Positions 1 through 64,000 of a stretch of DNA of 64,000 bases are shown one piece after another. The translations under genes and the position numbers were made by a program. Within the stretch, counting starts at the first letter, position 1. Each line of letters opens with the position of its first letter. Under the pieces are notes generated by a model. That model was given only the letters and a program-made list of their open reading frames with translations. It searched no databases and was not told the DNA's origin. The stretch spans positions 8,751 through 72,750 of the forward strand of contig MFVE01000008.1 in the NCBI GenBank assembly GCA_001785985.1, written 5' to 3'. This DNA comes from Candidatus Nomurabacteria bacterium RIFCSPLOWO2_01_FULL_42_17. Lineage in GTDB: Bacteria > Patescibacteriota > Minisyncoccia > Phycocordibacterales > UBA9973.

Positions 1-114
1 TCGAAAAAATTTCTTTTGAAGGCATGCAGTACAGAAAAGACATCGGCAAATCCGCTCGCTGATAATAGCATTATAGCAACGGCCGTATCTATTATGCTAT
101 TACGGTGATTTTTA

Positions 115-170
115 AGGAAAATGAAAAACCCTAACGAATCAGGATTTCTCATCCACCTTTCGTTAGGGTT
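115..170 (-). terminator. Rho-independent terminator-like hairpin downstream of the purA transcription unit. Stem AACCCTAACG / CGTTAGGGTT, then a T-run on the minus strand.
   Basis: Perfect 10-bp inverted repeat at 127-136 and 161-170 with a 24-nt loop. The plus-strand A-run at 117-126 reads as a T-run on the minus strand. Confidence 0.45.
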
Positions 171-288
171 ACTTTAATCTTTTTCCACTTACTTTTCTTG
201 TAATGGTTGACAGAATATTGAATATGCCCCAGAAAATCAAAGCGACTATCGCGATGATCAAAAAACTAAGATCTTGTACATTTTTCAT
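169..288 (-). CDS. Possible 39-aa single-TM peptide (MKNVQDLSFLIIAIVALIFWGIFNILSTITRKVSGKRLK). Below the ORF-track cutoff and has a weak RBS.
   Basis: Hand translation of the minus strand gives ATG to TAA with a hydrophobic core. No Shine-Dalgarno motif was seen. It sits between purA and the terminator hairpin. Confidence 0.2.
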   Translation of the reverse strand: MKNVQDLSFLIIAIVALIFWGIFNILSTITRKVSGKRLK

Positions 289-363
289 TCGAGGTGCTTT
301 CGTTGAGGTTCGCTAACATTAAATAGTATTTAAGCTTAAAAAGCAAGAAATTGAATACCCCCT

Positions 364-1707
364 TTATTTATCCCAATTGAAAAAGTGTTCTCGGTCTGGA
401 CCGGTGCCGACGGAGATGATTTTTACATTAAGGTCAGAAAGTTTATTTTTTATATATTTTAAATATCCAGAGAGTTCTTTGGAAACTTTCTTTTTCTCTC
501 TCACTCCATAATTAGCTTGACCCCAGCCCGGTATTTCTTCAGTGGTCACACTTGTCACCTCAGTTAAATAAAGCGGAAATTCTTTTAGAACTTTTTTATT
601 GTTTTTATATCCAGTGACCACTTTTATTTTATCACTCAGACAAATATCGGCCTTATTGATGAAAATTTTATTGGCGCCAGAGAGACCGATCGCATAACGG
701 AGGGCAAACAGATCCAACCAACCGCACATCCTCGGTCGTCCGGTGGTCGCTCCAAATTCATAGCCAGCATCTTGAAAAGCTTTCTCCAAAGCTTGATCTT
801 GTATTCTGGCTGGAAAGTTTCCACCGCCAACTTTAGTCGTATATGCTTTGATCACGCCATATATATCGCGCAAATATGTGTGAGGCACACCGAGACCGAG
901 GCAGACATTCGCAGGTAGGGTATTACTACTCGTAACATTTGGGTAATCTCCGAAATCCATATCCAGCATCACTGCCTGTGCGCCTTCTGCTAAAATATTT
1001 TTACCCTCGGACAACCTTTTTTGAATTAAAAATGACAAATCGCAAATCTGTAATTTTTTGAGCTCCCTCACAGCCTCGTCCCATTTTTCTTTCGCTTCTT
1101 TTATTTTTCCGAGCCTTTCCGCATTCATTTCAAAAGCATATTTTTCTTCATACATAGATAGAAAATTCGTATGAAATTCCGTCAGAGTTGCTTCTTTTTG
1201 GGCAAACTCTGGAGATAATATATCACCGATCAAGAGAGCTCTGCGAAATCTGACATCGCTATAAGCCGGGCCGATGCCCCTCGAAGTAGTGCCTATTTTC
1301 GTTCCTAATTTATTTCTGCGATATTCATCAGCTTGATCTAGAAAAGGATGCAAATGAGAGACCAGCTTTGCGCGATTGGAAATATAAAGACGTTTTTTAA
1401 TATCAAAACCTAAATTTTTAAGCTCGTTGATTTCTTTAATCAAAGATACAGCATCGACAACAACGCCATTGCCGATATACAGCTCGACATCTTTTTGCAG
1501 ACAGCCCGAAGGTATGATATGCCCTATAAAAGTCATATCTCCAAGTTTGAGAGTATGCCCGGCATTCGCTCCGCCCTGAAAACGCGCCACGCCGGAATAT
1601 TTTCCGTGAGACAAAAGTTCGTCTATGTTTTTTCCCTTACCTTCGTCGCCCCATTGTAGGCCGACAACCACATCAATAAATCCCTGTTTGTTTTTTAGTT
1701 TACTCAT
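364..1707 (-). CDS. purA: Adenylosuccinate synthetase
   Basis: 447 aa. N-terminal P-loop QWGDEGKGK, GHT motif, and full-length colinearity with the PurA family. Confidence 0.93.
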   Translation of the reverse strand: MSKLKNKQGFIDVVVGLQWGDEGKGKNIDELLSHGKYSGVARFQGGANAGHTLKLGDMTFIGHIIPSGCLQKDVELYIGNGVVVDAVSLIKEINELKNLGFDIKKRLYISNRAKLVSHLHPFLDQADEYRRNKLGTKIGTTSRGIGPAYSDVRFRRALLIGDILSPEFAQKEATLTEFHTNFLSMYEEKYAFEMNAERLGKIKEAKEKWDEAVRELKKLQICDLSFLIQKRLSEGKNILAEGAQAVMLDMDFGDYPNVTSSNTLPANVCLGLGVPHTYLRDIYGVIKAYTTKVGGGNFPARIQDQALEKAFQDAGYEFGATTGRPRMCGWLDLFALRYAIGLSGANKIFINKADICLSDKIKVVTGYKNNKKVLKEFPLYLTEVTSVTTEEIPGWGQANYGVREKKKVSKELSGYLKYIKNKLSDLNVKIISVGTGPDREHFFNWDK

Positions 1708-1721
1708 AATAAGTACGCGAA

Positions 1722-3212
1722 TTAATTCCCCAGACTGTAATTAGGAGGTTCTTTGGTAATTATAATATCGTGCGGATGACTTTCTTCCATGCCGGATTGC
1801 GTAATTCTGACAAATTTTGCTTTTTTCTGAAAAGTTTGAATATCTTTAGATCCGCAATATCCCATGCCCGCTCGAAGACCTCCGACCAGCTGATAGATCA
1901 CTTCAGAAAGTCCGCCTTTAAAAGCGACACGACCAACGATTCCTTCTGGAACAAGTTTCTTGATGTCATTTTCCATGTCTTGAAAATATCGGTCTTTAGA
2001 ACCTTGATTCATCGCCTCGACAGATCCCATCCCGCGATAAGTTTTATATTTTCTAGCATCTAAAATTATCGTTTCACCCGGCGATTCTTCCACTCCAGCA
2101 AAAAGACTCCCAGCCATGATAGAGCTCGCCCCTGCGGCGATAGCTTTACCGACGTCTCCCGTATATCTGATGCCTCCATCCGCGATCACAGGAACACCGG
2201 AGGCCTTAATCGCTTGCGCTACTTCATAGACAGCAGAAAATTGAGGAAAGCCTACTCCCGCGATCACCCGAGTAGTACAAATTGACCCTGGTCCAATGCC
2301 CACTTTTACCGCATCGGCTCCAGCGGCAACTAAATCTCGAGCTGCTTCCGCAGTAGCGATATTGCCGACGATAACTTCTAATTTTGGAAATTCTTTTTTT
2401 ATGTGGATTAACATTTCGATTACTCCCTTGGAATGTCCATGGGCAGTATCGATGACAATCACGTCGATGCCGTTTTGATCAAGCATTTTGACTCTCTCTA
2501 GGGTATCGGCAGTTATTCCGACCGCGGCGCCCACCCGCAGGCGCCCCAGGCTGTCTCGAGAAGATTTCGGCCGAGACTTTACCTTCATTATATCTTTGAA
2601 AGTAATCAAGCCGATAAGTTTATTTTGCTTGTCCACCAGCGGGAGTTTTTCCACTCTGTGCCTCATCAATATTTTTTCGGCCTCAAATAGATCTGTGCCG
2701 ATACTGCCGGTTATCAAATTTTTCTTGGTCATTATTTCTCCGACCGGCGTGCTCATTTTTTTCTGGAAACGCAGATCGCGATTGGTCAAAATACCCACGA
2801 GCTTCATGTCTTTATCGACGATCGGAATTCCGCCAATTTTATTTTCTTGCATTATTTTGATCGCTTCTTTTACCGATGCTTTTGGTGACAGAGTAATAGG
2901 GTCATGGATCATTCCGGACTCAGAGCGTTTTACTTTGCGTACTTGTTCTGCCTGCTGCGCAATGGTCATATTTTTATGCAAAATTCCGATACCGCCTTCT
3001 TGCGCCATCGCTATCGCCATGGCTGACTCGGTGACAGTGTCCATCGCGGCGGAGATGATCGGAACGCTGATTTTTATTTTTTTAGTTAGATGCGAGGTCG
3101 TATCGACATCTCGCGGCAAGACCTCAGAATATTGTGGCACCAACAAAACATCGTCGTACGTCAAGCCCTCTTGGAAATTCTCTCTGTCTTTCGTTTTTAC
3201 TTTGGAAGCCAT
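1722..3212 (-). CDS. guaB: IMP dehydrogenase (with CBS pair)
   Basis: 496 aa. Catalytic loop [11 protein letters not shown], an inserted CBS pair ([18 protein letters not shown]), and C-terminal GGIRYTGD. Confidence 0.93.
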
Positions 3213-3237
3213 AATATATCGTGTATACTAGCATATT

Positions 3238-4794
3238 ATGGCTGATATACAAATTCTGATCGTAGATTACGGATCGCAATATACTCTGGTTATCGGCAGA
3301 ACTCTGCGCGAACTTGGCGTGCGAAGTGTGATCTTGCCTCCCAAAAAAGTTGATCTGTGGCTGAAAAATAATCACCCGAAAGCCGTCATCCTTTCCGGAA
3401 GCAATTGGAGCGTACACAACGAGGGAGCGCCTGAGGTTCCAAAATCTCTAGATATTACGGGAAAAAAATATTTAATTTTAGGCGTATGTTATGGAATGCA
3501 ACTTCTTGCACACAAGCTCGGCGGCAAAGTCGAGCGGCCACTCTCGCATCGCGAATATGGGCCAGCAGAAGTGATACTGAATACATCACATCCGCTTTTT
3601 AGGGGCGTTAAAGAAAAAACAGATGTTTGGGCAAGTCACGGAGATACAGTTATAAAATTACCAAAGGGTTTTACTAGGGTAGCCACCTCGGCAGGTTGTG
3701 CGGCGATGAGCGATAAAAATAATCGTATCCTAGGAATCCAATTTCATCCGGAAGTCGCTCACACTAAAGAAGGTAAGAAAATATTGCAAAATTTTTTAAA
3801 TATTGCTAACTGCAAAAAAGATTGGAATCCAATTGATCTAATACATCAAATCCAAAACGAAGTCTTGGATATTGTAAATCCAGCAAAAAAACAAAAAGTA
3901 ATCTTGGGAGTTTCGGGCGGGGTAGACTCTACCACTCTCGCAGCCATTTTGGCGCCTGTTTTAAAAGAAAAACTTATCTGTATAGCAATAGATACTGGCG
4001 GACTGCGAGCAGATGAACTTTTTGAATTAAAAGCAAATACTGCGAGCGCTCTAGGAACAAATCAGGGAAAAAATTCTGCAAAAAACTTTGTGATCATAAA
4101 AGCTGGCGATGAATTTATAAAAAATATCAGCGCGACTATCGATGGAGAAGAAAAAAGGGGAAAATTCCGCGAAGTTTATAAAAGAATATTTGAAGAACAA
4201 ATAACAAAATACAGTGCTGGTTTTATTGTGCAAGGAACACTCGCCACCGACATCATCGAGAGCGGAAAAGCCGGGGAGTCGGCCATGATCAAGACGCATC
4301 ACAATGTGGGCCTTTCTTGGGAGGTAGATGATTTACATCCTTTTAGAAATTTATTCAAATACGAAGTCCGCGAACTCGCCCGGGTAATGAAACTCCCCAA
4401 GACGGTGTACGAGAGAAATCCTTTTCCTGGTCCCGGACTTTTCTTGAGAGTCGTTGGCACTCCGGTCACAGCCGAAAAAATAGAACTCGTGCGTGAAGCT
4501 GATAAAACTGTCGCGGGTATTCTAAAAAAACATAATTTAGAAAAAAATATTTCCCAAGTCATCGTCGCACTCCTAGGTATCAACTCTGTCGGAGTAAAAG
4601 GGGACGAAAGAGTTTACGGACATTCTCTAGCTGTCCGAGCTGTAGAGACAGTTGATTTCATGACAGCGAAAGGATTTTATTTTCCATCAGCCGTTGTGGA
4701 AGAGATAACTAGTGCGCTGACAAAACACAAAGACATCGTGCGTGTATTTTTCGATATGACTCCGAAACCCCCAGCCACCACGGAATTTGAGTAG
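3238..4794 (+). CDS. guaA: GMP synthase (glutamine-hydrolysing)
   Basis: 518 aa. N-terminal class I GATase (ILGVCYGMQLL, HPE), ATP-PPase SGGVDS motif and a C-terminal dimerisation domain. Confidence 0.93.
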   Translation: MADIQILIVDYGSQYTLVIGRTLRELGVRSVILPPKKVDLWLKNNHPKAVILSGSNWSVHNEGAPEVPKSLDITGKKYLILGVCYGMQLLAHKLGGKVERPLSHREYGPAEVILNTSHPLFRGVKEKTDVWASHGDTVIKLPKGFTRVATSAGCAAMSDKNNRILGIQFHPEVAHTKEGKKILQNFLNIANCKKDWNPIDLIHQIQNEVLDIVNPAKKQKVILGVSGGVDSTTLAAILAPVLKEKLICIAIDTGGLRADELFELKANTASALGTNQGKNSAKNFVIIKAGDEFIKNISATIDGEEKRGKFREVYKRIFEEQITKYSAGFIVQGTLATDIIESGKAGESAMIKTHHNVGLSWEVDDLHPFRNLFKYEVRELARVMKLPKTVYERNPFPGPGLFLRVVGTPVTAEKIELVREADKTVAGILKKHNLEKNISQVIVALLGINSVGVKGDERVYGHSLAVRAVETVDFMTAKGFYFPSAVVEEITSALTKHKDIVRVFFDMTPKPPATTEFE

Positions 4795-4832
4795 AGATAT
4801 TATTGTGTTAGTATTCGTGTATAGAAAAAATT

Positions 4833-6383
4833 ATGAAAAAGAAAATTAATTCGGCGCTGGTTTCAGTTTTCAATAAAGACGGACTTGAGGAAATAGTCAA
4901 ATTGCTGAATAAGCATGATGTAAAAATTATTTCTACGGGCGGGACTGCGGAATTTATTCGCCAATTAAAAACTCCAGCAAAGATTCCAGTGACGGAAGTG
5001 GAAACTATCACGAATTTTCCATCTGTTTTCGGCGGCAGGGTAAAAACTCTTCAACCGCAAATTTTTGGCGGTATTTTAAATCGTCGAGATAATGCTGATG
5101 ATCAAAAAGAAAAAACTAAACACAAAATCGAAGACATCGACTTGGTAATAGTCGATCTCTATCCATTCGAAGAAACGCTCGCGAGCGGCGCGCAAGAGAA
5201 AGAAATTATTGAAAAGATAGATATCGGGGGAATATCTCTCATCCGCGCCGCCGCCAAAAATTTCAATGACGTAGTTGTCATTCCCTCTAAACATCAATAC
5301 AAAGAGCTGGCGCAAATATTAGAACGTGGTAATGAGACCAGTTTAGAAGAACGAAAAAAATTCGCGGGTGATGCATTTGAAATTACGAGTAAGTATGACA
5401 GCGCAATCCGCGGATACTTTCAGGGTACGCCTCTGCGTTACGGCGAGAATCCCCACCAGAAAGCAGAATTTATCGGAAGTTTAGAAGAAAGCTTCACCCA
5501 GCTCCACGGCAAAGAACTTTCTTATAATAATCTCATAGACACCGAGGCGGCTATCATGGCTATCTACGATTTCAAAGATCCCGCTTTTGCCATCATCAAG
5601 CATATGAATGCCTGCGGACTGGCTGTGCGAAGCGAAGGAAACAAAGAGAGTTTGTTTGAAGCCTATGAAGCGGCCTATAATGCTGATCCGATTTCGGCTT
5701 TTGGCGGAATATTGGCGGCCAATAGGATGGTGGATGAAAATATCGCCGCGCTTATCAAAAAACAAAAACTTTTTATTGAAGTCATCATCGCTCCGGACTT
5801 TTCGGAAACTGCGCTGCAAATATTAAAAGAGAAAAAAGATTGCCGAATTTTAAAATGCCTGCCCGCCGATGCCTTCGGCCTCGAGCGATGGCAGGCGGGG
5901 AAAAATCCCATGTTCCCAAATAGACAGATTCGAAGTTGTTTCAATGGTTTACTTGTCCAAGACAGAGACAGCCATGTCGAAAGTGAAGCAGATTTAAAAA
6001 TTGTTACTAAACGCGCACCGACAGAAAAAGAAAAGGCTGATCTGCTCATCGCAGCGGTAGCGACTAAACATTTGAAATCCAATTCCGTAGCCCTAGTAAA
6101 GGGTGGCACGCTCATTGCCATGGGTTGTGGACAAACATCCCGCATCGACGCACTCAAGCAAGCGATCAACAAAGCCCAAAAGTTTGGTTTTTCTTTAAAG
6201 AACGCAGTGCTTTCTTCAGAAGCCTTTTTTCCATTTCCTGATTGCGTGGAACTAGCGGCCCAATCCGGCATCTCGGCCGTAATTCATCCCGGAGGTTCAA
6301 AGAATGATCAAGCGTCTATCGACATGGCGAATAAATACAATATGGCGATGGTCACAACTGGCTTTCGACATTTCAAACACTAA
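4833..6383 (+). CDS. purH: Bifunctional AICAR transformylase / IMP cyclohydrolase
   Basis: 516 aa. MGS-like N-terminal domain (ISTGGTAEFI) and an AICARFT C-terminal domain. Contains one copy of the 40-bp hairpin element at 5858-5900. Confidence 0.92.
   Translation: MKKKINSALVSVFNKDGLEEIVKLLNKHDVKIISTGGTAEFIRQLKTPAKIPVTEVETITNFPSVFGGRVKTLQPQIFGGILNRRDNADDQKEKTKHKIEDIDLVIVDLYPFEETLASGAQEKEIIEKIDIGGISLIRAAAKNFNDVVVIPSKHQYKELAQILERGNETSLEERKKFAGDAFEITSKYDSAIRGYFQGTPLRYGENPHQKAEFIGSLEESFTQLHGKELSYNNLIDTEAAIMAIYDFKDPAFAIIKHMNACGLAVRSEGNKESLFEAYEAAYNADPISAFGGILAANRMVDENIAALIKKQKLFIEVIIAPDFSETALQILKEKKDCRILKCLPADAFGLERWQAGKNPMFPNRQIRSCFNGLLVQDRDSHVESEADLKIVTKRAPTEKEKADLLIAAVATKHLKSNSVALVKGGTLIAMGCGQTSRIDALKQAINKAQKFGFSLKNAVLSSEAFFPFPDCVELAAQSGISAVIHPGGSKNDQASIDMANKYNMAMVTTGFRHFKH
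5858..5900 (+). repeat. Copy D of the ~40-bp GC-rich hairpin element (CCTGCCCGCC-[mini-hairpin GCCTTCGGC]-GGCAGGCGGGG). Sense orientation inside purH, encoding LPADAFGLERWQAG.
   Basis: Shares the CCTGCCCGC...GCAGGCGGGG termini with copies at 24754, 57916 and 62329. Locally about 70% GC against a genome background of about 35%. Confidence 0.6.
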
Positions 6384-6798
6384 TTTTAATTTAGATCGCT
6401 TAATTGCAAAAAATGATTTAAGTGATATTATTTGTATGGCTTCTGTTCTTTATGTAATTCTAAGAATGGAGGTCATAGACACCAAAACCAAGGAGAGAAA
6501 GGGAACGAAAAAATGGAGACTCAAGAAAACCAAAACTCGGAACCGACATCAGATTCGGTTCCATTGGTTCCAGCCCACGAGCTGGCAGATGGGGAAGTGT
6601 TGCTCAGAATGGCTCCTCCATCGGACTTCCAAATGCCTGTAGGCATTAAGTCGTTCGGAGGGGGATAGAAATCTCCAAAAGTAGATCAAAGGGGTCGACG
6701 GTTCACGCTGTCGACCTCCTTTTTATTTTATTTCATTTATTTTTGCCGAGTTGTTTTATATTTAAATAATGTTAAGATAATCTTAAGATAAAATTGCA

Positions 6799-7317
6799 AT
6801 GAAAAACCTAAAAATTGGAATAATTATGGGCTCAGATTCGGATCTAGAAGTAATGGCTGAAGCAGCGAAAGTGCTAGAAGAATTTAGCATACCTTACGAG
6901 ATTACTGTCGCTTCTGCGCACCGTTCACCAGAAATTGTACATAAATACGTGACTAGCGCCAAAGACAGAGGACTTAAGATCATCATCGCCGGCGCCGGCG
7001 GAGCGGCGCATCTGGCAGGCGTGGCTGCTTCGCTCACTACCTTGCCAGTAATCGGCATTCCAATGAAAGCAAAAAGTTTAGACGGGCTTGATTCGCTTTT
7101 ATCCACTGTCGGAATGCCCCCGGGAATACCTGTCGCCACTGTTGGAATAAATGCCGGGAAAAATGCGGGAATTTTAGCGGTACAAATACTAGCGACCTCT
7201 GGAAAAGATTTAGAAGATAGATTGATCGCCTACAAAGAGAAAATGAGCGGCGAAGTTGAAGCAAAAGGCAAAAAACTTTTGGAAATTGGATTTAAAAAAT
7301 ACTTGGAAAATAAATAG
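6799..7317 (+). CDS. purE: N5-carboxyaminoimidazole ribonucleotide mutase (PurE)
   Basis: 172 aa. GSDSD, SAHRSP and IAGAGGAAHL motifs. Confidence 0.92.
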   Translation: MKNLKIGIIMGSDSDLEVMAEAAKVLEEFSIPYEITVASAHRSPEIVHKYVTSAKDRGLKIIIAGAGGAAHLAGVAASLTTLPVIGIPMKAKSLDGLDSLLSTVGMPPGIPVATVGINAGKNAGILAVQILATSGKDLEDRLIAYKEKMSGEVEAKGKKLLEIGFKKYLENK

Positions 7318-7325
7318 GAATAAAA

Positions 7326-8339
7326 ATGACTAATCTTTACACAAAATCCGGCGTAAATATTAAAAAGGGCGGTGAAGTTGTGAAAAGAATAAAAAAAGAC
7401 GTCGCCTCCACACACACTCCGGCAGTGCTCCAAAATATTGGAGGATTTGGCGGGTTATACGCTCTCTCGGAAATAATAAAAAAATATAAAAATCCTGTTT
7501 TAGTCCAAAGTATCGATGGAGTAGGCACCAAGCTCTCGATAGCAAAAATGCTTAAAAAATATGATACCGTCGGACAAGATATTGTAAACCATTCTTGCAA
7601 TGACATCTTGGCGATGGGCGCTCGACCCCTGACCTTTCTAGATTATGTAGCCAACGAAACTCTGGTTTCAAAAGAAATGCAAGCGATAGTCAGCGGTATG
7701 GCAAAAGCTTGTAGAGAAGCAGGTGTGGCGCTCATCGGCGGTGAAACAGCCGAAATGCCCGGCGTATACATGAAAGGAGAACACGACATTGCTGGTTGTA
7801 TCACTGGAATCGTAGAAAAAGATAAAATCATTACCGGTGAAAAAATAAAAAAGGGCGATATAATTTTAGGTTTTCCTTCAAGTGGACTCCATACGAACGG
7901 TTTTTCTCTAGCGCGTAAACTGCTTTTAAATAAAATGACAAATAAATTGTCAGGTGAAATGATAGCGAAAACTCTGCTGAAAGTTCATATAAATTATTGC
8001 AAGCCCATTTTTTCACTTTTAGACAATGGTATTGATATAAAAGGCATTGCGCATATCACGGGCGGAGGATTTATTGAAAATATTCCGCGTATCTTACCGA
8101 AAAATCTGGATGCAGAAATTAAAAAAGGTTCTTGGCCGATGCTCCCTATCTTTCCCTATATGCAGAAAATTGGTAAAGTATCAGAGATGGAGATGTACAA
8201 GGTTTTCAATATGAGTATTGGATTAGTGATAGTAGTCAAAGAAGAAGAGAGAGAGAAAATTGAAAACATTTTAAAAAATCAAAATATTTTTTGGATTGGC
8301 AAAATTACTAAAGGAAAAGGAAAAACAAAATTAATATGA
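7326..8339 (+). CDS. purM: Phosphoribosylformylglycinamidine cyclo-ligase (AIR synthetase)
   Basis: 337 aa. PurM N- and C-terminal domains (DGVGTK, GGETAEMPGVY, HITGGG). Confidence 0.9.
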   Translation: MTNLYTKSGVNIKKGGEVVKRIKKDVASTHTPAVLQNIGGFGGLYALSEIIKKYKNPVLVQSIDGVGTKLSIAKMLKKYDTVGQDIVNHSCNDILAMGARPLTFLDYVANETLVSKEMQAIVSGMAKACREAGVALIGGETAEMPGVYMKGEHDIAGCITGIVEKDKIITGEKIKKGDIILGFPSSGLHTNGFSLARKLLLNKMTNKLSGEMIAKTLLKVHINYCKPIFSLLDNGIDIKGIAHITGGGFIENIPRILPKNLDAEIKKGSWPMLPIFPYMQKIGKVSEMEMYKVFNMSIGLVIVVKEEEREKIENILKNQNIFWIGKITKGKGKTKLI

Positions 8340-8341
8340 AT

Positions 8342-8402
8342 CCCGTTAGAAGTTGACTAATGGGAAGTTAAAAGATAAATTATAAATTTTAAAACTTCTA
8401 AC
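8342..8402 (+). promoter_or_regulatory. purM-purC intercistronic hairpin. A 13-bp perfect inverted repeat (CCCGTTAGAAGTT / AACTTCTAACGGG) ends 3 nt before the purC ATG.
   Basis: The inverted repeat was read directly. The 3' arm covers the expected RBS region of purC. Confidence 0.4.
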
Positions 8403-8405
8403 GGG

Positions 8406-9338
8406 ATGAATATCCTCAAAGAAACAAATTTTAAAAATCTAGGAGAAAAATACACTGGCAAAGTGCGAGATGTTTATAATCAAGACGATAAAGTTATTTT
8501 GATTTCAACCGACAGATATTCAGCTTTCGATCGTAATCTTGCGCTCATACCTTGTAAAGGCCAAGTGCTGACTCAAATCAGTAAATTTTGGTTCGAGCAG
8601 ACAAAAGATATTGTAAAAAATCATGCTCTGGATTTTCCTGATCCAAACGTAGTCGTAGGAGAGAAATGCACTGTGCTGCCGGTAGAAATGATCGTACGCG
8701 GATATATTACCGGCGTTACTTCGACCGCTCTTTGGGTAAATTATCAAAATGGGCAGAGGGATTTTGGAGATTTTGTTTTACCCGAGGGAATGAAAAAAAA
8801 TCAAAAGTTGGAGAAACCAGTAATTACTCCTACCACCAAATTTGAAGCGCACGACCGACCGCTCACCAGTAAAGTCATTTTGGATGAAAAAATGATAGCG
8901 CCAGAAATTTGGCAAAAAATTTGCGATATAGCTTTAAAACTTTTTACGCGCGGACAAGAGGTCGCGCTCGAAAAAGGATTGATATTGGTAGACACAAAAT
9001 ACGAATTTGGCCTCACAGCTGGTGGAGAAGTGATGCTCATAGACGAGATCCACACGCCAGATTCTTCCCGCTATTGGCAAGCCAATTCATATCAAAAAAG
9101 GATCGCCGAAGGCCTGGAACCAGAGAATTTCGACAAAGAATTTTTACGCTTGTGGTTCAAAGACAACTGCGATCCTTACAAGGACTCGGTGCTACCCGAA
9201 GCGCCAAAAGAAATGGTGCAGGAACTCTCGAGAAGATACATAAAAATATACGAACAAATCACCGGATTGCCTTTCAAGATTGAAGAGGGAAATATTGAGG
9301 AGAGAATAGAAAAAAATTTAGAAAAATATAAAATATAA
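8406..9338 (+). CDS. purC: SAICAR synthetase (long form)
   Basis: 310 aa with SAICAR_synt-family colinearity (GKVRDVY, STDRYSAFD, GLILVDTKYEFG). Confidence 0.9.
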   Translation: MNILKETNFKNLGEKYTGKVRDVYNQDDKVILISTDRYSAFDRNLALIPCKGQVLTQISKFWFEQTKDIVKNHALDFPDPNVVVGEKCTVLPVEMIVRGYITGVTSTALWVNYQNGQRDFGDFVLPEGMKKNQKLEKPVITPTTKFEAHDRPLTSKVILDEKMIAPEIWQKICDIALKLFTRGQEVALEKGLILVDTKYEFGLTAGGEVMLIDEIHTPDSSRYWQANSYQKRIAEGLEPENFDKEFLRLWFKDNCDPYKDSVLPEAPKEMVQELSRRYIKIYEQITGLPFKIEEGNIEERIEKNLEKYKI

Positions 9339-9342
9339 AATT

Positions 9343-10713
9343 ATGAAAAATGCGATCAACCCACTAGACGGAAGATATTTTGAAAAGACTCGCGCGCTGG
9401 CAGAGTATTTTTCTGAAGAAGCATTGATGAAATATCGAGTGATGATGGAATGTGAATATTTGATCAGTCTATCGGCTTTGAATAAAACAGCTTTAAGAAA
9501 ATTCACACCAGCTGAAATAAAAATCATTCGGAGTTTATACGAAAAATTTGACGACGCTTCTTATGAAGAAATAAAAAGGGGAGAAGCCATCACAAATCAT
9601 GACGTCAAAGCTGTGGAATATTTTTTGAAAGAAAAACTTGCAAAAACTTCTCTGAAAGACAGCATTGAATGGATTCATTTTGCGCTCACTTCCGAAGATA
9701 CAAATAATATAGCTTATGCACTCATTCTTTCTGATTCATTGGATCAGGTGATGAAGCCAGAAATTTCAAAAATAATCTCCGAGCTAGATAAACTTGCTAA
9801 AAAATATAAGAACTTGCCGATGCTCGCTCGCACTCATGGCCAATCCGCCAGCCCGACAACCTTCGGCAAAGAAATGAGGGTTTTTGTTGCTCGTTTAGAA
9901 AAGAGATTGGCAGGATTACAAAGTATAAAAATAGAAACAAAACTGAACGGAGCTACGGGAAATTACAATGCTCATATCACTGCTTACCCAGATGTAGATT
10001 GGCTAAAATTCACCAAAGATTTTATTCTTCAGCTTAATAAGTTACAAGCTACAAGTTACAAGCTACAAGCTAATTTAACAACTACCCAAATTGAGTGCCA
10101 TGATAGTTACGTAGCTGTTTTTGACACACTTAGGAGAATAAACACAATTCTTTTAGATTTTAATCAAGATATGTGGAGATATATTTCCGACGGCTGGGTG
10201 GGGCAGATACCGAAAGCAGGGGAGACGGGTTCGTCCACGATGCCACACAAAATAAATCCGATTGATTTTGAAAATAGCGAGGGAAATCTGGGCCTAGCAA
10301 ATGCCTTGTTTGAATTTTTTGCCCGCAAACTGCCGATCTCCCGACTGCAGCGCGATCTCTCAGATTCCACCGTCGAACGCGCTTTTGGCACTGCCTTTGG
10401 ACATTCATACTTAGCTTACGTCTCACTCTTGCAAGGCTTGAGTAAAATCAAAGTGAACGAAATAAAAATAAAAGAAGAATTAGTAGCGCATCCGGAAGTA
10501 GTAACCGAAGCCATTCAAACAATTTTGCGCCGTGAAGGAGAAAAAATGCCTTACGAACAGTTAAAAGAGCTGACTCGAGGCAAAGAGGTTACACTTTCTG
10601 ACATTCATGAATTCATCGATAACTTGAAAGTCAGCGAAAAAATAAAAAAAGAGTTGCTAAAAATCACGCCGGAAAATTACACCGGACTGGCTTCCAAACT
10701 GGCTTCAATGTAA
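9343..10713 (+). CDS. purB: Adenylosuccinate lyase
   Basis: 456 aa. Fumarate-lyase signature region (TGSSTMPHKINP) and the ADSL C-terminal domain. Contains a 7-bp tandem repeat (ACAAGCT x4) at 10044-10071. Confidence 0.92.
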   Translation: MKNAINPLDGRYFEKTRALAEYFSEEALMKYRVMMECEYLISLSALNKTALRKFTPAEIKIIRSLYEKFDDASYEEIKRGEAITNHDVKAVEYFLKEKLAKTSLKDSIEWIHFALTSEDTNNIAYALILSDSLDQVMKPEISKIISELDKLAKKYKNLPMLARTHGQSASPTTFGKEMRVFVARLEKRLAGLQSIKIETKLNGATGNYNAHITAYPDVDWLKFTKDFILQLNKLQATSYKLQANLTTTQIECHDSYVAVFDTLRRINTILLDFNQDMWRYISDGWVGQIPKAGETGSSTMPHKINPIDFENSEGNLGLANALFEFFARKLPISRLQRDLSDSTVERAFGTAFGHSYLAYVSLLQGLSKIKVNEIKIKEELVAHPEVVTEAIQTILRREGEKMPYEQLKELTRGKEVTLSDIHEFIDNLKVSEKIKKELLKITPENYTGLASKLASM

Positions 10714-10722
10714 TATAAGAAG

Positions 10723-10998
10723 ATGTCATTTAGTTTTTTTGGAAGAATTTTAGCCGCTATCATACTTCTTCTTTCAGTGCTTTTCATGCCCTTTTGGGTG
10801 TCTGCCATTTTAGCTTTAGCGGGCATGATATATTTCCCATTTTTTCTCGAAGCCGTACTGGTATTCCTCCTATCAGATTTGCTTTACGGCACTCCTCTAT
10901 CAAAGCCTTTTAATATTGTTTTTGTCTCTTTTATTCTAACACTCGCTTGCTTTATAATTTTAGAGTTATTAAAAAAGAAATTAAGATTCAATAAATAA
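10723..10998 (+). CDS. Hypothetical small membrane protein (3 TM)
   Basis: 91 aa, strongly hydrophobic, with no recognisable family. Confidence 0.5.
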   Translation: MSFSFFGRILAAIILLLSVLFMPFWVSAILALAGMIYFPFFLEAVLVFLLSDLLYGTPLSKPFNIVFVSFILTLACFIILELLKKKLRFNK

Positions 10999-10999
10999 A

Positions 11000-11082
11000 A
11001 AGACCTGTCCCGTACTAAATTTTTGATTACATGGTATATTGATAAATATTAATAGATAAAATTTTAGTACTGGGATGGTCTT
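11000..11082 (+). repeat. 83-bp imperfect-palindrome intercistronic element, copy X (AAGACCTGTCCCGTACTAAATTTTT-N33-AAAATTTTAGTACTGGGATGGTCTT). Its right arm contains the annotated ATG of the PBP2 gene.
   Basis: The two 25-nt arms match in 19 of 25 positions as inverted repeats, with T/A runs flanking the loop. A second copy lies at 49063-49143 in the same orientation relative to transcription. Confidence 0.6.
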
Positions 11083-12805
11083 CCGAAAATTTAGAAAAAC
11101 CCCCCGCCATGGCGGGGTAAACAAAAGTAAAAATACTTTCGTCGAAACGGACGAAATTTTTCTTGATTCAAAAAATCTGCAAAACTTTGACCGCCAACAA
11201 TTCGAAGGCCGGATAGAAAAACCGATTCCTAAAAAAACCATTAATTTCATCGGTATTTTTTTCCTTTTTATGACAATTATCTTTGCGAGTCGCCTGACAA
11301 ATCTGCAAATCCAAAATGGCGATGTGTATAAAAAGAGAAGTGAAAATAATATTTTAGAAAAAGTGAATATTTTTACGGAGAGAGGAATAATCTATGATCG
11401 AAATGGACTTGAACTAGCTTGGAATAAAAAGAGAGAAAATGAAGAAGGGGATCCGTCTCTCTTGTACACTCGCGCTTATATGTCGCCTGGGTTCTCACAC
11501 ATCTTGGGATATGTGAGCTATCCAGCCAAAGACAAAGACGGAAATTTTTGGCAAACTGAATTTATAGGTAAAGATGGCTTGGAAAAACAATACCAAAATA
11601 AAATAAAAGGCGAAAACGGATCAAAAATAATAGAGACAGACGCTCGGCGGGTCATCCATTCGGAAAATATTATCAACATTCCTGAAAAAGGAGACGATTT
11701 AAAGACAAGCATTGATCGGAGAATTCAGACGGCATTATTTTCTTTCATTAAAAATTTGGCGCAAAACAGCGGGTTTTCGGGCGGAGCTGGAATCATCATG
11801 GACATTCGAAATGGAGAAATCTTAACTGCTACCAGCTTTCCGGAATACAATTCTGAGATTCTTTCTTTGGGTAAGGATGCAAACAGCATTAAAAGCTATA
11901 TCACTGATAAAAGAAAATTCTTTTTAGATAGAAATGTTTCCGGACTTTATACTCCGGGTTCAATCGTCAAACCCTTTTTTGGCTTGGGCGCTCTAGTGGA
12001 AGGCGTGATCGATCCATACAAAAAAATCCTTTCGACCGGCTCTATTTCCATTCCAAATCCCTATTTCCCGGATCAAAAAACTGTTTTTAAAGACTGGCGA
12101 GTAAATGGCTGGACAAATATGGCCGAAGCCTTAGCAGTTTCTTCCGACGTTTATTTCTATGAGATCGGCGGAGGTTTTGAAAACCAGAAAGGGATAGGCA
12201 TCGCCAATATCGAAAAATACGCGAAGATGTTTGGTTTCGGAGAGAAAACCGGAGTTGACTTGCCGGATGAAACATCGGGCACAATTCCCAGTCCAGAGTG
12301 GAAAGCTGCAAATTTCAAAGGAGACATCTGGCGTATAGGAGACACCTACAACACGGCTATCGGGCAATATGGTTTTCAAGTCACTCCCATAGAAATGGTT
12401 CGAGCGATCTCCGCGATTGGAAACGGCGGCAAACTTTTAACACCGCATTTTATCTTGGGTGATAAGGAAAAAGAAAATTCAGTCAGGGCGGTAAATTTAC
12501 CCAAAGAGCACTTCGATGTGGTGCATGAGGGCATGCGCCAAGCGGTCACTTACGGCACCGCGTTAGCTTTAAATGTGCCTTATGTAGAAGTAGCAGCAAA
12601 GACTGGTACCGCTCAGCTGGGAGTAGCTAAAAATAAAGTGAACTCATGGGTTGTCGGTTTTTTCCCTTATAAAAATCCCAAATACGCTTTTGCAATAATG
12701 ATGGAAGCCGGCCCTGCCGCCAATTCGATCGGAGCTTCGTCTGTAATGCGGGAGCTTTTAGACTGGATGGCAATCAATACTCCAGAATATTTTGTTTTGC
12801 ATTAA
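11075..12805 (+). CDS. Penicillin-binding protein 2-type peptidoglycan D,D-transpeptidase
   Basis: 576 aa. N-terminal TM segment, PBP dimerisation domain, and a transpeptidase domain with SxxK (GSIVKPF), SxN and KTGT motifs. The start codon lies inside the palindromic element, so the true start is uncertain. Confidence 0.88.
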   Translation: MVFRKFRKTPRHGGVNKSKNTFVETDEIFLDSKNLQNFDRQQFEGRIEKPIPKKTINFIGIFFLFMTIIFASRLTNLQIQNGDVYKKRSENNILEKVNIFTERGIIYDRNGLELAWNKKRENEEGDPSLLYTRAYMSPGFSHILGYVSYPAKDKDGNFWQTEFIGKDGLEKQYQNKIKGENGSKIIETDARRVIHSENIINIPEKGDDLKTSIDRRIQTALFSFIKNLAQNSGFSGGAGIIMDIRNGEILTATSFPEYNSEILSLGKDANSIKSYITDKRKFFLDRNVSGLYTPGSIVKPFFGLGALVEGVIDPYKKILSTGSISIPNPYFPDQKTVFKDWRVNGWTNMAEALAVSSDVYFYEIGGGFENQKGIGIANIEKYAKMFGFGEKTGVDLPDETSGTIPSPEWKAANFKGDIWRIGDTYNTAIGQYGFQVTPIEMVRAISAIGNGGKLLTPHFILGDKEKENSVRAVNLPKEHFDVVHEGMRQAVTYGTALALNVPYVEVAAKTGTAQLGVAKNKVNSWVVGFFPYKNPKYAFAIMMEAGPAANSIGASSVMRELLDWMAINTPEYFVLH

Positions 12806-12832
12806 TCCCGATATATTGATATAATGTAATCC

Positions 12833-13060
12833 ATGCGTAGAGCATATAAACTTTTGATTTTGGGCATTTGGGTGGTGATATTACCATACCTCGGATTTCC
12901 AAGTTTCTGGAAAAATATTTTAGTAACCATCTCTGGGCTCGGACTCATTTTTTTTAGTTACGTGTTATATAAAGAATCCAAAATAAAAGAAGTAAAAAAA
13001 GAGAAAACTTTTGACAATTTTTCAGAAAATAATAATTTTGCTGAAGAAGAAAAAATCTAA
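12833..13060 (+). CDS. Hypothetical small membrane protein
   Basis: 75 aa with two TM helices and an acidic tail. Overlaps the annotated 5' end of ctpA. Confidence 0.4.
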   Translation: MRRAYKLLILGIWVVILPYLGFPSFWKNILVTISGLGLIFFSYVLYKESKIKEVKKEKTFDNFSENNNFAEEEKI

Positions 13061-13067
13061 AAGCCTT

Positions 13068-14282
13068 ATGCAGAAATTTTTGAAAGAAAGATGGAGCGCG
13101 GTGATTATCTTGTCCGTTTTGGGCGCTTTTTTTTGGGGTGTTCATGTCGGGGCGAACAATGTACCCGCAATAGACAAAGTATCTTTAGTTAATAAAGAAA
13201 CTCAAGTTGAAACAGAGGCAGATTTTGCTCCTTTTTGGAAAGTTTGGAATATTATAAACGAAAAATATCCGAAGGCCGACAAAATTGACCAAGAAAAAAT
13301 CTACGGAGCTATTGCCGGCCTTGTAGACTCCTTGGACGACCCCTACAGCGTGTTTTTTACTCCGGATGAGGCAAAATTATTTGAAGAAGAAATAGCTGGC
13401 AATTTTACTGGTGTGGGCATGGAAGTCAGTATAAAGGACAAAATCTTGACAGTCATTGCTCCGCTCAAGGACACCCCCGCTTACAAAGCCGACATTCGTC
13501 CGGGCGATAAAATCCTAAAAATTGATAAGACGATCACTGCCGGCTTAAGCATTGAAAAAGCGATCAAATTAATCAGAGGAGAAAAAGGCACGACAGTAAC
13601 ATTGACGATCGCTCGAGAAGGAGAAAAAGAACCTCTAGAGATAAAAATAGTAAGGGATACCATAGACATACCGACCATAGACACGGAAAAGAGACCAGAT
13701 GGCATTTTTGTTATCAAACTTTATAGTTTTTCTGCCAACTCGGCCAGCCTTTTTCGCAATGCGATCAAAAGCTTCGTAGATTCTAGAAGCGATAAATTGC
13801 TCTTGGATTTGCGAGGAAATCCGGGCGGATATTTGAATGCAGCTGTTGATATGGCCAGTTGGTTCTTGCCAAAAGGTAAAATTGTTGTGACTGAAGACTA
13901 CGGCAACAATAGAGAACCGGAAGTATTCAGAAGCAAAGGTTATGCTATTTTCAATGATAAATTGAAGTTTCTTATTCTGATCGATGGCGGATCCGCTTCA
14001 GCATCGGAAATCCTAGCTGGCGCGATGCAGGACTACGGACGCGCAAAGCTTGTGGGCAGCCCAAGTTTCGGCAAGGGCTCTGTGCAAGAAGCGATCAAAG
14101 TTACCTCCGATACTCTTTTGAAAATCACCGTAGCTAAATGGCTCACCCCGAATGAAAATTCTATTTCAGAAAAAGGACTGACTCCAGACTATCCAGTGGA
14201 AGTTACAAAAAAAGATTTAGAAAATAAGAAGGATGCGCAATTAGAAAAGGCCGTAGAGTTGTTGCTTAGTGGAAAGTTATAA
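13068..14282 (+). CDS. ctpA: Carboxyl-terminal processing protease (S41 family, PDZ domain)
   Basis: The ORF-track start is 13011; the probable start is the internal Met at 13068 (MQKFLKERW...), which precedes a signal/TM segment. PDZ domain plus S41 catalytic region (GNPGGY...SASASEILAGAMQD...GKGSVQ). Confidence 0.85.
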   Translation: MQKFLKERWSAVIILSVLGAFFWGVHVGANNVPAIDKVSLVNKETQVETEADFAPFWKVWNIINEKYPKADKIDQEKIYGAIAGLVDSLDDPYSVFFTPDEAKLFEEEIAGNFTGVGMEVSIKDKILTVIAPLKDTPAYKADIRPGDKILKIDKTITAGLSIEKAIKLIRGEKGTTVTLTIAREGEKEPLEIKIVRDTIDIPTIDTEKRPDGIFVIKLYSFSANSASLFRNAIKSFVDSRSDKLLLDLRGNPGGYLNAAVDMASWFLPKGKIVVTEDYGNNREPEVFRSKGYAIFNDKLKFLILIDGGSASASEILAGAMQDYGRAKLVGSPSFGKGSVQEAIKVTSDTLLKITVAKWLTPNENSISEKGLTPDYPVEVTKKDLENKKDAQLEKAVELLLSGKL

Positions 14283-14306
14283 AGTTCTTAAAGTTATAAA
14301 GTAAAG

Positions 14307-14750
14307 ATGAAAGTAATATTCTTACAAGATGTGCAAAGAGTGGGTAGAAAACATGATGTAAAAGAAATAAATGACGGTTATGCGGTAAATTTTCTTTTAC
14401 CTAGAAAGTTGGCCGAGCTTGCAACTCCCAGGGCAATTTCTGAATTAGAAAAAAGAAAGAAAAATATAGAAATAGAGAGGGAAGTGCAAGAAAATTTACT
14501 CCTGAAAAACTTAGAAGAAATAAAAGGGAAAGTGATAACTATCAAAACAAAAGCTGATGAAAAAGGACATTTATTTTCTAAAATTCACAGCAAAGAAATC
14601 ATTGCAGAAATGAAAGCGCAAAATCATGCTCATATCGGTGAAGAATTTATTGTCTTAGAAAAACCAATCAAAGAAATAGGGGAGTTTGAAATTCCCATTT
14701 CTATCAAGGGAAAGAAATCTTCGTTTAAACTTGTAGTGGAAAAAATCTAA
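14307..14750 (+). CDS. rplI: 50S ribosomal protein L9
   Basis: 147 aa. MKVIFLQDV...GYAVNFLLP N-terminal domain typical of L9. Confidence 0.9.
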   Translation: MKVIFLQDVQRVGRKHDVKEINDGYAVNFLLPRKLAELATPRAISELEKRKKNIEIEREVQENLLLKNLEEIKGKVITIKTKADEKGHLFSKIHSKEIIAEMKAQNHAHIGEEFIVLEKPIKEIGEFEIPISIKGKKSSFKLVVEKI

Positions 14751-14767
14751 AACCAGAGCTATATTGT

Positions 14768-15040
14768 CTAAATAATATTGACTATTTTCTTTACAGCTGT
14801 CTTGCCGTTAAAAGAAGTCTTGCGTCTAGAGCCAAACTTTACAGTACCGTCCTTTAGAGCGAAAAGAGTGTCATCTTTGCCTATACCGACGTTGTTGCCA
14901 GCCATGACCGTAGTACCGCGCTGACGAACGATAATAGCCCCAGATTGGGCCTTTTCCCCATCATAAAGCTTAATACCGAGGTATTGTGGATTTGAATCTC
15001 TTAAATTTTTGGCGGTTCCGCCAGCTTTTCTATGTGCCAT
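14768..15040 (-). CDS. rpmA: 50S ribosomal protein L27
   Basis: 90 aa. [12 protein letters not shown]...[15 protein letters not shown] signature. Confidence 0.93.
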
Positions 15041-15085
15041 AAAATATTGTATAATCCAATAACAAAATCAAGTATAATTCATTAT

Positions 15086-15457
15086 ATGGAAAAAATCAAG
15101 CAATTCTTGAAAAGTGAGCAGGGAAAAGATGTTTTGATAGTTATTATCGTCATTTTAGTGGGCTTGGGTTCGTTTGAATTAGGCAGATTATCCAAGGAAA
15201 ACAGCTCTTCAGGCATAAAAATCGAGTATAAAGATCAAATAAAAAACATAAAAAACCAGGAAGCCAGCGCTATTTTATCTGTGCCTGCAATTTCAAATTC
15301 ATCTCAAAAATCTTTTTTTGCCTCGAATAGGGGAACAAAATATTATTCGATCGGATGTTCGGCTGGTAAAACTATTAAACAAGAAAACAGGGTCTATTTT
15401 ACCACCAAAGAAGAGGCCGAAACGGCGGGATATGAGCTTTCCAATTCGTGTAGATAA
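15086..15457 (+). CDS. Membrane-anchored protein with a C-terminal Ada-type metal-binding-like domain
   Basis: The ORF track starts at 15032; the likely start is MEKIKQF at 15086. One TM helix. The C-terminus (YYSIGCSAGKTIKQENRVYFTTKEEAETAGYELSNSC) matches the Ada_Zn_binding pattern Y-x4-C...EN..FF...AE.AGY..C. Confidence 0.5.
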   Translation: MEKIKQFLKSEQGKDVLIVIIVILVGLGSFELGRLSKENSSSGIKIEYKDQIKNIKNQEASAILSVPAISNSSQKSFFASNRGTKYYSIGCSAGKTIKQENRVYFTTKEEAETAGYELSNSCR

Positions 15458-15732
15458 AACACATGGTACACAACATATATTGTGCGACACGGTATTTCTT
15501 TCAACAAAGGGCTTTTAGACCACTTCCCTTTAAATTACTTCACACTATTAAATAGATCTTTGAACCAATTTAGAATCCCAGCCCAAGTTAAATGAAAGTA
15601 ATCTAGAATACCTGATATGGTGATCCCGAAATAACGCATCAAAAGCAGAGCGATCACGATAATAATTATTAGTTGTAGAAATCCCCTGTTTTGATTTTTT
15701 AGATTATTTTTCATCTTTATATTTTATCATAG

Positions 15733-16998
15733 TTATTTATACGGAGGCAAATAATTCATTGGGTCAAGATAAGCATTGGTGGCTGAAATTGGCTGGGTTA
15801 GAGTTTTACCTGGATAAGACTTACTATCAAATGAGTCTACTTTTACTCCACTTGATACATACAAGGACAAATGCAGATGAGGACCAGTAGAAGAGCCTGT
15901 ATTGCCACTGTATCCTATCACAGCGCCTCTTGCCACTTGTTGTCCCACTTTTACTTTACTTAGAGACAGATGCGCATAAGTACTAGAAAGCCCATTATTG
16001 TGTTCAATAAATATCCACTTACCAAAAGATGCTTTTGGACAACAAATGTCTGTATCACCGACTCCTTTGACGATACCATCTGCAACAGATTTTACTGGAG
16101 TGCCTACAGGTGCTCGAAAATCTGTTCCACGATGAAATCCTCCCCATCTGGGAGCATATGGAGAAGTTACAAATATGCTATCAAGGGGCCAACCTAAAAT
16201 TCTGCCAGAAGGTATCTTGGATGGATCTAGGATGAATTTCAATTGTGATTCATAACCTTCTAATTCCCTTTCAAAAGCCGCTTTCTTTGCTAGCTGATCT
16301 TTCAATAATTTTTGATAATTTGCTTCGCTATTTTTTGTCTGAATCAAAAGCTTATTCTTTTCATTTGTATTTTGAATTACTATCTTTTGCTGATCCGAAA
16401 GTTTGGATTTCAAGAGGACAAGTTCATTTTTGGCGCTAATAGTTTCCTCTCTAGTATCTTCCAACTCGCTTTTTATCTCTTTTAATTCCAATATTTTTTC
16501 TCTAATTTTTTCTCGAATAGCAACAATGTTATCTATATCATTCCAGACTGCCGTAAAATCATTTTTAGATAAGATGGTCTCCAATATATTATTTTCCTCC
16601 AATTCATAAGTATCTCGAATACCCAAGCTAATGGATTCCACATCATTTTCGATAGAATTTTGCTTCGCGCCAATATCAGAGCTCAAACTCTGTATTCGAA
16701 GATTTGTTTTATCGATTTTCGTTTGAGTGATATTTATATCAACTACTAATTTTTTCTTGGTCAGATCCAATTCTTTGATTGATTTGCTCAAAGAATTTTT
16801 CTGCTCGCCAATATTCCCCAGTTCAATTTGATATATTCTTATTTCTTCTTCCAGTTTGGCAATGTCGGCATCTTTTTGATTTATTTTATTTTGCAGTTCC
16901 TGTGCTGTCTGCGCGTTAGAAAAAGCTAGAGGAATTATCAAAAATACTCCAAAAAATATCAGACTAAATAGCTTTTTGTAATCTTGATAATGTTTCAT
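15733..16998 (-). CDS. M23 family metallopeptidase with N-terminal coiled coil (EnvC/NlpD-like murein hydrolase or activator)
   Basis: 421 aa. Signal/TM segment, a roughly 230-aa heptad-rich coiled coil, and a C-terminal LytM/M23 domain (HRGTDFRAPVGTPV, HLHLSL). Confidence 0.85.
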   Translation of the reverse strand: MKHYQDYKKLFSLIFFGVFLIIPLAFSNAQTAQELQNKINQKDADIAKLEEEIRIYQIELGNIGEQKNSLSKSIKELDLTKKKLVVDINITQTKIDKTNLRIQSLSSDIGAKQNSIENDVESISLGIRDTYELEENNILETILSKNDFTAVWNDIDNIVAIREKIREKILELKEIKSELEDTREETISAKNELVLLKSKLSDQQKIVIQNTNEKNKLLIQTKNSEANYQKLLKDQLAKKAAFERELEGYESQLKFILDPSKIPSGRILGWPLDSIFVTSPYAPRWGGFHRGTDFRAPVGTPVKSVADGIVKGVGDTDICCPKASFGKWIFIEHNNGLSSTYAHLSLSKVKVGQQVARGAVIGYSGNTGSSTGPHLHLSLYVSSGVKVDSFDSKSYPGKTLTQPISATNAYLDPMNYLPPYK

Positions 16999-18274
16999 TT
17001 TTTCCTATGATCGAAGCAATAATAAAAGGATCTGGAGATTTGTCCAAGCCTGATAGGGCATAGCGAACAGGGTGCAACAGCTCTCCCCTACTGCCTAGAT
17101 TATTAGCGATCAGTATCAAAGTATTTTTAATAATTTCTGTAGTGAAATTTTCTTCAGTTAGATCTTCTAGGGCTTTGATCGCCAATTTTAAATTGCTAAT
17201 AATTTTTTCTGGAGCTATATTTTTATATATAAGTTTTGCTTTGTCTATCGTGGGTGACTTGAAAAATAAATCGAGCTCTCCCCTTTCGATCATATCTTTC
17301 ACATCTCCCCATTTTGAAATTCGTTCAAGAACAAGCGGAACTAATTTGGGATTTTTCATTTCAGCTGGCAACCACTCTAAAATATTTTTCTCTATTTCGG
17401 CTGGTGGCAGCCTTTTCATGTGTTCCTTGTTTAGCCAGTCTAGTTTTTCAGAATTAAACACTCCCCCGCTTTTTTGGATCTTATGTAAATTAAATTTTTC
17501 TATAAGTTCTTCTAGAGTAAAGACTTCTTGTTCGCCGCCTGGATTCCACCCAATCAGCGCCATAAAATTTATAATCGCTTCTGGTAAATACCCCAGATCT
17601 CTATATTCCAAAGCAGGTATCACTTCCGGATCTCGCTTGGAAAGTTTGGATTTGTCTTTACCTAGAATAAGCGGCATGTGCGCGTAAAGCGGGCGGGGGG
17701 CGCCGATAGCTTCTTGGATCAGAATCTGACGTGGAGTATTAGCGATGTGTTCTTGGCCGCGGATGACATGAGTGACCGCCATTTCAAAATCGTCCACCAC
17801 GACTGTGAAATGATAGAGTGGCTCAGTAAGACTTCGGGCGATAATAAAATCTTTCAAATCTGTCGTGTCGAATTCTATATCGCCCAAAACAATATCGTTG
17901 AATACGATTTTTTTATTTGGATTCTTAAAACGAATTACTTCGCTTCTCTGCCCTGCTTCTTTTATCTCTTCTTTTGATACATAAGCAGATCCATCAGCGA
18001 TCATTTTCTCTAAATATTTTTTATATATTTCTGTCCGCTCTGATTGCCTGAAAAATTGGTCCGGTTTTAATCCCAACCATTCAAAAAGATCCAAAAATCC
18101 ATCTTCATATTCTTTTTTAGATCGCTCTTTGTCGGTATCTTCACTACGCAGAATATAAGTGCCCTTATTTTGCTTTGCAAAAAGGTAATTATATAAGGCC
18201 GAACGAACCCCACCCAGATGGAAATGACCCGTCGGCGATGGCGCAAATCTGGTTACAATCTTTTGGTCTGGCAT
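16964..18274 (-). CDS. gltX: Glutamyl-tRNA synthetase
   Basis: Class I synthetase with HIGH (PSPTGHFHLGG) and KMSKS (KLSKR) motifs. The likely start is MPDQK at 18274, inside the longer ORF-track call. Confidence 0.9.
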   Translation of the reverse strand: MPDQKIVTRFAPSPTGHFHLGGVRSALYNYLFAKQNKGTYILRSEDTDKERSKKEYEDGFLDLFEWLGLKPDQFFRQSERTEIYKKYLEKMIADGSAYVSKEEIKEAGQRSEVIRFKNPNKKIVFNDIVLGDIEFDTTDLKDFIIARSLTEPLYHFTVVVDDFEMAVTHVIRGQEHIANTPRQILIQEAIGAPRPLYAHMPLILGKDKSKLSKRDPEVIPALEYRDLGYLPEAIINFMALIGWNPGGEQEVFTLEELIEKFNLHKIQKSGGVFNSEKLDWLNKEHMKRLPPAEIEKNILEWLPAEMKNPKLVPLVLERISKWGDVKDMIERGELDLFFKSPTIDKAKLIYKNIAPEKIISNLKLAIKALEDLTEENFTTEIIKNTLILIANNLGSRGELLHPVRYALSGLDKSPDPFIIASIIGKNETLSRLQKAI

Positions 18275-18356
18275 ACCTATATAATAACACAAAAATACAA
18301 CCCCTCCCTAGCCCTCCCCTTATCAAGGGAGGGGAAAATACAAATACAAAACGAAC

Positions 18357-19343
18357 CTATTTTTCTAATAAATGTTTAGTTTTAACAAGATACTCTTGAA
18401 CATTTTTTATCTGTTCAAAATTTTTCACTTTATGACCGTACGGGAATTTCATATAAGCGTTCAATAAAATTGAAGCTTGCAGAGCTCTTTTATTATAAGG
18501 TTTTTCTTTAAAATACCCTTTAATCAGTTGCTCGCCAGCCCGAGATAGTCCGCCATCATTGGCTATGGTTCTCATTATGCTCCGCCCTAGATCAATATAT
18601 CCATCATTAAAGCCTGGACTCGGATCAAAAATCGTCAACGGATTTGTAGCAAAGGTGTTGGAAGTTCCAAAGTCATTATGGCAATAACTGCTTTTTTTAT
18701 TATCATTTATATGAGTAATAAGTATCTCAAATGCTAAAGACAAAGATCCATGCTCTTCCCCAAGAAGATTATTTTCTCTTGCGTATTCAATTCTCTTTTG
18801 CATTTCAGGACTATCAAGCCAATCTTTAAATTGATGAAACTCAGCTTTGATATTTTTGTTGTCTAGACTGCGGCCATATCCTTTTGCTTCAGGCTCATGC
18901 ATCACGCGAAGAATTTTTCCCAACTCAACATAAATTTCTCTATTGATTGTTTCTCCTTTATGATAAGTTTCCGTTAGTGTTTTTGCATCTATAAATTCCA
19001 TCAAAATGTACTGATGACCATTCAATATTCCATCTTCAAATACATGTGGAACTCTAACCCCCGCCTGTTCCCAGACTTTCAAAAATTGAGCATCCCCGAG
19101 GGTGTGCGTGAGACTTAAAGGAATTCTAAGAACCAACTTTTCGTCAGATGTTTCTATGATACTTATGAGTGATGAAACACCCTTGTCGGCAAATGTAACA
19201 CTGACATCTTTATCTTTAAATCTTTCATGATTGGAAATAAAATCTTTAACATGCGGAACAAGAGTCATTCGTCTTTCGTTGAATTTTTGATCTACTTCGT
19301 GTTCAGATAATTTTGGCTCGTTATAAAAAGTAATTTCTGACAT
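18357..19343 (-). CDS. Kinase-fold phosphotransferase (APH/choline-kinase family)
   Basis: 328 aa. Catalytic loop HNDFGTSN (HGDxxxxN type) and a DFG-like IFDPSPGFNDGYIDLG segment. Confidence 0.6.
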   Translation of the reverse strand: MSEITFYNEPKLSEHEVDQKFNERRMTLVPHVKDFISNHERFKDKDVSVTFADKGVSSLISIIETSDEKLVLRIPLSLTHTLGDAQFLKVWEQAGVRVPHVFEDGILNGHQYILMEFIDAKTLTETYHKGETINREIYVELGKILRVMHEPEAKGYGRSLDNKNIKAEFHQFKDWLDSPEMQKRIEYARENNLLGEEHGSLSLAFEILITHINDNKKSSYCHNDFGTSNTFATNPLTIFDPSPGFNDGYIDLGRSIMRTIANDGGLSRAGEQLIKGYFKEKPYNKRALQASILLNAYMKFPYGHKVKNFEQIKNVQEYLVKTKHLLEK

Positions 19344-19351
19344 TTTTCTTA

Positions 19352-19372
19352 TGTAGACGTCCGACGTCTACA
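19352..19372. repeat. REP1 palindrome copy (TGTAGACGTCCGACGTCTACA), 3' flank of RAYT1
   Basis: Perfect palindrome with 10-bp arms. Confidence 0.8.
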
Positions 19373-19376
19373 AGTG

Positions 19377-20084
19377 TTAATCATCATTAAAGTGAAAGTC
19401 GATTTCTTCTAAATTATCACGTCTATCTTTAAAAGATTTCTTCCCCCTACTCTCTCGCACTATATCAATTATTTCTTTTCCGTGTCGGTAAAAATTTTCA
19501 TAACCGCCAAACCATTCAAGAAATTTATTTCCTTCTTTGGGATTTATAATAAAAAAATTACCTTTTTCATATTCTTCTTCACTACTACGCACTAATTTTA
19601 ATTTATTTTTTGAAATATTATGCACTTTATAATTCCACATTACATAAGCAAAAATCATTTCAAAATAATTTTCCTTTTCAGCATAATTTGATTTAAATTT
19701 CCCTTGAAGCAACGCTCCGCTTCGCCGATTTTTGTCATTAAAATATCTTGTGTATCCTCCTTGTAATCTTTTCATAAATTCACTGATACCGCCATCAATT
19801 TCCTGTTTTAAAATAAAATGAAAATGATTCGGATTAAGACAATATTCAACAATAGAAACCAATCTTTCTTTATTTTTAGGAATTTGGAGACGTCGGACGT
19901 CTACAAATGATTCTTGTTCGCGAAGTGCTAGTTCTAAACTTCCCACAGGATCTTTATAGGAAAATAATTTCATAGATAATAAAAATCTTGCAGCATCTTT
20001 TTCATCCATGAAAATAGAGCGCTTATCAACGCCTCTATTGTAAATGTGGAAATAAGAACCAGAAATAAAGGGATGTTTTCTCAT
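19377..20084 (-). CDS. IS200/IS605-like HUH (Y1) tyrosine transposase of the REP-associated (RAYT/COG1943) type
   Basis: 235 aa. YHIYNRG first-strand block, HUH motif NHFHFIL, and a C-terminal LLQGKFKS...Y..AYVMWN helix region matching the LWQ.R(F/Y)..H...YIH.NP catalytic-Tyr region of RAYTs. Paralogous to 54271-55026. Confidence 0.7.
   Translation of the reverse strand: MRKHPFISGSYFHIYNRGVDKRSIFMDEKDAARFLLSMKLFSYKDPVGSLELALREQESFVDVRRLQIPKNKERLVSIVEYCLNPNHFHFILKQEIDGGISEFMKRLQGGYTRYFNDKNRRSGALLQGKFKSNYAEKENYFEMIFAYVMWNYKVHNISKNKLKLVRSSEEEYEKGNFFIINPKEGNKFLEWFGGYENFYRHGKEIIDIVRESRGKKSFKDRRDNLEEIDFHFNDD
19888..19908. repeat. REP1 palindrome copy (GAGACGTCGGACGTCTACA) embedded in-frame in RAYT1, encoding VDVRRL
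   Basis: Near-perfect copy, read directly. It lies about 200 bp from the gene's 5' end in the loop between the YHxYNRG block and the HUH motif. Confidence 0.8.
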
Positions 20085-20100
20085 ATCTTTAGTATATCAT

Positions 20101-20121
20101 TGTAGACGTCGGACGTCTACA
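20101..20121. repeat. REP1 palindrome copy (TGTAGACGTCGGACGTCTACA), 5' flank of RAYT1 / 3' flank of murG
   Basis: Perfect palindrome. Confidence 0.8.
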
Positions 20122-20124
20122 CGG

Positions 20125-21267
20125 TTATTTCTCGTGGCTCAAAGCGATATCCACGAGAGCGCGAGCGATTTTCATCGCCGCATCATGTTTAGCAAAGGCT
20201 TTGGCGCTCTGTACCATCGAGTCGTAAACTCCTTTGTCCCCCGTTATCCTTTCAATTTCTGAGCTCAAAATATTGGCTGTCATATTCATTTCTTCTACTA
20301 CACTGCAAGCGCCCGCGCGAGCATAATTAAACGCATTTTTTTTCTGATGATCCATGTTGGTATGTGTGATCGGTATCAAAATGGATGGCACACCCCAAGA
20401 GGCTATCTCAAAAAGCATTGACCCCGCTCGAGAAATGATGATGGTGGCCGCGCCGGCAGCCATTTTCATCGCGAGAGGATTCAAAAAAGCCACCGAAAGA
20501 TACCTGGTCTTGTATTCATTCTCACTTAGCACGACTTCCGCCCTGTTCGTCACGCTCGTAAAATTCCTGACACCCGTCTGGTGGATAATCTGATAATTAT
20601 TCACCAATCTAGGCAATGCATCTAAGATAGTATTATTGATAAGTTCCGCGCCTTGAGAACCTCCCAAGACGAGGATCACTGGCAAACTCCCTTCAAGCTT
20701 AAAATAATCCAGCGCCTCTTTTTTAGGAGCAGGATTTTCTATTTCTGTTCTGATAGGCTGGCCCGTCCAAGCGATTTTTTTCTTTGGGAAGTGATCAGCC
20801 GCTTCTATGAAAGAAACAGCGATTTTTTTGGCAAAATGGCCAGCCCACCTATTCACCCGCCCCGGAGTAGAATCTGATTCATGGATCACTATTGGAATAC
20901 GTAAAATTCTCGCGGCAAAAATCGCCGGAAACGAGGCATATCCGCCCTTGCCAAAAACAACGTCTGGATAAATTGAAAACATTTTATAAAGCGCATTCAC
21001 GGTACCAAAAAAAATCTTTAAAATATCCCGGATATTTTTTAAAAAACTTTTAAAAGAAACATGGGTGCGCATTTTGCCAGTCTTGATCTCTTCATATATC
21101 AGCCCATTTTCAAAAAGCATTTCCTTGTCATAAGGATTGTCCGAGATATAGTAAAGCTTGGGCCCTAATATATTCTCGTGATCTATTATTTGATTGACTC
21201 TCTCGGTAACGGCAATAATGGGATAAAAGTGACCGCCCGAACCACCGCCTGTAAAAACTATTTTCAT
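20125..21267 (-). CDS. murG: Undecaprenyldiphospho-muramoylpentapeptide beta-N-acetylglucosaminyltransferase
   Basis: GT28 N- and C-terminal domains (MKIVFTGGGSGGHFYP, GGSQGA). The likely start is MKIVF at 21267, inside the longer ORF-track call. Confidence 0.88.
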   Translation of the reverse strand: MKIVFTGGGSGGHFYPIIAVTERVNQIIDHENILGPKLYYISDNPYDKEMLFENGLIYEEIKTGKMRTHVSFKSFLKNIRDILKIFFGTVNALYKMFSIYPDVVFGKGGYASFPAIFAARILRIPIVIHESDSTPGRVNRWAGHFAKKIAVSFIEAADHFPKKKIAWTGQPIRTEIENPAPKKEALDYFKLEGSLPVILVLGGSQGAELINNTILDALPRLVNNYQIIHQTGVRNFTSVTNRAEVVLSENEYKTRYLSVAFLNPLAMKMAAGAATIIISRAGSMLFEIASWGVPSILIPITHTNMDHQKKNAFNYARAGACSVVEEMNMTANILSSEIERITGDKGVYDSMVQSAKAFAKHDAAMKIARALVDIALSHEK

Positions 21268-21280
21268 ATACTTTATAACT

Positions 21281-22390
21281 TTATGAACTTTTTGCTTTAT
21301 AACTACTTTTAGATACCTGCAACACGATGCCAATCGCCATGAGGTATATCATGAGCGAAGTGCCCCCATGGCTCATGAAAGGAAGTGGGACGCCGGTCAA
21401 TGGAAAAACTCCAGTAATCGAAGCAATGTGCATAAATGACTGCACGGTAATCAGTATAACAATTCCAGAGACCAAAAGTCTACTAAAGAGATCCGGAGCA
21501 CTGTTCCCAATACGAAATCCACGCAGGGCAAAAAGCACATAGATAAATATGACACTGGCCGCTCCGACAAAACCCAGCTCTTCACCCACTACGGCAAAAA
21601 TGGAGTCCCCTTGCGGTTCTGGAAGATAACTGAACTTTTGAATGCTTTGACCAAATCCCCTGCCGAATATTCCACCTGACCCCATGGCAATCAGCGATTG
21701 TTGAATTTGATAGGAAGATCCCCTAGGATCGGCAGATGGATCGATAAAAGTTTTTACTCTCTCTTGCAAATAGGGCGTAAAAAAAATTAGAGTTCCCAAA
21801 AGAAATACTCCCCCGACACCCACTCCTAAAATATATTTAATAGGAACACCGGAGATAAAAAGCATCACGATTCCAGTTACGGTGATTAAAATAAAACTTT
21901 TAGTATCGGGTTGTTTAAGTAAAATGACAGCGATGAGCGCGAGCATTATAGTAAATGGCAGAATTCCAAACTTGAAATCCTGCACTTTGTTCTTTACCCA
22001 AGACAGCCAAGCGGCAAAATAAATCACGAATCCCAATTTTAAAAATTCCACCGGCTGAAAAGAAAAACCACCGAGCTCTATCCATCTTTGCGCGCCACCA
22101 TGACTCCAGCCAAAGTGGGGTATAAAAACAGCGGCGGTTAAAAGTATTGATCCTAAAAAAATCAAAAAAGAATATTTGCGCCAAAACTTGTAATTTATTT
22201 TTGAACAAAAATACATGAGAGCGAGCCCAACCCCAAGACCTAAAACCAGCTGGCTAAAAAGAACTGAGTAAAAAGTTTTTGCATTTTTAGCCAAGATCCC
22301 CAAGGACGCAGAAACAAACATCGCAACTCCAAAAACAACAAGCAGAAATATTATTATCAGAAAAAATCTATCTATCTTCTTTTCTCTCAT
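21281..22390 (-). CDS. ftsW: SEDS-family peptidoglycan glycosyltransferase (FtsW/RodA)
   Basis: 369 aa, about 10 TM helices. Conserved SEDS loops (QPVEFLKLGFVIY, LPEPQGDSIFAVVGEELGF). Sits between mraY and murG. Confidence 0.85.
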   Translation of the reverse strand: MREKKIDRFFLIIIFLLVVFGVAMFVSASLGILAKNAKTFYSVLFSQLVLGLGVGLALMYFCSKINYKFWRKYSFLIFLGSILLTAAVFIPHFGWSHGGAQRWIELGGFSFQPVEFLKLGFVIYFAAWLSWVKNKVQDFKFGILPFTIMLALIAVILLKQPDTKSFILITVTGIVMLFISGVPIKYILGVGVGGVFLLGTLIFFTPYLQERVKTFIDPSADPRGSSYQIQQSLIAMGSGGIFGRGFGQSIQKFSYLPEPQGDSIFAVVGEELGFVGAASVIFIYVLFALRGFRIGNSAPDLFSRLLVSGIVILITVQSFMHIASITGVFPLTGVPLPFMSHGGTSLMIYLMAIGIVLQVSKSSYKAKSS

Positions 22391-22398
22391 GATTTAAT

Positions 22399-22430
22399 GA
22401 GGCAAGACCTAACATGTTAGGTCTTGCCTC
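22399..22430. promoter_or_regulatory. 32-bp perfect palindrome GAGGCAAGACCTAACATGTTAGGTCTTGCCTC, filling most of the 44-bp mraY-ftsW spacer
   Basis: Reverse complement checked base by base. No T-run follows on the minus strand, so it is not a canonical terminator. Confidence 0.6.
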
Positions 22431-22434
22431 TAAC

Positions 22435-23490
22435 TTATCTGCTTATAATTGCTAAAATTATACCGATAATGGCAAAGATGACGGAGATAATCCAAAAACG
22501 CATCGTAACCTTGTAAGAAGACCAGCCAATTGCTTCAAAATGGTGATGAAGCGGGGCAAGTTTGAACAATCTTTTTCCTCCTCTAAATTTTTTCGAGGCC
22601 ATCTGTAAAATAACCGAAGCAGATGTGAGAACTAGGGGCAAAGCGACAATGGGAAGAATAAAAACTGAATCAGTCAAAAATGCCAGCGTCGCGAGGGTAA
22701 TAGTGAGGCCCATGATGCCCGTCTCTCCCATAAAAAATCTAGCCGGAGGAATGTTGAACCACAGAAATGCCAAGATCGCCCCGGTAATAACGGCTGAAAA
22801 TGCGGCGATATCGATCTGATTGTTGGCATAAGCTATCGCCGAGTAAGCGGCAAAAATAGATGCTAAAACCCCTCCAGAAAGTCCATCGATCCCATCTATC
22901 ACTCCCCCGGAAAAAGTAGCCAAGGCGACGATGATAAAAAATGGAACAATTAAAATGCCTAAATAGATTTCTCCAAAAAAAGGAATATGCAGCGAGGTTA
23001 TGCCTAATTTATAAAAAAACCACATTCCTATCATAAGAGACATAAAGGTAATGAGAAAGACTTTCCATTTGCGCCAAGATTTATCGTCCCGAGCAAACCT
23101 GCCGCTGCCATAAATCTGAATCAAGTCGTCCCAAAGCCCGATCAATGACCCTATCAAAAGCGTAAAAATAGGTATGAGGGTTTGATTGCGGCTCAAGAAA
23201 TTTATTTCAGAACTATAGCTGGAAGGAAAGAAAATTGAGGCTAAATAAAAAATAAGCGTGGTCGTCAAGACAGAAATCCAGATGATCACCCCGCCCACTC
23301 TGGGTGTGCGGAGTTCCTCCTTCTCTTTATTAATCTTTTGAAAATCTGAAGTGGTTCCGTTAGCGCTCCTAGAATACCTCTTCCACATTTTATATTTGTA
23401 AAAAAAATGAGTCGCGATTGGAGTAAAAAAAAGCCCGAAAAAAAATGCAACCGCTGTCGGCAAAAATATTTTGATTAAGCTGAAATACAT
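22435..23490 (-). CDS. mraY: Phospho-N-acetylmuramoyl-pentapeptide transferase
   Basis: 351 aa polytopic membrane protein. LRTPRVGG, NAIDGIDGL and PLHHHFE motifs of MraY/GT4. Confidence 0.85.
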   Translation of the reverse strand: MYFSLIKIFLPTAVAFFFGLFFTPIATHFFYKYKMWKRYSRSANGTTSDFQKINKEKEELRTPRVGGVIIWISVLTTTLIFYLASIFFPSSYSSEINFLSRNQTLIPIFTLLIGSLIGLWDDLIQIYGSGRFARDDKSWRKWKVFLITFMSLMIGMWFFYKLGITSLHIPFFGEIYLGILIVPFFIIVALATFSGGVIDGIDGLSGGVLASIFAAYSAIAYANNQIDIAAFSAVITGAILAFLWFNIPPARFFMGETGIMGLTITLATLAFLTDSVFILPIVALPLVLTSASVILQMASKKFRGGKRLFKLAPLHHHFEAIGWSSYKVTMRFWIISVIFAIIGIILAIISR

Positions 23491-23526
23491 ATATCCACTA
23501 TACCATTTTTTGATTAAAATGCATCA

Positions 23527-24390
23527 ATGTGCTATTGTTTTCAAGTGAAAAAACATATTTCTAAACTTGCATTGTCTTTCGCCACATTTCTTTTTGTATT
23601 CCTGTTGTTTACACCCTACTTTACGACAGACTTCATGGATTTAAGACAGCAAAAAGAAAACGAGGAAAATTATCAAAGATTTCTGCAAGAAAAAATTGCG
23701 CAAGAAATTGCAAAAAGAAACGCTGAAGACAAAATCTACTTGACTGGCAAATTTGACCCGAATCTGCGGGAAGATTTTGCTCTGGTGCCCTCACAATACA
23801 ACATCGCCAGATACAAGATGTATTTAAGAAAAGAGACTTTGGATGCTTTTGGGGACATGGCAGAAGCTGCCGCAAAAGATTCTATAGAATTGAATATAAC
23901 TTCCGCTACCAGAAATTTTGATTACCAAAAAGATCTCTGGAATAGAAAGTGGGACAGCACGACGTTGGCAGAAAAAAAAGATCTATCAGAAGACATGCTC
24001 GATGAGATAAAGAGGTTTAAGAAGATATTGGAATATAGCGCTGCTCCCGGCACATCTAGACATCATTGGGGCACAGAAATAGATATTAATAGCGTAACTC
24101 CAAAATTTTTTGAGACAAGCGAGGGTAAAAAAGTATACGAATGGCTCCAAGTAAATGCTCCCGTCTTCGGATTTTGCCAGACTTATAATGAAAAGGGTGA
24201 AAGCAGACAAGCCGGGTACAACGAAGAAAAATGGCATTGGTCCTATATGCCACTGTCCCGAACTCTCACGCAAGAATATAAAAAATTGATAAAAGATGAA
24301 GACATCACAGGATTCTTGGGCGACCAATATGTCCCCGCTTTAAATTTAATCAATAATTATGTACTCAACATCAATCCTGATTGCTTTTAA
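23527..24390 (+). CDS. Peptidase M15B (VanY/D-Ala-D-Ala carboxypeptidase-like), secreted or anchored
   Basis: 287 aa. N-terminal TM or signal segment. SATRNFDYQ and AAPGTSRHHWGTEIDI zinc-ligand motifs of M15B. Confidence 0.7.
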   Translation: MCYCFQVKKHISKLALSFATFLFVFLLFTPYFTTDFMDLRQQKENEENYQRFLQEKIAQEIAKRNAEDKIYLTGKFDPNLREDFALVPSQYNIARYKMYLRKETLDAFGDMAEAAAKDSIELNITSATRNFDYQKDLWNRKWDSTTLAEKKDLSEDMLDEIKRFKKILEYSAAPGTSRHHWGTEIDINSVTPKFFETSEGKKVYEWLQVNAPVFGFCQTYNEKGESRQAGYNEEKWHWSYMPLSRTLTQEYKKLIKDEDITGFLGDQYVPALNLINNYVLNINPDCF

Positions 24391-24964
24391 CTTCTTCCTC
24401 TAAATTCTTTGCCGCAACATCTATGGAATTTATAACTTCAGCATAGCCGGGCAGTTCTTCTACTGATTTTATACCCATAAAGGAGATCAGCTCAAAACTT
24501 GGTTTGTAGATAAAGCGCCTATTGTCTTTCGGATCTGTTATTTTTTCTACCAGCCCGCGGACGGACAAAGCGCGCAAGGTGAAGCTCGAATTCACGCCCC
24601 GGATATAATCAATCTCGGCGCGGGACACTCCATTTTTATAAAGCACAATAGACAGTGTTTCCAGACTTGCCTTGGAAAGTTCTTTATTCAGTTCTTCTTT
24701 CTGTAAATTCTCAATCAGATCGGACAACTCTGGCGCCGTGCCGAGCATAATTTCCCCGCCTGCATCAGCTATGCTTGAAGCATTGCGGGCAGGTTTTTCT
24801 TTTTCCAACAAAACTATCCCCCTGTCTTTTAAATTTTCTTTTAATTTTTCTACACCTTTGTTTATTTCTGTCTCTTCAACTTTCAAAATCTCCGAAAGTT
24901 TTTTACGTGCAATCGGCTCCCCTTTCCAAAATAATATAGCTTCTATCTTTTTTTCTATTTCCAT
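24371..24964 (-). CDS. scpB: Segregation and condensation protein B
   Basis: 197 aa with tandem winged helices (IEAILFW...). Carries one copy of the 40-bp element, encoding PARNASSIADAGG, at 24754-24794. Confidence 0.85.
   Translation of the reverse strand: MEIEKKIEAILFWKGEPIARKKLSEILKVEETEINKGVEKLKENLKDRGIVLLEKEKPARNASSIADAGGEIMLGTAPELSDLIENLQKEELNKELSKASLETLSIVLYKNGVSRAEIDYIRGVNSSFTLRALSVRGLVEKITDPKDNRRFIYKPSFELISFMGIKSVEELPGYAEVINSIDVAAKNLEEEVKSNQD
24754..24794 (-). repeat. Copy A of the ~40-bp GC-rich hairpin element, sense-oriented in scpB and encoding K-P-A-R-N-A-S-S-I-A-D-A-G-G
   Basis: Plus strand CCCCGCCTGCATCAGCTATGCTTGAAGCATTGCGGGCAGG. Inner mini-hairpin ATGCTT-G-AAGCAT. Confidence 0.65.
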
Positions 24965-24969
24965 AAATT

Positions 24970-25719
24970 TTAATTTGCAATTTGCTCCTGCTTATTAAAT
25001 ATAATATCCCCCTTATCGCCTTCTTGGACCGCATCGATAATTCCTTGCCTCACAAGCTCTAATAAAGCCAAAAATCCGACTATCGCAACCACTTTTTCCT
25101 CCCGAGTCGTTATTTTGCCGTGCAAATCTTTAAAATTCATTTTCAGAGAATTTTGTATTCTTTCGGTAAGCCGATCGATCATCTCTTCAATACTGATGAC
25201 TTTGCGCACTTCCACCTCCGGCAAAAATACTTTCTTTGGCATTGAGCCTAGGACATTTTGAGCAAAACCCATCATGCTTTCTTTTGTAATTTGCGCATCC
25301 GGCAAAAATACTAGAACATCACTCTTTCTTTCAAGTGGCGCAAAAATTATGTTTTTACCAAAATTGTTTTTGATATTTCCTCCAAGTTTTGTAAAAAGTT
25401 CGTACAATCGCAATCTCTCCTCCAGATTTTTTATATCACCTTCTTCCTCCAACGTCAGATTCAGATTAGGCAAAAGTGATTTTGATTTGATCAAAATAAG
25501 GGTTGAGGCCACTAAAATAAAACTAGCGATTTGGGCAGAAGAAATCGAACCAGAAGCGCCAAGTTTGTTCATGTAACTCAAATAATCTTCCGTCACTGCC
25601 GAGAGCGAAACATCGTTTATGAAGAATTTGCGTTTTTCTATCAATTCCAAAAGCAAACCAAACGGTCCTTCAAAATTTGCCATTTTTATTGTATATGCGT
25701 GCTCCCTTTGGGTTTCCAC
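24970..25719 (-). CDS. scpA: Segregation and condensation protein A (kleisin)
   Basis: 249 aa. ScpA N-terminal (LIEKRKFFINDVSL) and C-terminal winged-helix regions. Immediately upstream of scpB. Confidence 0.85.
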   Translation of the reverse strand: METQREHAYTIKMANFEGPFGLLLELIEKRKFFINDVSLSAVTEDYLSYMNKLGASGSISSAQIASFILVASTLILIKSKSLLPNLNLTLEEEGDIKNLEERLRLYELFTKLGGNIKNNFGKNIIFAPLERKSDVLVFLPDAQITKESMMGFAQNVLGSMPKKVFLPEVEVRKVISIEEMIDRLTERIQNSLKMNFKDLHGKITTREEKVVAIVGFLALLELVRQGIIDAVQEGDKGDIIFNKQEQIAN

Positions 25720-25741
25720 CCTTATATGCTAGCATTTCTTT

Positions 25742-28249
25742 ATGCAAAAGAAAAATACTGCGAGAAATTTCACCCGCCACAAAGGAGGGGTCCGCCTATC
25801 AAAAAATGTCATACCAATAGAATACGACATACAACTAAAACCAGATTTAGACAACTTTACTTTTTGGGGTATGGAAGTCATAACGCTTTTCATATTAAAA
25901 CCGACCAAAATATTAACTCTGCATTCTAAAGAGCTCGAAATTGAAACAGTTAGGATTGCAGATGTATATGCCAAAATTTCTTATGATGAAAAAAAGGAAA
26001 CAGCAACTTTTTTATTTCCCAAAAATATTTTAGCCGGCAAAAATAAATTAATAATAGTTTTCAAAGGAATATTGAATGATAAAATGCGCGGATTTTATCG
26101 CAGCCGTTATACTACCGGTGGCAAAGAATACCACATGGCGACAACCCAGTTTGAAGCTACAGATGCGCGCAGAGCATTTCCTTGTTTTGATGAACCAGCG
26201 CAAAAAGCTGTCTTCTATGTATCGCTCATCGTCCCACTCGGCAAGACCGCGATTTCCAATACGCTTCCCGTTTCCGTAGCAGAACATGAGGCGGGCTATC
26301 AAATAGTAAAGTTCTCGCCGACACCCAAAATGTCCACATATCTGCTCGCATTTATCGTCGGAGATTTTGAGTATATAGAATCCAAAACCAAGAATAACGT
26401 ACAAGTGCGGGTCTTTACTACTCCCGGCAAAAAACATCAAGCCGAGTTTGCTCTCGACTGCGCGGTAAAAACTTTAGAATTTTACGAAAAATATTTTGCT
26501 ATTGCTTATCCTCTTCCTGTCTTAGACATGATCGCTATTCCGGATTTTACATCCGGAGCAATGGAAAATTGGGGCGCGATCACTTATCGCGAGTCCGCTC
26601 TTTTGGTTGATGAAGAGCATTCCTCACTTTCGAATAAACAATGGGTAGCGCTGGTCATTGCCCACGAGATAGCGCATCAATGGTTCGGCAATCTAGTGAC
26701 AATGGAATGGTGGACTCATTTATGGCTCAATGAGGGTTTTGCTTCATATATAGAATATCTCGCAATAGACAAACTCTTCCCGCATTGGGATATTTGGACG
26801 CAATTTTCGAACAATGAGCTGGGCACAGCGCTTAGACTCGACGCCCTACTTCATACTCATCCGATCGAAATACCCGTGCATCACCCGGATGAAATCGGCG
26901 AGATATTCGATGAGGTGTCTTATTCCAAAGGCGCATCGATCATCCGAATGCTCGCGGATTATTTGGGTGAAAAAGATTTCAGAGACGGCCTCCGGCATTA
27001 CCTAAAAAAACATAGTTATAAAAATACTGAGACATTCCACCTCTGGGAATCATTTGAGAAGATTTCTAAAAAACCTGTCGCCAAAATGATGCATAATTGG
27101 ACTTCCGAGCCTGGATATCCAGTAGTAAAAGCTCAAATGATAAAGGGAAAAATAAATTTCTCTCAAAGTAGATTCTTCGCGAGCCCGATATCAGCAAAAA
27201 AAGTAAAAGGTAAAACAAAATGGGAAATCCCGATAAATTTCAAAAAAAATAAGGTAAATTTTGGTGAAGCAGGATTCTTTAGGACTGCATATTCTCCTGA
27301 ACTTCTCGAAAAATTAAAAATCCCGGTTGAAAAAAAACTTTTGTCCGCTCGCGATAGACTCGGCATCATCCGAGATCTATTTGCTCTCGCCGAAGCGGGC
27401 ACGATACCGACTACAGATGCACTAGAATTTTTGTCCGCATACAAAAAAGAAGACAATTATACCGTTTGGCTTGAAATTGCAATGGGTCTAGGGAGGTTAG
27501 AACAACTTTTGGCTAAGACCGACCTAAAAGCAAGACTAGACGGGCTGGTTTTCTCCCTATTCTCCCCTCTTGCCAAAAAATTGGGTTGGAAAAAGAAAAG
27601 AAACGAAGCTCACACTGATGCGCTCTTGCGTTCCCTGGCTATCTCTCGCGCCGGACGCGCCGGACGTTCGAGTGATGAAAAAATAATAAACGAAGCGAGA
27701 AAAAAATTTATTTTAATGCAAAAGGGCAAACATGTGCATCCCGATCTGCGCGGAGCTATTTATTCCATTATCGCAAAATGGGGAGGAAAATCAGAATACG
27801 ATCTTTTTATTAAAAAATATAAAAAAGAAACACTACATGAAGAAAAAAATAGAATCGGTAACGCTCTAGGAGATTTTCGTGATCCAAAATTATTAAAGCT
27901 TGCATGCGAATTTGCATTTTCGAATAATGTCCGAATGCAAGACACCATCGGCATCCTTTCTTCTGTAGGAGGAAATCCACTGGGACGAGATATCTGGCTC
28001 AATTTTATCCAGAAGAATTGGAAAACATTAGTCTCGCGTTACGGCGACGGCGGGCATACCCTCGCTCGACTGGTCAAAGCCATTTCCGGAAGCGCCGAAG
28101 AAAAGCATTTGAAAGCTTTTAAAAAATTCTTTGCCACGCACGACGCTCCGGGCGCGCAGCGCGCGATAGAGCAAGTCAAAGAGCGCTTAGAGGGCAATAT
28201 CGCATGGCTGAAACGAGATCATGAGAAAATCAATAATTTCTTGCTATAA
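25742..28249 (+). CDS. pepN: M1-family aminopeptidase N
   Basis: 835 aa. GAMEN, HEIAHQWFGNLVT-x18-E zincin motif, and an ERAP1-like C-terminal domain. Confidence 0.9.
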   Translation: MQKKNTARNFTRHKGGVRLSKNVIPIEYDIQLKPDLDNFTFWGMEVITLFILKPTKILTLHSKELEIETVRIADVYAKISYDEKKETATFLFPKNILAGKNKLIIVFKGILNDKMRGFYRSRYTTGGKEYHMATTQFEATDARRAFPCFDEPAQKAVFYVSLIVPLGKTAISNTLPVSVAEHEAGYQIVKFSPTPKMSTYLLAFIVGDFEYIESKTKNNVQVRVFTTPGKKHQAEFALDCAVKTLEFYEKYFAIAYPLPVLDMIAIPDFTSGAMENWGAITYRESALLVDEEHSSLSNKQWVALVIAHEIAHQWFGNLVTMEWWTHLWLNEGFASYIEYLAIDKLFPHWDIWTQFSNNELGTALRLDALLHTHPIEIPVHHPDEIGEIFDEVSYSKGASIIRMLADYLGEKDFRDGLRHYLKKHSYKNTETFHLWESFEKISKKPVAKMMHNWTSEPGYPVVKAQMIKGKINFSQSRFFASPISAKKVKGKTKWEIPINFKKNKVNFGEAGFFRTAYSPELLEKLKIPVEKKLLSARDRLGIIRDLFALAEAGTIPTTDALEFLSAYKKEDNYTVWLEIAMGLGRLEQLLAKTDLKARLDGLVFSLFSPLAKKLGWKKKRNEAHTDALLRSLAISRAGRAGRSSDEKIINEARKKFILMQKGKHVHPDLRGAIYSIIAKWGGKSEYDLFIKKYKKETLHEEKNRIGNALGDFRDPKLLKLACEFAFSNNVRMQDTIGILSSVGGNPLGRDIWLNFIQKNWKTLVSRYGDGGHTLARLVKAISGSAEEKHLKAFKKFFATHDAPGAQRAIEQVKERLEGNIAWLKRDHEKINNFLL

Positions 28250-28325
28250 GATAGTTTTTATGATATAATACGAGAAACGTACAAACAGACCCTCATGGTC
28301 TTCACAATTTAAAAAAGGAAACAAA

Positions 28326-29051
28326 ATGAACAAAAACAACTCGGGGGAGTATTGGGATTCCCGACTCACCCAAAGTCCGGAAAATCCATTCCCCTTAGCC
28401 CCTAAAGACTGGATTGAAAAAGTGATGGCTAAATGGAAATCTGGTAATGATGCAGAAAGGGGGAAGTATGAGAGAAAGTATCGGAAAGAAAATCGACGGT
28501 TCGGAAATTTCTGCCGCAAAAAGATGTTGGTCGAACTTAAAAACATGGATCCTGGCAGGATAAATGTTTTGGGTTTAGGCCTTCGAAGAGACATTGCGTG
28601 GACGGAAATGGCCGTTAGAATGGGGTTCGGAGTCAGTATCTGGGACATGAGTCGATTTGCGTGTGAAAACGCAAGGCGAGAGCTAATGATATTGATGAAC
28701 ATCACCCAAGTCGAGATAATGGCTGGTTGGAAATCCGGGGAAATCGATGAACAGGATGCAGTAGCATATTACGCCTGTCAATTCATCGAACACCAGGGTG
28801 ACGAATTACCAATGTTCATGCATCATTTGGGAGAATTTCTCCGGGTTCCTGGACGCAAAGTTTATTTAATCCTTCCACGTCTGGAAGACAATCCGTCCAA
28901 TAAAGTAAAATGGAACTCGGCTTCCCCACCTCTCGACCACCAATGGCAGAAACCGTTACTGGAAGGATTCGGGGGGCAACTCAATATTTATGTCTTAGGT
29001 AAGCATAAATATTTTAACCGGATGTATACATTTGTCCGGATCAGCATGTAG
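28326..29051 (+). CDS. Hypothetical protein, compositionally atypical (about 45% GC). Possible degenerate class-I SAM methyltransferase fold.
   Basis: 241 aa. INVLGLGLRRD resembles MTase motif I with the Gly-rich loop degenerated. DAVAYYACQFIEH and LRVPGRKVYLIL resemble motifs II and III. The terminator-like hairpin AGGGAG...CTCCCT plus T-run at 29064-29110 follows. Confidence 0.35.
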   Translation: MNKNNSGEYWDSRLTQSPENPFPLAPKDWIEKVMAKWKSGNDAERGKYERKYRKENRRFGNFCRKKMLVELKNMDPGRINVLGLGLRRDIAWTEMAVRMGFGVSIWDMSRFACENARRELMILMNITQVEIMAGWKSGEIDEQDAVAYYACQFIEHQGDELPMFMHHLGEFLRVPGRKVYLILPRLEDNPSNKVKWNSASPPLDHQWQKPLLEGFGGQLNIYVLGKHKYFNRMYTFVRISM

Positions 29052-29159
29052 AAAAAATCACTAGGGAGGGAACGAGGACAATCTCTTCTCTCCCTTTCTT
29101 TTTAAATTTAGTATAATCCCAGTAGTAGAGCAAAGCTCACTACAGGATAAATAAAAAAA

Positions 29160-30380
29160 ATGAAGCAAAAAATAAACACAATTTCAGAAAAAATTACTTT
29201 ACTGAATAAAACTATTCTTGACTCAATGGCGGAAAAAGACAAAGGTGCTATAGTCAAAAATTTTACTGAAAACAGCATCAAAATTTTAGGAGCTGATTTT
29301 GGCTTCGCTTGGTGGAAATTTAGCGACAGCGATGAATACAAATTGGCTTATAAAAGTCCTAGCACTCCCTACAATCCATTTTTACCAAGAAATAAAGCAA
29401 GCCATTACACGGCTATAAAAACTAGGAGACCTCTTTTTAAAAGCACGATAAAAAAAGAAGATTACGGATCATCTAATATTACTCCCTATATGAAAAGTTT
29501 TGTTATCATCCCCATTTATCATAAACAATATATTTATGGCAGCATCACATTGTGCTATAAAAAACAACACAATTTTACGGAGGAAGAAATTACTTTATCT
29601 CAAGCAATAGGACATACCACCGCTCAAGCTATCACTACCCATAGACTTCTCAAGACAGACGCTCTTCTTAGAGAAGAAAAATCCAAAACAGAGTTTATTG
29701 CAAACGCGACTCATGAGCTTCGCACTCCGCTGGCTGTCATGAAAGGCAACATAGATTTGGCGTTGATCGACAAGAAAAATTCAAAATTAGCGCATCAAGC
29801 TTTAGAAGCCGTAGACATCGAGATAGACATCCTATCTAATATCTTTAAAGATCTAGCCCTACTGACTTCTCCTAAAAATAGAAAAAATTTGATAAATCCA
29901 ATTGATATTAATATCACAAACTTGCTGGAAAAAACAATAAAAAGATTGGAAACCATAGCTGCAGAAAAAAATATAGAAATCAAAATAGAAACTCCGGAAA
30001 ACCCTAAGCATCAAAATATTTTTGTATTGGGAGATGAAGAATATTTAAATAAATTATTTCTCAATCTTATAACCAATGCCATTGCCTATGGCAAAAATGA
30101 CGGAAGTGTTTTTATCGGCATATCTAAAAACAAAGATTTTGTGAAAATAAAAATAGTAGATGACGGCATGGGCATATCAAAAGAAGATCTGCCGAAAATA
30201 TTTGACCGTTTTTATAGAGCGGACAAAGCTCATAATTCTTATGGCAATCATTCTGGGCTAGGACTCGCAATAGTAAAATGGATAACGGAAATACACGGGG
30301 GTATGATAAAAGTCCAGAGTATCCATGGTAAAGGTAGCATTTTCACCGTAACCCTACCGATCTCGTCACAGTTGAACTAG
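29160..30380 (+). CDS. Cytoplasmic sensor histidine kinase (N-terminal GAF-like domain, HisKA, HATPase_c)
   Basis: 406 aa with no TM segment. H-box HELRTPLAVMKGN, N-box NLITNAIAYGKNDGS, G1 DDGMGI, G2 GLGLAIV. Confidence 0.85.
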   Translation: MKQKINTISEKITLLNKTILDSMAEKDKGAIVKNFTENSIKILGADFGFAWWKFSDSDEYKLAYKSPSTPYNPFLPRNKASHYTAIKTRRPLFKSTIKKEDYGSSNITPYMKSFVIIPIYHKQYIYGSITLCYKKQHNFTEEEITLSQAIGHTTAQAITTHRLLKTDALLREEKSKTEFIANATHELRTPLAVMKGNIDLALIDKKNSKLAHQALEAVDIEIDILSNIFKDLALLTSPKNRKNLINPIDINITNLLEKTIKRLETIAAEKNIEIKIETPENPKHQNIFVLGDEEYLNKLFLNLITNAIAYGKNDGSVFIGISKNKDFVKIKIVDDGMGISKEDLPKIFDRFYRADKAHNSYGNHSGLGLAIVKWITEIHGGMIKVQSIHGKGSIFTVTLPISSQLN

Positions 30381-30589
30381 ACTTTTTGTGCATAAGTCTG
30401 TGGAAAAAGTTAATATAGATTTAATAATTGAAGTTATCCACATCTTATTCACAAAAAGATGCAAAAGAGCTAATTTTTGATATTGACAACAATATTCATA
30501 AAAAGTTAATATTAAAACTAGGTTAAGTTTTTTAAACAAACTAAATCTAAAAAGTCGATCAACATTAAAAAATTACGAAGAAATAAAAT

Positions 30590-30838
30590 ATGTTAAAAAA
30601 ATTTATGAAAATAAAGAAGGGGTCACAAAGTGTTCAAGAGAATAAATCTAAAAAAGAGTACGGCGTTTTAAAAATGTGCAGAAAATGTTATGCATTCCAA
30701 TACGAAAATGGATGGCATTTTGAAAAGCCTGCTCATTTACTAGAACGAGACCCAAACGAAGAAGTCACAGTGCAATTCAGCCAATGCTCTGCTTGCGTTG
30801 AAGAAGCTCTGGCTATGTATGATATGGAGTACGTTTAA
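30590..30838 (+). CDS. Small CxxC...CxxC zinc-ribbon protein, translationally coupled to the downstream alarmone synthetase. Candidate antitoxin or regulator.
   Basis: 82 aa with Cys pairs CRKC and CSAC. The stop at 30836-30838 is 1 nt before the ATG at 30840. Confidence 0.45.
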   Translation: MLKKFMKIKKGSQSVQENKSKKEYGVLKMCRKCYAFQYENGWHFEKPAHLLERDPNEEVTVQFSQCSACVEEALAMYDMEYV

Positions 30839-30839
30839 A

Positions 30840-31514
30840 ATGAATAAAACTACAGAAAGAATCCTAAAAGAATACGAAGCGAAAGCTGATTTATATAAAA
30901 AGTTTACCGATGCGATCCGTTTCCTCTTCGAGAACATACTAAAAAAGGGAGGCTATAAATATTATATTTATGCCCGCCTCAAACAGATAGAAAGCTTGGA
31001 AGAAAAAATTGAAAGAAAAAAGCTGAAAGGTAAAATATATAAAAGACTAGAAGATATAAAAGACATCGCCGGAATAAGGGTGATCTTTTATACTGAGAAG
31101 GATAGAAGAAAATTTATCTCAAAAATACAAAAAGAATTCAAAGACTCCCTAAAAATCAAAAAAACCCATAAAATATCAGGTTATCGAGCTGTTCATGCAA
31201 ATGTAGTCTTGGGAAAAGAAAGACTAAAATTAAGCGAATACGAAGCTTTTAAAGGATTAAAATGTGAAATACAACTTTGCCTCATTTTAGAGCACGCTTG
31301 GGCTGAAATCGAACATGATGTTCTATATAAAGAAAATATAAAATTGAGCGAATCCGATAAGGTTCATTATCTCCACATGAAAGACAGAATGCAAGGAATT
31401 ATGCAAAATTATATAAACAAGGCATCAGTCGAACTCGAGCGCGTTGTTTTGCAGTCTAAAAGAATAAAAAGAGATAGTGTGGGAAAATTAAAATCCGAGA
31501 TCCTCGTTCACTAA
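30840..31514 (+). CDS. RelA/SpoT-homologue small alarmone synthetase ((p)ppGpp-synthetase-type nucleotidyltransferase). Possible toxSAS.
   Basis: The ORF-track call begins at a TTG at 30798; the ATG at 30840 has a GGAG 10 nt upstream. Synthetase-domain motifs DIAGIRVIFY, GYRAVHANV and EIQLCLILEHAWAEIEHDVLYK are present. The usual RT of EIQIRT is replaced by CL. Confidence 0.75.
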   Translation: MNKTTERILKEYEAKADLYKKFTDAIRFLFENILKKGGYKYYIYARLKQIESLEEKIERKKLKGKIYKRLEDIKDIAGIRVIFYTEKDRRKFISKIQKEFKDSLKIKKTHKISGYRAVHANVVLGKERLKLSEYEAFKGLKCEIQLCLILEHAWAEIEHDVLYKENIKLSESDKVHYLHMKDRMQGIMQNYINKASVELERVVLQSKRIKRDSVGKLKSEILVH

Positions 31515-32105
31515 TATCATTCTGATTTTTCTGCCCATCATTTGATGCTCACCATTAAATGTTACGATCTTGTTGGGCGCGGTGCCGACGCCGTATTTTT
31601 CTTTCATATGCTTGTCTTCGAGTGGTATAACATAGTCATAGAGACGATTCATCGCATCCGGCAAAGTCGGAACAATTTTCTTGGTACTAACTACAAAAAT
31701 AAGATTTGGAGAGGTAAAGACTATGTGCGGTAATTGGCTCCCAGTATTCGATGCAATAATGAATTCACCTGTCTGCGCAAGAGCATGCACACTGCCTAGA
31801 TAATAATCTGAAAGAACGGCAAGCTTTCTAAGTTGCGCTTGCTTGACTGGATCTTTTTCCGCAATTATTCCTTCATGCAGATTGTTCCAGCCGTGCTTCC
31901 CTTCTTTAAGAAAATCCACGAAACCCAACTGCTCGAGCGTCACCGAAGCTCCATTCATGACCGATGCGCCTTTCGGAATGAGTTCTTTGATTTTTGCAAG
32001 TGCTTCCGATCCACTTTCCACCATAAATGCTTCCGTATTTCTCGCACTAAGAGCTTTAATAGTTTTATCTACGACTTCTTTTGTAGCTAATTGATCGTAT
32101 TTCAT
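31488..32105 (-). CDS. LUD-domain (LutC/YkgG-like, DUF162) protein
   Basis: 205 aa. Family-typical layout (ASNTGS...VVSTKKIVP) resembling lactate-utilisation LutC/YkgG. Confidence 0.6.
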   Translation of the reverse strand: MKYDQLATKEVVDKTIKALSARNTEAFMVESGSEALAKIKELIPKGASVMNGASVTLEQLGFVDFLKEGKHGWNNLHEGIIAEKDPVKQAQLRKLAVLSDYYLGSVHALAQTGEFIIASNTGSQLPHIVFTSPNLIFVVSTKKIVPTLPDAMNRLYDYVIPLEDKHMKEKYGVGTAPNKIVTFNGEHQMMGRKIRMILVNEDLGF

Positions 32106-32130
32106 ACTTTTATATTATATCAAGAATCAA

Positions 32131-32463
32131 TTAATTATTCGCATCTATTTTTGTCGCAACGATGAAGTCGTTTTCAGAGAGTCCGCCGATGGCGTGAGTG
32201 GAAAGTTCGAGAAGAACTTTATTGTAATGTATGTGAATATTTGGATGATGACCTTCTTCTTCAGCAATATCGGCGACACGCTCGACGAAATTTATCGCCC
32301 CGATAAAATCTTTAAATTTATATTCTTTGGAGATTTTTTTAGCCTCGCTGTCTAATGCCCAACCTGGAGTTTCATCTAAATAATTTTGCGCATCAGCCCT
32401 ACTGAAAGGCTTAATCCCCTTCCCTTCGCACGGTACGCACTTTTTCTTCAGTAAATCATTCAT
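32131..32463 (-). CDS. Pterin-4a-carbinolamine dehydratase (PCD/DCoH)
   Basis: 110 aa with the EEGHHPNIHIHYNKVLLELSTHA signature ([EDKH]-x3-H-[HN]-P-x5-V-x3-L-x-T-H). Confidence 0.8.
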   Translation of the reverse strand: MNDLLKKKCVPCEGKGIKPFSRADAQNYLDETPGWALDSEAKKISKEYKFKDFIGAINFVERVADIAEEEGHHPNIHIHYNKVLLELSTHAIGGLSENDFIVATKIDANN

Positions 32464-32469
32464 AAAAAA

Positions 32470-33705
32470 TTAAAGTTCATCTAAATTTAGAATATGCCCC
32501 ATTTTATTGCGCTTGGTAGTCAGATAAGAATGATTGTGTTTATTTGATTTTATTTCTATCGGAATATTTTCCACAATCTCTAGACCATACCCCGCCAGCC
32601 CCGCGCGCTTTTTTGGATTATTTGTCATAAGTCGCATTTTGGAAACACCCAAATCTCGCAGGATCTGCGCCCCGATACCATAATCTCGCTCATCCATTTT
32701 AAAACCAAGTTTTAGATTTGCATCCACAGTGTCAAAACCCTGCTCCTGAAGCTTGTATGATTTTAATTTATTTAAAAGACCTATTCCTCTGCCTTCTTGA
32801 TTCATATACACGATCACACCTTTACCTAAAGTATTTATCATCTCCATCGCCATGTGGAGCTGAGGTCCGCAATCGCAACGCAAAGAGCCAAAAATATCTC
32901 CAGTAATACAAGAAGAATGCACCCGCACCAAGATAGGCTCGTCTTTTTCCCATGTCCCTTTTACTAACGCCAAATGTTCTTCGCCTGTATCTTTGCGACT
33001 ATAAGCATATAAATCAAAATCGCCCCATTCAGCCGGCAATTTTACTTGTACTTCTCTTTTGATTAAAACTTCATTTTTTAATCTGAAAGATATTAGATCT
33101 CCAATACTGATAATTTTTAAATTAAATTTTTTCGCTATTTTGAATAATTCAGGCAGACGAGCCATCGTGCCATCTTTATTCATAATCTCGACGAGAACAC
33201 CAGCCGACCCCATGCCCGCCAAGCGCACCAGGTCAACCACTGCTTCTGTATGTCCGACTCTCCTTAAAACTCCGCCGTTCATCGCTTGAAGGGGAAAAAT
33301 ATGCCCTGGACGACCGAGGTCGTGAGGCTTTGTAGATGAATCGACTAAAGCTTGCACTGTCTTTGCTCTATCGTGAGCAGAGATGCCAGTCGTGCAACCA
33401 TGACCAAGCAAATCAACCGAAACAGTAAAAGAAGTAGAATGAAAAGAAGTATTTTTGGCAGCCATCATCGGGAGTTCAAGTTCTTTGGCTCTTTCTTCTG
33501 TGATGGGCGCGCAGACGAGTCCCCGTCCATGAATCGTCATAAAATTTATAATCTCAGGAGTCACATTTTGGGCGGAGGCAATAAAGTCTCCTTCGTTTTC
33601 CCGATTGGCATCATCCACCACGATCACAATTTTACCCGACTTGATATCTAATATAGCGTCTTCGATAGAATTTAATTTAAATTCAGTTTTTTTATTTTTT
33701 TTCAT
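32470..33705 (-). CDS. ribBA: Bifunctional 3,4-dihydroxy-2-butanone-4-phosphate synthase / GTP cyclohydrolase II
   Basis: 411 aa. DHBP synthase N-terminal half ([13 protein letters not shown]) and GCH-II C-terminal half (CDCG, EGRGIGL). Confidence 0.92.
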
Positions 33706-34172
33706 TTTAATAAAGCTAGTTCGAGAGCGGCTTCGGCCGCTTCGCCTCCGACATGGATCCTGACTTTTGCTTGTTCGAGATTGTTCATTGTTAATACACC
33801 AAAACCGACAGGAATATTGTCTTCAATCATTATCTTTAAAACTCCTTCTTGCGCCATTTTACAAACATAATCAAAGTGTGGAGTATCTCCACGAATAATG
33901 CACGCAATCGCTACTAGAAAATCATATTTTTTTGATTTTGCCAATTGGTGTAAAGCAAAAGGCATCTCCACTGCCCCAGCGACACGCACAATTTTAATAT
34001 TTTTCTCGCTGAGCTTAGATTCCTTTAGAGTTTTCAGAGCGTTCACTAAAAGCTCGTCTGTAATTTCAGAATTCCATCTAGCAACGACAATACCAGCTTT
34101 TAATTTGCTTCCATCAAAATATTTTTTATTCTTTGTTTTATTTTTTATTTGCATATTTAATAAGTATATCAA
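33702..34172 (-). CDS. ribH: 6,7-dimethyl-8-ribityllumazine synthase
   Basis: Lumazine-synthase fold ([14 protein letters not shown]). The start may be the internal Met at 34154. Confidence 0.88.
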
Positions 34173-34731
34173 ATTCTAAATTTAAAAAGTCACCCTTCTT
34201 TTTGAATTTTAAATTCGTATGTTTTAAAGTATATGGAATAATTTTCACAATAAAAGAATTACTGGAAACTTTAACAACAGTCAGACTAATCCCCTCCATT
34301 GTCACCGATCCCTTATAAACCAAAAATTTCTTGAAACTTTTAGCCGGTATTTTTATTTCAAACGCTTGTGAATTTCCTTCTTTTTTTATATTGAGAATTT
34401 CCCCTTTACCATCAATATGCCCAAGCACGATATGCCCACTTATCCTGTCGCCTAGACGCATTGATCGCTCGATATTTACTGTATCATTTTTCTTTAAAAA
34501 ACTTAAATTTGTGATCTTCAGAGTTTCTGGCATATATTCAAAATAAATATTTTTACCACCCCCGCCTTTGGATGGGGTAAATTTTTTAACAGTTGAACAA
34601 ACACCATTTACAGAAATACTTTCTCCAAGTTTTATTTTCCCTAAATTATTAGCAATTTTAACAAACAAACCATCTTTGGCTGATTTTACCTCGTTTATTT
34701 TTGAAGTTTTAGAAATTATTCCTGTGAACAT
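34138..34731 (-). CDS. ribE: Riboflavin synthase alpha chain
   Basis: 197 aa. MFTGII N-terminus and two Lum_binding repeats (SLTV... twice). Confidence 0.88.
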   Translation of the reverse strand: MFTGIISKTSKINEVKSAKDGLFVKIANNLGKIKLGESISVNGVCSTVKKFTPSKGGGGKNIYFEYMPETLKITNLSFLKKNDTVNIERSMRLGDRISGHIVLGHIDGKGEILNIKKEGNSQAFEIKIPAKSFKKFLVYKGSVTMEGISLTVVKVSSNSFIVKIIPYTLKHTNLKFKKKGDFLNLEFDILIKYANKK

Positions 34732-35054
34732 AACTGGATATCTTTTTTTATCTGAGCAATTAACTCTTCTTCTGTATTAAATTTTTGATACTCTCTCAAG
34801 AATTTTTTAGGGTGGAGAGTGACTTCTTTCCCGTATGCATCTTGACTATATCCTATCAAATGAGCTTCCACCTTTTCGGCTGGTCCTATCACAATGCCCG
34901 CGCAATATTTTTGATTTTCTAAAATTGCATCTCCAACATATACTCCGGCTTTGGGGAGCTCCTGATCATTTATTTCCAAATTCACTGTCGGAAATCCAAT
35001 CTTCCTGCCATATCCGTCGCCCTTCACTACCTTGCCTGAAATTGTGTATTGCAT
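34716..35054 (-). CDS. Riboflavin kinase domain protein (RibF C-terminal-type)
   Basis: 112 aa. G.GRKIGFPTVN and E.H flavokinase motifs. No FAD-synthetase domain is present. Confidence 0.75.
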   Translation of the reverse strand: MQYTISGKVVKGDGYGRKIGFPTVNLEINDQELPKAGVYVGDAILENQKYCAGIVIGPAEKVEAHLIGYSQDAYGKEVTLHPKKFLREYQKFNTEEELIAQIKKDIQLCSQE

Positions 35055-35062
35055 TTTAGAAT

Positions 35063-36397
35063 TTATTCCGAAAGTCTGCTATCAATCCGAGTCATATCTC
35101 TAGGAAAAGCAGTTGCCTCTTTTACGTTTTGAAGCTCAAGCATTCGAGCGGTAAAACGTTCTAGTCCAGTAGATGCTCCTCCATGGGGCGGCATGCCATA
35201 TTTAAAAATTTGGAGATAGTATGAGAACTTTTCTGGATCCATCCCTCTTTCTATAATACGTCTTACAAGATCTTCATAATTATGCATTCTCTGTGCACCA
35301 CTGTTTATTTCCAATCCACGAAACAGTAAGTCAAAACCACGAGATAAAGGTGCCTCACTTGGATCTTCATACGTATAAAAGGCGCGCTTTTTTGTGGGAA
35401 ATCTGGTAATAAATACAAAATCAGAATGAAGATTTTTCTTTACATATTCACAGAGTTGGCGTTCGTCTTCCGGAGACATATCATTCGTATCCTCGATCGT
35501 GCGATTAAATTCTTTAGAAACAAGAGCTTGCGCCTCGACTAAAGTAAATATTGGAATCTCCGCAGGAATTTCAGGCACAGTCGTATTGAAACGCGCAAAG
35601 ATATCTTTATGTAACTCTACCACTTTCGTTACTGTGTCGCGAATAGCATTCTCCAGAACTTTCATTGGCTCTCGTTCATTCTCAATGAAACCCATTTCAA
35701 AATCCATTTGAGTTATCTCACTCAAATGTCGCGTAGTCGCGCTTTTCTCTGCGCGAAAAACTTTAGCAATGGTATAGGAACGTTCAAATGGCCCGATCAT
35801 TATCTGTTTGTAAAATTGGGGACTAGTGGCGAGATATGCCTTATGATCTTTGAAATAATTTATAGAAAAAACAGCCGCCCCGCCCTCAGCATCTCCCCCA
35901 ACGATCCCGGGAGACATAAATTCTGTAAATCCCTGAGACCTTAGCGAAGAACGATACGCTTCAAGGATAGTTGATTGCATCATAAAAATATCTTTGGCTC
36001 GCTCAGTGCGAAGTGTATAGGGCAAATAATCTAAATACGTATCAAGATTCACTTCGGCACTTAGCTCAAATGGCAGATCTTCCGCTTGACTTAAAACTTC
36101 AATGTCCGTAACTTCTAGCTCTGTATCGCCGTTTAATACCCCTGCTTTTATATTTTTATCTGGGCGTTTGTTCACCATCCCCGTAATTTTGAGTACCCAC
36201 TCCGGTCTGATTGTTTTTGCCTTTTCTATCGCAGATGTCCGGCTGGGCAACGCCACGCATTGGACTTTGCCAGTCATATCACGCATATCAAAAAACACCA
36301 TTTTTCCTTGGTCGCGTCTGACATCCACCCATCCAGCGATGACAACTTCTTTACCTACATTATCTTTTAAATCCTTGATATATACTCGATCTTTCAT
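35063..36397 (-). CDS. Class IIb aminoacyl-tRNA synthetase (asparaginyl/aspartyl type)
   Basis: 444 aa. N-terminal OB anticodon-binding fold. Motif 2 FRAEKSATTRHLSE and motif 3 GGASTGLERF. AsnRS cannot be told from an archaeal-type AspRS by eye. Confidence 0.8.
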   Translation of the reverse strand: MKDRVYIKDLKDNVGKEVVIAGWVDVRRDQGKMVFFDMRDMTGKVQCVALPSRTSAIEKAKTIRPEWVLKITGMVNKRPDKNIKAGVLNGDTELEVTDIEVLSQAEDLPFELSAEVNLDTYLDYLPYTLRTERAKDIFMMQSTILEAYRSSLRSQGFTEFMSPGIVGGDAEGGAAVFSINYFKDHKAYLATSPQFYKQIMIGPFERSYTIAKVFRAEKSATTRHLSEITQMDFEMGFIENEREPMKVLENAIRDTVTKVVELHKDIFARFNTTVPEIPAEIPIFTLVEAQALVSKEFNRTIEDTNDMSPEDERQLCEYVKKNLHSDFVFITRFPTKKRAFYTYEDPSEAPLSRGFDLLFRGLEINSGAQRMHNYEDLVRRIIERGMDPEKFSYYLQIFKYGMPPHGGASTGLERFTARMLELQNVKEATAFPRDMTRIDSRLSE

Positions 36398-36437
36398 GAC
36401 AAAAACATTTTAACATAAATTAAAAAAGAAAAATAGG

Positions 36438-36490
36438 CTAAATAAAAATAAAAACCAGCAATATTTTCCTCCTTTCGAGTATTGCTGGTT
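36438..36490 (-). terminator. Bidirectional intrinsic terminator. Stem ACCAGCAATA / TATTGCTGGT, with T-runs on both strands.
   Basis: 10-bp perfect stem at 36454-36463 and 36480-36489. The minus strand is followed by TTTTTATTTTTATTT. Lies downstream of the 36521-36736 gene. Confidence 0.6.
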
Positions 36491-36520
36491 TTTGAAATGT
36501 TGATTTTTCAACAGACCCGA

Positions 36521-36736
36521 TCACCATCCCCATCCTACAGGCCTCCCTTCACGTCCCACCATGAGACCACGTATTTCACCACAATGGGCACATTTGAAAC
36601 AATCAGTCCGACCATTAGGGTTAAGAAGAGGGTCTAGATCTACTTGCACAATTTTCACTACATTTTGGCAGGTAATACACCATGCCCTTTTTGGAGGATT
36701 ATAGTCTCCACTTTGTTCATCTGAAGCACCCCACAT
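36521..36736 (-). CDS. Hypothetical small zinc-ribbon protein (CITC...CAHC), in a GC-richer segment
   Basis: 71 aa with two CxxC pairs. Local GC is above background. No recognisable family. Confidence 0.35.
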   Translation of the reverse strand: MWGASDEQSGDYNPPKRAWCITCQNVVKIVQVDLDPLLNPNGRTDCFKCAHCGEIRGLMVGREGRPVGWGW

Positions 36737-37086
36737 ATATAACCTTTCTTTTTACTATATTTTGAAATCACTTACATGGGTGGATTCCTGCACCTGAGAA
36801 TTTAAAGTTTTCACAAACTTTTTTTATTATCAAAGAACAAAAAGTGACGCTCATGCGCCACTTAATGGATTCCCTGTTTTAAATAGTTTAAAAAGAAATC
36901 AACAGAGTAGCGCAAAAGCAAATGCCTTTCCGCCCCACCAAGATTTCATTAATTTATTTATTTTAAATTGATTTTTCATATTTGTCTTCGTGCATCCTCC
37001 TATCCATGCACTAGTGCATGGTAGCATACTATAAAAAGTCTGCAACTACTAAAAATTACAGACTGTGGATAACTCTCCACTAAAGT

Positions 37087-37383
37087 TTATTTGCCTAATT
37101 TTTTCAAAACTAGATTGAAGCCGCCATTTTTATTGCGGAGCATGCGAGACCCACGGGTCACAGTGCTCATTCCAAGACCTAAATCCCCCACTACAGACCT
37201 GTGTGTTTCTCCTTTATTTAATTTTTTAACTATTTGCCAACGCAAAGACAGGGCTTCAAATTCATTAGGAGTAAGTATGTCTTTTAAAAATAAAGCCACT
37301 AATTCTTTACTACTATTAATTTTAGAAAAAATCTCCACCAGTTCCTGCTTGTATTCTGGAATTTTTTTACTGATGTGCTTCAT
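37087..37383 (-). CDS. TrpR-family (YerC/YecD-like) helix-turn-helix protein
   Basis: 98 aa. TPNEFEALSLRWQIVKKL...GMSTVTRGSR matches the Trp_repressor family HTH. Confidence 0.7.
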   Translation of the reverse strand: MKHISKKIPEYKQELVEIFSKINSSKELVALFLKDILTPNEFEALSLRWQIVKKLNKGETHRSVVGDLGLGMSTVTRGSRMLRNKNGGFNLVLKKLGK

Positions 37384-37477
37384 ACTTGATGAGATCTTTA
37401 ATAAAAGGTATCAAACCTTTTGATACGACGTCGACTCGGACATTGTGAACGAGGGGTACTCGTTCACATGCTCCTCG

Positions 37478-38482
37478 CTAGTCATAATAAACATTCACTC
37501 CGATTTTTTCTCGCACTTCATTCATTTTAGCCGATGCGACTTTTTTGGCTTTTTCGCCTCCGGCTTTTAGGATCGCCAACGCTTTCGGAATATCTTTCGC
37601 AAATTCTTTTCGCCTTTCTCGCAGTGGCGCGATGAATTTTTCCAAATCTTCTATCAACAACTCTTTTAATTCTTTATACTTTCCTGTCTTGCTCTCATAA
37701 ATAGGTAAAAGCTCAGAAGCTGGGCGAAGTAGATTATGTATCGCATAAACATTTTTAGGAATTCCTCCGCTCGCATCTGTCACAATGCTCATCACCGCTT
37801 TTTTTATTTCTTCATACTCAGCAAAAAGCAGAATGGTGTTGCCGTAACTTTTAGACATTTTTCTTCCATCGGTTCCCGGCACCACTGCTACCTTATCCAT
37901 AATCAAAGGCTCAGGTATTTTGAAAGTGTCTCCATAAATTCTGTTGAATTTTTCAGCTGTATCACGAGAAATCTCTATATGTTGTTTTTGGTCCGCTCCT
38001 ACAGGTACGGCATCTGGACTGTATAACAAAATATCAGCCGCTTGGAGCAATGGGTAATTAAAAGTTCCCACAACTATATCTTTATTCTTCGCTTCTGCAT
38101 CTTTAAAAGCATGTGCGCGCATTAAATACGGCATCGTGGTGATGGTGTCAAAAATCCAACACAACTCTGTGTGTTCTGAAATATCTGATTGCTTGAAAAG
38201 CGTCACTTTCTCTGGATCTAGCCCGACGGCTAAATAATCCAGAAGTAAATTCGTTATATTTTCTTTCATTTCCTTCGGATTTTGCAAAGAATGTAAGGCG
38301 TGATAGTCAGCTATGAAAATATAGCAGTCGTAATCATTTGATAAATCCACCCATTGTTTCATCGCCCCAAAATAGTTGCCAATATGGGCTTTTCCTGAAG
38401 ATTGAATGCCCGACAATAATACCTTTTTGCTCATAGGCAACATAATATCATAAAAAGGCTCATTTTGCGATTTTTTGTCCAC
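37478..38482 (-). CDS. trpS: Tryptophanyl-tRNA synthetase
   Basis: 334 aa class Ic synthetase. HIGH variant (SGKAHIGNY), KMSKS and the TrpRS GxDQ motif (VGADQKQHIEIS). Confidence 0.9.
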   Translation of the reverse strand: MDKKSQNEPFYDIMLPMSKKVLLSGIQSSGKAHIGNYFGAMKQWVDLSNDYDCYIFIADYHALHSLQNPKEMKENITNLLLDYLAVGLDPEKVTLFKQSDISEHTELCWIFDTITTMPYLMRAHAFKDAEAKNKDIVVGTFNYPLLQAADILLYSPDAVPVGADQKQHIEISRDTAEKFNRIYGDTFKIPEPLIMDKVAVVPGTDGRKMSKSYGNTILLFAEYEEIKKAVMSIVTDASGGIPKNVYAIHNLLRPASELLPIYESKTGKYKELKELLIEDLEKFIAPLRERRKEFAKDIPKALAILKAGGEKAKKVASAKMNEVREKIGVNVYYD

Positions 38483-38558
38483 ATTTTAATAACACTTTTA
38501 TAAACTTTTGGCCCATTTTCTCATTTTGATAATTTTTCTACTGTGCTAGAATGCCCTT

Positions 38559-39977
38559 ATGGAAAAATCGGCTACTAAAGCAGTAAAAAACATCAGACCA
38601 AAAAATTTGCGCATTCCACCTCAGAGCATCGAATCAGAAATGGCAGTCTTGGGTTCTATCATGCTCCGCAAAGACGCCATGCACGAAGTAGAAGACATGA
38701 TCAGCCCAGAATCTTTTTATGTAGAAAAACATAAAATGATTTTTCAGGCCATGCTTGATCTGTCGAACAAGAACGAGCCGATAGATATGCTCTCGCTCTC
38801 GACAAAGCTCGGAGAACAAAAATTGCTCGATAATGTGGGCGGAAATGTTTATCTGGCCGAAATAGTCAACGTCGTCCCCTCCTCTACCAACGTCAAACAC
38901 TATGCCGATATCGTACAAAAAAAATATGTCCTGCGAAGTCTGATCGAAGCCGCCGACTATGTGTCGGAGCTCGCCTTTGAAGAAGGAGACGACCGCATGG
39001 ACGATATCTTGGACATGGCGGAAAAGAAAATTTTTAGCGTCGTCTCCAGCCCAAAAAATCAAAAATTCGTAAACCTAAAAGATGCGCTACCGGAAGCTTA
39101 TGAACGATTAGAAAAATTACATGAACACAAGGGCATGCTGCGCGGACTGCCGACTGGTTTTAAAGATTTAGATAACATATTATCCGGCCTACAAAAGTCT
39201 GATCTAGTGATTCTCGCCGCGCGGCCGAGTATGGGTAAGACTACTCTGGCACTAGACATCGCACGCATGACTTCTACGACTCACGAAAAATCCGTGGTGA
39301 TATTTTCTCTGGAAATGTCCTCCCAACAATTAGTGGACAGAATGCTCTCGGCCGAGAGTCGAGTAAATGCGTGGAACTTGCGTACAGGACGAATATCAGA
39401 TGAAAAAGGAGACTTTATTAAGCTTCAACATTCACTTGATAAACTCGCCAAAGCTAAAATTTATATTGACGACCAGCCAGGAAATTCAATAGTTCGAATG
39501 AAGGCTCTTTCGCGCCGATTGAAAGCAGAAAAAGGGCTTGACCTCATCGTCGTAGACTATCTGCAACTCATGTCTACTTCAAAAAATTATGATTCAATGG
39601 TGAATCAAGTGACAGAAATCAGTAGATCGTTGAAAGGCTTGGCAAAAGAACTCGACGTGCCGGTTCTCGCACTCTCCCAGCTTTCTCGTGCGGTGGAATC
39701 TCGCGGTGGTAAACCTCGCCTTTCTGATCTTCGTGATTCGGGATCTATTGAGCAAGACGCAGATGTCGTAATGTTCCTACATCGAGATGATAAAGGAAAA
39801 GACGAATCAGAAAAAACAAATATCGTTGAAATTTTGATTGAAAAACACCGAAATGGCCCGATTGGGAAAATAGAACTCTATTTCGATGAAAAAACCACTA
39901 CCTTCCAAAGCCTAGAAAAGAGCAGCCTAAGTGAATTCGCTCCGTCAAAGGTAAAGGGAGATTTGGATGCGTTTTAA
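38559..39977 (+). CDS. dnaB: Replicative DNA helicase
   Basis: 472 aa. DnaB N-terminal domain, Walker A (ARPSMGKTT), and RecA-like C-terminal motifs. Confidence 0.92.
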   Translation: MEKSATKAVKNIRPKNLRIPPQSIESEMAVLGSIMLRKDAMHEVEDMISPESFYVEKHKMIFQAMLDLSNKNEPIDMLSLSTKLGEQKLLDNVGGNVYLAEIVNVVPSSTNVKHYADIVQKKYVLRSLIEAADYVSELAFEEGDDRMDDILDMAEKKIFSVVSSPKNQKFVNLKDALPEAYERLEKLHEHKGMLRGLPTGFKDLDNILSGLQKSDLVILAARPSMGKTTLALDIARMTSTTHEKSVVIFSLEMSSQQLVDRMLSAESRVNAWNLRTGRISDEKGDFIKLQHSLDKLAKAKIYIDDQPGNSIVRMKALSRRLKAEKGLDLIVVDYLQLMSTSKNYDSMVNQVTEISRSLKGLAKELDVPVLALSQLSRAVESRGGKPRLSDLRDSGSIEQDADVVMFLHRDDKGKDESEKTNIVEILIEKHRNGPIGKIELYFDEKTTTFQSLEKSSLSEFAPSKVKGDLDAF

Positions 39978-39983
39978 TCAGCT

Positions 39984-40595
39984 ATGGATATCATAGACAA
40001 ATTATCAGAAATTTTTAAAGAATTTCCCGGCATTGGAGAGAGGCAAGCTAGACGCTTTGTCTATTTTTTGATGTACAAGAATCCCGCATATGCGGAAAAC
40101 TTATGTTCCCTGATCGCTGACTTGAAAAAAGAAGTAGCGCAATGCAGAGAGTGCTTTAGATTTTTTATTTTAAATAAAAGTAAAGAAAGATTGTGCGATG
40201 TTTGCGCGAATCCAAACGTCGACTCTTCCACCTTGATGGTGATCGAAAAAGATTCTGATTTAGAAAGTGTGAAGAAAAGTAGAGTCTACAATGGCAAGTA
40301 TTTTATTCTGGGTGGACTCGTTCCTATCGTTGAAAAAACCACAAAGAGCAGAATTAGAATCGAAGAATTAAAAAACAAAATATCCAAAGGCAAAGATTTA
40401 AAAGAGATAATTCTAGCATTTTCCTTGAGTCCCCAGGGAGACCATACCGATTCTTATGTCCGAGAACAAATAAAAGATACAGCAGAAAAATCTGGAATCA
40501 AGGTTTCCTCTCTCGGCAAAGGCCTCTCCACCGGCACCGAACTCGAATACTCCGATAACGATACCCTCAAAAATGCGCTAAAAAATAGACAATAA
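39984..40595 (+). CDS. recR: Recombination protein RecR
   Basis: 203 aa. HhH (FPGIGERQARR), C4 zinc finger (CRECFRF...CDVCAN) and Toprim domain. Confidence 0.9.
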   Translation: MDIIDKLSEIFKEFPGIGERQARRFVYFLMYKNPAYAENLCSLIADLKKEVAQCRECFRFFILNKSKERLCDVCANPNVDSSTLMVIEKDSDLESVKKSRVYNGKYFILGGLVPIVEKTTKSRIRIEELKNKISKGKDLKEIILAFSLSPQGDHTDSYVREQIKDTAEKSGIKVSSLGKGLSTGTELEYSDNDTLKNALKNRQ

Positions 40596-40596
40596 T

Positions 40597-40624
40597 AATC
40601 CCGCATCGGCGGGATTATTTTATA
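40597..40624. terminator. Bidirectional intrinsic terminator between convergent recR and rplU (AATCCCGC-ATCG-GCGGGATT + ATTTTAT)
   Basis: 8-bp perfect stem with a 4-nt loop. T-rich on the plus strand and A-rich upstream, which reads T-rich on the minus strand. Confidence 0.55.
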
Positions 40625-40953
40625 GAAGTAATTTTCACTTTAAAAAATGGCTGGCGGTGGCCGTTCCTGCGTAAGTAACGAGATTTTTGTTTGTATTTTA
40701 CGACGAGGATTTTTCGAGCGCGGCCGATTTCTACAATTTCCGCATTTACTTTTGCGCCAGTGATATATGGAGTGCCGATAGTAGTATTTTTGCCATCATC
40801 AACGAGCAAAACCTTGTCAAAAGAAATTAGTTCCCCCTTTTTGTAATCGCCAGACTTGCCGCCCTTTATTTTCTCAATAGAAACAAGGCCTCCCTCGGAG
40901 ACTTTGTATTGCTTGCCGCCTGTTTGTATAACTGCAAATTCCTCTGTATTCAT
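40615..40953 (-). CDS. rplU: 50S ribosomal protein L21
   Basis: FAVIQTGGKQYKV...GHRQPFFKVKI matches L21. The ORF-track N-terminal extension is probably spurious. The start is placed at MNTEEF, with MSHMNTEEF as an alternative. Confidence 0.85.
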   Translation of the reverse strand: MNTEEFAVIQTGGKQYKVSEGGLVSIEKIKGGKSGDYKKGELISFDKVLLVDDGKNTTIGTPYITGAKVNAEIVEIGRARKILVVKYKQKSRYLRRNGHRQPFFKVKITSIK

Positions 40954-41049
40954 ATGGCTCATATTATATGAAATTTCATAAAAAGGCAAGCCCCGCCTCA
41001 TTGAAATTAAAAATTTGGCGGCGGGGCAAGTATTTGATATACTTACCCT

Positions 41050-42066
41050 ATGCAAACAAAAATTATTGAGAAGTATTTTTTCTTCGGTTTATTGCTCACG
41101 ACCTTTCTCTTTGCTTTTTTTATTTTCCGCCCTTTTTGGATAGTGCTGGTGCTTGGCATCTCTTTCTCGATCGTTCTCTATCCGGTATATGAATGGTTTC
41201 ATAAAAAGCGTCTGCCAAACTGGCTTTCTGCTCTTTTGACAGTTTTTCTTTTTATCATCGTACTTTGTGGTCCGCTTTTTACCATCGGCGCGGTGGTTTT
41301 CAAGCAAAGCCAGGACGTCTACCATACAGTAACGAGTAATGAAAGCACCGGGGCATTTTTGAACTCAATCGAAGAGAAAGTAAATAAAATATTGCCTTCC
41401 GGGATGACTTTTGATGTTGAGGAAAAAACAAAGGAATTTATCTCTTTCGTCTCAAACAATGTAGCCAGTATCTTTACTGCCACAGTCTCAGCATTTTTTT
41501 CATTTGTATTGGTCCTCTTAATTATGTTTTATATTCTCAAAGATGGAGCGCACTGGAGGAAAGCCATTATCGTACTCAGTCCGCTCGGAGACAAAGATGA
41601 TGAAAAAATAATCAATAAATTGGCGCAAGCGGTAAATGGCATAATCAAAGGATCTCTTTTTATAGCTCTGATTCAAGGCGTATTGCTCGGATTTGGGCTC
41701 TGGCTTTTCGGCATCAATAACGCGGCTCTATGGGGCGTGGTGGCGGCTATCACGTCTCTTATCCCCACTCTTGGAACTTCCCTTGTCTCAATTCCCGCAA
41801 TCGTTTTCCTTTTTGCCACTGGGAATACTCCTGCCGCTATCGGCCTTTTGATCTGGGCAGTGGTGATGGTGGGAATGATAGATAATCTCCTGGGTCCGCT
41901 GATCGTAGGCAAAAAAATACAAATCTCTTCCCTTTTGATTCTTTTCTCCGTGCTGGGAGGAATCTCGCTCTTGGGACCAGTCGGCGTCTTGGTCGGACCT
42001 TTGACCATAAGCTTGCTCTACACTCTGATCTCAATCTACACGAATGAATTTAAACAAAACACATGA
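41050..42066 (+). CDS. AI-2E family transporter (PerM/YhhT-like permease)
   Basis: 338 aa, about 8 TM helices, with the UPF0118/AI-2E family layout. Confidence 0.75.
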   Translation: MQTKIIEKYFFFGLLLTTFLFAFFIFRPFWIVLVLGISFSIVLYPVYEWFHKKRLPNWLSALLTVFLFIIVLCGPLFTIGAVVFKQSQDVYHTVTSNESTGAFLNSIEEKVNKILPSGMTFDVEEKTKEFISFVSNNVASIFTATVSAFFSFVLVLLIMFYILKDGAHWRKAIIVLSPLGDKDDEKIINKLAQAVNGIIKGSLFIALIQGVLLGFGLWLFGINNAALWGVVAAITSLIPTLGTSLVSIPAIVFLFATGNTPAAIGLLIWAVVMVGMIDNLLGPLIVGKKIQISSLLILFSVLGGISLLGPVGVLVGPLTISLLYTLISIYTNEFKQNT

Positions 42067-43517
42067 TTTCAGGTAAAAAAATAATATTGTATAACACTCT
42101 CTCGCGGACAAAAGAAAACTTCGCCCCTATTAATAAAAAGGAAGTTCGAATGTATACTTGCGGACCGACGGTGTATAACTATGCCCATATAGGAAACCTG
42201 AGGTCTTATGTCTTTTCTGATATTTTACAAAAAACTTTAGAGTATTCTGGATATAGAGTAAAACGTGTTATGAACATCACCGATATTGGGCACCTTTCCA
42301 GCGATGCTGACTCGGGAGAAGATAAAATGACAAAGGGACTTTTGCGTGAAGGTAAAACTCTTACGCTCAAAAATATGCGTGAGCTTGCAGAATTTTATAC
42401 AGAAAAATTCAAAGAAGATTTAAAAGCTTTGAATATTAAAATACCTACCGATCTATACTTCGCGAGTGATTATGTCAAAGAAGATATCGAACTCATCCAA
42501 AAATTAGAAAAAAAGAGTTACACATACCAAATTAGCGATGGGATTTATTTTGATATTTCTAAAATGCCGGATTATGGAATTCTGTGGGGAGGCAAAGGGA
42601 ATAAGGAAACCAAAAATGAATCGCAAACTAGAATTGGAGAAAATTCCGAAAAAAGAAACTCGGAAGATTTTGCTCTGTGGAAATTTGATAAGAAAATAGG
42701 TTTTGAGTCGCCTTGGGGTACAGGATTTCCCGGTTGGCATATTGAATGCTCGGCAATGGGTATAAAATTCTTGGGCGAACAATTTGATATTCATACGGGA
42801 GGAATTGATCATATTCCTGTACATCATACTAACGAAATCGCGCAATCAGAATGCGCAACCGGCAAAAAACCTTTCGTGAAATATTGGATACATCACGAAT
42901 TCTTAGACACGAGCAAGGGAGAGAAAATGGCAAAATCTGGCGAAAATTTTATTACTTTGCGCACCTTGACTGAAAAAGGAATGCACCCGATAACTTATAG
43001 ATTCTGGCTCTTGATGGGCCATTACCGCACTAAGCTAAACTTCGTCTGGGAGGCCCTGGAGGGCGCAGAAACGGCCCTAAAACGGCTTTATAATCTATAT
43101 AGTGAGCTCGGCCCCTCCTCCGCCAAGGCTTCGGCGGGCAAGGAAGATGTCGGCAAAGTAAATAAAGAATACCAAAATAAATTTAAAGAATTTATAGATG
43201 ATGATCTGGATACTCCGAGAGCTTTGACCGTCTTGTGGGATGTATTAAAAGATGAAAATATTTCCAATGCCGACAAAAAAGCGACCGTTTTGGATTTTGA
43301 TAAAGTACTGGGGCTAGGCTTCTCCACCCAAGGCGGACCAGCCTCGGGCTGGGAAAATGACCCTAACGCAGAAAAAATTTCTACATTAGTAGAAGAGCGC
43401 GAACAAGCTCGCCAAAATAAAGATTTCCAAAAATCCGACGAGCTCCGCAAAGAAATAAATTCTCTAGGTTATGAGGTAAAGGATACAACCGAGGGACAAA
43501 AGATTTCTAAGATTTAA
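42063..43517 (+). CDS. cysS: Cysteinyl-tRNA synthetase
   Basis: 484 aa. HIGH (NYAHIGN), KMSKS (KMAKS), the zinc-ligand Cys in MYTCGPTVY, and a DALR anticodon-binding domain. Contains a GC-rich patch at about 43030-43150. Confidence 0.9.
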   Translation: MISGKKIILYNTLSRTKENFAPINKKEVRMYTCGPTVYNYAHIGNLRSYVFSDILQKTLEYSGYRVKRVMNITDIGHLSSDADSGEDKMTKGLLREGKTLTLKNMRELAEFYTEKFKEDLKALNIKIPTDLYFASDYVKEDIELIQKLEKKSYTYQISDGIYFDISKMPDYGILWGGKGNKETKNESQTRIGENSEKRNSEDFALWKFDKKIGFESPWGTGFPGWHIECSAMGIKFLGEQFDIHTGGIDHIPVHHTNEIAQSECATGKKPFVKYWIHHEFLDTSKGEKMAKSGENFITLRTLTEKGMHPITYRFWLLMGHYRTKLNFVWEALEGAETALKRLYNLYSELGPSSAKASAGKEDVGKVNKEYQNKFKEFIDDDLDTPRALTVLWDVLKDENISNADKKATVLDFDKVLGLGFSTQGGPASGWENDPNAEKISTLVEEREQARQNKDFQKSDELRKEINSLGYEVKDTTEGQKISKI

Positions 43518-43849
43518 CCCAACTTCCCTCCTAATACCGCACCATCTTTGTCGGGCGTAATTAATATCACCTTTCCTTCTGCGTTAACCACGCCGAGCGT
43601 CAGAACTTCTGACTCAAAGGGTCCTACTTTTCTAACCGGAAAATTTACTACACCCAGAACAACCTTTCCCATCAAATCCTCTTTCGTGTACAAAGCAACG
43701 ATTTGAGAAAAAGAATTCTTAATTCCAATTTCAGGACCAAAATCTATTCTTAACTTATATCCAGGCTTTCTGGCTTCTGGATAATCATTTGCTTCGATTA
43801 TTTTCCCCACCCTAATATCTAATTTTTCAAAATCTTCTATTGTTGCCAT
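43514..43849 (-). CDS. tRNA-binding domain protein (CsaA/Trbp111/EMAP-like OB fold)
   Basis: 111 aa. FEKLDIRVGKIIEA...SQIVALY...GKVVLGVVNFP pattern. Confidence 0.75.
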   Translation of the reverse strand: MATIEDFEKLDIRVGKIIEANDYPEARKPGYKLRIDFGPEIGIKNSFSQIVALYTKEDLMGKVVLGVVNFPVRKVGPFESEVLTLGVVNAEGKVILITPDKDGAVLGGKLG

Positions 43850-43858
43850 ATAATTTTA

Positions 43859-44437
43859 TTATACCTTAAAAATTTTCTTGCGATATATACAAAATACGAT
43901 AGCTATATTTATTAATATATTATATATACCAAAAGAATAGATAGTGAAGATCCAGTTTTTGATAATAAATAAGCCCAAGATGTTACCAAATATACCCGTT
44001 ATGTAGGTTACAGAGTTTTCTGTTTCTGGAAATTTCCATGACTTTATGAGCGTGGGTATTGCTGCTAGGCCATCGCTTAGGATTGCAAATACTATTGATA
44101 TGCCTAGATTGTGAGTTACTACATAGAGTATCAAGGACAGAAGAGCGAGTAACCCACAAATTATATCTAAAGTATTTAACTTCCAATAAGCATTTTTTTT
44201 AAAGAGAAAAAGAACGATGACAAGAAGAGGTCCAAAGCCAGCCATAAATACAGGCAACACAGAAAGACCTGCTCCAGCTTTTAGCTGTAGAAATACCGCA
44301 ATAAAAGGAGCCAACATCCAAAGAAACCAAGAAACTAAATTGGGTCGCGTATTCCCGTAAATAATACTCTTGAGATACCAAAATATACCTACAAGGCTTA
44401 CGAAAACTCCAATATAAATGATTTTTTCGGGAAGCAT
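43859..44437 (-). CDS. Hypothetical integral membrane protein (about 6 TM)
   Basis: 192 aa, hydrophobic, with no recognisable family. Confidence 0.45.
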   Translation of the reverse strand: MLPEKIIYIGVFVSLVGIFWYLKSIIYGNTRPNLVSWFLWMLAPFIAVFLQLKAGAGLSVLPVFMAGFGPLLVIVLFLFKKNAYWKLNTLDIICGLLALLSLILYVVTHNLGISIVFAILSDGLAAIPTLIKSWKFPETENSVTYITGIFGNILGLFIIKNWIFTIYSFGIYNILINIAIVFCIYRKKIFKV

Positions 44438-44440
44438 ATA

Positions 44441-45517
44441 TTATATGCCCTCTTTTTTTAGCTCTTCTATGAGTTTGCGAGATTCGCGAGAAAGTTTTCC
44501 GGGAAGTTTGATGTTGAGTTTGATCAAGAGATCTCCGCGTTTGTTTTTCCCGATGGGCACGCCCTTTCCTCGCACGCGCAGAATTTCATTTACAGATACG
44601 CCCTCCGGAATTGTAACTTTGATCTCACCATCTAGAGTTTGGATTGGATATTCTGTACCCAATAGCGCTTCAGAAAGCTTTAAATTCAAATTCATCGATA
44701 AATCATTGCCATCACGTTTGAAGACCGGGTGAGAAGCCACATTTATTTTTATATAAAGATCGCCAGTAGTACCCTTCGAAACGGCTTCGCCAAAACCCGT
44801 CATTCGAATCATTTCCCCATCTCGTATGCCAGCTGGAATAACAATGGAAACTTCTTCCTCACGACGGAGCACCCCTTTGCCTTTGCATGTCTCACAAATC
44901 TCTTTTGGCACTTCACCTGTACCTAAACAAACTTCACAGATTTTTGTACTCGCGATATTTCCAAAAATTGTTCTTTTTGATTCACGAATATGCCCTTGGC
45001 CATTGCAAGTCTTGCAAGTTTCCATCTTTGTTCCCGCTTTCGCTCCAGAGCCATGACAAGTAAGACAATTGGAAGTTTTGGTAATCAAAATTTTTCGATT
45101 AGTGCCGAAAATAGAATCAGAAAAAGAAATTTGAACTTCGGTCGAAATATCCCGCCCACGTCTCGCTTCCCTTCTACCTCCGCCGCCGCCAAAGAAATCA
45201 CTGAAAATGTCGTTCAAATTTCCAAAATCAAAATCCGCCCCTCCACCCCGCTCGAAACCAGAAAAATCGAAGCCTTCAAACCCAGACTGCGAGCCGCCAA
45301 AGCCTTGAGCGTCGGCGCTGCCGTATTGGTCGTATTTTGAACGCTTAGCATCATCAGAAAGCACTTGATATGCCTCATTCACTTGCTTGAATTTTGCCTC
45401 ATTCCCCTCTTTTTTATCAGGATGATATTTATGCGCGAGCTTGTAGAAGGCCTTTTTTATTTCGTCCTTGGATGCGCCCTTATTTACTCCCAATGTTTCG
45501 TAATAGTCTTTTGCCAT
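44441..45517 (-). CDS. dnaJ: Chaperone DnaJ
   Basis: 358 aa. J-domain with HPD, a G/F region, and four CxxCxGxG zinc-finger repeats. Confidence 0.92.
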
Positions 45518-45524
45518 AAATTAT

Positions 45525-46994
45525 TTATATCATAGGCTCGGCTTCTTGTGAAGTTTTTTCTTTTTCGCCTTTCTCTTTTTCTTTTCTTTTCGCTCTGCCT
45601 TCGATGATCGCTTTTTCTTCAGCGCTACGAATGATCGTGGCCTCTTCTTCCGCGATCAGTTTGGCCGCATCGTCTTTTGGTATTGAATACTTTCGGCGCG
45701 AAGCATCAATAATTTCTTTCCTGAAAGATTTATGAGTCGCCGGCAAAACCCGGAGAGTTTCCGCTGAAAAAGGATCATATGATTCACCGTCGATCGTCAT
45801 TTTCACATAGATTTCGCCAACGGCGAGATTGATCATGTCTTTTACATCGAAAAGAGGCGCAAACTCTGGCTTTAATTTGACCGCATCTTCTCCACCGACG
45901 CGAAAAGTTATAACATTTCCCACATTTCCGAGCACTGCTTGATGCACCTTGGGCAAGATCTGGCCTACATACTGGTGCGCGATGGTCAGGTTTAGCCCGT
46001 ACTTGCGAGCTTCGGATAAAATATTTTCGAAAGTTTGAGTAACGACATTTTGAAACTCATCTACGTATAGATAAAAGTCTAGGCGATCTTTTTCCGGAAT
46101 AGCCGCGCGCTCCATTCCCGCCTGCTTTATTTTAGTCAAAAATATCGAACCGAGAAAAGAAGAATTTTCTTCGCCCAGACGGCCCTTGGAAAGATTGATG
46201 AAAATTATTTTCTGTTCATTCATCAATTTGCTGATATCTATCTTATTTTGTTTCTGGCCGAAAATGTTGCGTAAAAGCGGATCCGAGAGGAATTGCCCGA
46301 GCTTGTTTACTAGTGGAATGATAGCATCAGTATCAAACTTCTCGGACCAATCGGCAAATTCGATAGCGAAGAATCTTTTGACCATGTCATCCGTGATGTA
46401 TTCCACCACCTTCTGTCTGTAATTTCGGTCAGTCAGCATCGAGATCATCCCGCGCATCGTCGCGTGCGGATAATCGAGAAGCGCGAGACAAGTAAAACGG
46501 AAGACGTGCTCCAAGCGCGGCGTCCAATTTGCCCCGAATTGTTTCTGAAACACTTCGATGAGTCCCTGCGTCAGCTGAAACTTGAACATCGGGTCCACAT
46601 TCGCGAGCGGATTAAAAGATGCCGGGAAATCAATATCAGCTGGATCAATAATACACACGTCCTCCATTCTCTCTTTCGGCACATAGTCCAGCATTGCATC
46701 GATGACATCTCCATGCGGATCAATCAGGCAGAGACCATGCCCATAGGTCACATCTTGCCGAAGCATCAGTTCGAGCAGTTTCGTTTTGCCCACGCCGGAC
46801 TTGCCAATAATATAAAGATGGCGGCGGCGGTCCACCCGCTTGATGCCAAAGATAAATTTCTTTTCCTCTAAAGCGGCCACATAATTCGTCCGCCCAATGA
46901 AAGAAACATCTTCAGGTTTGACCTTGCCGAAGACCGGCAACTCTGGCGGCGGCGGTCCGTATTTGATTATTTGCACTCGATTCGGCTTTGGCAT
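45525..46994 (-). CDS. Soluble HerA/FtsK-superfamily P-loop ATPase (DUF87 / T4CP-VirD4-like 'type IV secretion DNA-binding domain' type), copy A
   Basis: 489 aa. Walker A IIGKSGVGKT followed by LIDPHGD, Walker B LYVDEFQN, and an AHQ motif. No TM segment. Paralogue of 49502-51610. Confidence 0.7.
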   Translation of the reverse strand: MPKPNRVQIIKYGPPPPELPVFGKVKPEDVSFIGRTNYVAALEEKKFIFGIKRVDRRRHLYIIGKSGVGKTKLLELMLRQDVTYGHGLCLIDPHGDVIDAMLDYVPKERMEDVCIIDPADIDFPASFNPLANVDPMFKFQLTQGLIEVFQKQFGANWTPRLEHVFRFTCLALLDYPHATMRGMISMLTDRNYRQKVVEYITDDMVKRFFAIEFADWSEKFDTDAIIPLVNKLGQFLSDPLLRNIFGQKQNKIDISKLMNEQKIIFINLSKGRLGEENSSFLGSIFLTKIKQAGMERAAIPEKDRLDFYLYVDEFQNVVTQTFENILSEARKYGLNLTIAHQYVGQILPKVHQAVLGNVGNVITFRVGGEDAVKLKPEFAPLFDVKDMINLAVGEIYVKMTIDGESYDPFSAETLRVLPATHKSFRKEIIDASRRKYSIPKDDAAKLIAEEEATIIRSAEEKAIIEGRAKRKEKEKGEKEKTSQEAEPMI

Positions 46995-47093
46995 AATTTA
47001 TTATTGTATCATATTCCCCTCTTGAGGGGTGGCTTTAGCCGGGGTGGAAAATCCATCCACCTCCCCCTAAAGGGTACTCCTCAAGAGGAGAAC

Positions 47094-48755
47094 TTAGTAC
47101 ACTTCTTGCTGATAACATTTCTCACAATAGACTATTTCTGGACGCTCGGGAGCATAATTTGTAGTTATTTCTTTTTTACATTTCACGCAATTACGATCCC
47201 AGAATTTATATGGACCGCGATGCGTAATGCGGTCTCGGTGGCGACAATAAAAACATTTTCGCGGTATCGGAAGGTTCATTTTTCGATAAAATAAAAGCTC
47301 TTGATTGATGATTTTATAATTACGATTGCAATCTATACACTTTAAAATTTCATCCGTGATAGAGTCTGACACATCTTTTATATGATCTGGAATATCCTCT
47401 GGTTTCATCGTTTCCTTCCCTTCTGTTTTTTGGATATCATCTTCCCATCTAAAACCAGTCTTTAGCACTTCCTCTTTTGTCATAGGCATATTGTCTTGCG
47501 CAATACTTTCGTTATAAGCAAAAGGTGCAAGCTCAGGTGGAATCATTAGCCCATATAAATCTTTTTGTTTTAATTCTTCAATTATTTTCGCTCGCAGTCT
47601 CTCATATTCTTCTTTTGAATACTGTTTATTTAAAATTGAATATTCGCCATGATGTAACGCGTCGCAACCGATGCAATTTTTACAATTTCTGACATAAAAT
47701 CCATATAAAATATCTGTAGAATTCTCTGCGCCATATGTGCCAATCACATTACTACATAGACCGGTGGCAACCACTTCAAGCATTCGTTCTGATTTAGTGC
47801 CATAGCCGATAGTGTCCATAGAATCCTTGACTCCTTTTGAGGAAAATATATATCTAGAATCTTCTGCATTGGTAGCTTCAAAAGAATCTTTAACATTTTT
47901 GCACTCAAATAAATAATCTCCAGTGGAATTGACTGTCTTAATATTATTATTTTCGCGCATTGGAAAATCTAGAATGAATTTTTGAAATTCTTTTTTGAAT
48001 TCTTCTATCTTTTCATAACTGCCCATGATTTCACCCACTTTTTTCTTATACTCTTCTGGCTGCATTGGGTGATTAAAAAAATAATACGATTTATTATTTA
48101 AATTCACACAACCGAAACAATTCATCAATCCTCGGCAATTTAAAACAAAAGCAGAATCCACTGAACCGGTGATATTTTGGCCAAAAAGTATGCCCGCAGA
48201 CTCTTGAACATTTATAGATTCATAACATCTTTCAAAACTGGTGCCAAAATACATATCAGATGAATCATTACCATGCCTGACTCCCCTTGAATAAAGTAAT
48301 TCTTCGGCCGGACTAGTATTAAAAACTAAATAGCAATTTCTACAGCCAGTAGACATATTTGTGTATTCACTATTCACGTTTGCTCCGGAACCCAGAGAAA
48401 TATATGTAGTAATTTTTGGCACTTTTTTGAGAAGCTCGCCGAACTGCTCTAAAAAAGATTTATTTTCATCATAGTCCATCGCGTAATTTTTCGGCTCCCA
48501 TTTTTCGGAGTAAAAACAATCGTAGCAATAAATAGTGTAGGGAGATTTTGGATTATACATAGAGATAATACCCTTCCCGCAAAGTCCGCACTGACGTCCA
48601 GAATAAAGAGTCGTCTCATTTCGAAACATCGCGCGCATTTTAAAACGGCACGGAGGGCAGACTTTTGGTGATGGCACCTTCATCTTTTCATAAAATCCAA
48701 GATCGTCCAAATCTAGAATAAAATCTTGCCTGCATTTTTTACAATTTTGCTGCAT
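47094..48755 (-). CDS. Cys-rich protein with duplicated FYxK-x2-(V/L)P-x-P-x2-C-x2-CR zinc-ribbon modules at both ends (copy A, partly degenerate Cys repeats)
   Basis: 553 aa. N-terminus CKKCRQDF...FYEKMKVPSPKVCPPCR. C-terminus FYRKMNLPIPRKCFYCR...CVKCKKEITT...IVYCEKCYQQEVY. Two internal YSILNKQYSKEEYE-type blocks. Paralogue of 55602-57308. Confidence 0.6.
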   Translation of the reverse strand: MQQNCKKCRQDFILDLDDLGFYEKMKVPSPKVCPPCRFKMRAMFRNETTLYSGRQCGLCGKGIISMYNPKSPYTIYCYDCFYSEKWEPKNYAMDYDENKSFLEQFGELLKKVPKITTYISLGSGANVNSEYTNMSTGCRNCYLVFNTSPAEELLYSRGVRHGNDSSDMYFGTSFERCYESINVQESAGILFGQNITGSVDSAFVLNCRGLMNCFGCVNLNNKSYYFFNHPMQPEEYKKKVGEIMGSYEKIEEFKKEFQKFILDFPMRENNNIKTVNSTGDYLFECKNVKDSFEATNAEDSRYIFSSKGVKDSMDTIGYGTKSERMLEVVATGLCSNVIGTYGAENSTDILYGFYVRNCKNCIGCDALHHGEYSILNKQYSKEEYERLRAKIIEELKQKDLYGLMIPPELAPFAYNESIAQDNMPMTKEEVLKTGFRWEDDIQKTEGKETMKPEDIPDHIKDVSDSITDEILKCIDCNRNYKIINQELLFYRKMNLPIPRKCFYCRHRDRITHRGPYKFWDRNCVKCKKEITTNYAPERPEIVYCEKCYQQEVY

Positions 48756-48765
48756 AGTTTTATAT

Positions 48766-49068
48766 TTATGCGCTAATATACTGATACTGATTCATAAATT
48801 TATAAGAAAAAGGTTCTGCGTATTTTTCCAAAATACGTCGCTCAAAAGCATCCAACTTATCGTAGCCAAGAATAAAATTTTTAATTACGCTCCATTCTTC
48901 GCGTCCGGCCGGTTTAATATCTTTAAAAGATAAAATGTTATTAACTATGCCCAGCGCGCGATTTTTTGCATTCTCCGCGGCCTGCACTTTATGTGAATCA
49001 AAAAAAGAAAAAAGTCTGCCTATTTCAGGATATAAGTTCGCCATATAAAAAAGAGAGTTCTTTTCCAT
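48766..49068 (-). CDS. Hypothetical protein
   Basis: 100 aa. Its ATG is supplied by the 83-bp palindromic element. Confidence 0.4.
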   Translation of the reverse strand: MEKNSLFYMANLYPEIGRLFSFFDSHKVQAAENAKNRALGIVNNILSFKDIKPAGREEWSVIKNFILGYDKLDAFERRILEKYAEPFSYKFMNQYQYISA

Positions 49069-49143
49069 CCCAGTACTAAAATTTTAAATTGTTATTAATA
49101 TTGACCATTTGTTTTACTCAAAAATTTAGTACGGGACAGGTAA
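49063..49143 (-). repeat. 83-bp imperfect-palindrome intercistronic element, copy Y (reverse complement of copy X). Supplies the ATG of the 48766-49068 gene.
   Basis: Arms CCATCCCAGTACTAAAATTTT and AAAAATTTAGTACGGGACAGG are identical to the reverse complement of the copy X arms over 21 nt each. Confidence 0.6.
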
Positions 49144-49144
49144 A

Positions 49145-49495
49145 TTATTTTAGATCAATAAACTTATAAATAATCTCTGTGGCTTTTTTTGTCGTTTCTT
49201 CATTATTTATTCCACGCGAGCGATTACCAGAGTTTGGTTTAATATTAACCATAGAATCAAATTCTAAAACTCCATCAGGATTTTCCTCAAAACGAATATT
49301 AAAACCCCACACATCTTCAAATTTTGAACCAGAAGCCGTCAGCATTTCTGAAGATTCAATATGATAATCCCCTCCCAAAGCAACTCGTCCAAGCTCGACA
49401 TCAACAGTGCCCTTAATCATCGTGCCATACCAAAAATCAGCCATTTTTTTTACTTCTTCCATGCTTATTTTATTATCTAAAATTTGTATCTTCAT
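49145..49495 (-). CDS. Hypothetical protein
   Basis: 116 aa with no confident family. Confidence 0.4.
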   Translation of the reverse strand: MKIQILDNKISMEEVKKMADFWYGTMIKGTVDVELGRVALGGDYHIESSEMLTASGSKFEDVWGFNIRFEENPDGVLEFDSMVNIKPNSGNRSRGINNEETTKKATEIIYKFIDLK

Positions 49496-49501
49496 TTAAG
49501 T

Positions 49502-51610
49502 TTATTCTAAAATCTTCCGCAAGACATCTTCTGGAACTTCTTTTACTTTTTCAGCCTTAGGTTGACCAGCCTCGGGCTGGGGTTTTTGAGGTATAGAAAT
49601 GGGTAGAGGAGATGGCGCAGTTTTTGATGAAATTAAATCCTTCAATTTATTCATATCCTCCGAGCTCGCGGCGCGATCAGAGCCTGTGTGGATAGGCTTG
49701 GCAGAGACAGATTCTTTTATTTTTTCTTTTAGGGCATCAAGTGAAACAGGTGCTGGAACGGGTTCTTTTATCACTGATTTCTGTGGGGCAGCTCCGTCAC
49801 TAGTGATTTTATTTAGCACTTCTCGTAACGCTAAATTTTCCTCACCGGTGCGGGCAGGTTTCGGCTTTGGAGCTATGAAAACTTTTTTAATAGCCCCGAG
49901 AATCCCAGGTTTGGGATTGATATTAGAATGAATCGTATTTGAATGCGTACCTGCTCTAAAAGGAGGCTTAACCCATTTTTTATCTAGATGATGATCCTCC
50001 CTCTCTGGATATCTTTCTTTTTCTTCATCAATATTTTTTTCCTTTTTCTCGAATTCTATACCCAAATCGGCTAGTGGTTTGAAAAAAGTGACCTCATCAT
50101 GCTTGATCTGATTTTCGGAGCCTTTTTCTACCTTTACTTCGCCAGATTTTATTTTAGCGATGCAATCTTTGCAATAAACAGCTCGGCCCGGATCGGGTTT
50201 GAAGGGCACGGTCGTTTCTTTTTTGCAGAGCGAACAAATAGCTGGAAATTTTTCTAGATTTCCGCTTCCAGTGTCGGACTCGTTGCCGAGGGACATTCCG
50301 CTCCAATTATTGATCTCTCTCTCCACCACTTCTTTGCTCTTGCAGTAAAGGGCGCGCGAAGAACGGATCACTTCTTCTTCGATCTTTTTATCGCCGGACT
50401 TCACTAGAGGTGGCAAAGTTTTGGCGGAAAAGGGACGAGAAGTAACCCCGTCGATCATCAGCTTTAGATAAATTTTATAATTCGGCAAGTTTACTATGTC
50501 TTGCGGGGTGAATTCCGGGTCAAATTCGGGCTCTAAAAATTCTGCATCGTCCGCCCCAACCCGGAAAACTATCGTCGTACCAACGTTGCCGAAAACGGCG
50601 TCTCGCACAGCTGAACTTTTATCTACTACGAGCTGAGCAGTATATTGATGGGCTACGGTGAGGTTGAGTCTGTATTTTCTAGCTTCCGAAAGAATTCCGG
50701 CGAATGCGTCCGTCACGAAATTTTGAAATTCATCCACAAAAAGATAAAAATCTTTTCTACTTTCTTCGGGAATACGCACCCGTTCCATCGCCGCTAGCTG
50801 AATCTTGGTAATGATCATACCGCCCAGAAGCCCGGAATTGTCTTCACCAATGCGCCCTTTGGAAACGTTTACTAAAAAGATCTTGCCTTCGTTCATCATG
50901 TCAAAAATATTTATCGTGCTTTTGGATTGACCGACGACATTTCGAATGATGCTGGTGGAGAGAAATTGCCCGACTTTATTTTGAATCGGCGCGATTGCTT
51001 CGTTTCGAAATTTATCCTGCCAGGCCTCGTATTCGTGTATCCAGAAAGCCTTGATGACCGGATCTTTTAAATTAGAAATTATTTTTTGGCGGTAATCTTT
51101 GTCCACCAACATTCTGGGGATACCGAGGAGAGTCGTACCCGGAGTGTCGAGTAAGGCCAAAATCGCATTGTTTAAAATATATTCCATTCGAGCGCTCCAA
51201 GCATTCGCCCAAATTTTAGTAAAAATTCCCATCAGACCCGAAGCCACCAAATGTTTGTATTGCGGATCAATCAATTCTAAAACATTAAAGCCGATATGAT
51301 GATCTGCGTCGGCTGGATTGAAATAGACGACGTCTTTGACGCGCTCGGGTGGAATGGCCGACAGGACTGCTTCGACATTTTCTCCATGAGGGTCAACCAT
51401 GCAGACCCCATCTCCATTTTTGATATTCTGAATAATCATGTTGAACATCAAAGCCGATTTACCTGTGCCGGACTTTCCAAGAATATAAACATGCTGACGC
51501 CTGTCTTTGCGCTTGATGCCAAAAAGCTGATTCCTGTCGCGATAAGTGCTGACTCCGAGATAGGTAATCTCCTTATTCTGAGGTATTTGGGGTATTTCTG
51601 GCAGATCCAT
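49502..51610 (-). CDS. Soluble HerA/FtsK-superfamily P-loop ATPase, copy B, with a C-terminal zinc ribbon and a Pro/Lys-rich tail
   Basis: 702 aa. Walker A ILGKSGTGKS then MVDPHGEN, Walker B LFVDEFQN, AHQ motif. The C-terminal ribbon CSLCKKETT...VYCKDCIAK matches the C-terminal ribbon of the Cys-rich proteins. Confidence 0.7.
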   Translation of the reverse strand: MDLPEIPQIPQNKEITYLGVSTYRDRNQLFGIKRKDRRQHVYILGKSGTGKSALMFNMIIQNIKNGDGVCMVDPHGENVEAVLSAIPPERVKDVVYFNPADADHHIGFNVLELIDPQYKHLVASGLMGIFTKIWANAWSARMEYILNNAILALLDTPGTTLLGIPRMLVDKDYRQKIISNLKDPVIKAFWIHEYEAWQDKFRNEAIAPIQNKVGQFLSTSIIRNVVGQSKSTINIFDMMNEGKIFLVNVSKGRIGEDNSGLLGGMIITKIQLAAMERVRIPEESRKDFYLFVDEFQNFVTDAFAGILSEARKYRLNLTVAHQYTAQLVVDKSSAVRDAVFGNVGTTIVFRVGADDAEFLEPEFDPEFTPQDIVNLPNYKIYLKLMIDGVTSRPFSAKTLPPLVKSGDKKIEEEVIRSSRALYCKSKEVVEREINNWSGMSLGNESDTGSGNLEKFPAICSLCKKETTVPFKPDPGRAVYCKDCIAKIKSGEVKVEKGSENQIKHDEVTFFKPLADLGIEFEKKEKNIDEEKERYPEREDHHLDKKWVKPPFRAGTHSNTIHSNINPKPGILGAIKKVFIAPKPKPARTGEENLALREVLNKITSDGAAPQKSVIKEPVPAPVSLDALKEKIKESVSAKPIHTGSDRAASSEDMNKLKDLISSKTAPSPLPISIPQKPQPEAGQPKAEKVKEVPEDVLRKILE

Positions 51611-51721
51611 ATAATGCTATTTTACAATAAAATGGCTCTTTGCGCTAATTTAACTTGACTTTTGTCTAACTTTAGAATACACTGGGAGTGTAAATGCTTT
51701 CCTTGTCGAAAGCTCCGAGAA

Positions 51722-51764
51722 ACCCCCGAAAGGGGGTTTCGTATTTTATAAAATACTCCCGCCC
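51722..51764 (-). terminator. Terminator-like hairpins just downstream of the dnaK stop (GCCCC-CGGA-GGGGC with a U-rich tail on the minus strand, and AAACCCCC-GAAA-GGGGGTTT)
   Basis: Both stems were read directly. Confidence 0.4.
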
Positions 51765-51788
51765 CCGGAGGGGCTTTTAGGAAAAATT

Positions 51789-53699
51789 TTATTTCTTCGG
51801 CGCCTCGCCTTCAGGCTTCTCTCCTTCTTTGAATTCCGCATCTTTTACTTCCGCTGGTTGCTCTTCTGGAGCTCCGGCTGGAGGAGTAGTCGTACCACCA
51901 GCCTTTTGTATTGCTTCCCCTATTTTGGACATTTCAGCCGAAAGTTCTTCGGTCGCTTTTTTGATTGCCTCTCCATCCGTGCCATCTTTAGTAGTTTTGA
52001 GCGCGGTAATTTTCATATTGACGCTGTCTTTTAATTCCGCCGGAATTTTAGCTTCGTTATCTTTCAACGCCTTTTCAGCGGTATAAATAATCATCTCTGC
52101 GGTATTTTTCACATCCACCACATCTTTTTTCTTTTTATCTTCCTCAGCGTGCATTTCCGCGTCTTTCTGCATTTTTTTAATTTCCTCATCTTTGAGTCCA
52201 GAGCTTGCTTCTATTTTGATCGATTGAGTCTTGCCAGAAGCTTTGTCTTTCGCCGTGACATTCAAGATTCCATTCGCATCCACATCGAAGGAAACCTCGA
52301 TCTGCGGCATACCGCGAGGCGCTGGTGGAACTCCGTCTAAAATAAATCTTCCTAAAGATCGGTTGTCAGACGCCATCGGACGTTCTCCTTGAACTATATG
52401 GATCTCTACGCTAGTCTGATTGTCAGCAGCCGTAGAAAAGACTTGAGACTTGCTGGACGGAATGGTCGTATTCCTCTCGATTAATTTGGTCGCCACTCCT
52501 CCGAGCGTTTCGATGCCGAGAGAAAGAGGAATGACATCGAGCAAGAGAACATCGCGCACATCTCCGGCGAGTACGCCGGCCTGCACCGCCGCGCCGAGCG
52601 CCACCACTTCGTCCGGATTGATAGACATATTCGGCTCTTTGCCGAAAAGATTTTTCACTGCCTGCACAATCGCCGGCATTCTGGTTTGTCCGCCCACCAT
52701 GATGATTTCATTTATTTCTTCCATTTTGAAAGGTGAAGCCGCTAGTGCCCTCTTGGTGATCTCAATCGAACGATCAATCAGATCTTTCGTGAGAGATTCA
52801 AGTGTGGCACGAGACATCTTCATCAATAAATGCTTCGGTCCTCCAGCATCCGAAGTGATGAAAGGAATATTTATTTCTGATTCAATGGTTGTAGAGAGTT
52901 CATGCTTTGCTTTTTCCGCAGCCTCACGAAGTCTCTGATGAGCAAGCGGATCTTTAGTTACATCAATGCCAGATTCTTTTTTATATTCTTCCGCAATCCA
53001 CTTCACTATCTTTCGATCAATATCGCCTCCGCCCATGTGACTGTCGCCATCTATAGATTTAACCTCAATAACATCACTGCCTATCTCGAGCACGGACACG
53101 TCAAAAGTTCCTCCACCAAAATCATAAACCACAATCTTTTCATTTTTCTTTTTATCAAATCCATAAGCGAGCGCGGCAGCCGTCGGCTCGTTTATAATTC
53201 TTTTTACATCTAATCCCGCGATCGCTCCGGCATCCTTGGTCGCTTTTCTTTGCGCATCATTAAAATACGCCGGCACGGTGATAACCGCTTCGGTTATTTT
53301 CTCTCCGAGCTTTGCTTCCACATCTGTCTTTATTTTTTGCAAAATCATCGCAGAAATTTCTTCCGGTCGGTAAAATTTATCTGTCATTTTAACTTTCACT
53401 CCGCCGCCATCGCCTGCTTCTATTTTAAACGGCGCGGTTCCGCGGTCTTTTTGCACTTCCGGATCGTCAAAACGATGCCCCATCAGACGCTTAATTTCCG
53501 CAATTGTATTTTCTGGATTTGTAATTGCTTGCCTTCTAGCTAAAAGCCCGACAATCCGATCGCCATTTTTTGCAGTCGCCACCACCGAAGGCGTCGTGCG
53601 ATTACCTTCAATATTTTCAATAATCTTCGGCGCGCCTCCTTCGATGACAGCGACCGCTGAATTTGTTGTACCCAAATCTATACCTATTATTTTTGCCAT
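51789..53699 (-). CDS. dnaK: Chaperone DnaK (Hsp70)
   Basis: The likely start is [14 protein letters not shown] at 53699; the ORF-track N-terminal extension is spurious. Full-length Hsp70 signatures. Confidence 0.93.
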
Positions 53700-53876
53700 A
53701 TGTTTTATTTTATTAACTAATAAATTTATTAATTTTAAAAAATCAACGCTCCCAAAACGAAACCAACTATAAACCAAAAGATAATGAGCCTAGTTCCTGT
53801 TTTTTCTAATAATCTTTTTTGTTCTGCTAACGTATCATTTACATTTTTTTCGTACATATATTTTATATAAAATTAA

Positions 53877-54167
53877 TTAATAATTATTTAAATTTAATTT
53901 AACTACGAACCAACTAACAATAATGCTAATAATTATCGGTATTAATAAATTCCATATTGTTTTTGGTAACCAAGATTCTCTTTTATCGATTAAAAAATTT
54001 CTTTTATGCTCTAAAATTTCTAATCTATGAACTAATGGTTTTTTTGCTTGGTCAAATTGCCCATCAAGGATTGATTGAGGTATGGGTTTACGCAATTTGT
54101 TGGGCAAATCAAAAATCTCCTCCTTTATTTCTAATATTTCTTTTTCAATTTTATAGAACTTACTCAT
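53877..54167 (-). CDS. Hypothetical small C-terminally anchored protein
   Basis: 96 aa with a single C-terminal TM helix. Confidence 0.35.
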   Translation of the reverse strand: MSKFYKIEKEILEIKEEIFDLPNKLRKPIPQSILDGQFDQAKKPLVHRLEILEHKRNFLIDKRESWLPKTIWNLLIPIIISIIVSWFVVKLNLNNY

Positions 54168-54270
54168 ACGCGATAATTATATACCCATCTTTAATTTTTA
54201 GCAAGTTTTTCGTGACCACGAAATACTTGTCAAAAGTTAGTACATAGTATAAGATATAACATGTCAACTT

Positions 54271-54291
54271 GTGGAGGACGGTCCTTCACAG
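54271..54291. repeat. REP2 copy (GTGGAGGACGGTCCTTCACAG), 5' flank of RAYT2
   Basis: One mismatch from a perfect palindrome. Confidence 0.75.
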
Positions 54292-55026
54292 TATGATATA
54301 AATATGCAACGACCTCATACATTTTCTATCGACGAGTACTATCATTTATATAATCGCGGAACTGACAAGAGATCTATTTTTCTAGATGTTAATGATTATC
54401 ATCGATTTATTATGCTTCTCTATCTTTGTAATACAATCGAGCCATTTGATATGCAAAAGATTTTCCGCACTAACGGTGAAGGACCGTCCTTCACAGAAAT
54501 ATTTAAACTTCATCGAGGTCAGCCCATTATTTCCATAGGCACCTGGGTACTCATGCCAAATCATTTTCATCTATTGGTAAAAGAAATAGCTGAAGGAGGA
54601 ATCACGACATTCATGCGAAAAGTGAATACTGGATATTCAATGTATTTTAATAAAAAATATGGGAGAACGGGAAATCTATTTCAGGGAAAATTTAAATCAG
54701 AACATGCCGATAATGATAATTATCTTAAGTATCTTTTTTCATATATCCATCTTAATCCAATAAAATTAATCAGAGGCGAGGATAACTGGAAAGAAGTTGG
54801 AATTACAAATCTAAATAATGCAAAAGATTTTTTATCTAAATATGAATACTCAAGTCTGCCTAGTTATCTAACTATAAAGACTAATTTTAACAAAATTATT
54901 CAGAAAGATTTATTCCCTGAATATTTTCCTGATCCAAATAATATATGGGATGATATGACAGAATGGCTTACTTCTAAAAAAGAACCCGAAGAAAAAATTA
55001 TGAAGGACGGTCCTTCACAGAAATAA
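54271..55026 (+). CDS. IS200/IS605-like HUH (Y1) tyrosine transposase of the REP-associated (RAYT/COG1943) type, paralogue 2
   Basis: 251 aa. The start may be the internal Met at 54304. YHLYNRGTDKRSIF block, HUH motif NHFHLLV, and LFQGKFKSEH...YLFSYIHLNPIKL matching the RAYT catalytic-Tyr helix. Peptides GEGPSF and KDGPSQK are encoded by REP2 copies. Confidence 0.75.
   Translation: MEDGPSQYDINMQRPHTFSIDEYYHLYNRGTDKRSIFLDVNDYHRFIMLLYLCNTIEPFDMQKIFRTNGEGPSFTEIFKLHRGQPIISIGTWVLMPNHFHLLVKEIAEGGITTFMRKVNTGYSMYFNKKYGRTGNLFQGKFKSEHADNDNYLKYLFSYIHLNPIKLIRGEDNWKEVGITNLNNAKDFLSKYEYSSLPSYLTIKTNFNKIIQKDLFPEYFPDPNNIWDDMTEWLTSKKEPEEKIMKDGPSQK
54475..54498. repeat. REP2 copy (GGTGAAGGACCGTCCTTCACAGAAAT) embedded in-frame in RAYT2, encoding GEGPSFTE
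   Basis: Perfect 8-bp arms. Same loop position as the REP1 copy in paralogue 1. Confidence 0.8.
55002..55025. repeat. REP2 copy (TGAAGGACGGTCCTTCACAGAAAT) overlapping the RAYT2 stop
   Basis: Perfect palindrome. Confidence 0.8.
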
Positions 55027-55030
55027 AAAA

Positions 55031-55558
55031 ATGAAAAACAAAAAACAGAATTACAAAGAAAAAATATTAAATTTATTGTCGGAAAGAACTGCAGTCTCTT
55101 TTACTGAGATTAATAGATTCGTGAAGGACGGTCCTTCACAGAAATACGCTGTAACCCGTTCAATAAAGGGCTTGAAGGAGGCTGGACTAATAGAACAAAT
55201 AGCATCTCCGCAAAACGAATACGCTCGTTTGACAAAAGAGGGGCAAAAAAAAGTACATATTTTAAAATTAGATAGTGATACGACACTGGTGAATACCACT
55301 TGGGATGGATTTTGGAGAATTATTTTGATAGATCTGCCAGAAGACAGAAAAAGTGAACGCGAAAGTCTACGTTACCTTCTAAAAAAAGCCGGCTTCGTCT
55401 GCTTGAAGAATTCTGCTTGGATCTCCCCTTTCCCCTTTGAACATTTGTTCACGAATATAAAAAAAGACTTGGGACTAAGAGAAGAAATGATGATCATTGT
55501 CACCGAATTTGTGGACGAAGAGACAAAAAAATTTCTATTTGAAACTTTCGGGAAATAA
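55031..55558 (+). CDS. PaaX-family-like transcriptional regulator (N-terminal winged HTH and a C-terminal PaaX_C/Cas2-like domain)
   Basis: 175 aa. wHTH ILNLLSERTAVSFTEIN...VTRSIKGLKEAGLIE. C-terminal WDGFWRIILIDLPEDRKSERESLRYLLKKAGFVCLKNSAWISPFP matches the PaaX C-terminal pattern W.G.W....D.PE...R..LR..L...GF..L..S.W.SP. Carries an in-frame REP2 copy (VKDGPSQK). Confidence 0.55.
   Translation: MKNKKQNYKEKILNLLSERTAVSFTEINRFVKDGPSQKYAVTRSIKGLKEAGLIEQIASPQNEYARLTKEGQKKVHILKLDSDTTLVNTTWDGFWRIILIDLPEDRKSERESLRYLLKKAGFVCLKNSAWISPFPFEHLFTNIKKDLGLREEMMIIVTEFVDEETKKFLFETFGK
55122..55146. repeat. REP2 copy (GTGAAGGACGGTCCTTCACAGAAAT) in-frame within the PaaX-like gene
   Basis: Perfect palindrome. 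Confidence 0.8.
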
Positions 55559-55601
55559 ACTAATTTACTATTATTATGCTATAGCATTATTATAGTAAAT
55601 T

Positions 55602-57308
55602 TTAATAAACCTCTTGCTGATAGCATTTTTCACAATAAATTATTGGGGAATATTTTTCATCATAAACTGTTTCGACTTCGGTCTCGCATTTTGAACATTG
55701 ACGTTTAATGGTGCAAAGCGGCGGACGTTTTTGCAAACGACGAGTATGTCTGACATCAAAACAAACTCGCGGAAGTGGCAAATCCATTCTGCGATAAAAA
55801 GAAAGTTCGTTAGAAGTAATACGAAAAGCTCCCGTAGAATACGGCTGATCTTTTTCGGCGCACTCAATAATTTCATTCAAAATAGAATCATCGACTTCTG
55901 CTATTGTTTCCGGTAAATCAGAACTTTTGATGGTGGTCGTATAATTTTTCTTTTCTTTCTCTTTCCAGCTGTATCCCCTTTTCAGCGCTTCCGTCTTAGA
56001 AAGTGGATAAAAATCTATCGCCGCAGTTTCATTATAGGCAAACGAAGACAAATCGGCAGGGAAAAACTCTCCATATCCATAGGATTTTCCTGTTTTATCT
56101 ACATATGGCATATCCTGCATATGCTTGATGATTTTTGGCAACAATACCTCATATTCTTCCTTCGTATATTTTTTATTTAAAATAGAATACTCGCCCTTCT
56201 TCAAACCTATGCATCCAAAGCAGTATCTAGAACTTGGACAAGAATCACAGTAGTATAGATCATGGGCGCCAGTCCAACATTGTGAACAGAAAAAAATTCT
56301 TGAATCGTTTATGCCACAATTTGCTGATTCATAAATAAGTTCAGAAGAATCGCCCCACTGGAAATGATCCATGCAGTCCTGTTCGTTGAATGCGAAATAA
56401 ATATATTTGCAATCCTTTAAATTCATACAGCCGAAAGAATTTTTAACATTTTCACAATTAAGAAACCAATTACCCGAAACTTTATTTGATTTTAAAGACA
56501 TAATTGCTCTCTCTGGAAACTTCTTCCTAAATTCATTAAATTTAACATCCATCATGACAATACCTGAATCAGTATTCAATTCAAACTCTTTGAGTTTTTC
56601 AAAATATTCTTCTTTGGTGTATTGCTTATTGAAAATACAAAATTGTTTATTAACCAAATTAACACAGCCAATGCAGTCAGAGCAATTTCGACAAGCGTAT
56701 AAAAATATAGAATCACGACACTCAGCGCATTCTTGAGAAAATCTGGTTTTATAACATTTATTGCAATCTATACATTCGTAGCATAGCTCGCAATGGTTCA
56801 CGTTAAAACAATCTACACAATTTTTCACATTTCGAGCCGTATAAGTATATAGCGAATCTTCACAATCCGAAGCTCGGAAAACCATATAACAATTCTTTAA
56901 ATCGTGCACTCTATGTGTGTATTCACTATTGATAGAAAAACCCTGGCGGACAAGTGCCATGCGCGGAACTTTATTAAATAATTCTTGAAATTGTGAAAAA
57001 AATGGCCGAGAAAAATCGTATTCTTGGCCATATTGATACGGATCCCATTCATCAGAGTAAAATTCTTTGGTTTCGTAGACCGGAAAAGGCGCTTCGGGTG
57101 GATACATACTAAAAATATCTTGCCCGCTCAAGTCAGACTTTCTTTTGTAAAATACTCGCTCATTGGCACCCACCATGCGTCGCACTGACCGGCACTCTGG
57201 ACAAAAAGTTGGTGGCGGGACTTTTATTTTTTCATAAAAAGAAAAATCATCCAGTTCGATGGTGAAATCTTTTTTACAATTTTGACAATTTTTTGTTTCG
57301 TTTTGCAT
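55602..57308 (-). CDS. Cys-rich protein with duplicated FYxK-x2-(V/L)P-x-P-x2-C-x2-CR zinc-ribbon modules at both ends and a central period-8 Cys-repeat region (copy B)
   Basis: 568 aa. N-terminus CQNCKKDF...FYEKIKVPPPTFCPECR. C-terminus FYRRMDLPLPRVCFDVR...CSKCETEVET...IIYCEKCYQQEVY. Central NCVDCFNVNHCELCYECIDCNKCY... and two YSILNK(K/Q)YTKEEYE blocks. Confidence 0.6.
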   Translation of the reverse strand: MQNETKNCQNCKKDFTIELDDFSFYEKIKVPPPTFCPECRSVRRMVGANERVFYKRKSDLSGQDIFSMYPPEAPFPVYETKEFYSDEWDPYQYGQEYDFSRPFFSQFQELFNKVPRMALVRQGFSINSEYTHRVHDLKNCYMVFRASDCEDSLYTYTARNVKNCVDCFNVNHCELCYECIDCNKCYKTRFSQECAECRDSIFLYACRNCSDCIGCVNLVNKQFCIFNKQYTKEEYFEKLKEFELNTDSGIVMMDVKFNEFRKKFPERAIMSLKSNKVSGNWFLNCENVKNSFGCMNLKDCKYIYFAFNEQDCMDHFQWGDSSELIYESANCGINDSRIFFCSQCWTGAHDLYYCDSCPSSRYCFGCIGLKKGEYSILNKKYTKEEYEVLLPKIIKHMQDMPYVDKTGKSYGYGEFFPADLSSFAYNETAAIDFYPLSKTEALKRGYSWKEKEKKNYTTTIKSSDLPETIAEVDDSILNEIIECAEKDQPYSTGAFRITSNELSFYRRMDLPLPRVCFDVRHTRRLQKRPPLCTIKRQCSKCETEVETVYDEKYSPIIYCEKCYQQEVY

Positions 57309-57340
57309 TCTATAATTCTATAGAATATTAGAATAGATTT

Positions 57341-57964
57341 TTATTCTCTATACTCATACACATTCACTCGCGCTGGGCGCATCACTCTATCGCCCAACTT
57401 GTAGCCTTTTTGAATTACACTTGAAACTGCATGATCGAGTTCCTTTTTATCGGTTGCCATCAATTCCATGGACTGATGAATGTTAGGATCAAACTTTTCC
57501 CCTACTTCGCCTATAGGTTTCACTCCATATTCTTCAAAAACTGTATTCATCTGTCCGTAGATATATTCCACACCGCGTCTCCAATTCTCATCCACTTTCT
57601 CCCATGCCTCACGGTTAGCGAAAGCCATATTGAAACTATCCACCACCGATAGAAAACGGGTCAAAATCCGCTCGCGCATTGATTCGGAAAACATCGCTTT
57701 GCGATCATCCTCGCCTTTTTTGTAATTGGCAAATTCCGCCCGCTCCTTCTGCCAGCCAGTAAGATATTCTTCCTTCTCCTTTTTGCACGCTTTCAAATCT
57801 TCCCTAAATTTCTTTAGAGTCTTTTTTAAATCTTCTTCCCCATCTTCATTGAATTCAAATTCCAAAACTTCAGAATCAGTTTCTGGAACTATATTTTCAG
57901 GATCTTTTTTAATTTCCCCGCCTGCATCGTTATGCGAAGCATTGCGGGCAGGTTCATCAGACAT
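57341..57964 (-). CDS. grpE: Nucleotide exchange factor GrpE
   Basis: 207 aa with the GrpE coiled-coil and beta-domain (DPNIHQSM, GYKLGDRVMRPARV). The N-terminal tail carries 40-bp element copy B, encoding EPARNASHNDAGG. Confidence 0.9.
   Translation of the reverse strand: MSDEPARNASHNDAGGEIKKDPENIVPETDSEVLEFEFNEDGEEDLKKTLKKFREDLKACKKEKEEYLTGWQKERAEFANYKKGEDDRKAMFSESMRERILTRFLSVVDSFNMAFANREAWEKVDENWRRGVEYIYGQMNTVFEEYGVKPIGEVGEKFDPNIHQSMELMATDKKELDHAVSSVIQKGYKLGDRVMRPARVNVYEYRE
57916..57953 (-). repeat. Copy B of the ~40-bp GC-rich hairpin element, sense-oriented in the grpE 5' end
   Basis: Plus strand CCCCGCCTGCATCGTTATGCGAAGCATTGCGGGCAGG. Inner GCGAAGC mini-hairpin. Confidence 0.65.
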
Positions 57965-57977
57965 AAATGCATTTTAG

Positions 57978-58006
57978 CACAAAAAATCCCCTTCGGAAAG
58001 GGGATT
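57978..58006 (-). terminator. Perfect 9-bp-stem hairpin (AATCCCCTT-CGGA-AAGGGGATT) with a T-run on the minus strand, ending 14 nt upstream of the grpE ATG. Terminator or 5'-UTR structure.
   Basis: Read directly. Its position is incompatible with a simple terminator followed by a promoter. Confidence 0.4.
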
Positions 58007-58111
58007 TTAATTAACGTTTGCGGCCACAACTCTCATCCTCGCCGTCGCTCGGACTCGGTCGCAGCCCCCGCCTCGCTTTTACTCACTGCTGTTCGTAATA
58101 GAGCTCCGGCC

Positions 58112-58136
58112 GAGCAAGCGGAAAGAAAAAGCCGGC
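58112..58136 (-). terminator. Intrinsic terminator downstream of rpsI (GCCGGC-GCAG-GCCGGC + TTTTT on the minus strand)
   Basis: 6-bp GC stem followed by five T on the minus strand. Confidence 0.6.
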
Positions 58137-58152
58137 GCAGGCCGGCTGTTTT

Positions 58153-58572
58153 CTAACGCTTGCTCCATTGTGGCGCCTTTCGAGCTTTTTTGAGACCGAA
58201 TTTACGGCGTTCTTTGGCTCTCGGATCGCGTTTTAGAAAACCTAGAGTTTTCAGACCTCCACGTAATTCTGAATCTGTTGATACAAGAGCGCGGGAAAGA
58301 CCATGGCGAATCGCTTCTGCTTGACTGTGAACCCCTCCACCTGAGACATGGACTTCCACACCCCATTTCTTCGTAGAGCCGGTCGGTAATCCTTTTATCA
58401 TTGGATCTAAAATCAAACGACGCTCCCCTTCTGTTTTAAAATATTCTTTAGCATCTTTGCCGTTTACAACAAAACTTGCCTTTGCAGATTCAGAAATGCG
58501 TACTCGCGCAGTAGAAGTTTTGCGTCTTCCTACTGCTTCTATATATTCACCTGTTTTTGTTTCTTTATCCAT
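58153..58572 (-). CDS. rpsI: 30S ribosomal protein S9
   Basis: 139 aa. GRRKTSTARV and C-terminal ...KRKAPQWSKR. Confidence 0.92.
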   Translation of the reverse strand: MDKETKTGEYIEAVGRRKTSTARVRISESAKASFVVNGKDAKEYFKTEGERRLILDPMIKGLPTGSTKKWGVEVHVSGGGVHSQAEAIRHGLSRALVSTDSELRGGLKTLGFLKRDPRAKERRKFGLKKARKAPQWSKR

Positions 58573-58582
58573 ATTGCTGATC

Positions 58583-58954
58583 TTAATCAGTTATTGTTAA
58601 ATGCTTCATCATTGTCCTGCGCAATTTGTTTGCTGGCAACATCTGCTCAGTGGCCAGCCTGATCAATTCTTTCAATCCTTTTTTCTCGGCTGTTTCGGTA
58701 CCTTTCAAAATACGCAATCCTCCGGGAATACCAGAATATCTGGTATGATAAATACTTTCCAATTTTTTTGCGGTAATGCTAAGCTTGGAAGCATTCACAA
58801 CTTTTACCGGAAACCCAGAATATTTGTTGCGCTCAAAACTAGGCGAGGTCTTGCCCATGAGAGACATAGCCACCTCGCTCGCCACTCGGCCCAAGGTTCT
58901 ACCACTCGCATCTATTGTTTTCTTTTCTTTAATTTTTTTGTTTTCTTTTTTCAT
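58583..58954 (-). CDS. rplM: 50S ribosomal protein L13
   Basis: 123 aa. GRTLGRVASEVA...YSGIPGG pattern. Confidence 0.92.
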   Translation of the reverse strand: MKKENKKIKEKKTIDASGRTLGRVASEVAMSLMGKTSPSFERNKYSGFPVKVVNASKLSITAKKLESIYHTRYSGIPGGLRILKGTETAEKKGLKELIRLATEQMLPANKLRRTMMKHLTITD

Positions 58955-58997
58955 ATTTTTTATTTCCTAAGCTACAAGCTAACCAGCTACAAGCTGT

Positions 58998-59351
58998 TTA
59001 TACAAATTCTATTATTGCCATTTTCGCGCCATCCGACTTTCTCGCCCCTAATTTCAAGACTCGGGTATACCCTCCTTTTCTGTCTGTATATTTCGGCGCG
59101 ATCACATCAAAAAGCTTTTTAACTTCGGGTTTGCGATTGAAAAGTGAAGAAATTACGATTCGACGAGTTGCTGCATCGCCCTTTTTTGCGCTGGTAACCA
59201 ACTTCTCGATAAAAGGTCGCAATTCTTTCGCCTTTGGTTCTGTAGTCCTGATTTTTCCGCGCACGATCAAATTGAGCGCCAAAGAATTTATCAAGGCCTT
59301 CCTGACTTTCCTAACTCTGCCGAATTTTCGTTTGTTATTGCCGTGTCTCAT
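58998..59351 (-). CDS. rplQ: 50S ribosomal protein L17
   Basis: 117 aa. MRHGNNKRKFGR...TTEPKAKELRP. Confidence 0.92.
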   Translation of the reverse strand: MRHGNNKRKFGRVRKVRKALINSLALNLIVRGKIRTTEPKAKELRPFIEKLVTSAKKGDAATRRIVISSLFNRKPEVKKLFDVIAPKYTDRKGGYTRVLKLGARKSDGAKMAIIEFV

Positions 59352-59352
59352 A

Positions 59353-60339
59353 TTAATCTTTTAAATTCAAGCCGAATTTGCCAAGCACTTTTTTAATCTC
59401 CGAAATTCCTTTTTCTCCAATGCCTTCGACTTCCAAGAGATCCTCTCTCTTCTTTCGAGCGAGCCCGCCTAGAGTGCGGATATTTGCCCCCACCAAAGCG
59501 TTTAGCGTCCTGGTAGAGAGCTCCAAACTGTCAGTCCTAGTCTTCAAGACATCGGCAAAGACTTCACTTTTTTTCGCATCGCCGCCCTCTTCCTTCTCTT
59601 TCGAGGCATTTGCAGTCGTGGCTCCGGTTCCTCCCTCTGTTGGAGCTGGTTCTTTGAAGTCAACGATGGCCTTTAATTGATTGATCATGATAATTATAGA
59701 CTGTGAAAGAGCTTCGCGAGCCGAGAGTGTGCCGTCTGTCTCGATGGAGATTCTTAAACGATTGTGGTTAGTCTTGTCGCCCACACGCATATTTTCAACT
59801 TCATAAGAGACTCGACGAATTGGGGTAAAAATAGCGTCGACAGCGATAGTGCCGACATCCACTTTTTCTTTCTGGAAAACTTCCTTAGAAATAAATCCTA
59901 GCCCCTTCTCTATTTTCATTTCGATATTTAAATTGATTTTTCCGGTAACCTCCACGATATGAAGTTCTGGATTTAAAATCTCTACTTGTCCGCCCGTTTT
60001 TATATCTCCTGCCGTCACTGCCTTTGGGCCTTTGATCGAGAGGGTGACTGTCTGAGGTTCGTCAGAAAGCATTTTGAAACGAGTCTTTTTTAAATTTAAA
60101 ATCATTACAATTACATCTTCTTTGATGCCATCGAGTGTCTGAAACTCGTGGCTGACGCCCTCGATCTTGATCGATGTGACACTGGCGCCAGGAAGTGAAG
60201 AGAGAATAATCCTGCGAAGACTGTTTCCGAGAGTATGACCATACCCCGGATAGAGACCATCTATCTCAAACACTCCTTTATTTCCCTCTTCCACTACGAC
60301 ACGAGGCTTTGAAGGCATAATTATTTTGTATTCGGACAT
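59353..60339 (-). CDS. rpoA: DNA-directed RNA polymerase subunit alpha
   Basis: 328 aa with an alpha-NTD (GYGHTLGN) and alpha-CTD HhH. Confidence 0.92.
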   Translation of the reverse strand: MSEYKIIMPSKPRVVVEEGNKGVFEIDGLYPGYGHTLGNSLRRIILSSLPGASVTSIKIEGVSHEFQTLDGIKEDVIVMILNLKKTRFKMLSDEPQTVTLSIKGPKAVTAGDIKTGGQVEILNPELHIVEVTGKINLNIEMKIEKGLGFISKEVFQKEKVDVGTIAVDAIFTPIRRVSYEVENMRVGDKTNHNRLRISIETDGTLSAREALSQSIIIMINQLKAIVDFKEPAPTEGGTGATTANASKEKEEGGDAKKSEVFADVLKTRTDSLELSTRTLNALVGANIRTLGGLARKKREDLLEVEGIGEKGISEIKKVLGKFGLNLKD

Positions 60340-60395
60340 AATTTTAAAAAGTTAGCTTTTAATTTTTCCACCTTTGGCGGAAATAATATTAATAA

Positions 60396-60998
60396 TTATC
60401 TACTATAAAATTCCAACACGGCATTCAGGTCAATAAAGCTTTCTGTATTTTTTGGCTTATCCAAAACTTTACCCTCCATACTGCCGACATCAAAACTAAG
60501 CCAAGCTGGAGGATTGTAATCTTTTATTTTTTCGGCTATGTTACTAAAAATTTTCTTTGCTTTCGACCCTTCGCGTATTTTTATAACATCTCCGGACTTC
60601 AACCCATAGGACGGAATGGTAACTCTCTTGTCATTCACAATAAAATGTCCGTGGGAAACCATTTGCCTAGTAGAACGGCGAGAACTTCCTAGGCCCATTC
60701 GGTAAACTGCATTGTCTAGGCGAGACTCAAGTTCTTCAAAAAGCGTCGTCGCTGTGCCAGAGCCCCTGCTACTAATAGCCTTCTTGACATAGTTTGAGAG
60801 CTGGCGTTCGGTGATGCCGTAAGAAAAGCGTATTTTTTGTTTTTCGATCAGCTGCGCTCCATATTCCGAAGGAGCCTTTGGACGACGCGCATTTGGAGAC
60901 ATCGAAGCAGAGGCAGCTGAAAATTTAGCAGTCTGACATTTGTCGTATACCCCGGGGCCTAATCTTCGGCAAATTTTAAATTTTGGTTTACTTATCAT
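60396..60998 (-). CDS. rpsD: 30S ribosomal protein S4
   Basis: 200 aa with an S4 domain. Confidence 0.92.
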   Translation of the reverse strand: MISKPKFKICRRLGPGVYDKCQTAKFSAASASMSPNARRPKAPSEYGAQLIEKQKIRFSYGITERQLSNYVKKAISSRGSGTATTLFEELESRLDNAVYRMGLGSSRRSTRQMVSHGHFIVNDKRVTIPSYGLKSGDVIKIREGSKAKKIFSNIAEKIKDYNPPAWLSFDVGSMEGKVLDKPKNTESFIDLNAVLEFYSR

Positions 60999-61043
60999 TG
61001 ATTTAGTTGAAAGTTATAAAGTTCATAAAGTTAAAAGTGCAAA

Positions 61044-61481
61044 TTAAACCCTGCGAGGTTTTTTTGCTTTCGGTCCGTTGTGAGGCACTGGCGTACTGTC
61101 GGAGATAGAAGTGATCTCAATCCCATGCGCCATGAATGCTCGAATTGCGGGCTCCCGACCAGACCCGACTCCTAAAACCATCACATCCGCATCTTTTACT
61201 CCTAGAATTGCTGCTTTGCTCCCGATCACATCCCCTACCTTCGAAGCCGCAAAAGGAGTTCCCTTTTTTGCCCCTCTAAAACCCAGAGACCCGGCACTGG
61301 ACCAAAACAATGTATTGCCTGCCTTGTCTGCAAAAAGCACTTTGGTATTATTGAAAGTAGCTTCAATCGAAAGAATCCCGGAAATCACTTTCTTTTTGGG
61401 TGTCTTAGGCACAACAACTTTCTTCTCTGCTTCTGTTGTTGCCTCTTCTTTTTTTATTTCTGTTGTTTTTTCTTTTGCCAT
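61044..61481 (-). CDS. rpsK: 30S ribosomal protein S11
   Basis: 145 aa. Lys/Glu-rich N-terminal extension and the GSGREPAIRA signature. Confidence 0.92.
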   Translation of the reverse strand: MAKEKTTEIKKEEATTEAEKKVVVPKTPKKKVISGILSIEATFNNTKVLFADKAGNTLFWSSAGSLGFRGAKKGTPFAASKVGDVIGSKAAILGVKDADVMVLGVGSGREPAIRAFMAHGIEITSISDSTPVPHNGPKAKKPRRV

Positions 61482-61522
61482 GTCAACTTTTCACTTTATG
61501 AACTTTATAACTTTAAACTCAT

Positions 61523-61903
61523 CTACGTCTTTGTCTCTTTTCTCTTACCTGATGCCATCGTCTTTCGGACATTGCCCCGAACGGTTCTGGAATTTGTCTT
61601 GGTTCTCTGGCCTCTGACTGGCAATCTCTTCATGTGGCGAATCCCTCGGTAACTTTTAATATCTTTCAATCTTTTAATATTGGCAGATATTTCCCTTTTT
61701 AAATTTCCCTCTATTAAAACACTTTCGATAACCACGCGAATTTTATTCTCTTCATCCAAAGATAGATCTTTCGCTTTTTTGCCGCGATCGATCCCCACCT
61801 GATCTAAAATTTTACGCGCTTTTGGAATGCCAATGCCATAGAGGCAAGTCAAGCCAATCTCAAGTCTCTTTTCATTTGGTACTGTGATTCCTAAAATTCT
61901 CAT
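61523..61903 (-). CDS. rpsM: 30S ribosomal protein S13
   Basis: 126 aa. MRILGITVP...LTCLYGIG. Confidence 0.92.
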   Translation of the reverse strand: MRILGITVPNEKRLEIGLTCLYGIGIPKARKILDQVGIDRGKKAKDLSLDEENKIRVVIESVLIEGNLKREISANIKRLKDIKSYRGIRHMKRLPVRGQRTKTNSRTVRGNVRKTMASGKRKETKT

Positions 61904-61911
61904 ATTTCTGA

Positions 61912-62022
61912 TTATTGCTTTTGTTTATGCTTTGGATTAGAGCAAGTGATCCGCAGGTGCCGCTCGCGTCTGACCATTTTACAATTATCACAGATTTTTT
62001 TTACTGCTGATCTAATTTTCAT
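61912..62022 (-). CDS. rpmJ: 50S ribosomal protein L36 (36 aa, below the ORF-track cutoff)
   Basis: Hand translation of the minus strand gives [36 protein letters not shown], with the C-x2-C-x12-C-x4-H zinc ribbon. The position between rpsM and infA is canonical. Confidence 0.85.
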
Positions 62023-62176
62023 AAAATATTTCAAAAATAACTTAAGAATAACTAAAAAAAGAAAAACAAGGAAAAAACCCTTATTTTTCAATCTATTTTC
62101 TTTTTAAAACCGCAGTTAAACGGTAGTCAATATGATACACTATTCCGTAAAAAATTACAAGCCAAATTGACTAAAG

Positions 62177-62452
62177 CTACAACCTTTTGATTATTCTTCC
62201 TTTTCCTCCATAAGAATCAAGCACGACTTCGACCGCATCTCCGATCAAGACCTTGATCCTATGCATACGCATTTTCCCTGAAAGGTAAGCTAAAATTTCC
62301 TGCTCAGTATCTATTTCATTTTTGTCGTCCCCGCCTGCAACGCTTTGCGTAGCATTGCGGGCAGGTATCTTCACTCTAAACAAGGTGCTGGGCAGAGCTT
62401 CGGTGACAATTCCTTTCACCACCGACAATTTTTCATTTTTTTGGTCACTCAT
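62177..62452 (-). CDS. infA: Translation initiation factor IF-1, carrying a roughly 20-aa insertion in the beta2-beta3 turn encoded by 40-bp element copy C
   Basis: 91 aa against the usual 72. The S1-like OB fold (LPSTLFRV...LSGKMR...IKVLIGDAVEVVLDSY) is interrupted by PARNATQSVAGGDDKNEIDTEQ. Confidence 0.88.
   Translation of the reverse strand: MSDQKNEKLSVVKGIVTEALPSTLFRVKIPARNATQSVAGGDDKNEIDTEQEILAYLSGKMRMHRIKVLIGDAVEVVLDSYGGKGRIIKRL
62329..62366 (-). repeat. Copy C of the ~40-bp GC-rich hairpin element, sense-oriented in infA
   Basis: Plus strand CCCCGCCTGCAACGCTTTGCGTAGCATTGCGGGCAGG. Inner GCGTAGC mini-hairpin. Confidence 0.65.
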
Positions 62453-62517
62453 GTATTGGTGTAACTATAATAAAATTATAAACTTGTGTCAAATTTAGAT
62501 CCGAAGAAAAATATAAA

Positions 62518-63795
62518 TTATTTGGGATAATTTATGATCAATTTTATGTCTTTGGTTTGCTCCGGCAGAGATATTTTCCAGAAAGGACTGATCGTCAAAT
62601 CAGCAGACTCAATATTGGGATATTGAGCTAATAACTGCCTGAAATCCTTTTTTGATTTACCCAAGAGGTCGGAGAGGAACTTGCCTTCATCCAACTTCCA
62701 GACTATTCTGGTAGCGCCCTTTAAATTAAAATTAATATTTTTCACATCTGCAAATGAAGCATTGTCTTTACCTAGGAGAGCAAAAGACAGATCTCTGATA
62801 TTTGATATGTATACGGGACTGCCATCGAAATCCTTGATTTTATTTTCCGCAATTTTTTTCGTTAACTTACCCTCATCAAAGAGCAAACCATAGAGGGTGC
62901 CTTTCACTTTAATCGGAAACTTTCCATCCTCGGAAGGCAAGGAGGGGGCAGGAAGATCGAGCTCATCCTCTTCTATATCGAGATAAGTCGAGCCTTTGAA
63001 TAAAATAAGTCCGCTTGGAATCTGGCTAGTGGCTTTTTGGAAAAGCCGGAACTGAAGAATATTTTTTAGGTCATTCCGAGCAATTTTCTTCTCTTCATCG
63101 GAGATAACAGGCGTCTTGCCTTTGAATCCACCAGCAATAGGACCCTTCGATCTGGCATAAAACTTAGAATATTTAGGGGTCCCTTTAAACCCAAAAATCG
63201 TGAAGTCGAGCGGATCACTATTATATTCGGCGCCAGCATTTGCTCCATAGATGCCTACCTCGACGGAACCGGGAACATTGCCTTGCATGCCGGGCACGAC
63301 TACTTGCCTCTCGGTTTTATAAATTTTGCCATTTGAACCTTCGAGTCTGGTATCTATATCCAATCGCTGGGTCTTTGAACTGAAAGCATTGTAGATCAAG
63401 ACTCTACCCCGAGCGCTCAAAGAAACGTCTTTTTGCCCCGTCGCCTGCACTATTTTCTCCTCTTCTCCTGGAATCGCAATCAGATGAAAAGGCAGAGCAT
63501 CCGTCGTGACGGCATCCAGACTCGCAGATAAATCCTGATTCAAAGTTACGGCCTGCACTTTTGGATTGACTTTAACCACTACTTTTAAAAACATAAAAGA
63601 AAGCGCGAAGAGAAAAAAAATGATAGAGATGATAGCTACACCCCAGAGCATATATCTGTGCCTGTCCTTGGGAGCAGAATGAGCAGGTGGATTTGGCTCT
63701 TTTGGGATAGGGTCTGAAGTAAAACCCGCAGACTTATTCGGCCTTATTCTTTGGCGTTTTACTTTTACCATATCTTGAAATAAATTTTTGGGCAT
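62518..63795 (-). CDS. Hypothetical N-terminally membrane-anchored protein with a Pro-rich cytoplasmic head
   Basis: 425 aa. One TM helix after about 50 residues, then a large extracytoplasmic domain with no recognisable family. Confidence 0.45.
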   Translation of the reverse strand: MPKNLFQDMVKVKRQRIRPNKSAGFTSDPIPKEPNPPAHSAPKDRHRYMLWGVAIISIIFFLFALSFMFLKVVVKVNPKVQAVTLNQDLSASLDAVTTDALPFHLIAIPGEEEKIVQATGQKDVSLSARGRVLIYNAFSSKTQRLDIDTRLEGSNGKIYKTERQVVVPGMQGNVPGSVEVGIYGANAGAEYNSDPLDFTIFGFKGTPKYSKFYARSKGPIAGGFKGKTPVISDEEKKIARNDLKNILQFRLFQKATSQIPSGLILFKGSTYLDIEEDELDLPAPSLPSEDGKFPIKVKGTLYGLLFDEGKLTKKIAENKIKDFDGSPVYISNIRDLSFALLGKDNASFADVKNINFNLKGATRIVWKLDEGKFLSDLLGKSKKDFRQLLAQYPNIESADLTISPFWKISLPEQTKDIKLIINYPK

Positions 63796-63797
63796 AA

Positions 63798-63992
63798 TTA
63801 TGTTCGAATTAAAAATCTATTAACGTAAATGGAACTAATGATCAAAAATGGATCCCGGACTATATCTTCCTCAAACTTTGCCAAACCATGAAAAACTTTT
63901 GGACCTAAAAAGACGACTTCAAATTTTGATTCGGTCAGAGTATATTGGTTAAACTGTTCATTTTTAATTATCTCCGAAAAAAAATCGGCCAA
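63798..63992 (-). CDS. Hypothetical small protein (possibly an N-terminally truncated call at the window edge)
   Basis: 64-aa ORF with no family. The start lies 8 nt from the window end. Confidence 0.2.
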   Translation of the reverse strand: MADFFSEIIKNEQFNQYTLTESKFEVVFLGPKVFHGLAKFEEDIVRDPFLIISSIYVNRFLIRT

Positions 63993-64000
63993 ATCTTTGT

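Follow-up and report, generated by a model that had tools for sequence, protein, structure and literature searches.

A 36-nucleotide GC-rich hairpin inserted in frame in bacterial housekeeping genes: a likely selfish element linked to GIY-YIG nuclease/tRNA cassettes

Introduction

Patescibacteria genomes are minimal, and their proteins carry unexplained insertions. The question of what such insertions are is raised by a stretch of DNA from Ca. Nomurabacteria RIFCSPLOWO2_01_FULL_42_17 (64,000 nucleotides, hereafter the window), in which a GC-rich hairpin element, labelled E, lies within four unrelated housekeeping genes. A sequence-only reading of this DNA had offered two answers: a miniature selfish palindromic element that survives in frame in tolerant loops, like the Rickettsia palindromic elements (RPEs), or a structured mRNA motif. 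No published description of E was found.

Results

Copies of E in the window

The window holds exactly four copies of E, all of them in sense and in frame, in purH, scpB, grpE and infA. The pattern CCTGCCCGC-N(10-35)-GCAGGCGGGG gives four matches where shuffled sequence leads to an expectation of 0, and a covariance model run with its filters off recovers the same four copies and no others. Pfam upholds the identity of the four hosts. Every copy in the following list was found by both the pattern and the covariance model.

4833..6383, plus strand: purH, host gene (Pfam AICARFT_IMPCHas and MGS)
5858..5899, plus strand: E copy in purH, 42-nt variant (CCTGCCCGCC...GGCAGGCGGG), frame +2, encoding LPADAFGLERWQAG
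24371..24964, minus strand: scpB, host gene (Pfam SMC_ScpB)
24755..24793, minus strand: E copy in scpB, 39-nt variant, frame 0, encoding PARNASSIADAGG
57341..57964, minus strand: grpE, host gene (Pfam GrpE)
57917..57952, minus strand: E copy in grpE, 36 nt, in the N-terminal tail after MSDE, frame 0, encoding PARNASHNDAGG
62177..62452, minus strand: infA (IF-1), host gene (Pfam eIF-1a/IF-1)
62330..62365, minus strand: E copy in infA, 36 nt, in the beta2-beta3 loop, frame 0, encoding PARNATQSVAGG

The sequence-only reading was thus correct in the location of the copies, in their placement on the coding strand (4/4) and in the peptides that it assigned to them (KPARNASSIADAGG, EPARNASHNDAGG, IPARNATQSVAGG and, in the other frame, LPADAFGLERWQAG), and wrong in its background GC content of about 35%, which actually ranges over the window from about 0.34 to 0.45 with a mean of about 0.40. 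A fifth exact CCTGCCCGC, at 49850 on the minus strand, has no 3' arm and is probably a chance match or a remnant.

Length, boundary and fold

E is 36 nt long, with variants of 39 and 42 nt. Its 3' end is ...GCAGGCGGG, and the fourth G, previously counted as part of the element, belongs to the flank: the base after E is variable (G 31, C 31, A 19 and T 18%) in an unbiased set. The window copies consequently measure 42, 39, 36 and 36 nt. Each of these lengths is divisible by 3, so that E, at 36, 39 or 42 nt, always amounts to a whole number of codons. When 119 copies were gathered with the inner motif as sole anchor, the 5' arm was exact in 102 of them.

As single-stranded DNA or RNA, E forms an imperfect GC-rich hairpin with folding z-scores of -2.7 to -4.3. 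The outer stem, CCTGCC/GGCGGG with a fixed T.G pair, is followed inward by a C/A mismatch, a short GCA/TGC stem and an asymmetric AATGCT segment, and the centre consists of a covarying inner stem of 4-5 bp closed by an AWA loop (N-CGC-AWA-GCG-N'). Covariation is manifest at the pair 16-26 (AU 36, UA 36, GC 4, UG 2), where the observed level was reached by 0 of 500 shuffles; the outer arms are too conserved for covariation, so that the outer stem is a purely thermodynamic prediction. The extra-stable GNA mini-hairpins proposed earlier are not supported: GCGAAGC and GCGTAGC are present, on the antisense strand, but this pairing register lacks covariation.

Spread beyond the window

Near-identical copies of E were found in more than 230 loci, at least 118 of them in genomes and at least 119 in metagenomes. 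The hosts belong to many classes of CPR (Patescibacteria) and extend to Prosthecobacter and to Kiritimatiellia, Lentisphaerae and Verrucomicrobiia MAGs of the PVC group; one in-frame copy lies in CysS on a contig of 60% GC. Hundreds of near-identical copies lie in unrelated genes and genomes. The near identity of the sequence between deep lineages implies either ongoing horizontal spread or strong recognition constraints.

Empty, filled and decayed sites

The alignment of orthologues, suggested earlier as a check, revealed presence/absence of E in both ScpB and IF-1. Among 119 close ScpB orthologues (70-83% identity), 93 have an empty site, 13 an intact copy and 13 a variant or decayed one. 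At the DNA level, an empty GAAAAG|GAAGTT compares with a filled GAAAAA-E-GAAATT, so that the two differ by the addition of E to the empty site. In P0048/L121, scpB carries an independent insertion two codons further upstream, and L121 also provides a decayed copy, CCCGCCCAC. The IF-1 site is likewise empty, intact, shifted (P0174, P0185), nested (P0239) or decayed. It had been claimed that the element makes IF-1 about 20 aa longer; the protein does carry about 19 extra residues, but only 12 come from E, and the remainder is a lineage-specific long loop present also in orthologues without E. In an AlphaFold model of IF-1 the insert is in a predicted disordered loop (residues 31-49, pLDDT below 50; core 85-91). 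When PurH is aligned to the solved M. tuberculosis PurH (PDB 3zzm), the insert faces a clean gap of exactly 14 residues, and the identical GrpE site is occupied by E in other genomes, e.g. L043.

Target-site duplication is absent in 56 of 88 copies, with a distribution equal to that of the control, and E shows no MITE-type duplication of fixed length. Three copies, against 0.06 expected, are flanked by repeats of 7 nt, a hint that a second route of insertion exists. The flanks are variable and without a conserved tetranucleotide, with a weak preference for A at position -1 (52%); around genic copies, K/E codons are frequent. Taken together, these comparisons demonstrate that E inserts with precision into many unrelated sites, in both orientations and as a rule with no target-site duplication, and that its copies decay after insertion.

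GIY-YIG/tRNA cassettes and the question of the mobiliser

The most recurrent ORF family neighbouring E, present in 21 loci, is a GIY-YIG ORF of about 78 aa (PF01541, E = 2.8e-15, in agreement with the precomputed Pfam assignment for P0241-P0360). E lies 3-25 nt upstream of its ATG in about 10 of 22 genes. In an independent sample, picked solely on protein similarity and contig size, all seven GIY-YIG proteins (11 loci) have E upstream, in either orientation, and a tRNA gene 4-40 nt downstream. In the cassette, a duplicate of the tRNA 5' end, interrupted by E, is followed by the GIY-YIG ORF and then by the intact tRNA. Neither the window nor 20 kb of genome around it contains a GIY-YIG gene. 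From the cassette association we infer that the ~78-aa nuclease is a candidate mobiliser of E. E could also have entered the neutral tRNA remnant near these genes secondarily and have persisted there because it disrupts the direct repeat or the target of the nuclease. We know of no transposase activity for a catalytic domain of 78 aa alone. Homing by double-strand-break repair needs flanking homology, and solo E insertions have none. These points count against the nuclease as mobiliser.

A different source of mobility would be a Y1/HUH transposase (RAYT or IS200-like) acting in trans on single-stranded DNA, E being a REP-like hairpin and its GIY-YIG association incidental. Imperfect hairpins with fixed irregularities are typical of IS200/IS605 and REP substrates, and E, which inserts without target-site duplication, has such irregularities in its T.G pair, C/A mismatch and bulge. 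Two Y1_Tnp proteins are encoded in the window (19377-20084, minus strand; 54271-55026, plus strand), and 6 of about 235 loci with E contain RAYT-like ORFs. However, each Y1 gene of the window has palindromes of its own on its flanks, different from E (TGTAGACGTC.GACGTCTACA and GTGAAGGAC.GTCCTTCAC), the RAYT-like genes of other loci are likewise flanked by non-E palindromes, and E never adjoins either, its distance to them being 1-2 kb or more. Moreover, E begins CCTGCC... and ends ...GGCGGG without a GTAG or CGTC tag, the 4-5-nt target expected 5' of it is not conserved beyond the A preference, and most copies are intragenic. We therefore regard a Y1/HUH transposase as an unlikely mobiliser.

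Strand and reading-frame bias

In an unbiased set of 89 copies gathered without constraint on arms or flanks, 36 (about 40%) do not fall within long or credible ORFs and 53 (about 60%) are genic. Among the latter, 44 (83%) are in sense and 9 in antisense, and the sense copies are distributed over phases 0, 1 and 2 as 39/0/5 (phase 0, 89%; P ~1e-19 against a uniform frame distribution). Frame 0 encodes the hydrophilic PARNASHSDAGG (GRAVY -1.1, no Cys, no stop), and the other frames are hydrophobic, Cys-rich or stop-containing. In addition, variants of a length not divisible by 3 were found only outside frame-0 genic contexts. That the bias is for one reading frame, and not just for a strand, points to the peptide, and it fits selection on the peptide rather than an RNA function; part of it could reflect an insertion preference, given the A at -1 and the K/E-rich genic flanks.

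This bears on the earlier suggestion that the sense orientation implies RNA-level selection, E being a functional structured mRNA motif for stability, processing, localisation or translational pausing. The 44:9 excess of sense copies is what such a motif would show, as are the covarying inner stem and the fixed T.G, which is a U.G wobble in the sense RNA and an A.C mismatch in the antisense one. However, recognition of a DNA hairpin by a protein would lead one to expect the same covariation, and the bias goes beyond strand to a single frame. Furthermore, E is absent from most orthologues and decays freely in others at the peptide and nucleotide level, some 40% of its copies are non-ORF, antisense copies exist, both orientations occur beside GIY-YIG genes and the host genes are unrelated. 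No Rfam family matches E either, at an E-value of up to 1 (4 loci) or at the gathering threshold (18 loci). This suggestion is thus not upheld, and we hold an mRNA motif to be very improbable. It is highly unlikely that the PARNA...AGG peptide is a functional protein module (e.g. a binding or modification site) repeatedly acquired for the benefit of the host protein, since, in spite of the strong preference for the frame encoding it and of the same loops of IF-1, ScpB and GrpE being hit across genomes, it is predicted to be disordered, decays fast and is missing from most orthologues, the purH copy is read in another frame, and the conserved unit is a nucleotide hairpin found also in non-coding, antisense and other-frame copies.

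Discussion

E as a selfish element

The reading that we favour, and consider likely, is that E is a selfish mobile DNA element, non-autonomous and of very small size. The first of the two original proposals is in this respect borne out by the presence/absence patterns, the 14-residue PurH gap, the disordered IF-1 loop and the hundreds of copies. Because these genomes are about 90% coding, most insertions would hit genes and be purged by selection. The survivors would be intergenic copies or genic copies that keep the frame in surface loops or tails, where, read in sense phase 0, they would supply a hydrophilic, Cys-free and stop-free linker, PARNASHSDAGG. The whole-codon length and the one benign frame look like adaptations to intragenic life in gene-dense genomes. 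After insertion E would be functionless and drift.

The mobiliser would most likely be the ~78-aa GIY-YIG nuclease of the tRNA cassettes, with E as the cis-acting hairpin of the cassette and the solo copies as MITE-like derivatives or repair products at nuclease cuts. More tentatively, E and the GIY-YIG gene may form a previously unrecognised bacterial mobile system, in which a minimal, structure-specific nuclease at tRNA genes mobilises a 36-nt hairpin; we deem this possible though doubtful. The nuclease would cut the E hairpin or cruciform, or seed repair at its own cut sites, and so spread insertions of 12 codons across proteomes throughout the CPR radiation and outside it. If true, a hairpin would here be transposed by neither a DDE nor an HUH enzyme, and loop expansions in the housekeeping proteins of CPR would have a general source.

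A single 36-nt element explains recurring 12-14-residue inserts (PARNA...AGG and decayed forms) in core proteins such as IF-1, GrpE, ScpB, PurH and CysS; in essential proteins such as the first four it adds a harmless loop. For gene annotation in Patescibacteria its recognition would be useful, since thousands of CPR proteins could be better aligned, placed in phylogenies and modelled in structure. The RPE paradigm, so far that of a single genus, is thereby extended over much of the bacterial tree, and the cassette link offers a concrete, testable candidate for hairpin movement that bears on RPEs and mitochondrial GC clusters.

Comparison with known systems

RPEs are palindromic repeats lying in frame within unrelated housekeeping genes of reduced genomes, and also in non-coding DNA, with the added peptide placed where the protein fold permits (PMC10969869). 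E too is in frame in unrelated protein-coding genes at tolerated positions, and to this extent the comparison with Rickettsia made by the sequence-only reading stands. Membership of the family does not: by their descriptions, RPEs are about 100-150 bp long with a conserved peptide of about 30-50 aa, are confined to Rickettsia and have no known associated nuclease, whereas E has 36-42 nt and 12-14 aa, occurs in many CPR classes and some PVC bacteria, and is physically linked to GIY-YIG/tRNA cassettes. On length and host phyla, E was rejected as an RPE.

With REPs, E shares a short imperfect GC-rich palindrome (20-40 nt class), multiple copies and the lack of target-site duplication. REPs are extragenic, carry a GTAG or CGTC tag and are clustered round a RAYT gene (PMC3733652). 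In contrast, E is about 60% genic, has neither tag and lies away from Y1 genes, which carry different palindromes; these features speak against a REP/RAYT assignment. The absent duplication, with filled sites that differ from empty ones by E alone, likewise speaks against an IS-derived MITE. IS200/IS605-type (PATE-like) hairpin elements insert without duplication 3' of a specific target of 4-5 nt; E inserts without duplication, and its 5' flank shows the weak preference for A and no conserved tetranucleotide.

The mobile GC clusters of yeast mitochondria (optional in frame in var1) and the byp elements of Magnusiomyces are also short palindromic inserts, rich in GC, within a compact genome rich in AT; some lie inside coding sequence, in frame or otherwise tolerated, and they have no known mobiliser. 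They differ from E in belonging to eukaryotic organelles and in sequence, which is unrelated. The ribosome bypasses byp elements; unlike them, E is presumably translated, because it keeps the reading frame.

Finally, SegB of phage T4, a free-standing GIY-YIG homing endonuclease of a tRNA gene cluster, cuts within the region of the tRNA genes and furthers its own inheritance (PMC2330249). The small CPR GIY-YIG gene likewise lies directly beside tRNA genes, and E is a constant companion of the pair, in 7/7 homologues and about 10 further loci. The CPR proteins differ from SegB in being chromosomal and catalytic-domain-only (~78 aa), with a predicted nuclease activity, and their cassettes also contain a second copy of the tRNA 5' end, which E interrupts.

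Copies in the window and limits of the element

The four copies of the GC-rich hairpin element (E) that the sequence-only reading had placed in the window, inside purH, scpB, grpE and infA, were correctly positioned. The pattern CCTGCCCGC-N(10-35)-GCAGGCGGGG occurs 4 times in the window where zero are expected, a covariance model applied without filters returned the same four copies, and neither this model nor GC-island scanning disclosed any other copy there. Pfam agrees with the proposed hosts PurH, ScpB, GrpE and IF-1, and all four copies lie on the coding strand and in frame, encoding, as had been read, the peptides PARNASSIADAGG, PARNASHNDAGG and PARNATQSVAGG and, in a different frame, LPADAFGLERWQAG. 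Proteins of the window have exact matches in Ca. Nomurabacteria bacterium RIFCSPLOWO2_01_FULL_42_17, which identifies its source. The 20 kb of source genome beyond the window ends holds no additional E copy and no GIY-YIG gene, so that the density of E is 4 copies per about 84 kb (window plus 20 kb flanks). A single half-site was also seen:

49850-49858, minus strand: lone exact CCTGCCCGC in the ORF 49502-51610 (minus strand), read as KPARTGEE, 3' arm absent

Its host is a TraG/VirD4-like coupling protein with a treble-clef zinc finger, and the half-site, located in the C-terminal low-complexity tail, is either a decayed E copy or a chance match.

The limits of E were obtained from a metagenome scan anchored on the inner motif AATGCTNCGCAWAGCGNTGCAG alone, with arms and flanks left free. 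Among the matches listed, 102 of 119 copies carry an exact 5' arm CCTGCCCGC and each position of the 3' arm GCGGG shows about 94% conservation, while the following base is variable (G 31, C 31, A 19 and T 18%), which sets the size of E at 36 nt. Variants of 39 nt (scpB) and 42 nt (purH) occur, and all these sizes are whole numbers of codons. Comparisons of filled and empty sites agree with the 36/39/42-nt boundaries: the scpB site reads GAAAAA-E-GAAATT in the window and GAAAAG|GAAGTT in an orthologue, and the purH insert corresponds to an alignment gap of exactly 14 residues against Mycobacterium tuberculosis PurH (PDB 3zzm).

Hairpin structure

Both strands of E fold better than shuffled sequences (z-scores of -2.2 to -4.3). 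In the 36-nt form, an outermost CCTGCC/GGCGGG stem with an invariant T.G pair is followed inward by a C/A mismatch, a short GCA/TGC stem and an unpaired AATGCT segment, and the innermost stem, N-CGC/GCG-N', closes an AWA loop. Covariation is seen in the inner stem (first pair AU36/UA36/GC4/UG2, second pair CG52/UG10/UA7/AU5), with a score that 0 of 500 shuffles reach, and the 39-nt variants keep a 5-bp stem through compensatory changes. Conservation of the outer arms is too high for a covariation test. The GCGNAGC mini-hairpin proposed previously does occur on the antisense strand, but covariation is absent in that pairing register. The fixed irregularities of the hairpin seem typical of hairpins read by proteins.

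Mobility of the element

E is mobile. Among 119 ScpB orthologues with 70-83% identity, the site is empty in 93, holds an intact E in 13 and a variant or decayed copy in 13. In two of them (P0018 and P0048) the insertion lies two codons upstream and, in DNA, between GAAAAA and GAAAAC, and it therefore represents an independent event. A single loop of IF-1 displays all states across orthologues: empty (77-aa proteins), intact, shifted (P0174, P0185), nested (P0239, PARNASPARNDSRSDSGRHSDAGG) and, in many proteins, decayed. Insertion normally leaves no target-site duplication: in the set collected through the inner motif with arms and flanks unconstrained (the unbiased set), no target-site duplication was found in 56 of 88 copies, with a distribution like that of a shuffled control. 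Exact 7-nt direct repeats flank 3 of the 88 copies against 0.06 expected, and may reflect a second insertion route or insertion into tandem repeats:

L124: ttggaaa
L155: cgaaatc
L197: cgtccaa

Several related inserts were observed. The peptides PARPHDxSGAGG (P0005, P0098, P0144, P0150, P0195) and PASTRGDSSTRGG / PAST... (P0030, P0075, P0087, P0172, P0181, P0208) occupy the sites of E in both ScpB and IF-1 orthologues and probably derive from sister families of hairpins whose inner sequences differ. Two E-bearing loci (L136, L228) show a CCCGCCCGC...GCGAGCGGG variant. Compound forms, in which an E copy sits within or is joined to a second E or an E-like hairpin, occur at L062:4391-4439, at L254:~900-1000 and in P0239. 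At L074:4840-5960 (also L028, L100 and L118) a 37-nt variant (...GCGATAGCAGGCGGG) tips a longer GC-rich palindrome, GCGCGGCGGGTGG-E-GGGGCGCCGCGC, whose flanks are shared by four Microgenomates-type genomes; two such units in L074, inverted, enclose about 1 kb with small ORFs, like a composite element. In Nomurabacteria IF-1 (P0197-P0238; window 62177-62452) the acidic beta2-beta3 loop exceeds that of E. coli IF-1 by 8-16 residues, also in proteins that lack a recognisable E copy, and it may have been built from older, fully decayed insertions.

Distribution across organisms

At least 118 E loci were found in a scan of one genome per species and at least 119 in the metagenome scan. Among the matches listed, most hosts belong to the Patescibacteria, with many classes represented (Nomura-, Paceibacterota, Saccharibacteria, Microgenomates, Berkel-, Magasanik-, Moran-, Falkow-, Collier-, Levy-, Shapiro- and Staskawiczbacteria), and E is also present on long contigs labelled Prosthecobacter, Kiritimatiellia, Lentisphaerae and Verrucomicrobiia, and once, in frame, in the CysS gene of a 60% GC contig. 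Secondary copies within the listed E-bearing loci amount to about one per 50 kb. Rfam holds no family matching E and no description of it was found in the searchable literature. Carriage by phages was rejected, as 2.9 million viral contigs gave a single match, on a doubtful GC-rich contig; this IMG/VR contig (L123) has three E copies, lacks clear long genes around them, and its viral label looks doubtful. Genes of the PF05635 family ('23S rRNA-intervening sequence protein', a four-helix bundle) recur in E-bearing loci (L022, L093, L161, L179); the one in L161 starts 64 nt downstream of an E copy, and another example is:

L093, 3095-3514: PF05635-family ORF

Sense strand and a single reading frame

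The first statistics on orientation and frame were biased because the search pattern demanded GGGG and thereby imposed the fourth G. For that set, a fixed-orientation purine-rich target, AAA|GAA, predicts 74% sense copies and phases of 68/13/20%, close to those observed. Such a target was rejected as the main cause, since the fourth G was imposed by the pattern and the bias persists in the unbiased set, where flanks are variable. Among the matches listed, this set comprises 89 unique intact copies, 36 of which lie outside long or credible ORFs although E-bearing genomes are about 90% coding (P = 5e-14 if 10% were expected in non-coding DNA). The other 53 copies are genic, 44 of them in sense orientation and distributed as 39/0/5 over phases 0/1/2 (P about 1e-19 against a uniform frame distribution), phase 0 being the frame of the PARNA...AGG peptide.

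This frame, PARNASHSDAGG, is 92% small or polar, with a GRAVY of -1.1 and without Cys; phase 1 contains a TAG stop, and the frames other than phase 0 are hydrophobic, Cys-rich or interrupted by stops in common variants. Variants with lengths not divisible by 3 are found only outside frame-0 genic contexts. AlphaFold models IF-1 with a pLDDT of 85-91 in the OB-fold core and of less than 50 in residues 31-49, the loop that carries the insert and joins strands 24-30 and 50-57. The frame bias, the properties of the frames, the disordered loop in this model and the free decay of copies in orthologues point to purifying selection on the encoded peptide rather than frame-aware insertion. An RNA-level function, which the sense bias had suggested to the sequence-only reading, is disfavoured by the restriction to one frame and by the same free decay. 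A weak insertion preference (A in 52% at position -1) may add to the bias; replication-strand bias and coding-strand composition, as causes of orientation, are inseparable in 8-kb loci.

Candidate mobilisers

When all ORFs of about 235 listed E-bearing loci were clustered, the most recurrent neighbour, in 21 of them, was a 75-100-aa GIY-YIG protein (Pfam PF01541). In about 10 of 22 such genes the start codon is preceded, at a distance of 3-25 nt, by E, which may have either orientation, and the gene adjoins a tRNA gene. The cassette reads [tRNA nucleotides 1 to ~9-15] - E - [next 9-12 nucleotides of the same tRNA], a spacer of ~10 nt, the GIY-YIG ORF (~78 aa) and, 4-40 nt past its stop, an [intact tRNA], which may be Val, Lys, Thr, Ile, Gln, Asn or Leu. 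What resembles a tRNA in the flanks is a 20-28-nt duplicate of a tRNA 5' end, split in the D-arm, rather than a whole gene; insertion of E within tRNA genes was rejected, as ARAGORN found no tRNA across any junction after in-silico removal of each copy.

E/GIY-YIG/tRNA cassettes, among others
L066, 6860-7530: cassette
L243, L245 and L252, each 890-1320: cassette
L249, 570-1040: cassette

Two units stand in tandem in L066, and in L249 and L250 the cassette is followed by 2-3 tandem tRNA-Gln genes. In an unbiased test on seven nuclease homologues picked by size of contig alone (11 loci), every one is preceded by E, whether intact, reversed, nested or decayed, and followed at 4-40 nt by a tRNA gene. 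It is not credible that E inserted by chance into a ~25-nt tRNA remnant this often, and therefore E is either a cis element of the cassette or owes its insertion or retention at this place to some nuclease-linked process. That the nuclease also mobilises solo copies is what we tentatively infer, with doubt outweighing confidence; a GIY-YIG gene of the cassette type is absent from the window and its 20 kb flanks.

Mobilisation by a Y1/HUH (RAYT-like) transposase instead would fit the duplication-free insertion of a hairpin, which is HUH enzyme behaviour, and two such proteins are encoded in the window. Yet each of their genes, like the RAYT-like genes of other loci, is flanked by its own palindrome, unlike E:

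19377-20084, minus strand: Y1_Tnp (RAYT/IS200-like) gene 1, unit 19352-20121
19352-19373, 19885-19906, 20100-20121: gene-1 palindrome TGTAGACGTC.GACGTCTACA, GTAG-tagged
54271-55026, plus strand: Y1_Tnp (RAYT/IS200-like) gene 2, unit 54270-55140
54270-54292, 54473-54495, 55001-55018, 55121-55140: gene-2 palindrome GTGAAGGAC.GTCCTTCAC

In both cases the palindrome brackets the gene with one more copy inside it, and the two look like distinct REP-RAYT-type units. Moreover, E never adjoins such genes in the listed E-bearing loci, carries no GTAG or CGTC tag and lacks a conserved 5' target.

Comparison with known elements

The nearest precedent for the GIY-YIG/tRNA cassette linked to E is T4 SegB, a free-standing GIY-YIG homing endonuclease within a tRNA cluster (PMC2330249). 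E itself is very probably a selfish, peptide-filtered mobile element. As the sequence-only reading had proposed, it behaves in the manner of Rickettsia palindromic elements, selfish palindromes that housekeeping proteins tolerate in frame (PMC10969869), but its size and hosts differ and place it outside that family. E likewise lacks features that define REP/RAYT elements and IS-derived MITEs. It is thus best filed as a new family among in-frame intragenic palindromic elements, distinguished by its minimal size of 12 codons, its near-identity across phylum-level lineages and its link to the GIY-YIG/tRNA cassette.

Follow-up and report, generated by a model that had tools for sequence, protein, structure and literature searches.

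The 415-bp spacer between purH and purE in the analyzed window (64,000 nucleotides from a metagenome-assembled genome of Candidatus Nomurabacteria, CPR/Patescibacteria) is probably an autonomous orphan small-gene cassette, inserted between purH and the promoter of purE, and not the riboswitch or attenuator of purine genes suggested by the original prediction. According to this reading, which is built on sequence comparison, a sigma-70-type extended -10 promoter (6404-6431) would start a transcript of ~290 nt at ~6438. The initial 14 nt of this RNA, GGCUUCUGUUCUUU, which are rich in pyrimidines and resemble an anti-SD, would pair with a purine-rich segment to form a 5'-terminal stem-loop, which probably stabilizes the mRNA and, in some relatives, would occlude the ribosome-binding site. 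A purine-rich leader would then precede the ATG at 6513, from which 51 codons would be translated into an acidic, proline-rich, largely disordered protein whose motif PLVxA[H/E]ELxDG may, by conjecture, mediate binding to a partner protein. A terminator (6688-6735) would end both the cassette transcript and any read-through from guaA-purH, and would shield the (near-)leaderless purEMCB promoter (6751-6789), plausibly as an insulator.

The genes surrounding the spacer are those of a purine cluster:

3238-4794: guaA, Pfam-confirmed, preceding purH
4833-6383, + strand: purH, the 5' flank, encoding AICAR formyltransferase/IMP cyclohydrolase (Pfam AICARFT_IMPCHas, E=2.8e-97, plus an MGS domain), with its stop codon TAA at 6381-6383
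6799-7317, + strand: purE, the 3' flank, encoding AIR carboxylase (Pfam AIRC, E=7.6e-63) and heading purE-purM-purC-purB

The three genes following purE (purM, purC, and purB) were likewise recognized with Pfam, and the best reference PurE (75% identity) belongs to a Nomurabacteria MAG. The spacer had been singled out as unusually long, and it does occupy 6384-6798 (415 bp), ranking fourth-longest in the window among the gaps separating ORFs of at least 90 aa; inter-ORF gaps in the window are mostly 4-76 bp, and ordinary small genes (rpsM, rpmJ) lie in one or more of the three gaps that exceed the spacer. The GC-richer core noticed at the outset is equally real, with values of 0.49-0.53 at 6500-6700 compared with 0.39 for the window and 0.24-0.30 for the flanks. 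An assembly artefact is excluded because the spacer is base-for-base the same in an independent assembly from a different sample. In GenBank, the spacer ORF is annotated in a form of 78 aa (OGI94993.1, "hypothetical protein A2917_01260"). From purH to purE, the spacer contains the following features:

6404-6431, + strand: cassette promoter, from a promoter scan (-35 TTGCAA at 6404-6409, N16, extended -10 TGaTATTAT at 6423-6431)
6435-6477, + strand: 5'-terminal stem-loop of the predicted transcript, from folding, with 16 pairs (5' arm containing GGCTTCTGTTCTTT at 6438-6451, 3' arm AAGAATGGAGGTC)
6481-6504, + strand: CA-rich, purine-rich leader, from reading of the sequence, with the SD-like AAGGAGAGAAAGGGA
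6513-6668, + strand: 51-codon ORF, METQENQNSEPTSDSVPLVPAHELADGEVLLRMAPPSDFQMPVGIKSFGGG, with core PLVPAHELADG, second motif PSDFQMP, and C-terminus FGGG
6539-6562, + strand: perfect 8-bp hairpin inside the ORF, GGAACCGA-N8-TCGGTTCC, of uncertain significance
6688-6735, + strand: intrinsic terminator, stem AAAGGGGTCGACGG/CTGTCGACCTCCTT with 12 pairs at 6691-6718, then the T-tract CTTTTTATTT
6751-6789, + strand: purE promoter (-35 TTGTTT at 6751-6756, extended -10 TGtTAAGAT at 6770-6778, duplicated -10 TAAGAT at 6784-6789)

The junction was compared with that of relatives whose PurH is 79-82% identical (11 related Nomurabacteria loci), on contigs that keep the order guaB, then guaA-purH-purE-purM-purC. 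The MAG of the window derives from Rifle aquifer samples, and the L092 population from Hainich groundwater (wells H51 and H52). Most relatives found through PurE (70-78% identity), as well as the closest reference genome (L002), have the arrangement purD-purE and were left out, since a purE that follows purD and not purH is not comparable. Contigs of the same strain (L082, L083, and L180-189) carry an identical unit and are therefore uninformative on covariation. Across the comparison set, the distance between purH and purE is extremely variable, from 20 to 1696 bp (20 bp in L172, 34 bp in L170, 112 bp in L166, 158 bp in L177, 415 bp in the window, 422 bp in L174-176, 476 bp in L171, 851 bp in L092, 1041 bp in L084, 1173 bp in L190, 1388 bp in L164, and 1696 bp in L165). 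The spacers of L170 and L172 are essentially the purE promoter alone, and the cassette is absent from these two loci as well as from L166 and L177, all of which retain the purE promoter. On this comparative evidence the spacer is dispensable, as the shortest junctions hold little beyond that promoter. In three further loci (L084, L164, and L165), unrelated ORFs occupy the place of the cassette; L084 carries three of them behind the same promoter and leader, and has in common with the window only this 5' promoter/leader and the 3' end. The ORFs of the long spacers in relatives have no match in Pfam or PHROGs, save one STAS-domain ORF in L164, and homology (E=3e-17) links the orphan ORF of L165 (222 aa) with that of L190 (175 aa). 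The spacers of L084, L092, and L165 are also GC-richer than their own surrounding locus. In the preferred cassette model, the purH-purE junction is taken as a hotspot at which genomes of this clade carry accessory orphan ORFs.

The part of the junction that does not vary is the purE promoter. An alignment of the sequences upstream of purE from 11 loci shows TTGTTT/TTGTAT-N16-TGnTAAGAT common to all, with T-G-n-T-A-A-n-A-T invariant in 11/11. In the window this promoter lies downstream of the terminator, 6-20 nt ahead of the purE ATG (6799), and the gap between its end and the ATG is 4-9 nt in eight relatives; in L166 and L190 it is located further upstream and is followed by a structured leader. 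No SD precedes purE. Elsewhere in the window, a TGnTAnnnT ending ~6 nt before the start codon is found at 8 of 36 other genes, compared with a background of 1.1%, and SD-like motifs are found at 8 of 37 genes. Since the layout recurs at this many genes, (near-)leaderless expression looks normal for this genome, and the genome-wide character of the leaderless pattern in turn supports the purE promoter as real. From its conservation together with this pattern, we infer that purE has a dedicated, nearly leaderless promoter in this Nomurabacteria lineage.

The position of this promoter bears directly on the original prediction of a terminator-type riboswitch or attenuator controlling purEMCB. The terminator shape on which that claim was founded is confirmed, ~64 nt before the purE ATG, and an element of this kind would sit where a cis-regulatory purEMCB leader is to be sought: within a purine gene cluster, with a terminator-shaped hairpin 64 nt 5' of purE, and with a short ORF that ends 20 nt before the terminator and has three Gly codons last, glycine being a purine precursor. 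Such a leader could be a riboswitch, or a leader-peptide attenuator in which purines or charged tRNA gate read-through at 6691-6718. Either form is, however, very improbable. In 11/11 loci the stretch separating the terminator from purE contains the conserved purE promoter, without an SD, and a terminator upstream of that promoter cannot gate purE; the promoter sits so near the ATG that there is no room for a riboswitch ahead of the gene, and any read-through RNA would be poorly translated because purE has no SD. The element is missing in the four loci that lack the cassette, with the purE promoter the same, and in two of these (L172 and L170) purE follows purH by 20-34 bp; in three others unrelated ORFs stand in its place, and the Gly run occurs in only 2 of 4 ORF homologues (the window and L092, not L175 or L190).

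The searches for known RNA families point the same way. A cmscan of the whole 64-kb window against Rfam 15 gave 0 matches at the gathering score, and relaxing the threshold to E<=10 for 6300-6900 (600 nt) yielded noise in the form of weak, unrelated sRNA models (the best at 23.8 bits versus a gathering score of 59), with no match to the purine, ZTP, ykkC/PRPP, 2'-dG, NMT1/xanthine, or other families. The homologous units of L092 and L084 gave 0 matches at E<=1. The alignment of relatives that had been proposed as a check for covariation was likewise negative: in RNAalifold, the structure common to three homologous units consists of small pieces or the 5' hairpin plus the terminator, none of it inside the ORF, and the covariation term (+1.35) is unfavorable. 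An equivalent GC-rich hairpin and T-run adjoins the purE promoter on its upstream side in L092, L175, L171, and L084, and the terminator probably serves the cassette as well as read-through from purH.

Of the two hairpins originally reported, the perfect 8-bp hairpin is present as described, although its coordinates are 6539-6562, one base lower than first given. A perfect hairpin of that size arises in 2-6% of mononucleotide shuffles, and L092 and L175 lack it at the corresponding position. A terminator-like site was also seen on the minus strand at 6563-6538. An antisense RNA ending at 6563-6538 was considered and rejected, as the scan returned no minus-strand promoter, and a type I toxin-antitoxin arrangement was rejected because the peptide is acidic and without a hydrophobic stretch and no minus-strand promoter matches the site at 6563-6538.

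The 5' part of the cassette begins shortly past the purH stop codon with a promoter that is separate from that of purE. Equivalent -35 and -10 boxes are found in L092, L175, and L171, where they lie 6-7 nt before the 14-mer segment, as in the window; in L084 these boxes recur, with 21 nt separating them from the variant of the motif found there. Transcription of the cassette would start at ~6437-6439. The window, L092, and L174-176 have the 14-mer GGCTTCTGTTCTTT in identical form, and variants of it occur in L084 (TTTTGTTCGTTCTTTGA) and L171 (GGTTCATTGTTCTT). The 3' arms vary in sequence and in distance and yet pair with it (AAGAATGGAGGTC in the window, AACAGGAGCT in L092, GAACTGAAG in L175), and the mRNA is read, on the basis of predicted folds, as opening with a stem-loop formed by the 14-mer and its partner arm. 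Both L092 and L175 show an overlap between the 3' arm and the likely ribosome-binding site of their ORF, with no such overlap in the window, where the GGAGG is sequestered 40 nt upstream of the start codon and thus would not be a functional ribosome-binding site. The strict invariance of the 5' arm exceeds what a purely structural role explains. Beyond the stem-loop, the leader of the window aligns with AACCAAAACCGAGAGGAGAAA of L084, which stands immediately 5' of an ATG. A regulon sharing the leader motif was rejected, as GTTCWTTGAA shows no enrichment across the window (15 occurrences versus 19.5 expected), and a near-match at 36829-36842 proved to be the T-tract of a terminator; the resemblance of the leader motif to the B. 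subtilis PurBox is one that we take to be weak.

The strength of folding and the constancy of the leader raise the question of whether the conserved product is RNA. A noncoding or dual-function sRNA, in which a structured transcript of ~290 nt is the active species and the ORF is incidental or secondary, would fit the strong folding of the window unit (6432-6735, z=-4.74 versus shuffles) and of the L092 unit (z=-7.47), as well as the invariant 14-mer at the predicted 5' end, which is far better conserved than the ORF. The window, L092, and L084 all contain an 11-nt segment, AAAACCAAAAC, in reading frames that differ or within the UTR; because its placement is not constant, its retention goes beyond coding constraint, and it too would suit an sRNA. 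So would a stem that connects the codons for PPSD with those for FGGG, which is retained in L092 with changes that preserve pairing. Such an RNA is nonetheless unlikely. It has no Rfam match, the L175 unit shows no unusual degree of structure (z=-1.47), and most of the folding energy of the window unit resides in the 5' hairpin and the terminator, with the RNAalifold term and the small extent of common structure both speaking against a shared fold. The amino acids of the ORF are kept through synonymous codon changes, and L190 has the ORF core behind another promoter and leader, without the 14-mer.

The interpretation of the spacer as a small protein-coding gene draws on the ORF itself. The small ORF had been offered as a fallback to the riboswitch, and it is this part of the original prediction that holds up: the 51-codon ORF exists and ends at 6668, with its ATG at 6513 and not at 6514, and it is conserved as protein in three other lineages (L175, L190, and L092), in which homologues are found at the same junction and codon changes at conserved residues are mostly synonymous. 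The four sequences, which are the only ones from which the family is known, compare as follows:

Window, 51 aa: ...VPLVPAHELADGEV...PPSDFQMP...SFGGG
L175, 60 aa: ...AHLVAAHELGDGDH...FPSDYKWPE
L190, 33 aa: ...SPPLVAAEELIDG, stopping right after the core motif
L092, 50 aa: ...TAREFEDL...DAFGGG

The shared motif is PLVxA[H/E]ELxDG. Within its 11-codon core, synonymous and non-synonymous changes stand at 6:3 between the window and L175, 8:3 between the window and L190, and 4:3 between L175 and L190, and the nucleotide differences by codon position (2/2/6 and 5/1/10) are biased towards the third. The same synonymous, third-position pattern is seen in the PSD[F/Y]xxP motif, and the four differences between the window and L092 in the FGGG-stop segment all fall in third positions. 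The proteins of the window and L175 are significantly similar (BLASTP E=4e-4; shuffle p=0.0015), and the comparison of the window with L092 over the whole length is not significant (p=0.13). The GC content of the ORF is 0.52 compared with 0.39 for the window. Taken together, the codon-level comparisons support ORF 6513-6668 as protein-coding. That L190 keeps the core of the peptide behind a different, near-leaderless promoter, without the 14-mer, argues that the protein rather than the RNA is the conserved payload. Translation of an ORF with a leader is an assumption, since SD-led translation is unusual in this genome (8/37 genes). The annotated 78-aa form, starting from a TTG at 6432, is probably over-extended, a start that precedes the proposed transcription start being doubtful, and an alternative basic ORF of 58 aa in frame +1 (6466-6642) was set aside because tblastx indicates that it is unconserved in relatives.

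The protein would have a pI of 4.1, with 12% proline, 8 acidic and 2 basic residues, and no hydrophobic stretch, and its tryptic digestion would give the peptide METQENQNSEPTSDSVPLVPAHELADGEVLLR. AlphaFold2 returned a model with a pLDDT of 61 and a single short helix (residues 21-26, AHELAD), the rest being unstructured, so that the protein is predicted to be mostly disordered; this confidence is too low to make structural comparison of the fold worthwhile. A word-indexed search of 5.8 billion clustered proteins with the 51-aa query recovered only the query itself, and a three-member profile recovered only its three members. Full HMMER against 1.84 billion representative proteins returned the same three members and one PKD-repeat protein, which was rejected as a homologue because it is a chance match through a WEFGDG motif. 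There was no match to the protein in Pfam, NCBIfam, PHROGs, PDB, or IMG/VR. As far as these searches reach, the family is confined to a few closely related ultra-small (CPR) bacteria.

A narrow distribution of this kind could also mark a decaying remnant of a larger accessory island, in which the ORF no longer functions. The inserts of 0.85-1.7 kb at the same junction in relatives, the restriction of the L084 match to the two ends of the unit, the truncation of the L190 copy to 33 aa, and the lack of a homologue outside the small clade are all in keeping with decay. This explanation is quite improbable, however, as each element of the unit (promoter, hairpin, start codon, reading frame, and terminator) is intact, and the core motif bears a signature of purifying selection in three lineages whose PurH is only ~80% identical. 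A broader alternative, in which purH-purE and also guaA-purH form a conserved expression slot with a promoter, the invariant leader GGCTTCTGTTCTTT and its hairpin, and a terminator, and in which unrelated GC-richer orphan ORFs are born or exchanged, is also rather unlikely. Viewed from such a slot, the ORFs of the window, L092, and L175 make up one peptide family, and those of L190, L165, and L164 are other orphans.

With the orphan small-gene cassette as the preferred reading, a false riboswitch candidate is removed from this locus. What takes its place is new: a clade-restricted small acidic protein that has a linear motif kept among its homologues and whose 5' leader is unusually conserved, earlier known only as a hypothetical protein. 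At this junction, the difference in orphan-gene content between closely related ultra-small genomes ranges from 0 to 1.7 kb, and if the orphans are expressed, the junction would offer a compact natural system for following the origin of accessory or new genes in streamlined CPR genomes. The slot reading, if true, would make it a natural hotspot where genes are born or cassettes exchanged in ultra-reduced genomes, the invariant leader being the regulatory handle that they share.

Among known systems, purine riboswitches and leaders (RF00167, ZTP RF01750, ykkC/PRPP-type RF00442, and the B. subtilis pur leader) resemble the cassette in their location 5' of purine genes and in their combination of hairpins and a terminator, but the cassette has no covariance-model match, is dispensable, and has its terminator upstream of the purE promoter. 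The trp, his, and pyrBI attenuators share with it an ORF that ends ~20 nt before an intrinsic terminator. Unlike these, the cassette has a promoter intervening before purE and an ORF that is replaced or absent in relatives, and its 51 codons are long for a leader peptide, with a conserved internal motif and no regulatory codon run. The leaders of ompA and aprE are 5'-terminal stem-loops that stabilize mRNA or leaders that sequester the SD; the hairpin of the cassette similarly begins a few nucleotides from the predicted 5' end, with a pyrimidine-rich arm pairing with an SD-like arm. It differs in that the GGAGG sequestered in the window lies far from the start codon, in that the 5' end of the cassette is a predicted one, and in that the constancy of the 5' arm goes past a structural role. 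A length of ~50 aa, an acidic composition, predicted disorder, and the FGGG end in the window and L092 recall Pup and other ubiquitin-like tags, a candidate that was rejected because the C-termini differ (FGGG, FGGG, KWPE, and ELIDG) and no family match was obtained.

The closest counterparts may be the phage morons, known from lambdoid phage genomics as autonomous promoter-ORF-terminator units between genes that are adjacent in related genomes. The cassette differs from them in its location on the chromosome of a CPR bacterium; searches gave it no relatives among phages or PHROGs, nothing links it to phages, and neither mobility genes nor target-site duplications were seen at it. The likeness extends to most of the anatomy: the cassette stands between purH and purE, genes separated by 20-34 bp in L172 and L170; it comes with a promoter and an intrinsic terminator of its own, positionally conserved in homologous units and presumably functional; its composition deviates from that of its surroundings (52% versus 39% GC); and its cargo is an accessory orphan.

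In the window, the -10 region of the purE promoter is present as a tandem duplicate (TAAGATAATCT / TAAGATAAAAT, 6773-6794), so that purE is preceded by both a TG-extended -10 box, 20 nt from its ATG, and a plain -10 box at a distance of 9 nt. The relatives carry this region as a single copy. A 16-bp long-range helix (UGUCCCGUUAGAGAUU ... AUCUCUAACGGGAUG) that separates the promoter of purE from its ATG was found on several related contigs and is absent from the window:

L190, 5025-5150: helix-bearing purE leader
L166, 4578-4645 (also L167-L169): helix-bearing purE leader

In these contigs the helix is predicted to bury the purE start codon. Its pairing is kept despite sequence differences between the L190 and L166 lineages, and folding of the helix segments gives z-scores of -4.25 and -3.51. 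An Rfam scan, which covered L190 only, returned no match for the helix. The helix may represent a real cis-regulatory purE leader, or it may be a MITE-like inverted repeat.

The purH|purE junction is also a hotspot for orphan ORFs, and its cargo in the relatives includes a second orphan protein family and a STAS-domain ORF:

L165, 5401-6069: orphan protein, 222 aa
L190, 4144-4671: orphan protein of the same family, 175 aa
L164, 4721-5008: STAS-domain ORF, 95 aa, anti-sigma-antagonist type (E=2.7e-5)

The two orphan proteins are related (BLASTP E=3e-17) and have the motifs HLxRLWQK and P.F.AWIR in common; Pfam and PHROG searches with the 222-aa protein gave no match. Downstream of the STAS ORF lie two small ORFs, both of which encode a hydrophobic stretch at the N-terminus. 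The small-gene units (promoter, leader, one or more ORFs and terminator) of the window and two relatives contain an identical 11-mer, AAAACCAAAAC:

Window, 6526-6536
L092, 2080-2090
L084, 2045-2055

The 11-mer is read in different frames in the window versus L092, and lies in the 5' UTR in L084. Read on the minus strand, the window's copy supplies a U-tract behind the 8-bp hairpin (6539-6562), and the two together make a terminator-like site. Between an 83-aa orphan ORF and its small-gene unit, L092 additionally carries a very GC-rich, strongly self-complementary segment (1710-1835, GGGGTCCCCCCTCCTGCGCCCGCGCGCGG...) that ends in an intrinsic terminator and had no match in an Rfam scan.

The guaA|purH junction, 38 bp long in the window, is enlarged in relatives by up to ~1.3 kb:

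L190, 1537-2500: enlarged junction, with a promoter followed by a leader containing TGTTCTTTAA
L174-176, 1230-2500: enlarged junction, with a Bac_transf gene
L180, 339-907: enlarged junction

The inserts contain small ORFs without Pfam matches. The longest gap in the window (36398-37090) likewise holds a stand-alone small ORF:

36521-36736, minus strand: 71 aa, with its own terminator hairpin downstream

The two Cys pairs in this ORF (CxxC and CxxxxC) are zinc-ribbon-like.

Across the window, an extended -10 box (TGnTAnnnT) ends ~6 nt 5' of the start codon in 8 of 36 genes (background 1.1%), for example:

22435-23490, minus strand
24970-25719, minus strand
25742-28249, plus strand
38559-39977, plus strand

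Motifs resembling a Shine-Dalgarno sequence precede only 8 of 37 genes, and this Nomurabacteria genome seems to make wide use of leaderless mRNAs.

The purine genes themselves form a compact cluster, which is present on dozens of related contigs:

Window, 364-10713: minus-strand purA and guaB, followed by guaA-purH-purE-purM-purC-purB

The usual description of CPR bacteria, the group to which this genome belongs, is that they are incapable of nucleotide synthesis, as in the abstract of one preprint (bioRxiv 10.64898/2026.07.13.738296).

Follow-up and report, generated by a model that had tools for sequence, protein, structure and literature searches.

The window analysed here is a stretch of 64,000 nucleotides from Candidatus Nomurabacteria bacterium RIFCSPLOWO2_01_FULL_42_17 (contig MFVE01000008.1), and it contains two copies, X and Y, of a palindromic element located between a stop codon and a start codon. 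Copy X spans positions 11003..11074 of the plus strand, from its first base (A1) to the G before the ATG, with a CM score of 93.3 bits; its left arm lies at 11006-11025, its loop, a degenerate member of class A (defined below), at about 11026-11056, and its right arm at 11057-11074. The TAA stop (10996..10998, plus strand) of a 91-aa hydrophobic ORF (10723-10998), which is probably real though absent from the public gene record, stands 4 nt before A1, and the ATG (11075..11077, plus strand) of a PBP2-like transpeptidase gene (11075-12805, 576 aa) follows directly. Copy Y (49069..49141, minus strand; A1 = 49141; CM score 88.8 bits) has a class B loop. The TAA stop of a DUF5674 gene (stop 49145..49147 and gene 49145-49495, minus strand) lies 3 nt before its A1, and the ATG (49066..49068, minus strand) of a 100-aa ORF (48766-49068) is immediately 3' of its right arm. 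With the ATG included, X runs from 11003 to 11077 (plus strand) and Y from 49141 to 49066 (minus strand).

The two copies share a left box of 23 nt, CCTGTCCCGTACTAAATTTTTGA, exact in X at 11004-11026 (plus strand) and in Y at 49118-49140 (minus strand), and a right box of 22 nt, TAAAATTTTAGTACTGGGATGG, exact at 11057-11078 (plus strand) and 49065-49086 (minus strand). Neither box pair was matched in 100 shuffles, even when up to 3 mismatches were allowed, and the spacers between the boxes, 30 nt in X and 31 nt in Y, differ in sequence. The sense RNAs fold at -27.7 kcal/mol (z -5.3) for X and -22.5 kcal/mol (z -4.0) for Y. In X, the ATG of the PBP gene pairs with U4, G5 and U6 of the left arm (U-A, G.U and U.G). 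The initial annotation had described two long hairpins with identical arms, each set between one gene's stop and the next gene's start and ending at the downstream ATG, and all of this agrees with our results, as does the PBP2 start at 11075, which is also the start in the public gene call. The proposed 83-bp unit needs revision: the unit defined by the family measures 72-73 nt, from A1 to the G before the ATG, and the 6 extra bp, AAGACC at 11000..11005 (plus strand) pairing with GGTCTT at 11078-11083 in PBP2 codons 2-3, are found only in X, so that a helix extending past the ATG is not a family feature. Similarly, the loop is AT-rich as described, but its sequence is not random and falls into two conserved classes.

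The window also holds a third, divergent copy, Z, where two had been counted. Copy Z (8341..8406, plus strand; TCCCGTTAGAAGTT..AACTTCTAACGGGA; 28.2 bits, E about 1e-3) lies at the purM/purC junction and belongs to a sister family. It is flanked by two TGAA target duplications on the plus strand: the left one (8337..8340) forms a relic ATG with A8336 and contains the TGA stop (8337-8339) of purM (7326-8339), and the right one (8407..8410) forms the ATG of purC (8406-9338) with A8406, the last base of the element. The stem is a perfect 15 bp with compensatory changes relative to X and Y, and it folds at -25.6 kcal/mol (z -5.1). The sister family is a classical MITE: its ends are inverted repeats, TCCCGT..ACGGGA, its insertion duplicates 4 bp of the target, and the element's terminal A and the duplicated TGNN together rebuild the ATG. 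An ATGNN..ATGNN repeat brackets the copies, and the non-ATG targets TTGA, TCTA and TTAG occur as well. An upstream ORF (uORF) from the duplicated ATG crosses the hairpin in 53 of 87 copies, and 15 of 87 show an ATGA overlap at the end of the ORF that begins there. The sister-family stem has few G.U pairs (about 2%), which suits maintenance of the palindrome at the DNA level as well as in RNA.

X and Y belong to a lineage-specific, non-coding palindromic insertion family of about 72-75 nt in Nomurabacteria/Paceibacterota (Patescibacteria). At least 122 copies in at least 117 stretches were found in at least 67 species genomes, these counts being lower bounds from one genome scan of Nomurabacteria/Paceibacterota; the search pattern fixed the arms, so that ascertainment accounts for part of their 100% identity. 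The tie to start codons that had been suspected extends to the family: in 118 of the 122 copies listed, an ATG directly 3' of the element opens an ORF of median about 230 aa. The genes downstream of the listed copies are very diverse and mutually unrelated, and many are housekeeping genes, including the essential genes rpsB, gyrB, dnaB and nusG. Against Rfam and known ribozymes the element gave no match even at E up to 10, and we found no Rfam family or paper describing a start-codon hairpin element; this hairpin-insertion family is previously undescribed.

With regard to placement, 46 of the 122 listed copies are promoter-proximal, straight after a promoter, and in 16 of these 46 a TAnnnT motif stands exactly 6 nt 5' of A1. 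The same geometry, TGnTAnnnT followed by 6 nt and the ATG, is present at 65 of 725 genes in the element-bearing genomes, and an SD-like core is present at only 38 of 725. The host lineage is strongly leaderless and SD-poor, on this count and among the genes of the window. Together with copy Z, the spread over at least 67 species, this type of host and the position of A1 as the predicted transcription start in promoter-proximal copies go beyond the initial annotation. Among the intercistronic copies listed, the gap from the stop to A1 is 1-4 nt in 52 of 76, which is not proof of coupling, since precise insertion in a compact genome gives the same gap.

By aligning 65 filled/empty orthologous pairs, the insertion point can be located. 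The flanks align base for base, and the canonical element enters between -1 and the A of the ATG, that is, immediately 5' of the ATG, with a one-base ambiguity of 'A'; one such pair is L108 and the window gene at 44437. In the rpsB pair L005 and L037, TGCTAGAAT and 7 nt are followed by A1 in one and by the ATG in the other. At promoter-proximal sites, A1 stands at +1, where the leaderless allele without the element has the A of its ATG. Even close orthologs, with 90-94% of their amino acids identical as in NusG, may differ in whether the element is present. Most sites either carry an intact element or are cleanly empty, with few decayed relics: L056 is a half-element, a right arm only before an apparently intact gene, and L043 and L058 are footprints with degenerate remains. 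These filled and empty sites, with the inverted ends and duplications of the sister family, bear out the MITE-like reading of the repeat. The idea that the element supplies the ATG is half right: genes in empty alleles already have their ATG at this place, and it is in the sister family that the terminal A and the duplicated TG rebuild it. No target duplication at the filled/empty sites and no transposase partner were found for the canonical type.

The helix is supported by covariation. Outside the search pattern, three positions of the stem form pairs in 121-124 of 126 copies, with four Watson-Crick pair types in use (shuffle mean 80-89), and compensatory stem subfamilies occur (GTACTAAA/TTTAGTAC, GTTAGAAG/CTTCTAAC and GTACGAAA/TTTCGTAC). 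The start codon is part of this helix, since the sole copy with a GTG start carries the matching C in its stem and a G5 to A change converts G.U to A-U. The stem is rich in A and U, its only three G-C pairs lying at the base, and it contains a U.U mismatch and a bulged U that is fixed; the canonical 5' end, ACYTGT, is fixed and asymmetric, and the left arm has stop codons in all three frames. A conserved indel distinguishes the two arms, as do transitions whose G.U pairs form in the sense RNA only, and the covariance scores (93 bits sense, 37 bits antisense), the wobble pairs and the asymmetry favour the sense strand. Loop identity at orthologous sites is 83%, compared with 58% at synonymous third positions, which indicates that the element is under selection; upstream flanks are 68% identical, and orthologous copies are more alike (81%) than copies in the same genome (76%).

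Based on these features, we infer control of translation by an RNA hairpin with three opening routes, and give a probability of roughly one half to the reading that the element is a mobile, transcribed hairpin that masks the start codon and is opened by upstream translation, by a uORF or by an alternative hairpin. The element would be co-transcribed with its gene and fold into a long AU-rich hairpin whose 5' end pairs weakly with the AUG, so that the start would be masked and brought beside the upstream stop or the mRNA 5' end, and downstream translation would require opening of the stem. In the first route, predicted for X and Y, a ribosome terminating on the upstream ORF, 1-4 nt ahead of the stem, would unfold the RNA and then re-initiate. 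In the second, proposed for class B including Y, a uORF born in the loop would traverse the 3' arm and stop 9 nt before the AUG. In Y, this uORF (ATG GTC AAT ATT AAT AAC AAT TTA AAA TTT TAG; 49076..49108, minus strand) has its ATG in the apical loop, reads across the right arm and terminates 9 nt ahead of the main ATG. In the third, proposed for class A, the left arm and the loop motif UACGGGRY would pair first on the nascent RNA, and the AUG would stay free.

The two loop classes, A and B (74 and 48 listed copies), differ in their predicted folds. The nascent 5' part reaches -10.3 kcal/mol in class A and -2.2 kcal/mol in class B, and in 69 of the 74 class A copies the nascent fold takes up 8.2 of the 9 bases of the left arm. 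Promoter-proximal positions are held by 35 of 74 class A and 11 of 48 class B copies (Fisher p = 0.0076), and the uORF is present in 32-36 of the 48 listed class B copies, its ATG being missing in about a quarter. The full hairpin from A1 to the AUG (about -19 kcal/mol) is far more stable than the alternative hairpin (-10), so the AUG would be masked at equilibrium. Also at odds with the opening routes are the 11 promoter-proximal copies of class B, which lack both an upstream ORF and the alternative hairpin.

The leading alternative, which we regard as unlikely, is that the element is an excisable leader: cleavage after the last G, just before the A of the AUG, whether by a host endonuclease or by the RNA itself, would remove the element from the RNA and regenerate a leaderless 5'-AUG mRNA, and the element would be a bacterial counterpart of mitochondrial tRNA punctuation. 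A single mechanism would then cover promoter-proximal and intercistronic copies, and insertion before rpsB, gyrB, dnaB and nusG is tolerated; the host is leaderless and SD-poor, the zero spacing between stem and a nearly invariable AUG in 118 of 122 listed copies is what leaderless initiation needs, and the conserved sequence and structure, with the bulged U and the U.U mismatch, fit recognition by a specific nuclease. However, the AUG is itself paired in the helix, an odd spot for a helix-end cut, the search up to E 10 matched no known ribozyme or RNA family, and the promoter-proximal enrichment of class A and the uORFs that cross the element are left unexplained.

It is quite unlikely that the element is a selfish MITE without host function that would target ATG or TG-containing sites and survive only at start codons, the rest of the compact genome being coding, with no more than tolerance of its hairpin. 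The polymorphism among close NusG orthologs, the inverted repeats, duplications and non-ATG targets of the sister family, the stops in the left arm and the remains at L056, L043 and L058 are consistent with this, but neither free decay nor recent bursts would leave orthologous loops far more conserved than synonymous sites or orthologous copies more alike than same-genome copies. Moreover, relics are few, no target duplication accompanies the canonical type, and insertion before essential genes requires that translation be permitted, which is itself a function.

A site acting at the DNA level is improbable. Here a dimeric regulator would bind the arms as operators, or the loop would act as a promoter (TTGAnT..TATTAAT or an extended -10) of the downstream gene, whose mRNA would carry the right arm only. 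About a dozen class A loops have a perfect TGnTATAAT (e.g. the ftsA copies L043, L047, L058 and L080), the Z loop has TTGACT-17-TAAATT, and TAAAAT is present in the right arm of all copies. Nevertheless, a promoter scan finds none in the X or Y loops, with counts equal to those of shuffles; the typical class A loop puts -35 and -10 at a wrong spacing (21 nt), and conservation does not fall on the hexamers. An operator needs no fixed zero distance to the ATG, the arm indel and G.U-forming transitions point to sense RNA, and the promoters lie upstream with +1 at A1. The first suggestion, a start codon joined to an intrinsic terminator or attenuator, has in its favour the long hairpin between co-oriented genes and the U runs inside the element, yet it is hardly tenable. 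The U runs lie within the stem and loop, and what follows the stem is the AUG and coding sequence; the AU-rich stem has only three G-C pairs, all basal; a terminator scan made no call at X, Y or Z; and termination at the 46 copies straight after a promoter would abolish expression of genes such as rpsB and gyrB.

Among known systems, the closest analogue is the MIRU, a direct, often tandem repeat of about 46-100 bp without a long hairpin, in a host rich in leaderless mRNAs. MIRUs are likewise short, apparently mobile repeats at operon start codons whose downstream gene is still translated; they are described as carrying an internal ORF coupled to that gene, which keeps their effect on expression limited (review PMC12548453). 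The sister family resembles them further in the duplicated-ATG ORF, with its ATGA overlap (15/87) or passage across the element (53/87). In contrast to MIRUs, the Nomurabacteria elements are single palindromes with the start codon within the stem, the canonical type (X and Y) has no ORF entering from the left, and the host belongs to Patescibacteria. In ribosome shunting on the CaMV 35S leader of plant pararetroviruses, a short ORF stops a few nt short of a stable stem, and ribosomes take up translation again directly 3' of the stem; translational bypassing (T4 gene 60; the yeast mitochondrial 'byps') involves mobile hairpin insertions flanked by identical codons. The ATGNN..ATGNN repeat of the sister family recalls the latter, a resemblance only; shunting is eukaryotic, and bypassing yields a single polypeptide and depends on matched take-off and landing codons within an ORF.

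The elements also share small size, non-coding sequence, multiple copies, inverted-repeat ends and presence/absence polymorphism with the MITE and palindrome families Correia/CREE of Neisseria, ERIC, RUP/BOX and REP. Members of these families are co-transcribed with genes, fold in mRNA and can alter the expression of the gene beside them, in CREE via promoters and RNase III binding or cleavage (PMC2649163). None of these families, however, has been described at zero distance from start codons, replacing a leaderless +1 or rebuilding an ATG from a terminal base and a duplication, and the term 'start codon' is absent from a 2024 MITE review; the canonical type differs from them further in having no target duplication and a fixed asymmetric 5' end, ACYTGT. 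The start-codon-masking hairpin proposed for X and Y would work by the same unfolding of RNA as in phage f1 genes VII/IX and MS2 coat/lysis/replicase, where a hairpin masks the downstream start and the upstream ribosome opens it (PMC12548453). Those are locus-specific single structures, whereas here one cassette is found at dozens of unrelated junctions per genome and at mRNA 5' ends.

Copies X (11003-11074, plus strand) and Y (49069-49141, minus strand) of the canonical element, a hairpin insertion lying directly 5' of an ATG, share an identical 23-nt left box (11004-11026 in X, 49140-49118 in Y) and an identical 22-nt right box (11057-11078 in X, 49086-49065 in Y). With up to 3 mismatches allowed, window shuffles gave zero matches to these boxes, and the spacer between them is 30 nt in X and 31 nt in Y, with different sequences. 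Folded as sense RNA, X reaches -27.7 kcal/mol (z -5.3) and Y -22.5 kcal/mol (z -4.0). X begins 4 nt past the stop of a 91-aa hydrophobic ORF and runs up to the ATG where PBP2, a PBP transpeptidase of 576 aa, begins, a start that is identical in a public gene call; similarly, Y begins 3 nt past the stop of a DUF5674 gene, and its 3' end is at the ATG of a 100-aa ORF. When the window was searched with a covariance model (CM) built from 121 aligned canonical copies, X scored 93 bits and Y 89 bits. The two-copy repeat described in the initial annotation is confirmed by its arm matches and, by the scan of species genomes, enlarged to a multi-genome family.

Among the loci fetched from other genomes, the X junction has a single PBP2 ortholog (L194, 51% identity), whose upstream region is not comparable. 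The first 22 residues of PBP2 do not align to this ortholog, and the 5' part of the coding region (codons ~10-28) holds two short G+C-rich palindromes, CCCCGCCATGGCGGGG (11102-11117) and TTTCGTCGAAACGGACGAAA (11137-11156), both flagged as terminator-like by the scan (3 found versus 0.2 expected); they might represent palindromes inserted in frame. The gene directly upstream of the Y operon encodes a TraG/VirD4-like type IV coupling protein (49502-51610, minus; TrwB_AAD_bind, T4SS-DNA_transf, treble-clef zinc finger). The window also carries two genes (47094-48755 and 55602-57308, both minus) of a CxxC-rich paralog family of ~550-600 aa without a Pfam match, which is found again in L035, L049, L098, L100 and L104; its N-terminus reads ..C.xC.KDF.I...D..FYEKI.VP, the genes often occur in tandem, and a canonical element stands before some of them.

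The scan, which covered one genome per species with the pattern CCCGTACTAAA-N30-60-TTTAGTACTGGG, yielded at least 122 copies on at least 117 stretches from at least 67 assemblies, and all hosts among the matches listed are Candidatus Nomurabacteria, Paceibacterota or Patescibacteria. A genome holds at least 5-6 copies (at least 6 in one assembly), and the 64-kb window holds 3 when canonical and sister copies are counted together. Canonical and sister types alike are non-coding and 66-75 nt long. Of the 122 copies among the matches listed, 118 have ATG directly behind them and one more has GTG; the ORF that begins at this ATG has a median length of ~230 aa. Judged by their N-termini, the downstream genes are very diverse housekeeping genes, which include rpsB, ftsA, rodA, obg, lepA and those for L15, L17, S14 and S16, and further nusG, metK, purA, clpP, dnaJ, dnaB, gyrB, ruvA, ddl, pilC and others. 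Conservation extends outside the search pattern to the 5' end (t)ACYTGT (A1, the first base of the element, in 97% and C2 in 90% of the matches listed), to TTTTTGAtTA and TAAAATT, to a bulged T in GTAC-T-GGG and to a T.T mismatch. The loops fall into two classes, class A (TTGATTACGGGRYATAAAGATAAAGATTATTAAT) and class B (TTGAKTAAAACAAATGACCACTATTATTAACAATTT); Y belongs to class B and X to a degenerate class A. The elements carry terminal inverted repeats (ends TCCCGT..AC(T)GGGA) with stems of 13-22 bp; one indel and some wobble positions make the arms of the canonical type imperfect.

Over the whole window, Rfam 15 gave 0 matches at its gathering thresholds, and the X region produced only chance-level hits at E <=10. 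The scan for tRNA and tmRNA found none, and no rRNA was present in the window or the fetched loci. The arm sequences occur in no paper found in the literature, where keyword and arm searches returned primer coincidences only. Viral contigs gave 0 element matches, on which ground a phage origin is rejected; integron attC, CIRCE and dif-like sites differ in boxes, spacing and genomic arrangement and are rejected as well. Short-loop variants with canonical ends (TACTTGTCCCGTAGTGAGC..CTCTACTACTGGG) were seen at L057 ~6355-6395 and L064 ~6264 in the minus-strand scan; the L057 copy lies ~10 nt upstream of the rplO ATG in the opposite orientation and so does not abut the start codon. In addition, L042 (5370-5430), L055 (3438-3500), L070 (4477-4535) and L087 (1331-1390) contain perfect palindromes, CCCCGTTAGAGGT-(short G+C-rich loop)-ACCTCTAACGGGG, which share the arm motif CCCGTTAGAG with the sister family and adjoin no start codon; these may be related terminator-like or REP-like derivatives.

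In the predicted canonical fold, the AUG is paired with UGU of the left arm as U6-A, G5.U and U4.G. Among the matches listed, the sole GTG copy carries C6, and all seven A5 variants give an A-U pair. The helix does not run on into codon 2: A1-Y3 pair with the nucleotides 3' of the ATG just as often as shuffles predict, so that the 6 extra pairs of X are local. The element has the predicted structure of a start-codon-sequestering hairpin of the translational operator or RNA thermometer kind, with the AUG in weak or non-canonical pairs, covariation behind the helix, a conserved bulge and a U.U mismatch.

The window genes are mostly without a Shine-Dalgarno (SD) sequence, and many carry TGnTAnAAT followed by 6 nt and ATG. 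Across 725 long ORFs of the window and loci L001-L117, an extended -10 (TGnTAnnnT) stands exactly 6 nt 5' of the ATG in 65, a sharp peak compared with 1-17 ORFs at each neighbouring offset, and an SD-like core occurs in 38 (5%). Translation in this lineage seems to depend on leaderless mRNAs, with almost no Shine-Dalgarno guidance; no report of leaderless mRNAs in Nomurabacteria was found in the literature, and a search for leaderless together with CPR returned nothing relevant. At 3213-3237, a 25-nt gap between the divergent genes 1722-3212 (minus) and 3238-4794 (plus), the sequences upstream of the two genes almost mirror each other (..ATAATATGCTAGTATACACGATATATT ATG on both strands), which suggests overlapping face-to-face leaderless promoters. 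Other intergenic families of short G+C-rich palindromic repeats occur at 54272-55146, 19351-20121 and 24777/57903/62316 (TGAAGGACGGTCCTTCACAG, 4 copies; GTAGACGTCGGACGTCTACA, 3 copies; CCCCGCCTGCA..GCATTGCGGGCAGGT, 3 copies) and share no sequence relationship with the start-codon hairpins.

The canonical copies occupy two settings. Among the matches listed, 46 copies have no close upstream ORF; 16 of them carry TAnnnT exactly 6 nt 5' of A1, 9 with TG, and a TTGACA-like -35 is present in many of the 46 as well. This makes A1 the predicted transcription start and places the entire element at the predicted 5' end of the mRNA. For the other 76 copies, a same-strand upstream ORF stops 1-4 nt 5' of A1 in 52, and the -10 signal is absent at these intercistronic copies.

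Comparison of the N-termini of element-bearing genes with all window and fetched-locus DNA gave 65 pairs of filled and empty orthologous sites, in which the empty ortholog has 55-94% amino acid identity and the flanks align up to the junction. L108, for example, reads gaggggatataaaat-element-ATGCTTCC against gagggcatataatatATGCTTCC at the minus-strand window gene whose coordinates end at 44437; at rpsB, L005 has tgctagaat, 7 nt, the element and ATGCAA, and L037 has tgctagaat, 7 nt and ATGCAA; L001 has gaataaat, the element and ATG, and L076 has gaataaaaatATG. For NusG, three genomes have the filled site and three others, at 90-94% identity, the empty one. Four window genes, with starts at 44437, 34731, 45517 and 59351 (all minus), are empty alleles of sites filled elsewhere. 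A target duplication is absent from the canonical type in the 65 comparisons, where the junction is ambiguous by no more than a 1-nt 'A'. The left arm of this type puts a stop in each of the three frames, and the upstream ORF ends inside the arm in L041 and L091. At L048 (~1760-1800) a canonical copy lies 7 nt past the 3' end of a tRNA gene, and the ATG of the empty allele in L019 is 11 nt past the tRNA, so the gene is normally expressed from the tRNA-processed transcript. An autonomous partner with the same ends and a transposase gene was not found: in ~1.6 Mb of flanks, no matching ends 0.3-4 kb apart enclosed a gene, the end pairs being neighbouring small copies only. The earlier idea of a MITE-like portable cassette is partly right. 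The canonical type is small, many-copy, polymorphic and bounded by inverted repeats but free of target duplication. Set against IS200/IS605-derived palindromic elements (PATE) or REP with RAYT, which would call for insertion without duplication beside a short fixed target, a guide or GTAG motif and a Y1 transposase, it shows no duplication, a fixed flank (ATG, CAT on the other strand) and no GTAG-type motif.

The third window copy, Z (8341-8406, plus), was found as a CM match of 28 bits at 8336-8411, between purM and purC, and reads A-TGA-A + TCCCGTTAGAAGTT .. AACTTCTAACGGGA + TGAAT. Z folds at -25.6 kcal/mol, and its stem has many compensatory changes relative to X and Y; this stem and other variants recur in the fetched loci (for example GTTAGAAAAT/ATTTTCTAAT, GTACGAAAT/ATTTCGTAC and GTTAGAGAT/ATCTCTAAC) and also stand directly 5' of long ORFs. 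A metagenome scan gave 126 distinct copies with Z-type ends. The covariation test was restricted to stem positions outside the search pattern: three positions that the pattern leaves free are paired in 121-124 of the 126 copies, with four Watson-Crick pair types, against 80-89 on average and 99 at most for shuffled partners, and the helix is therefore maintained by covariation. A 4-bp target duplication accompanies ~99 of 150 sister copies, as TGNN at start codons and as TTGA, TCTA or TTAG elsewhere. Because of this duplication the two flanks share ATGNN, a 5-nt repeat found in 78 of 126 copies, and the downstream ATG consists of the last A of the element and the duplicated TG. The insertion event is seen directly in L105 (filled, ATGGAT|..|ATGGAA) and L067 (empty, ATGGAT). 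The sister family, with its ends TCCCG..CGGGA and 4-bp duplication, behaves like a textbook MITE.

The reading that we favour is that the hairpin would mask the AUG in the mRNA and set it next to an upstream stop or the 5' end; the routes by which the AUG opens are inferred. At intercistronic sites such as X and Y, a ribosome terminating 1-4 nt 5' of the stem could unwind its lower half and so free the AUG for re-initiation, which would be coupling by RNA unfolding of the kind reported for f1 VII/IX (PMC12548453). Class B is 77% intercistronic among the matches listed, and 32-36 of its 48 copies there carry a 10-codon upstream ORF whose first codon lies in the open loop and which reads through the 3' arm to terminate 9 nt 5' of the AUG (49108-49076 in Y); its translation is a plausible opener of the stem. 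In class A, the left arm has its complement in the loop motif UACGGGRY, with the pairs preserved in each of the four common R/Y combinations. Among the matches listed, the nascent 5' part of class A folds at -10.3 kcal/mol with 8.2 of 9 left-arm bases engaged, in 69 of 74 copies, against -2.2 for class B, and class A is enriched in promoter-proximal positions (35/74 versus 11/48, p = 0.0076). Alternative pairing of the left arm in the nascent RNA might open class A hairpins where there is no upstream ribosome. In the sister family, the reading frame that the duplicated left ATG opens spans the hairpin in 53 of 87 copies, continues in frame in 14 and ends in an ATGA overlap in 15; its translation may serve as the opener.

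On the other hand, a dedicated nuclease or the RNA itself might cut exactly between stem and AUG and regenerate a leaderless mRNA, which would make the DNA insertion phenotypically silent. Such an excisable leader would suit the translation mode of the host, the zero spacing and the near-exclusive use of AUG, but it leaves the link between loop class and context unexplained, and we consider it unlikely. If it were true, every element-bearing gene, even mid-operon, would give a leaderless mRNA, a bacterial counterpart of mitochondrial tRNA punctuation and an intron-like strategy of a mobile element in a lineage that translates leaderless mRNAs.

That the element is purely selfish is contradicted by the conservation of its loop. 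At loop positions left free by the search pattern, identity is 0.81 between orthologous sites across genomes, 0.76 between different sites of the same genome and 0.75 between unrelated pairs; in 30 orthologous pairs, the loops are 83%, the upstream flanks 68% and synonymous third positions 58% identical. Orthologous sites are intact or cleanly empty and relics are few, namely a half-element in L056 and a footprint-like ACCTGT-TGGG-T-ATG in L043. The element is old, selected and not decaying: the hairpin behaves like a mobile insertion, but purifying selection acts on it. A promoter or operator within the element fails on wrong spacing, on the promoter scans and on the strand asymmetry of the CM (93 versus 37 bits); an internal promoter as a general feature is rejected on the same spacing and scans, a minority of loops having a perfect extended -10. 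The terminator proposed in the initial annotation is wrong: what comes after the stem is the AUG with coding sequence and no U-tract, the scans call no terminator at any of X, Y and Z, and many copies sit just 3' of essential-gene promoters.

The feature is real and undescribed in the literature searched. Candidate-phyla-radiation bacteria are uncultured, and their rules of gene expression are largely obscure; here ~5% of the genes of a lineage, including rpsB, gyrB, dnaB, ftsA, nusG and PBP2, carry a conserved hairpin of ~-20 kcal/mol that is predicted to bury the start codon. This provides a testable system for how ribosomes without SD guidance reach an internal, structured AUG, and for how a mobile element colonises the start codons of essential genes without killing its host. 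In MAGs of Nomurabacteria, the element is further a strong marker both of true start codons and of the starts of transcripts, and it is a candidate portable stop/start cassette for synthetic operons.

The element belongs to the general class of bacterial MITEs and of palindromes that are co-transcribed, Correia elements for example, and the nearest described case is MIRU, for which insertion at start codons together with a coupled ORF is reported (PMC12548453). The canonical element resembles MIRU in its start-codon insertion, with 118 of 122 copies abutting ATG among the matches listed and a precise junction in the filled and empty pairs, but differs in lacking both a left-end ATG and an internal in-phase ORF that overlaps the flanking stop and start (-4 coupling). 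The sister family is MIRU-like in part, through the ATGA overlap of 15 of 87 copies. Compared with these systems, what is new is the zero distance to the start codon within an AUG-containing hairpin, the takeover of the +1 position in leaderless genes, the rebuilding of the ATG from a terminal A and the duplication, and how broadly the family is spread and conserved in an uncultured phylum.
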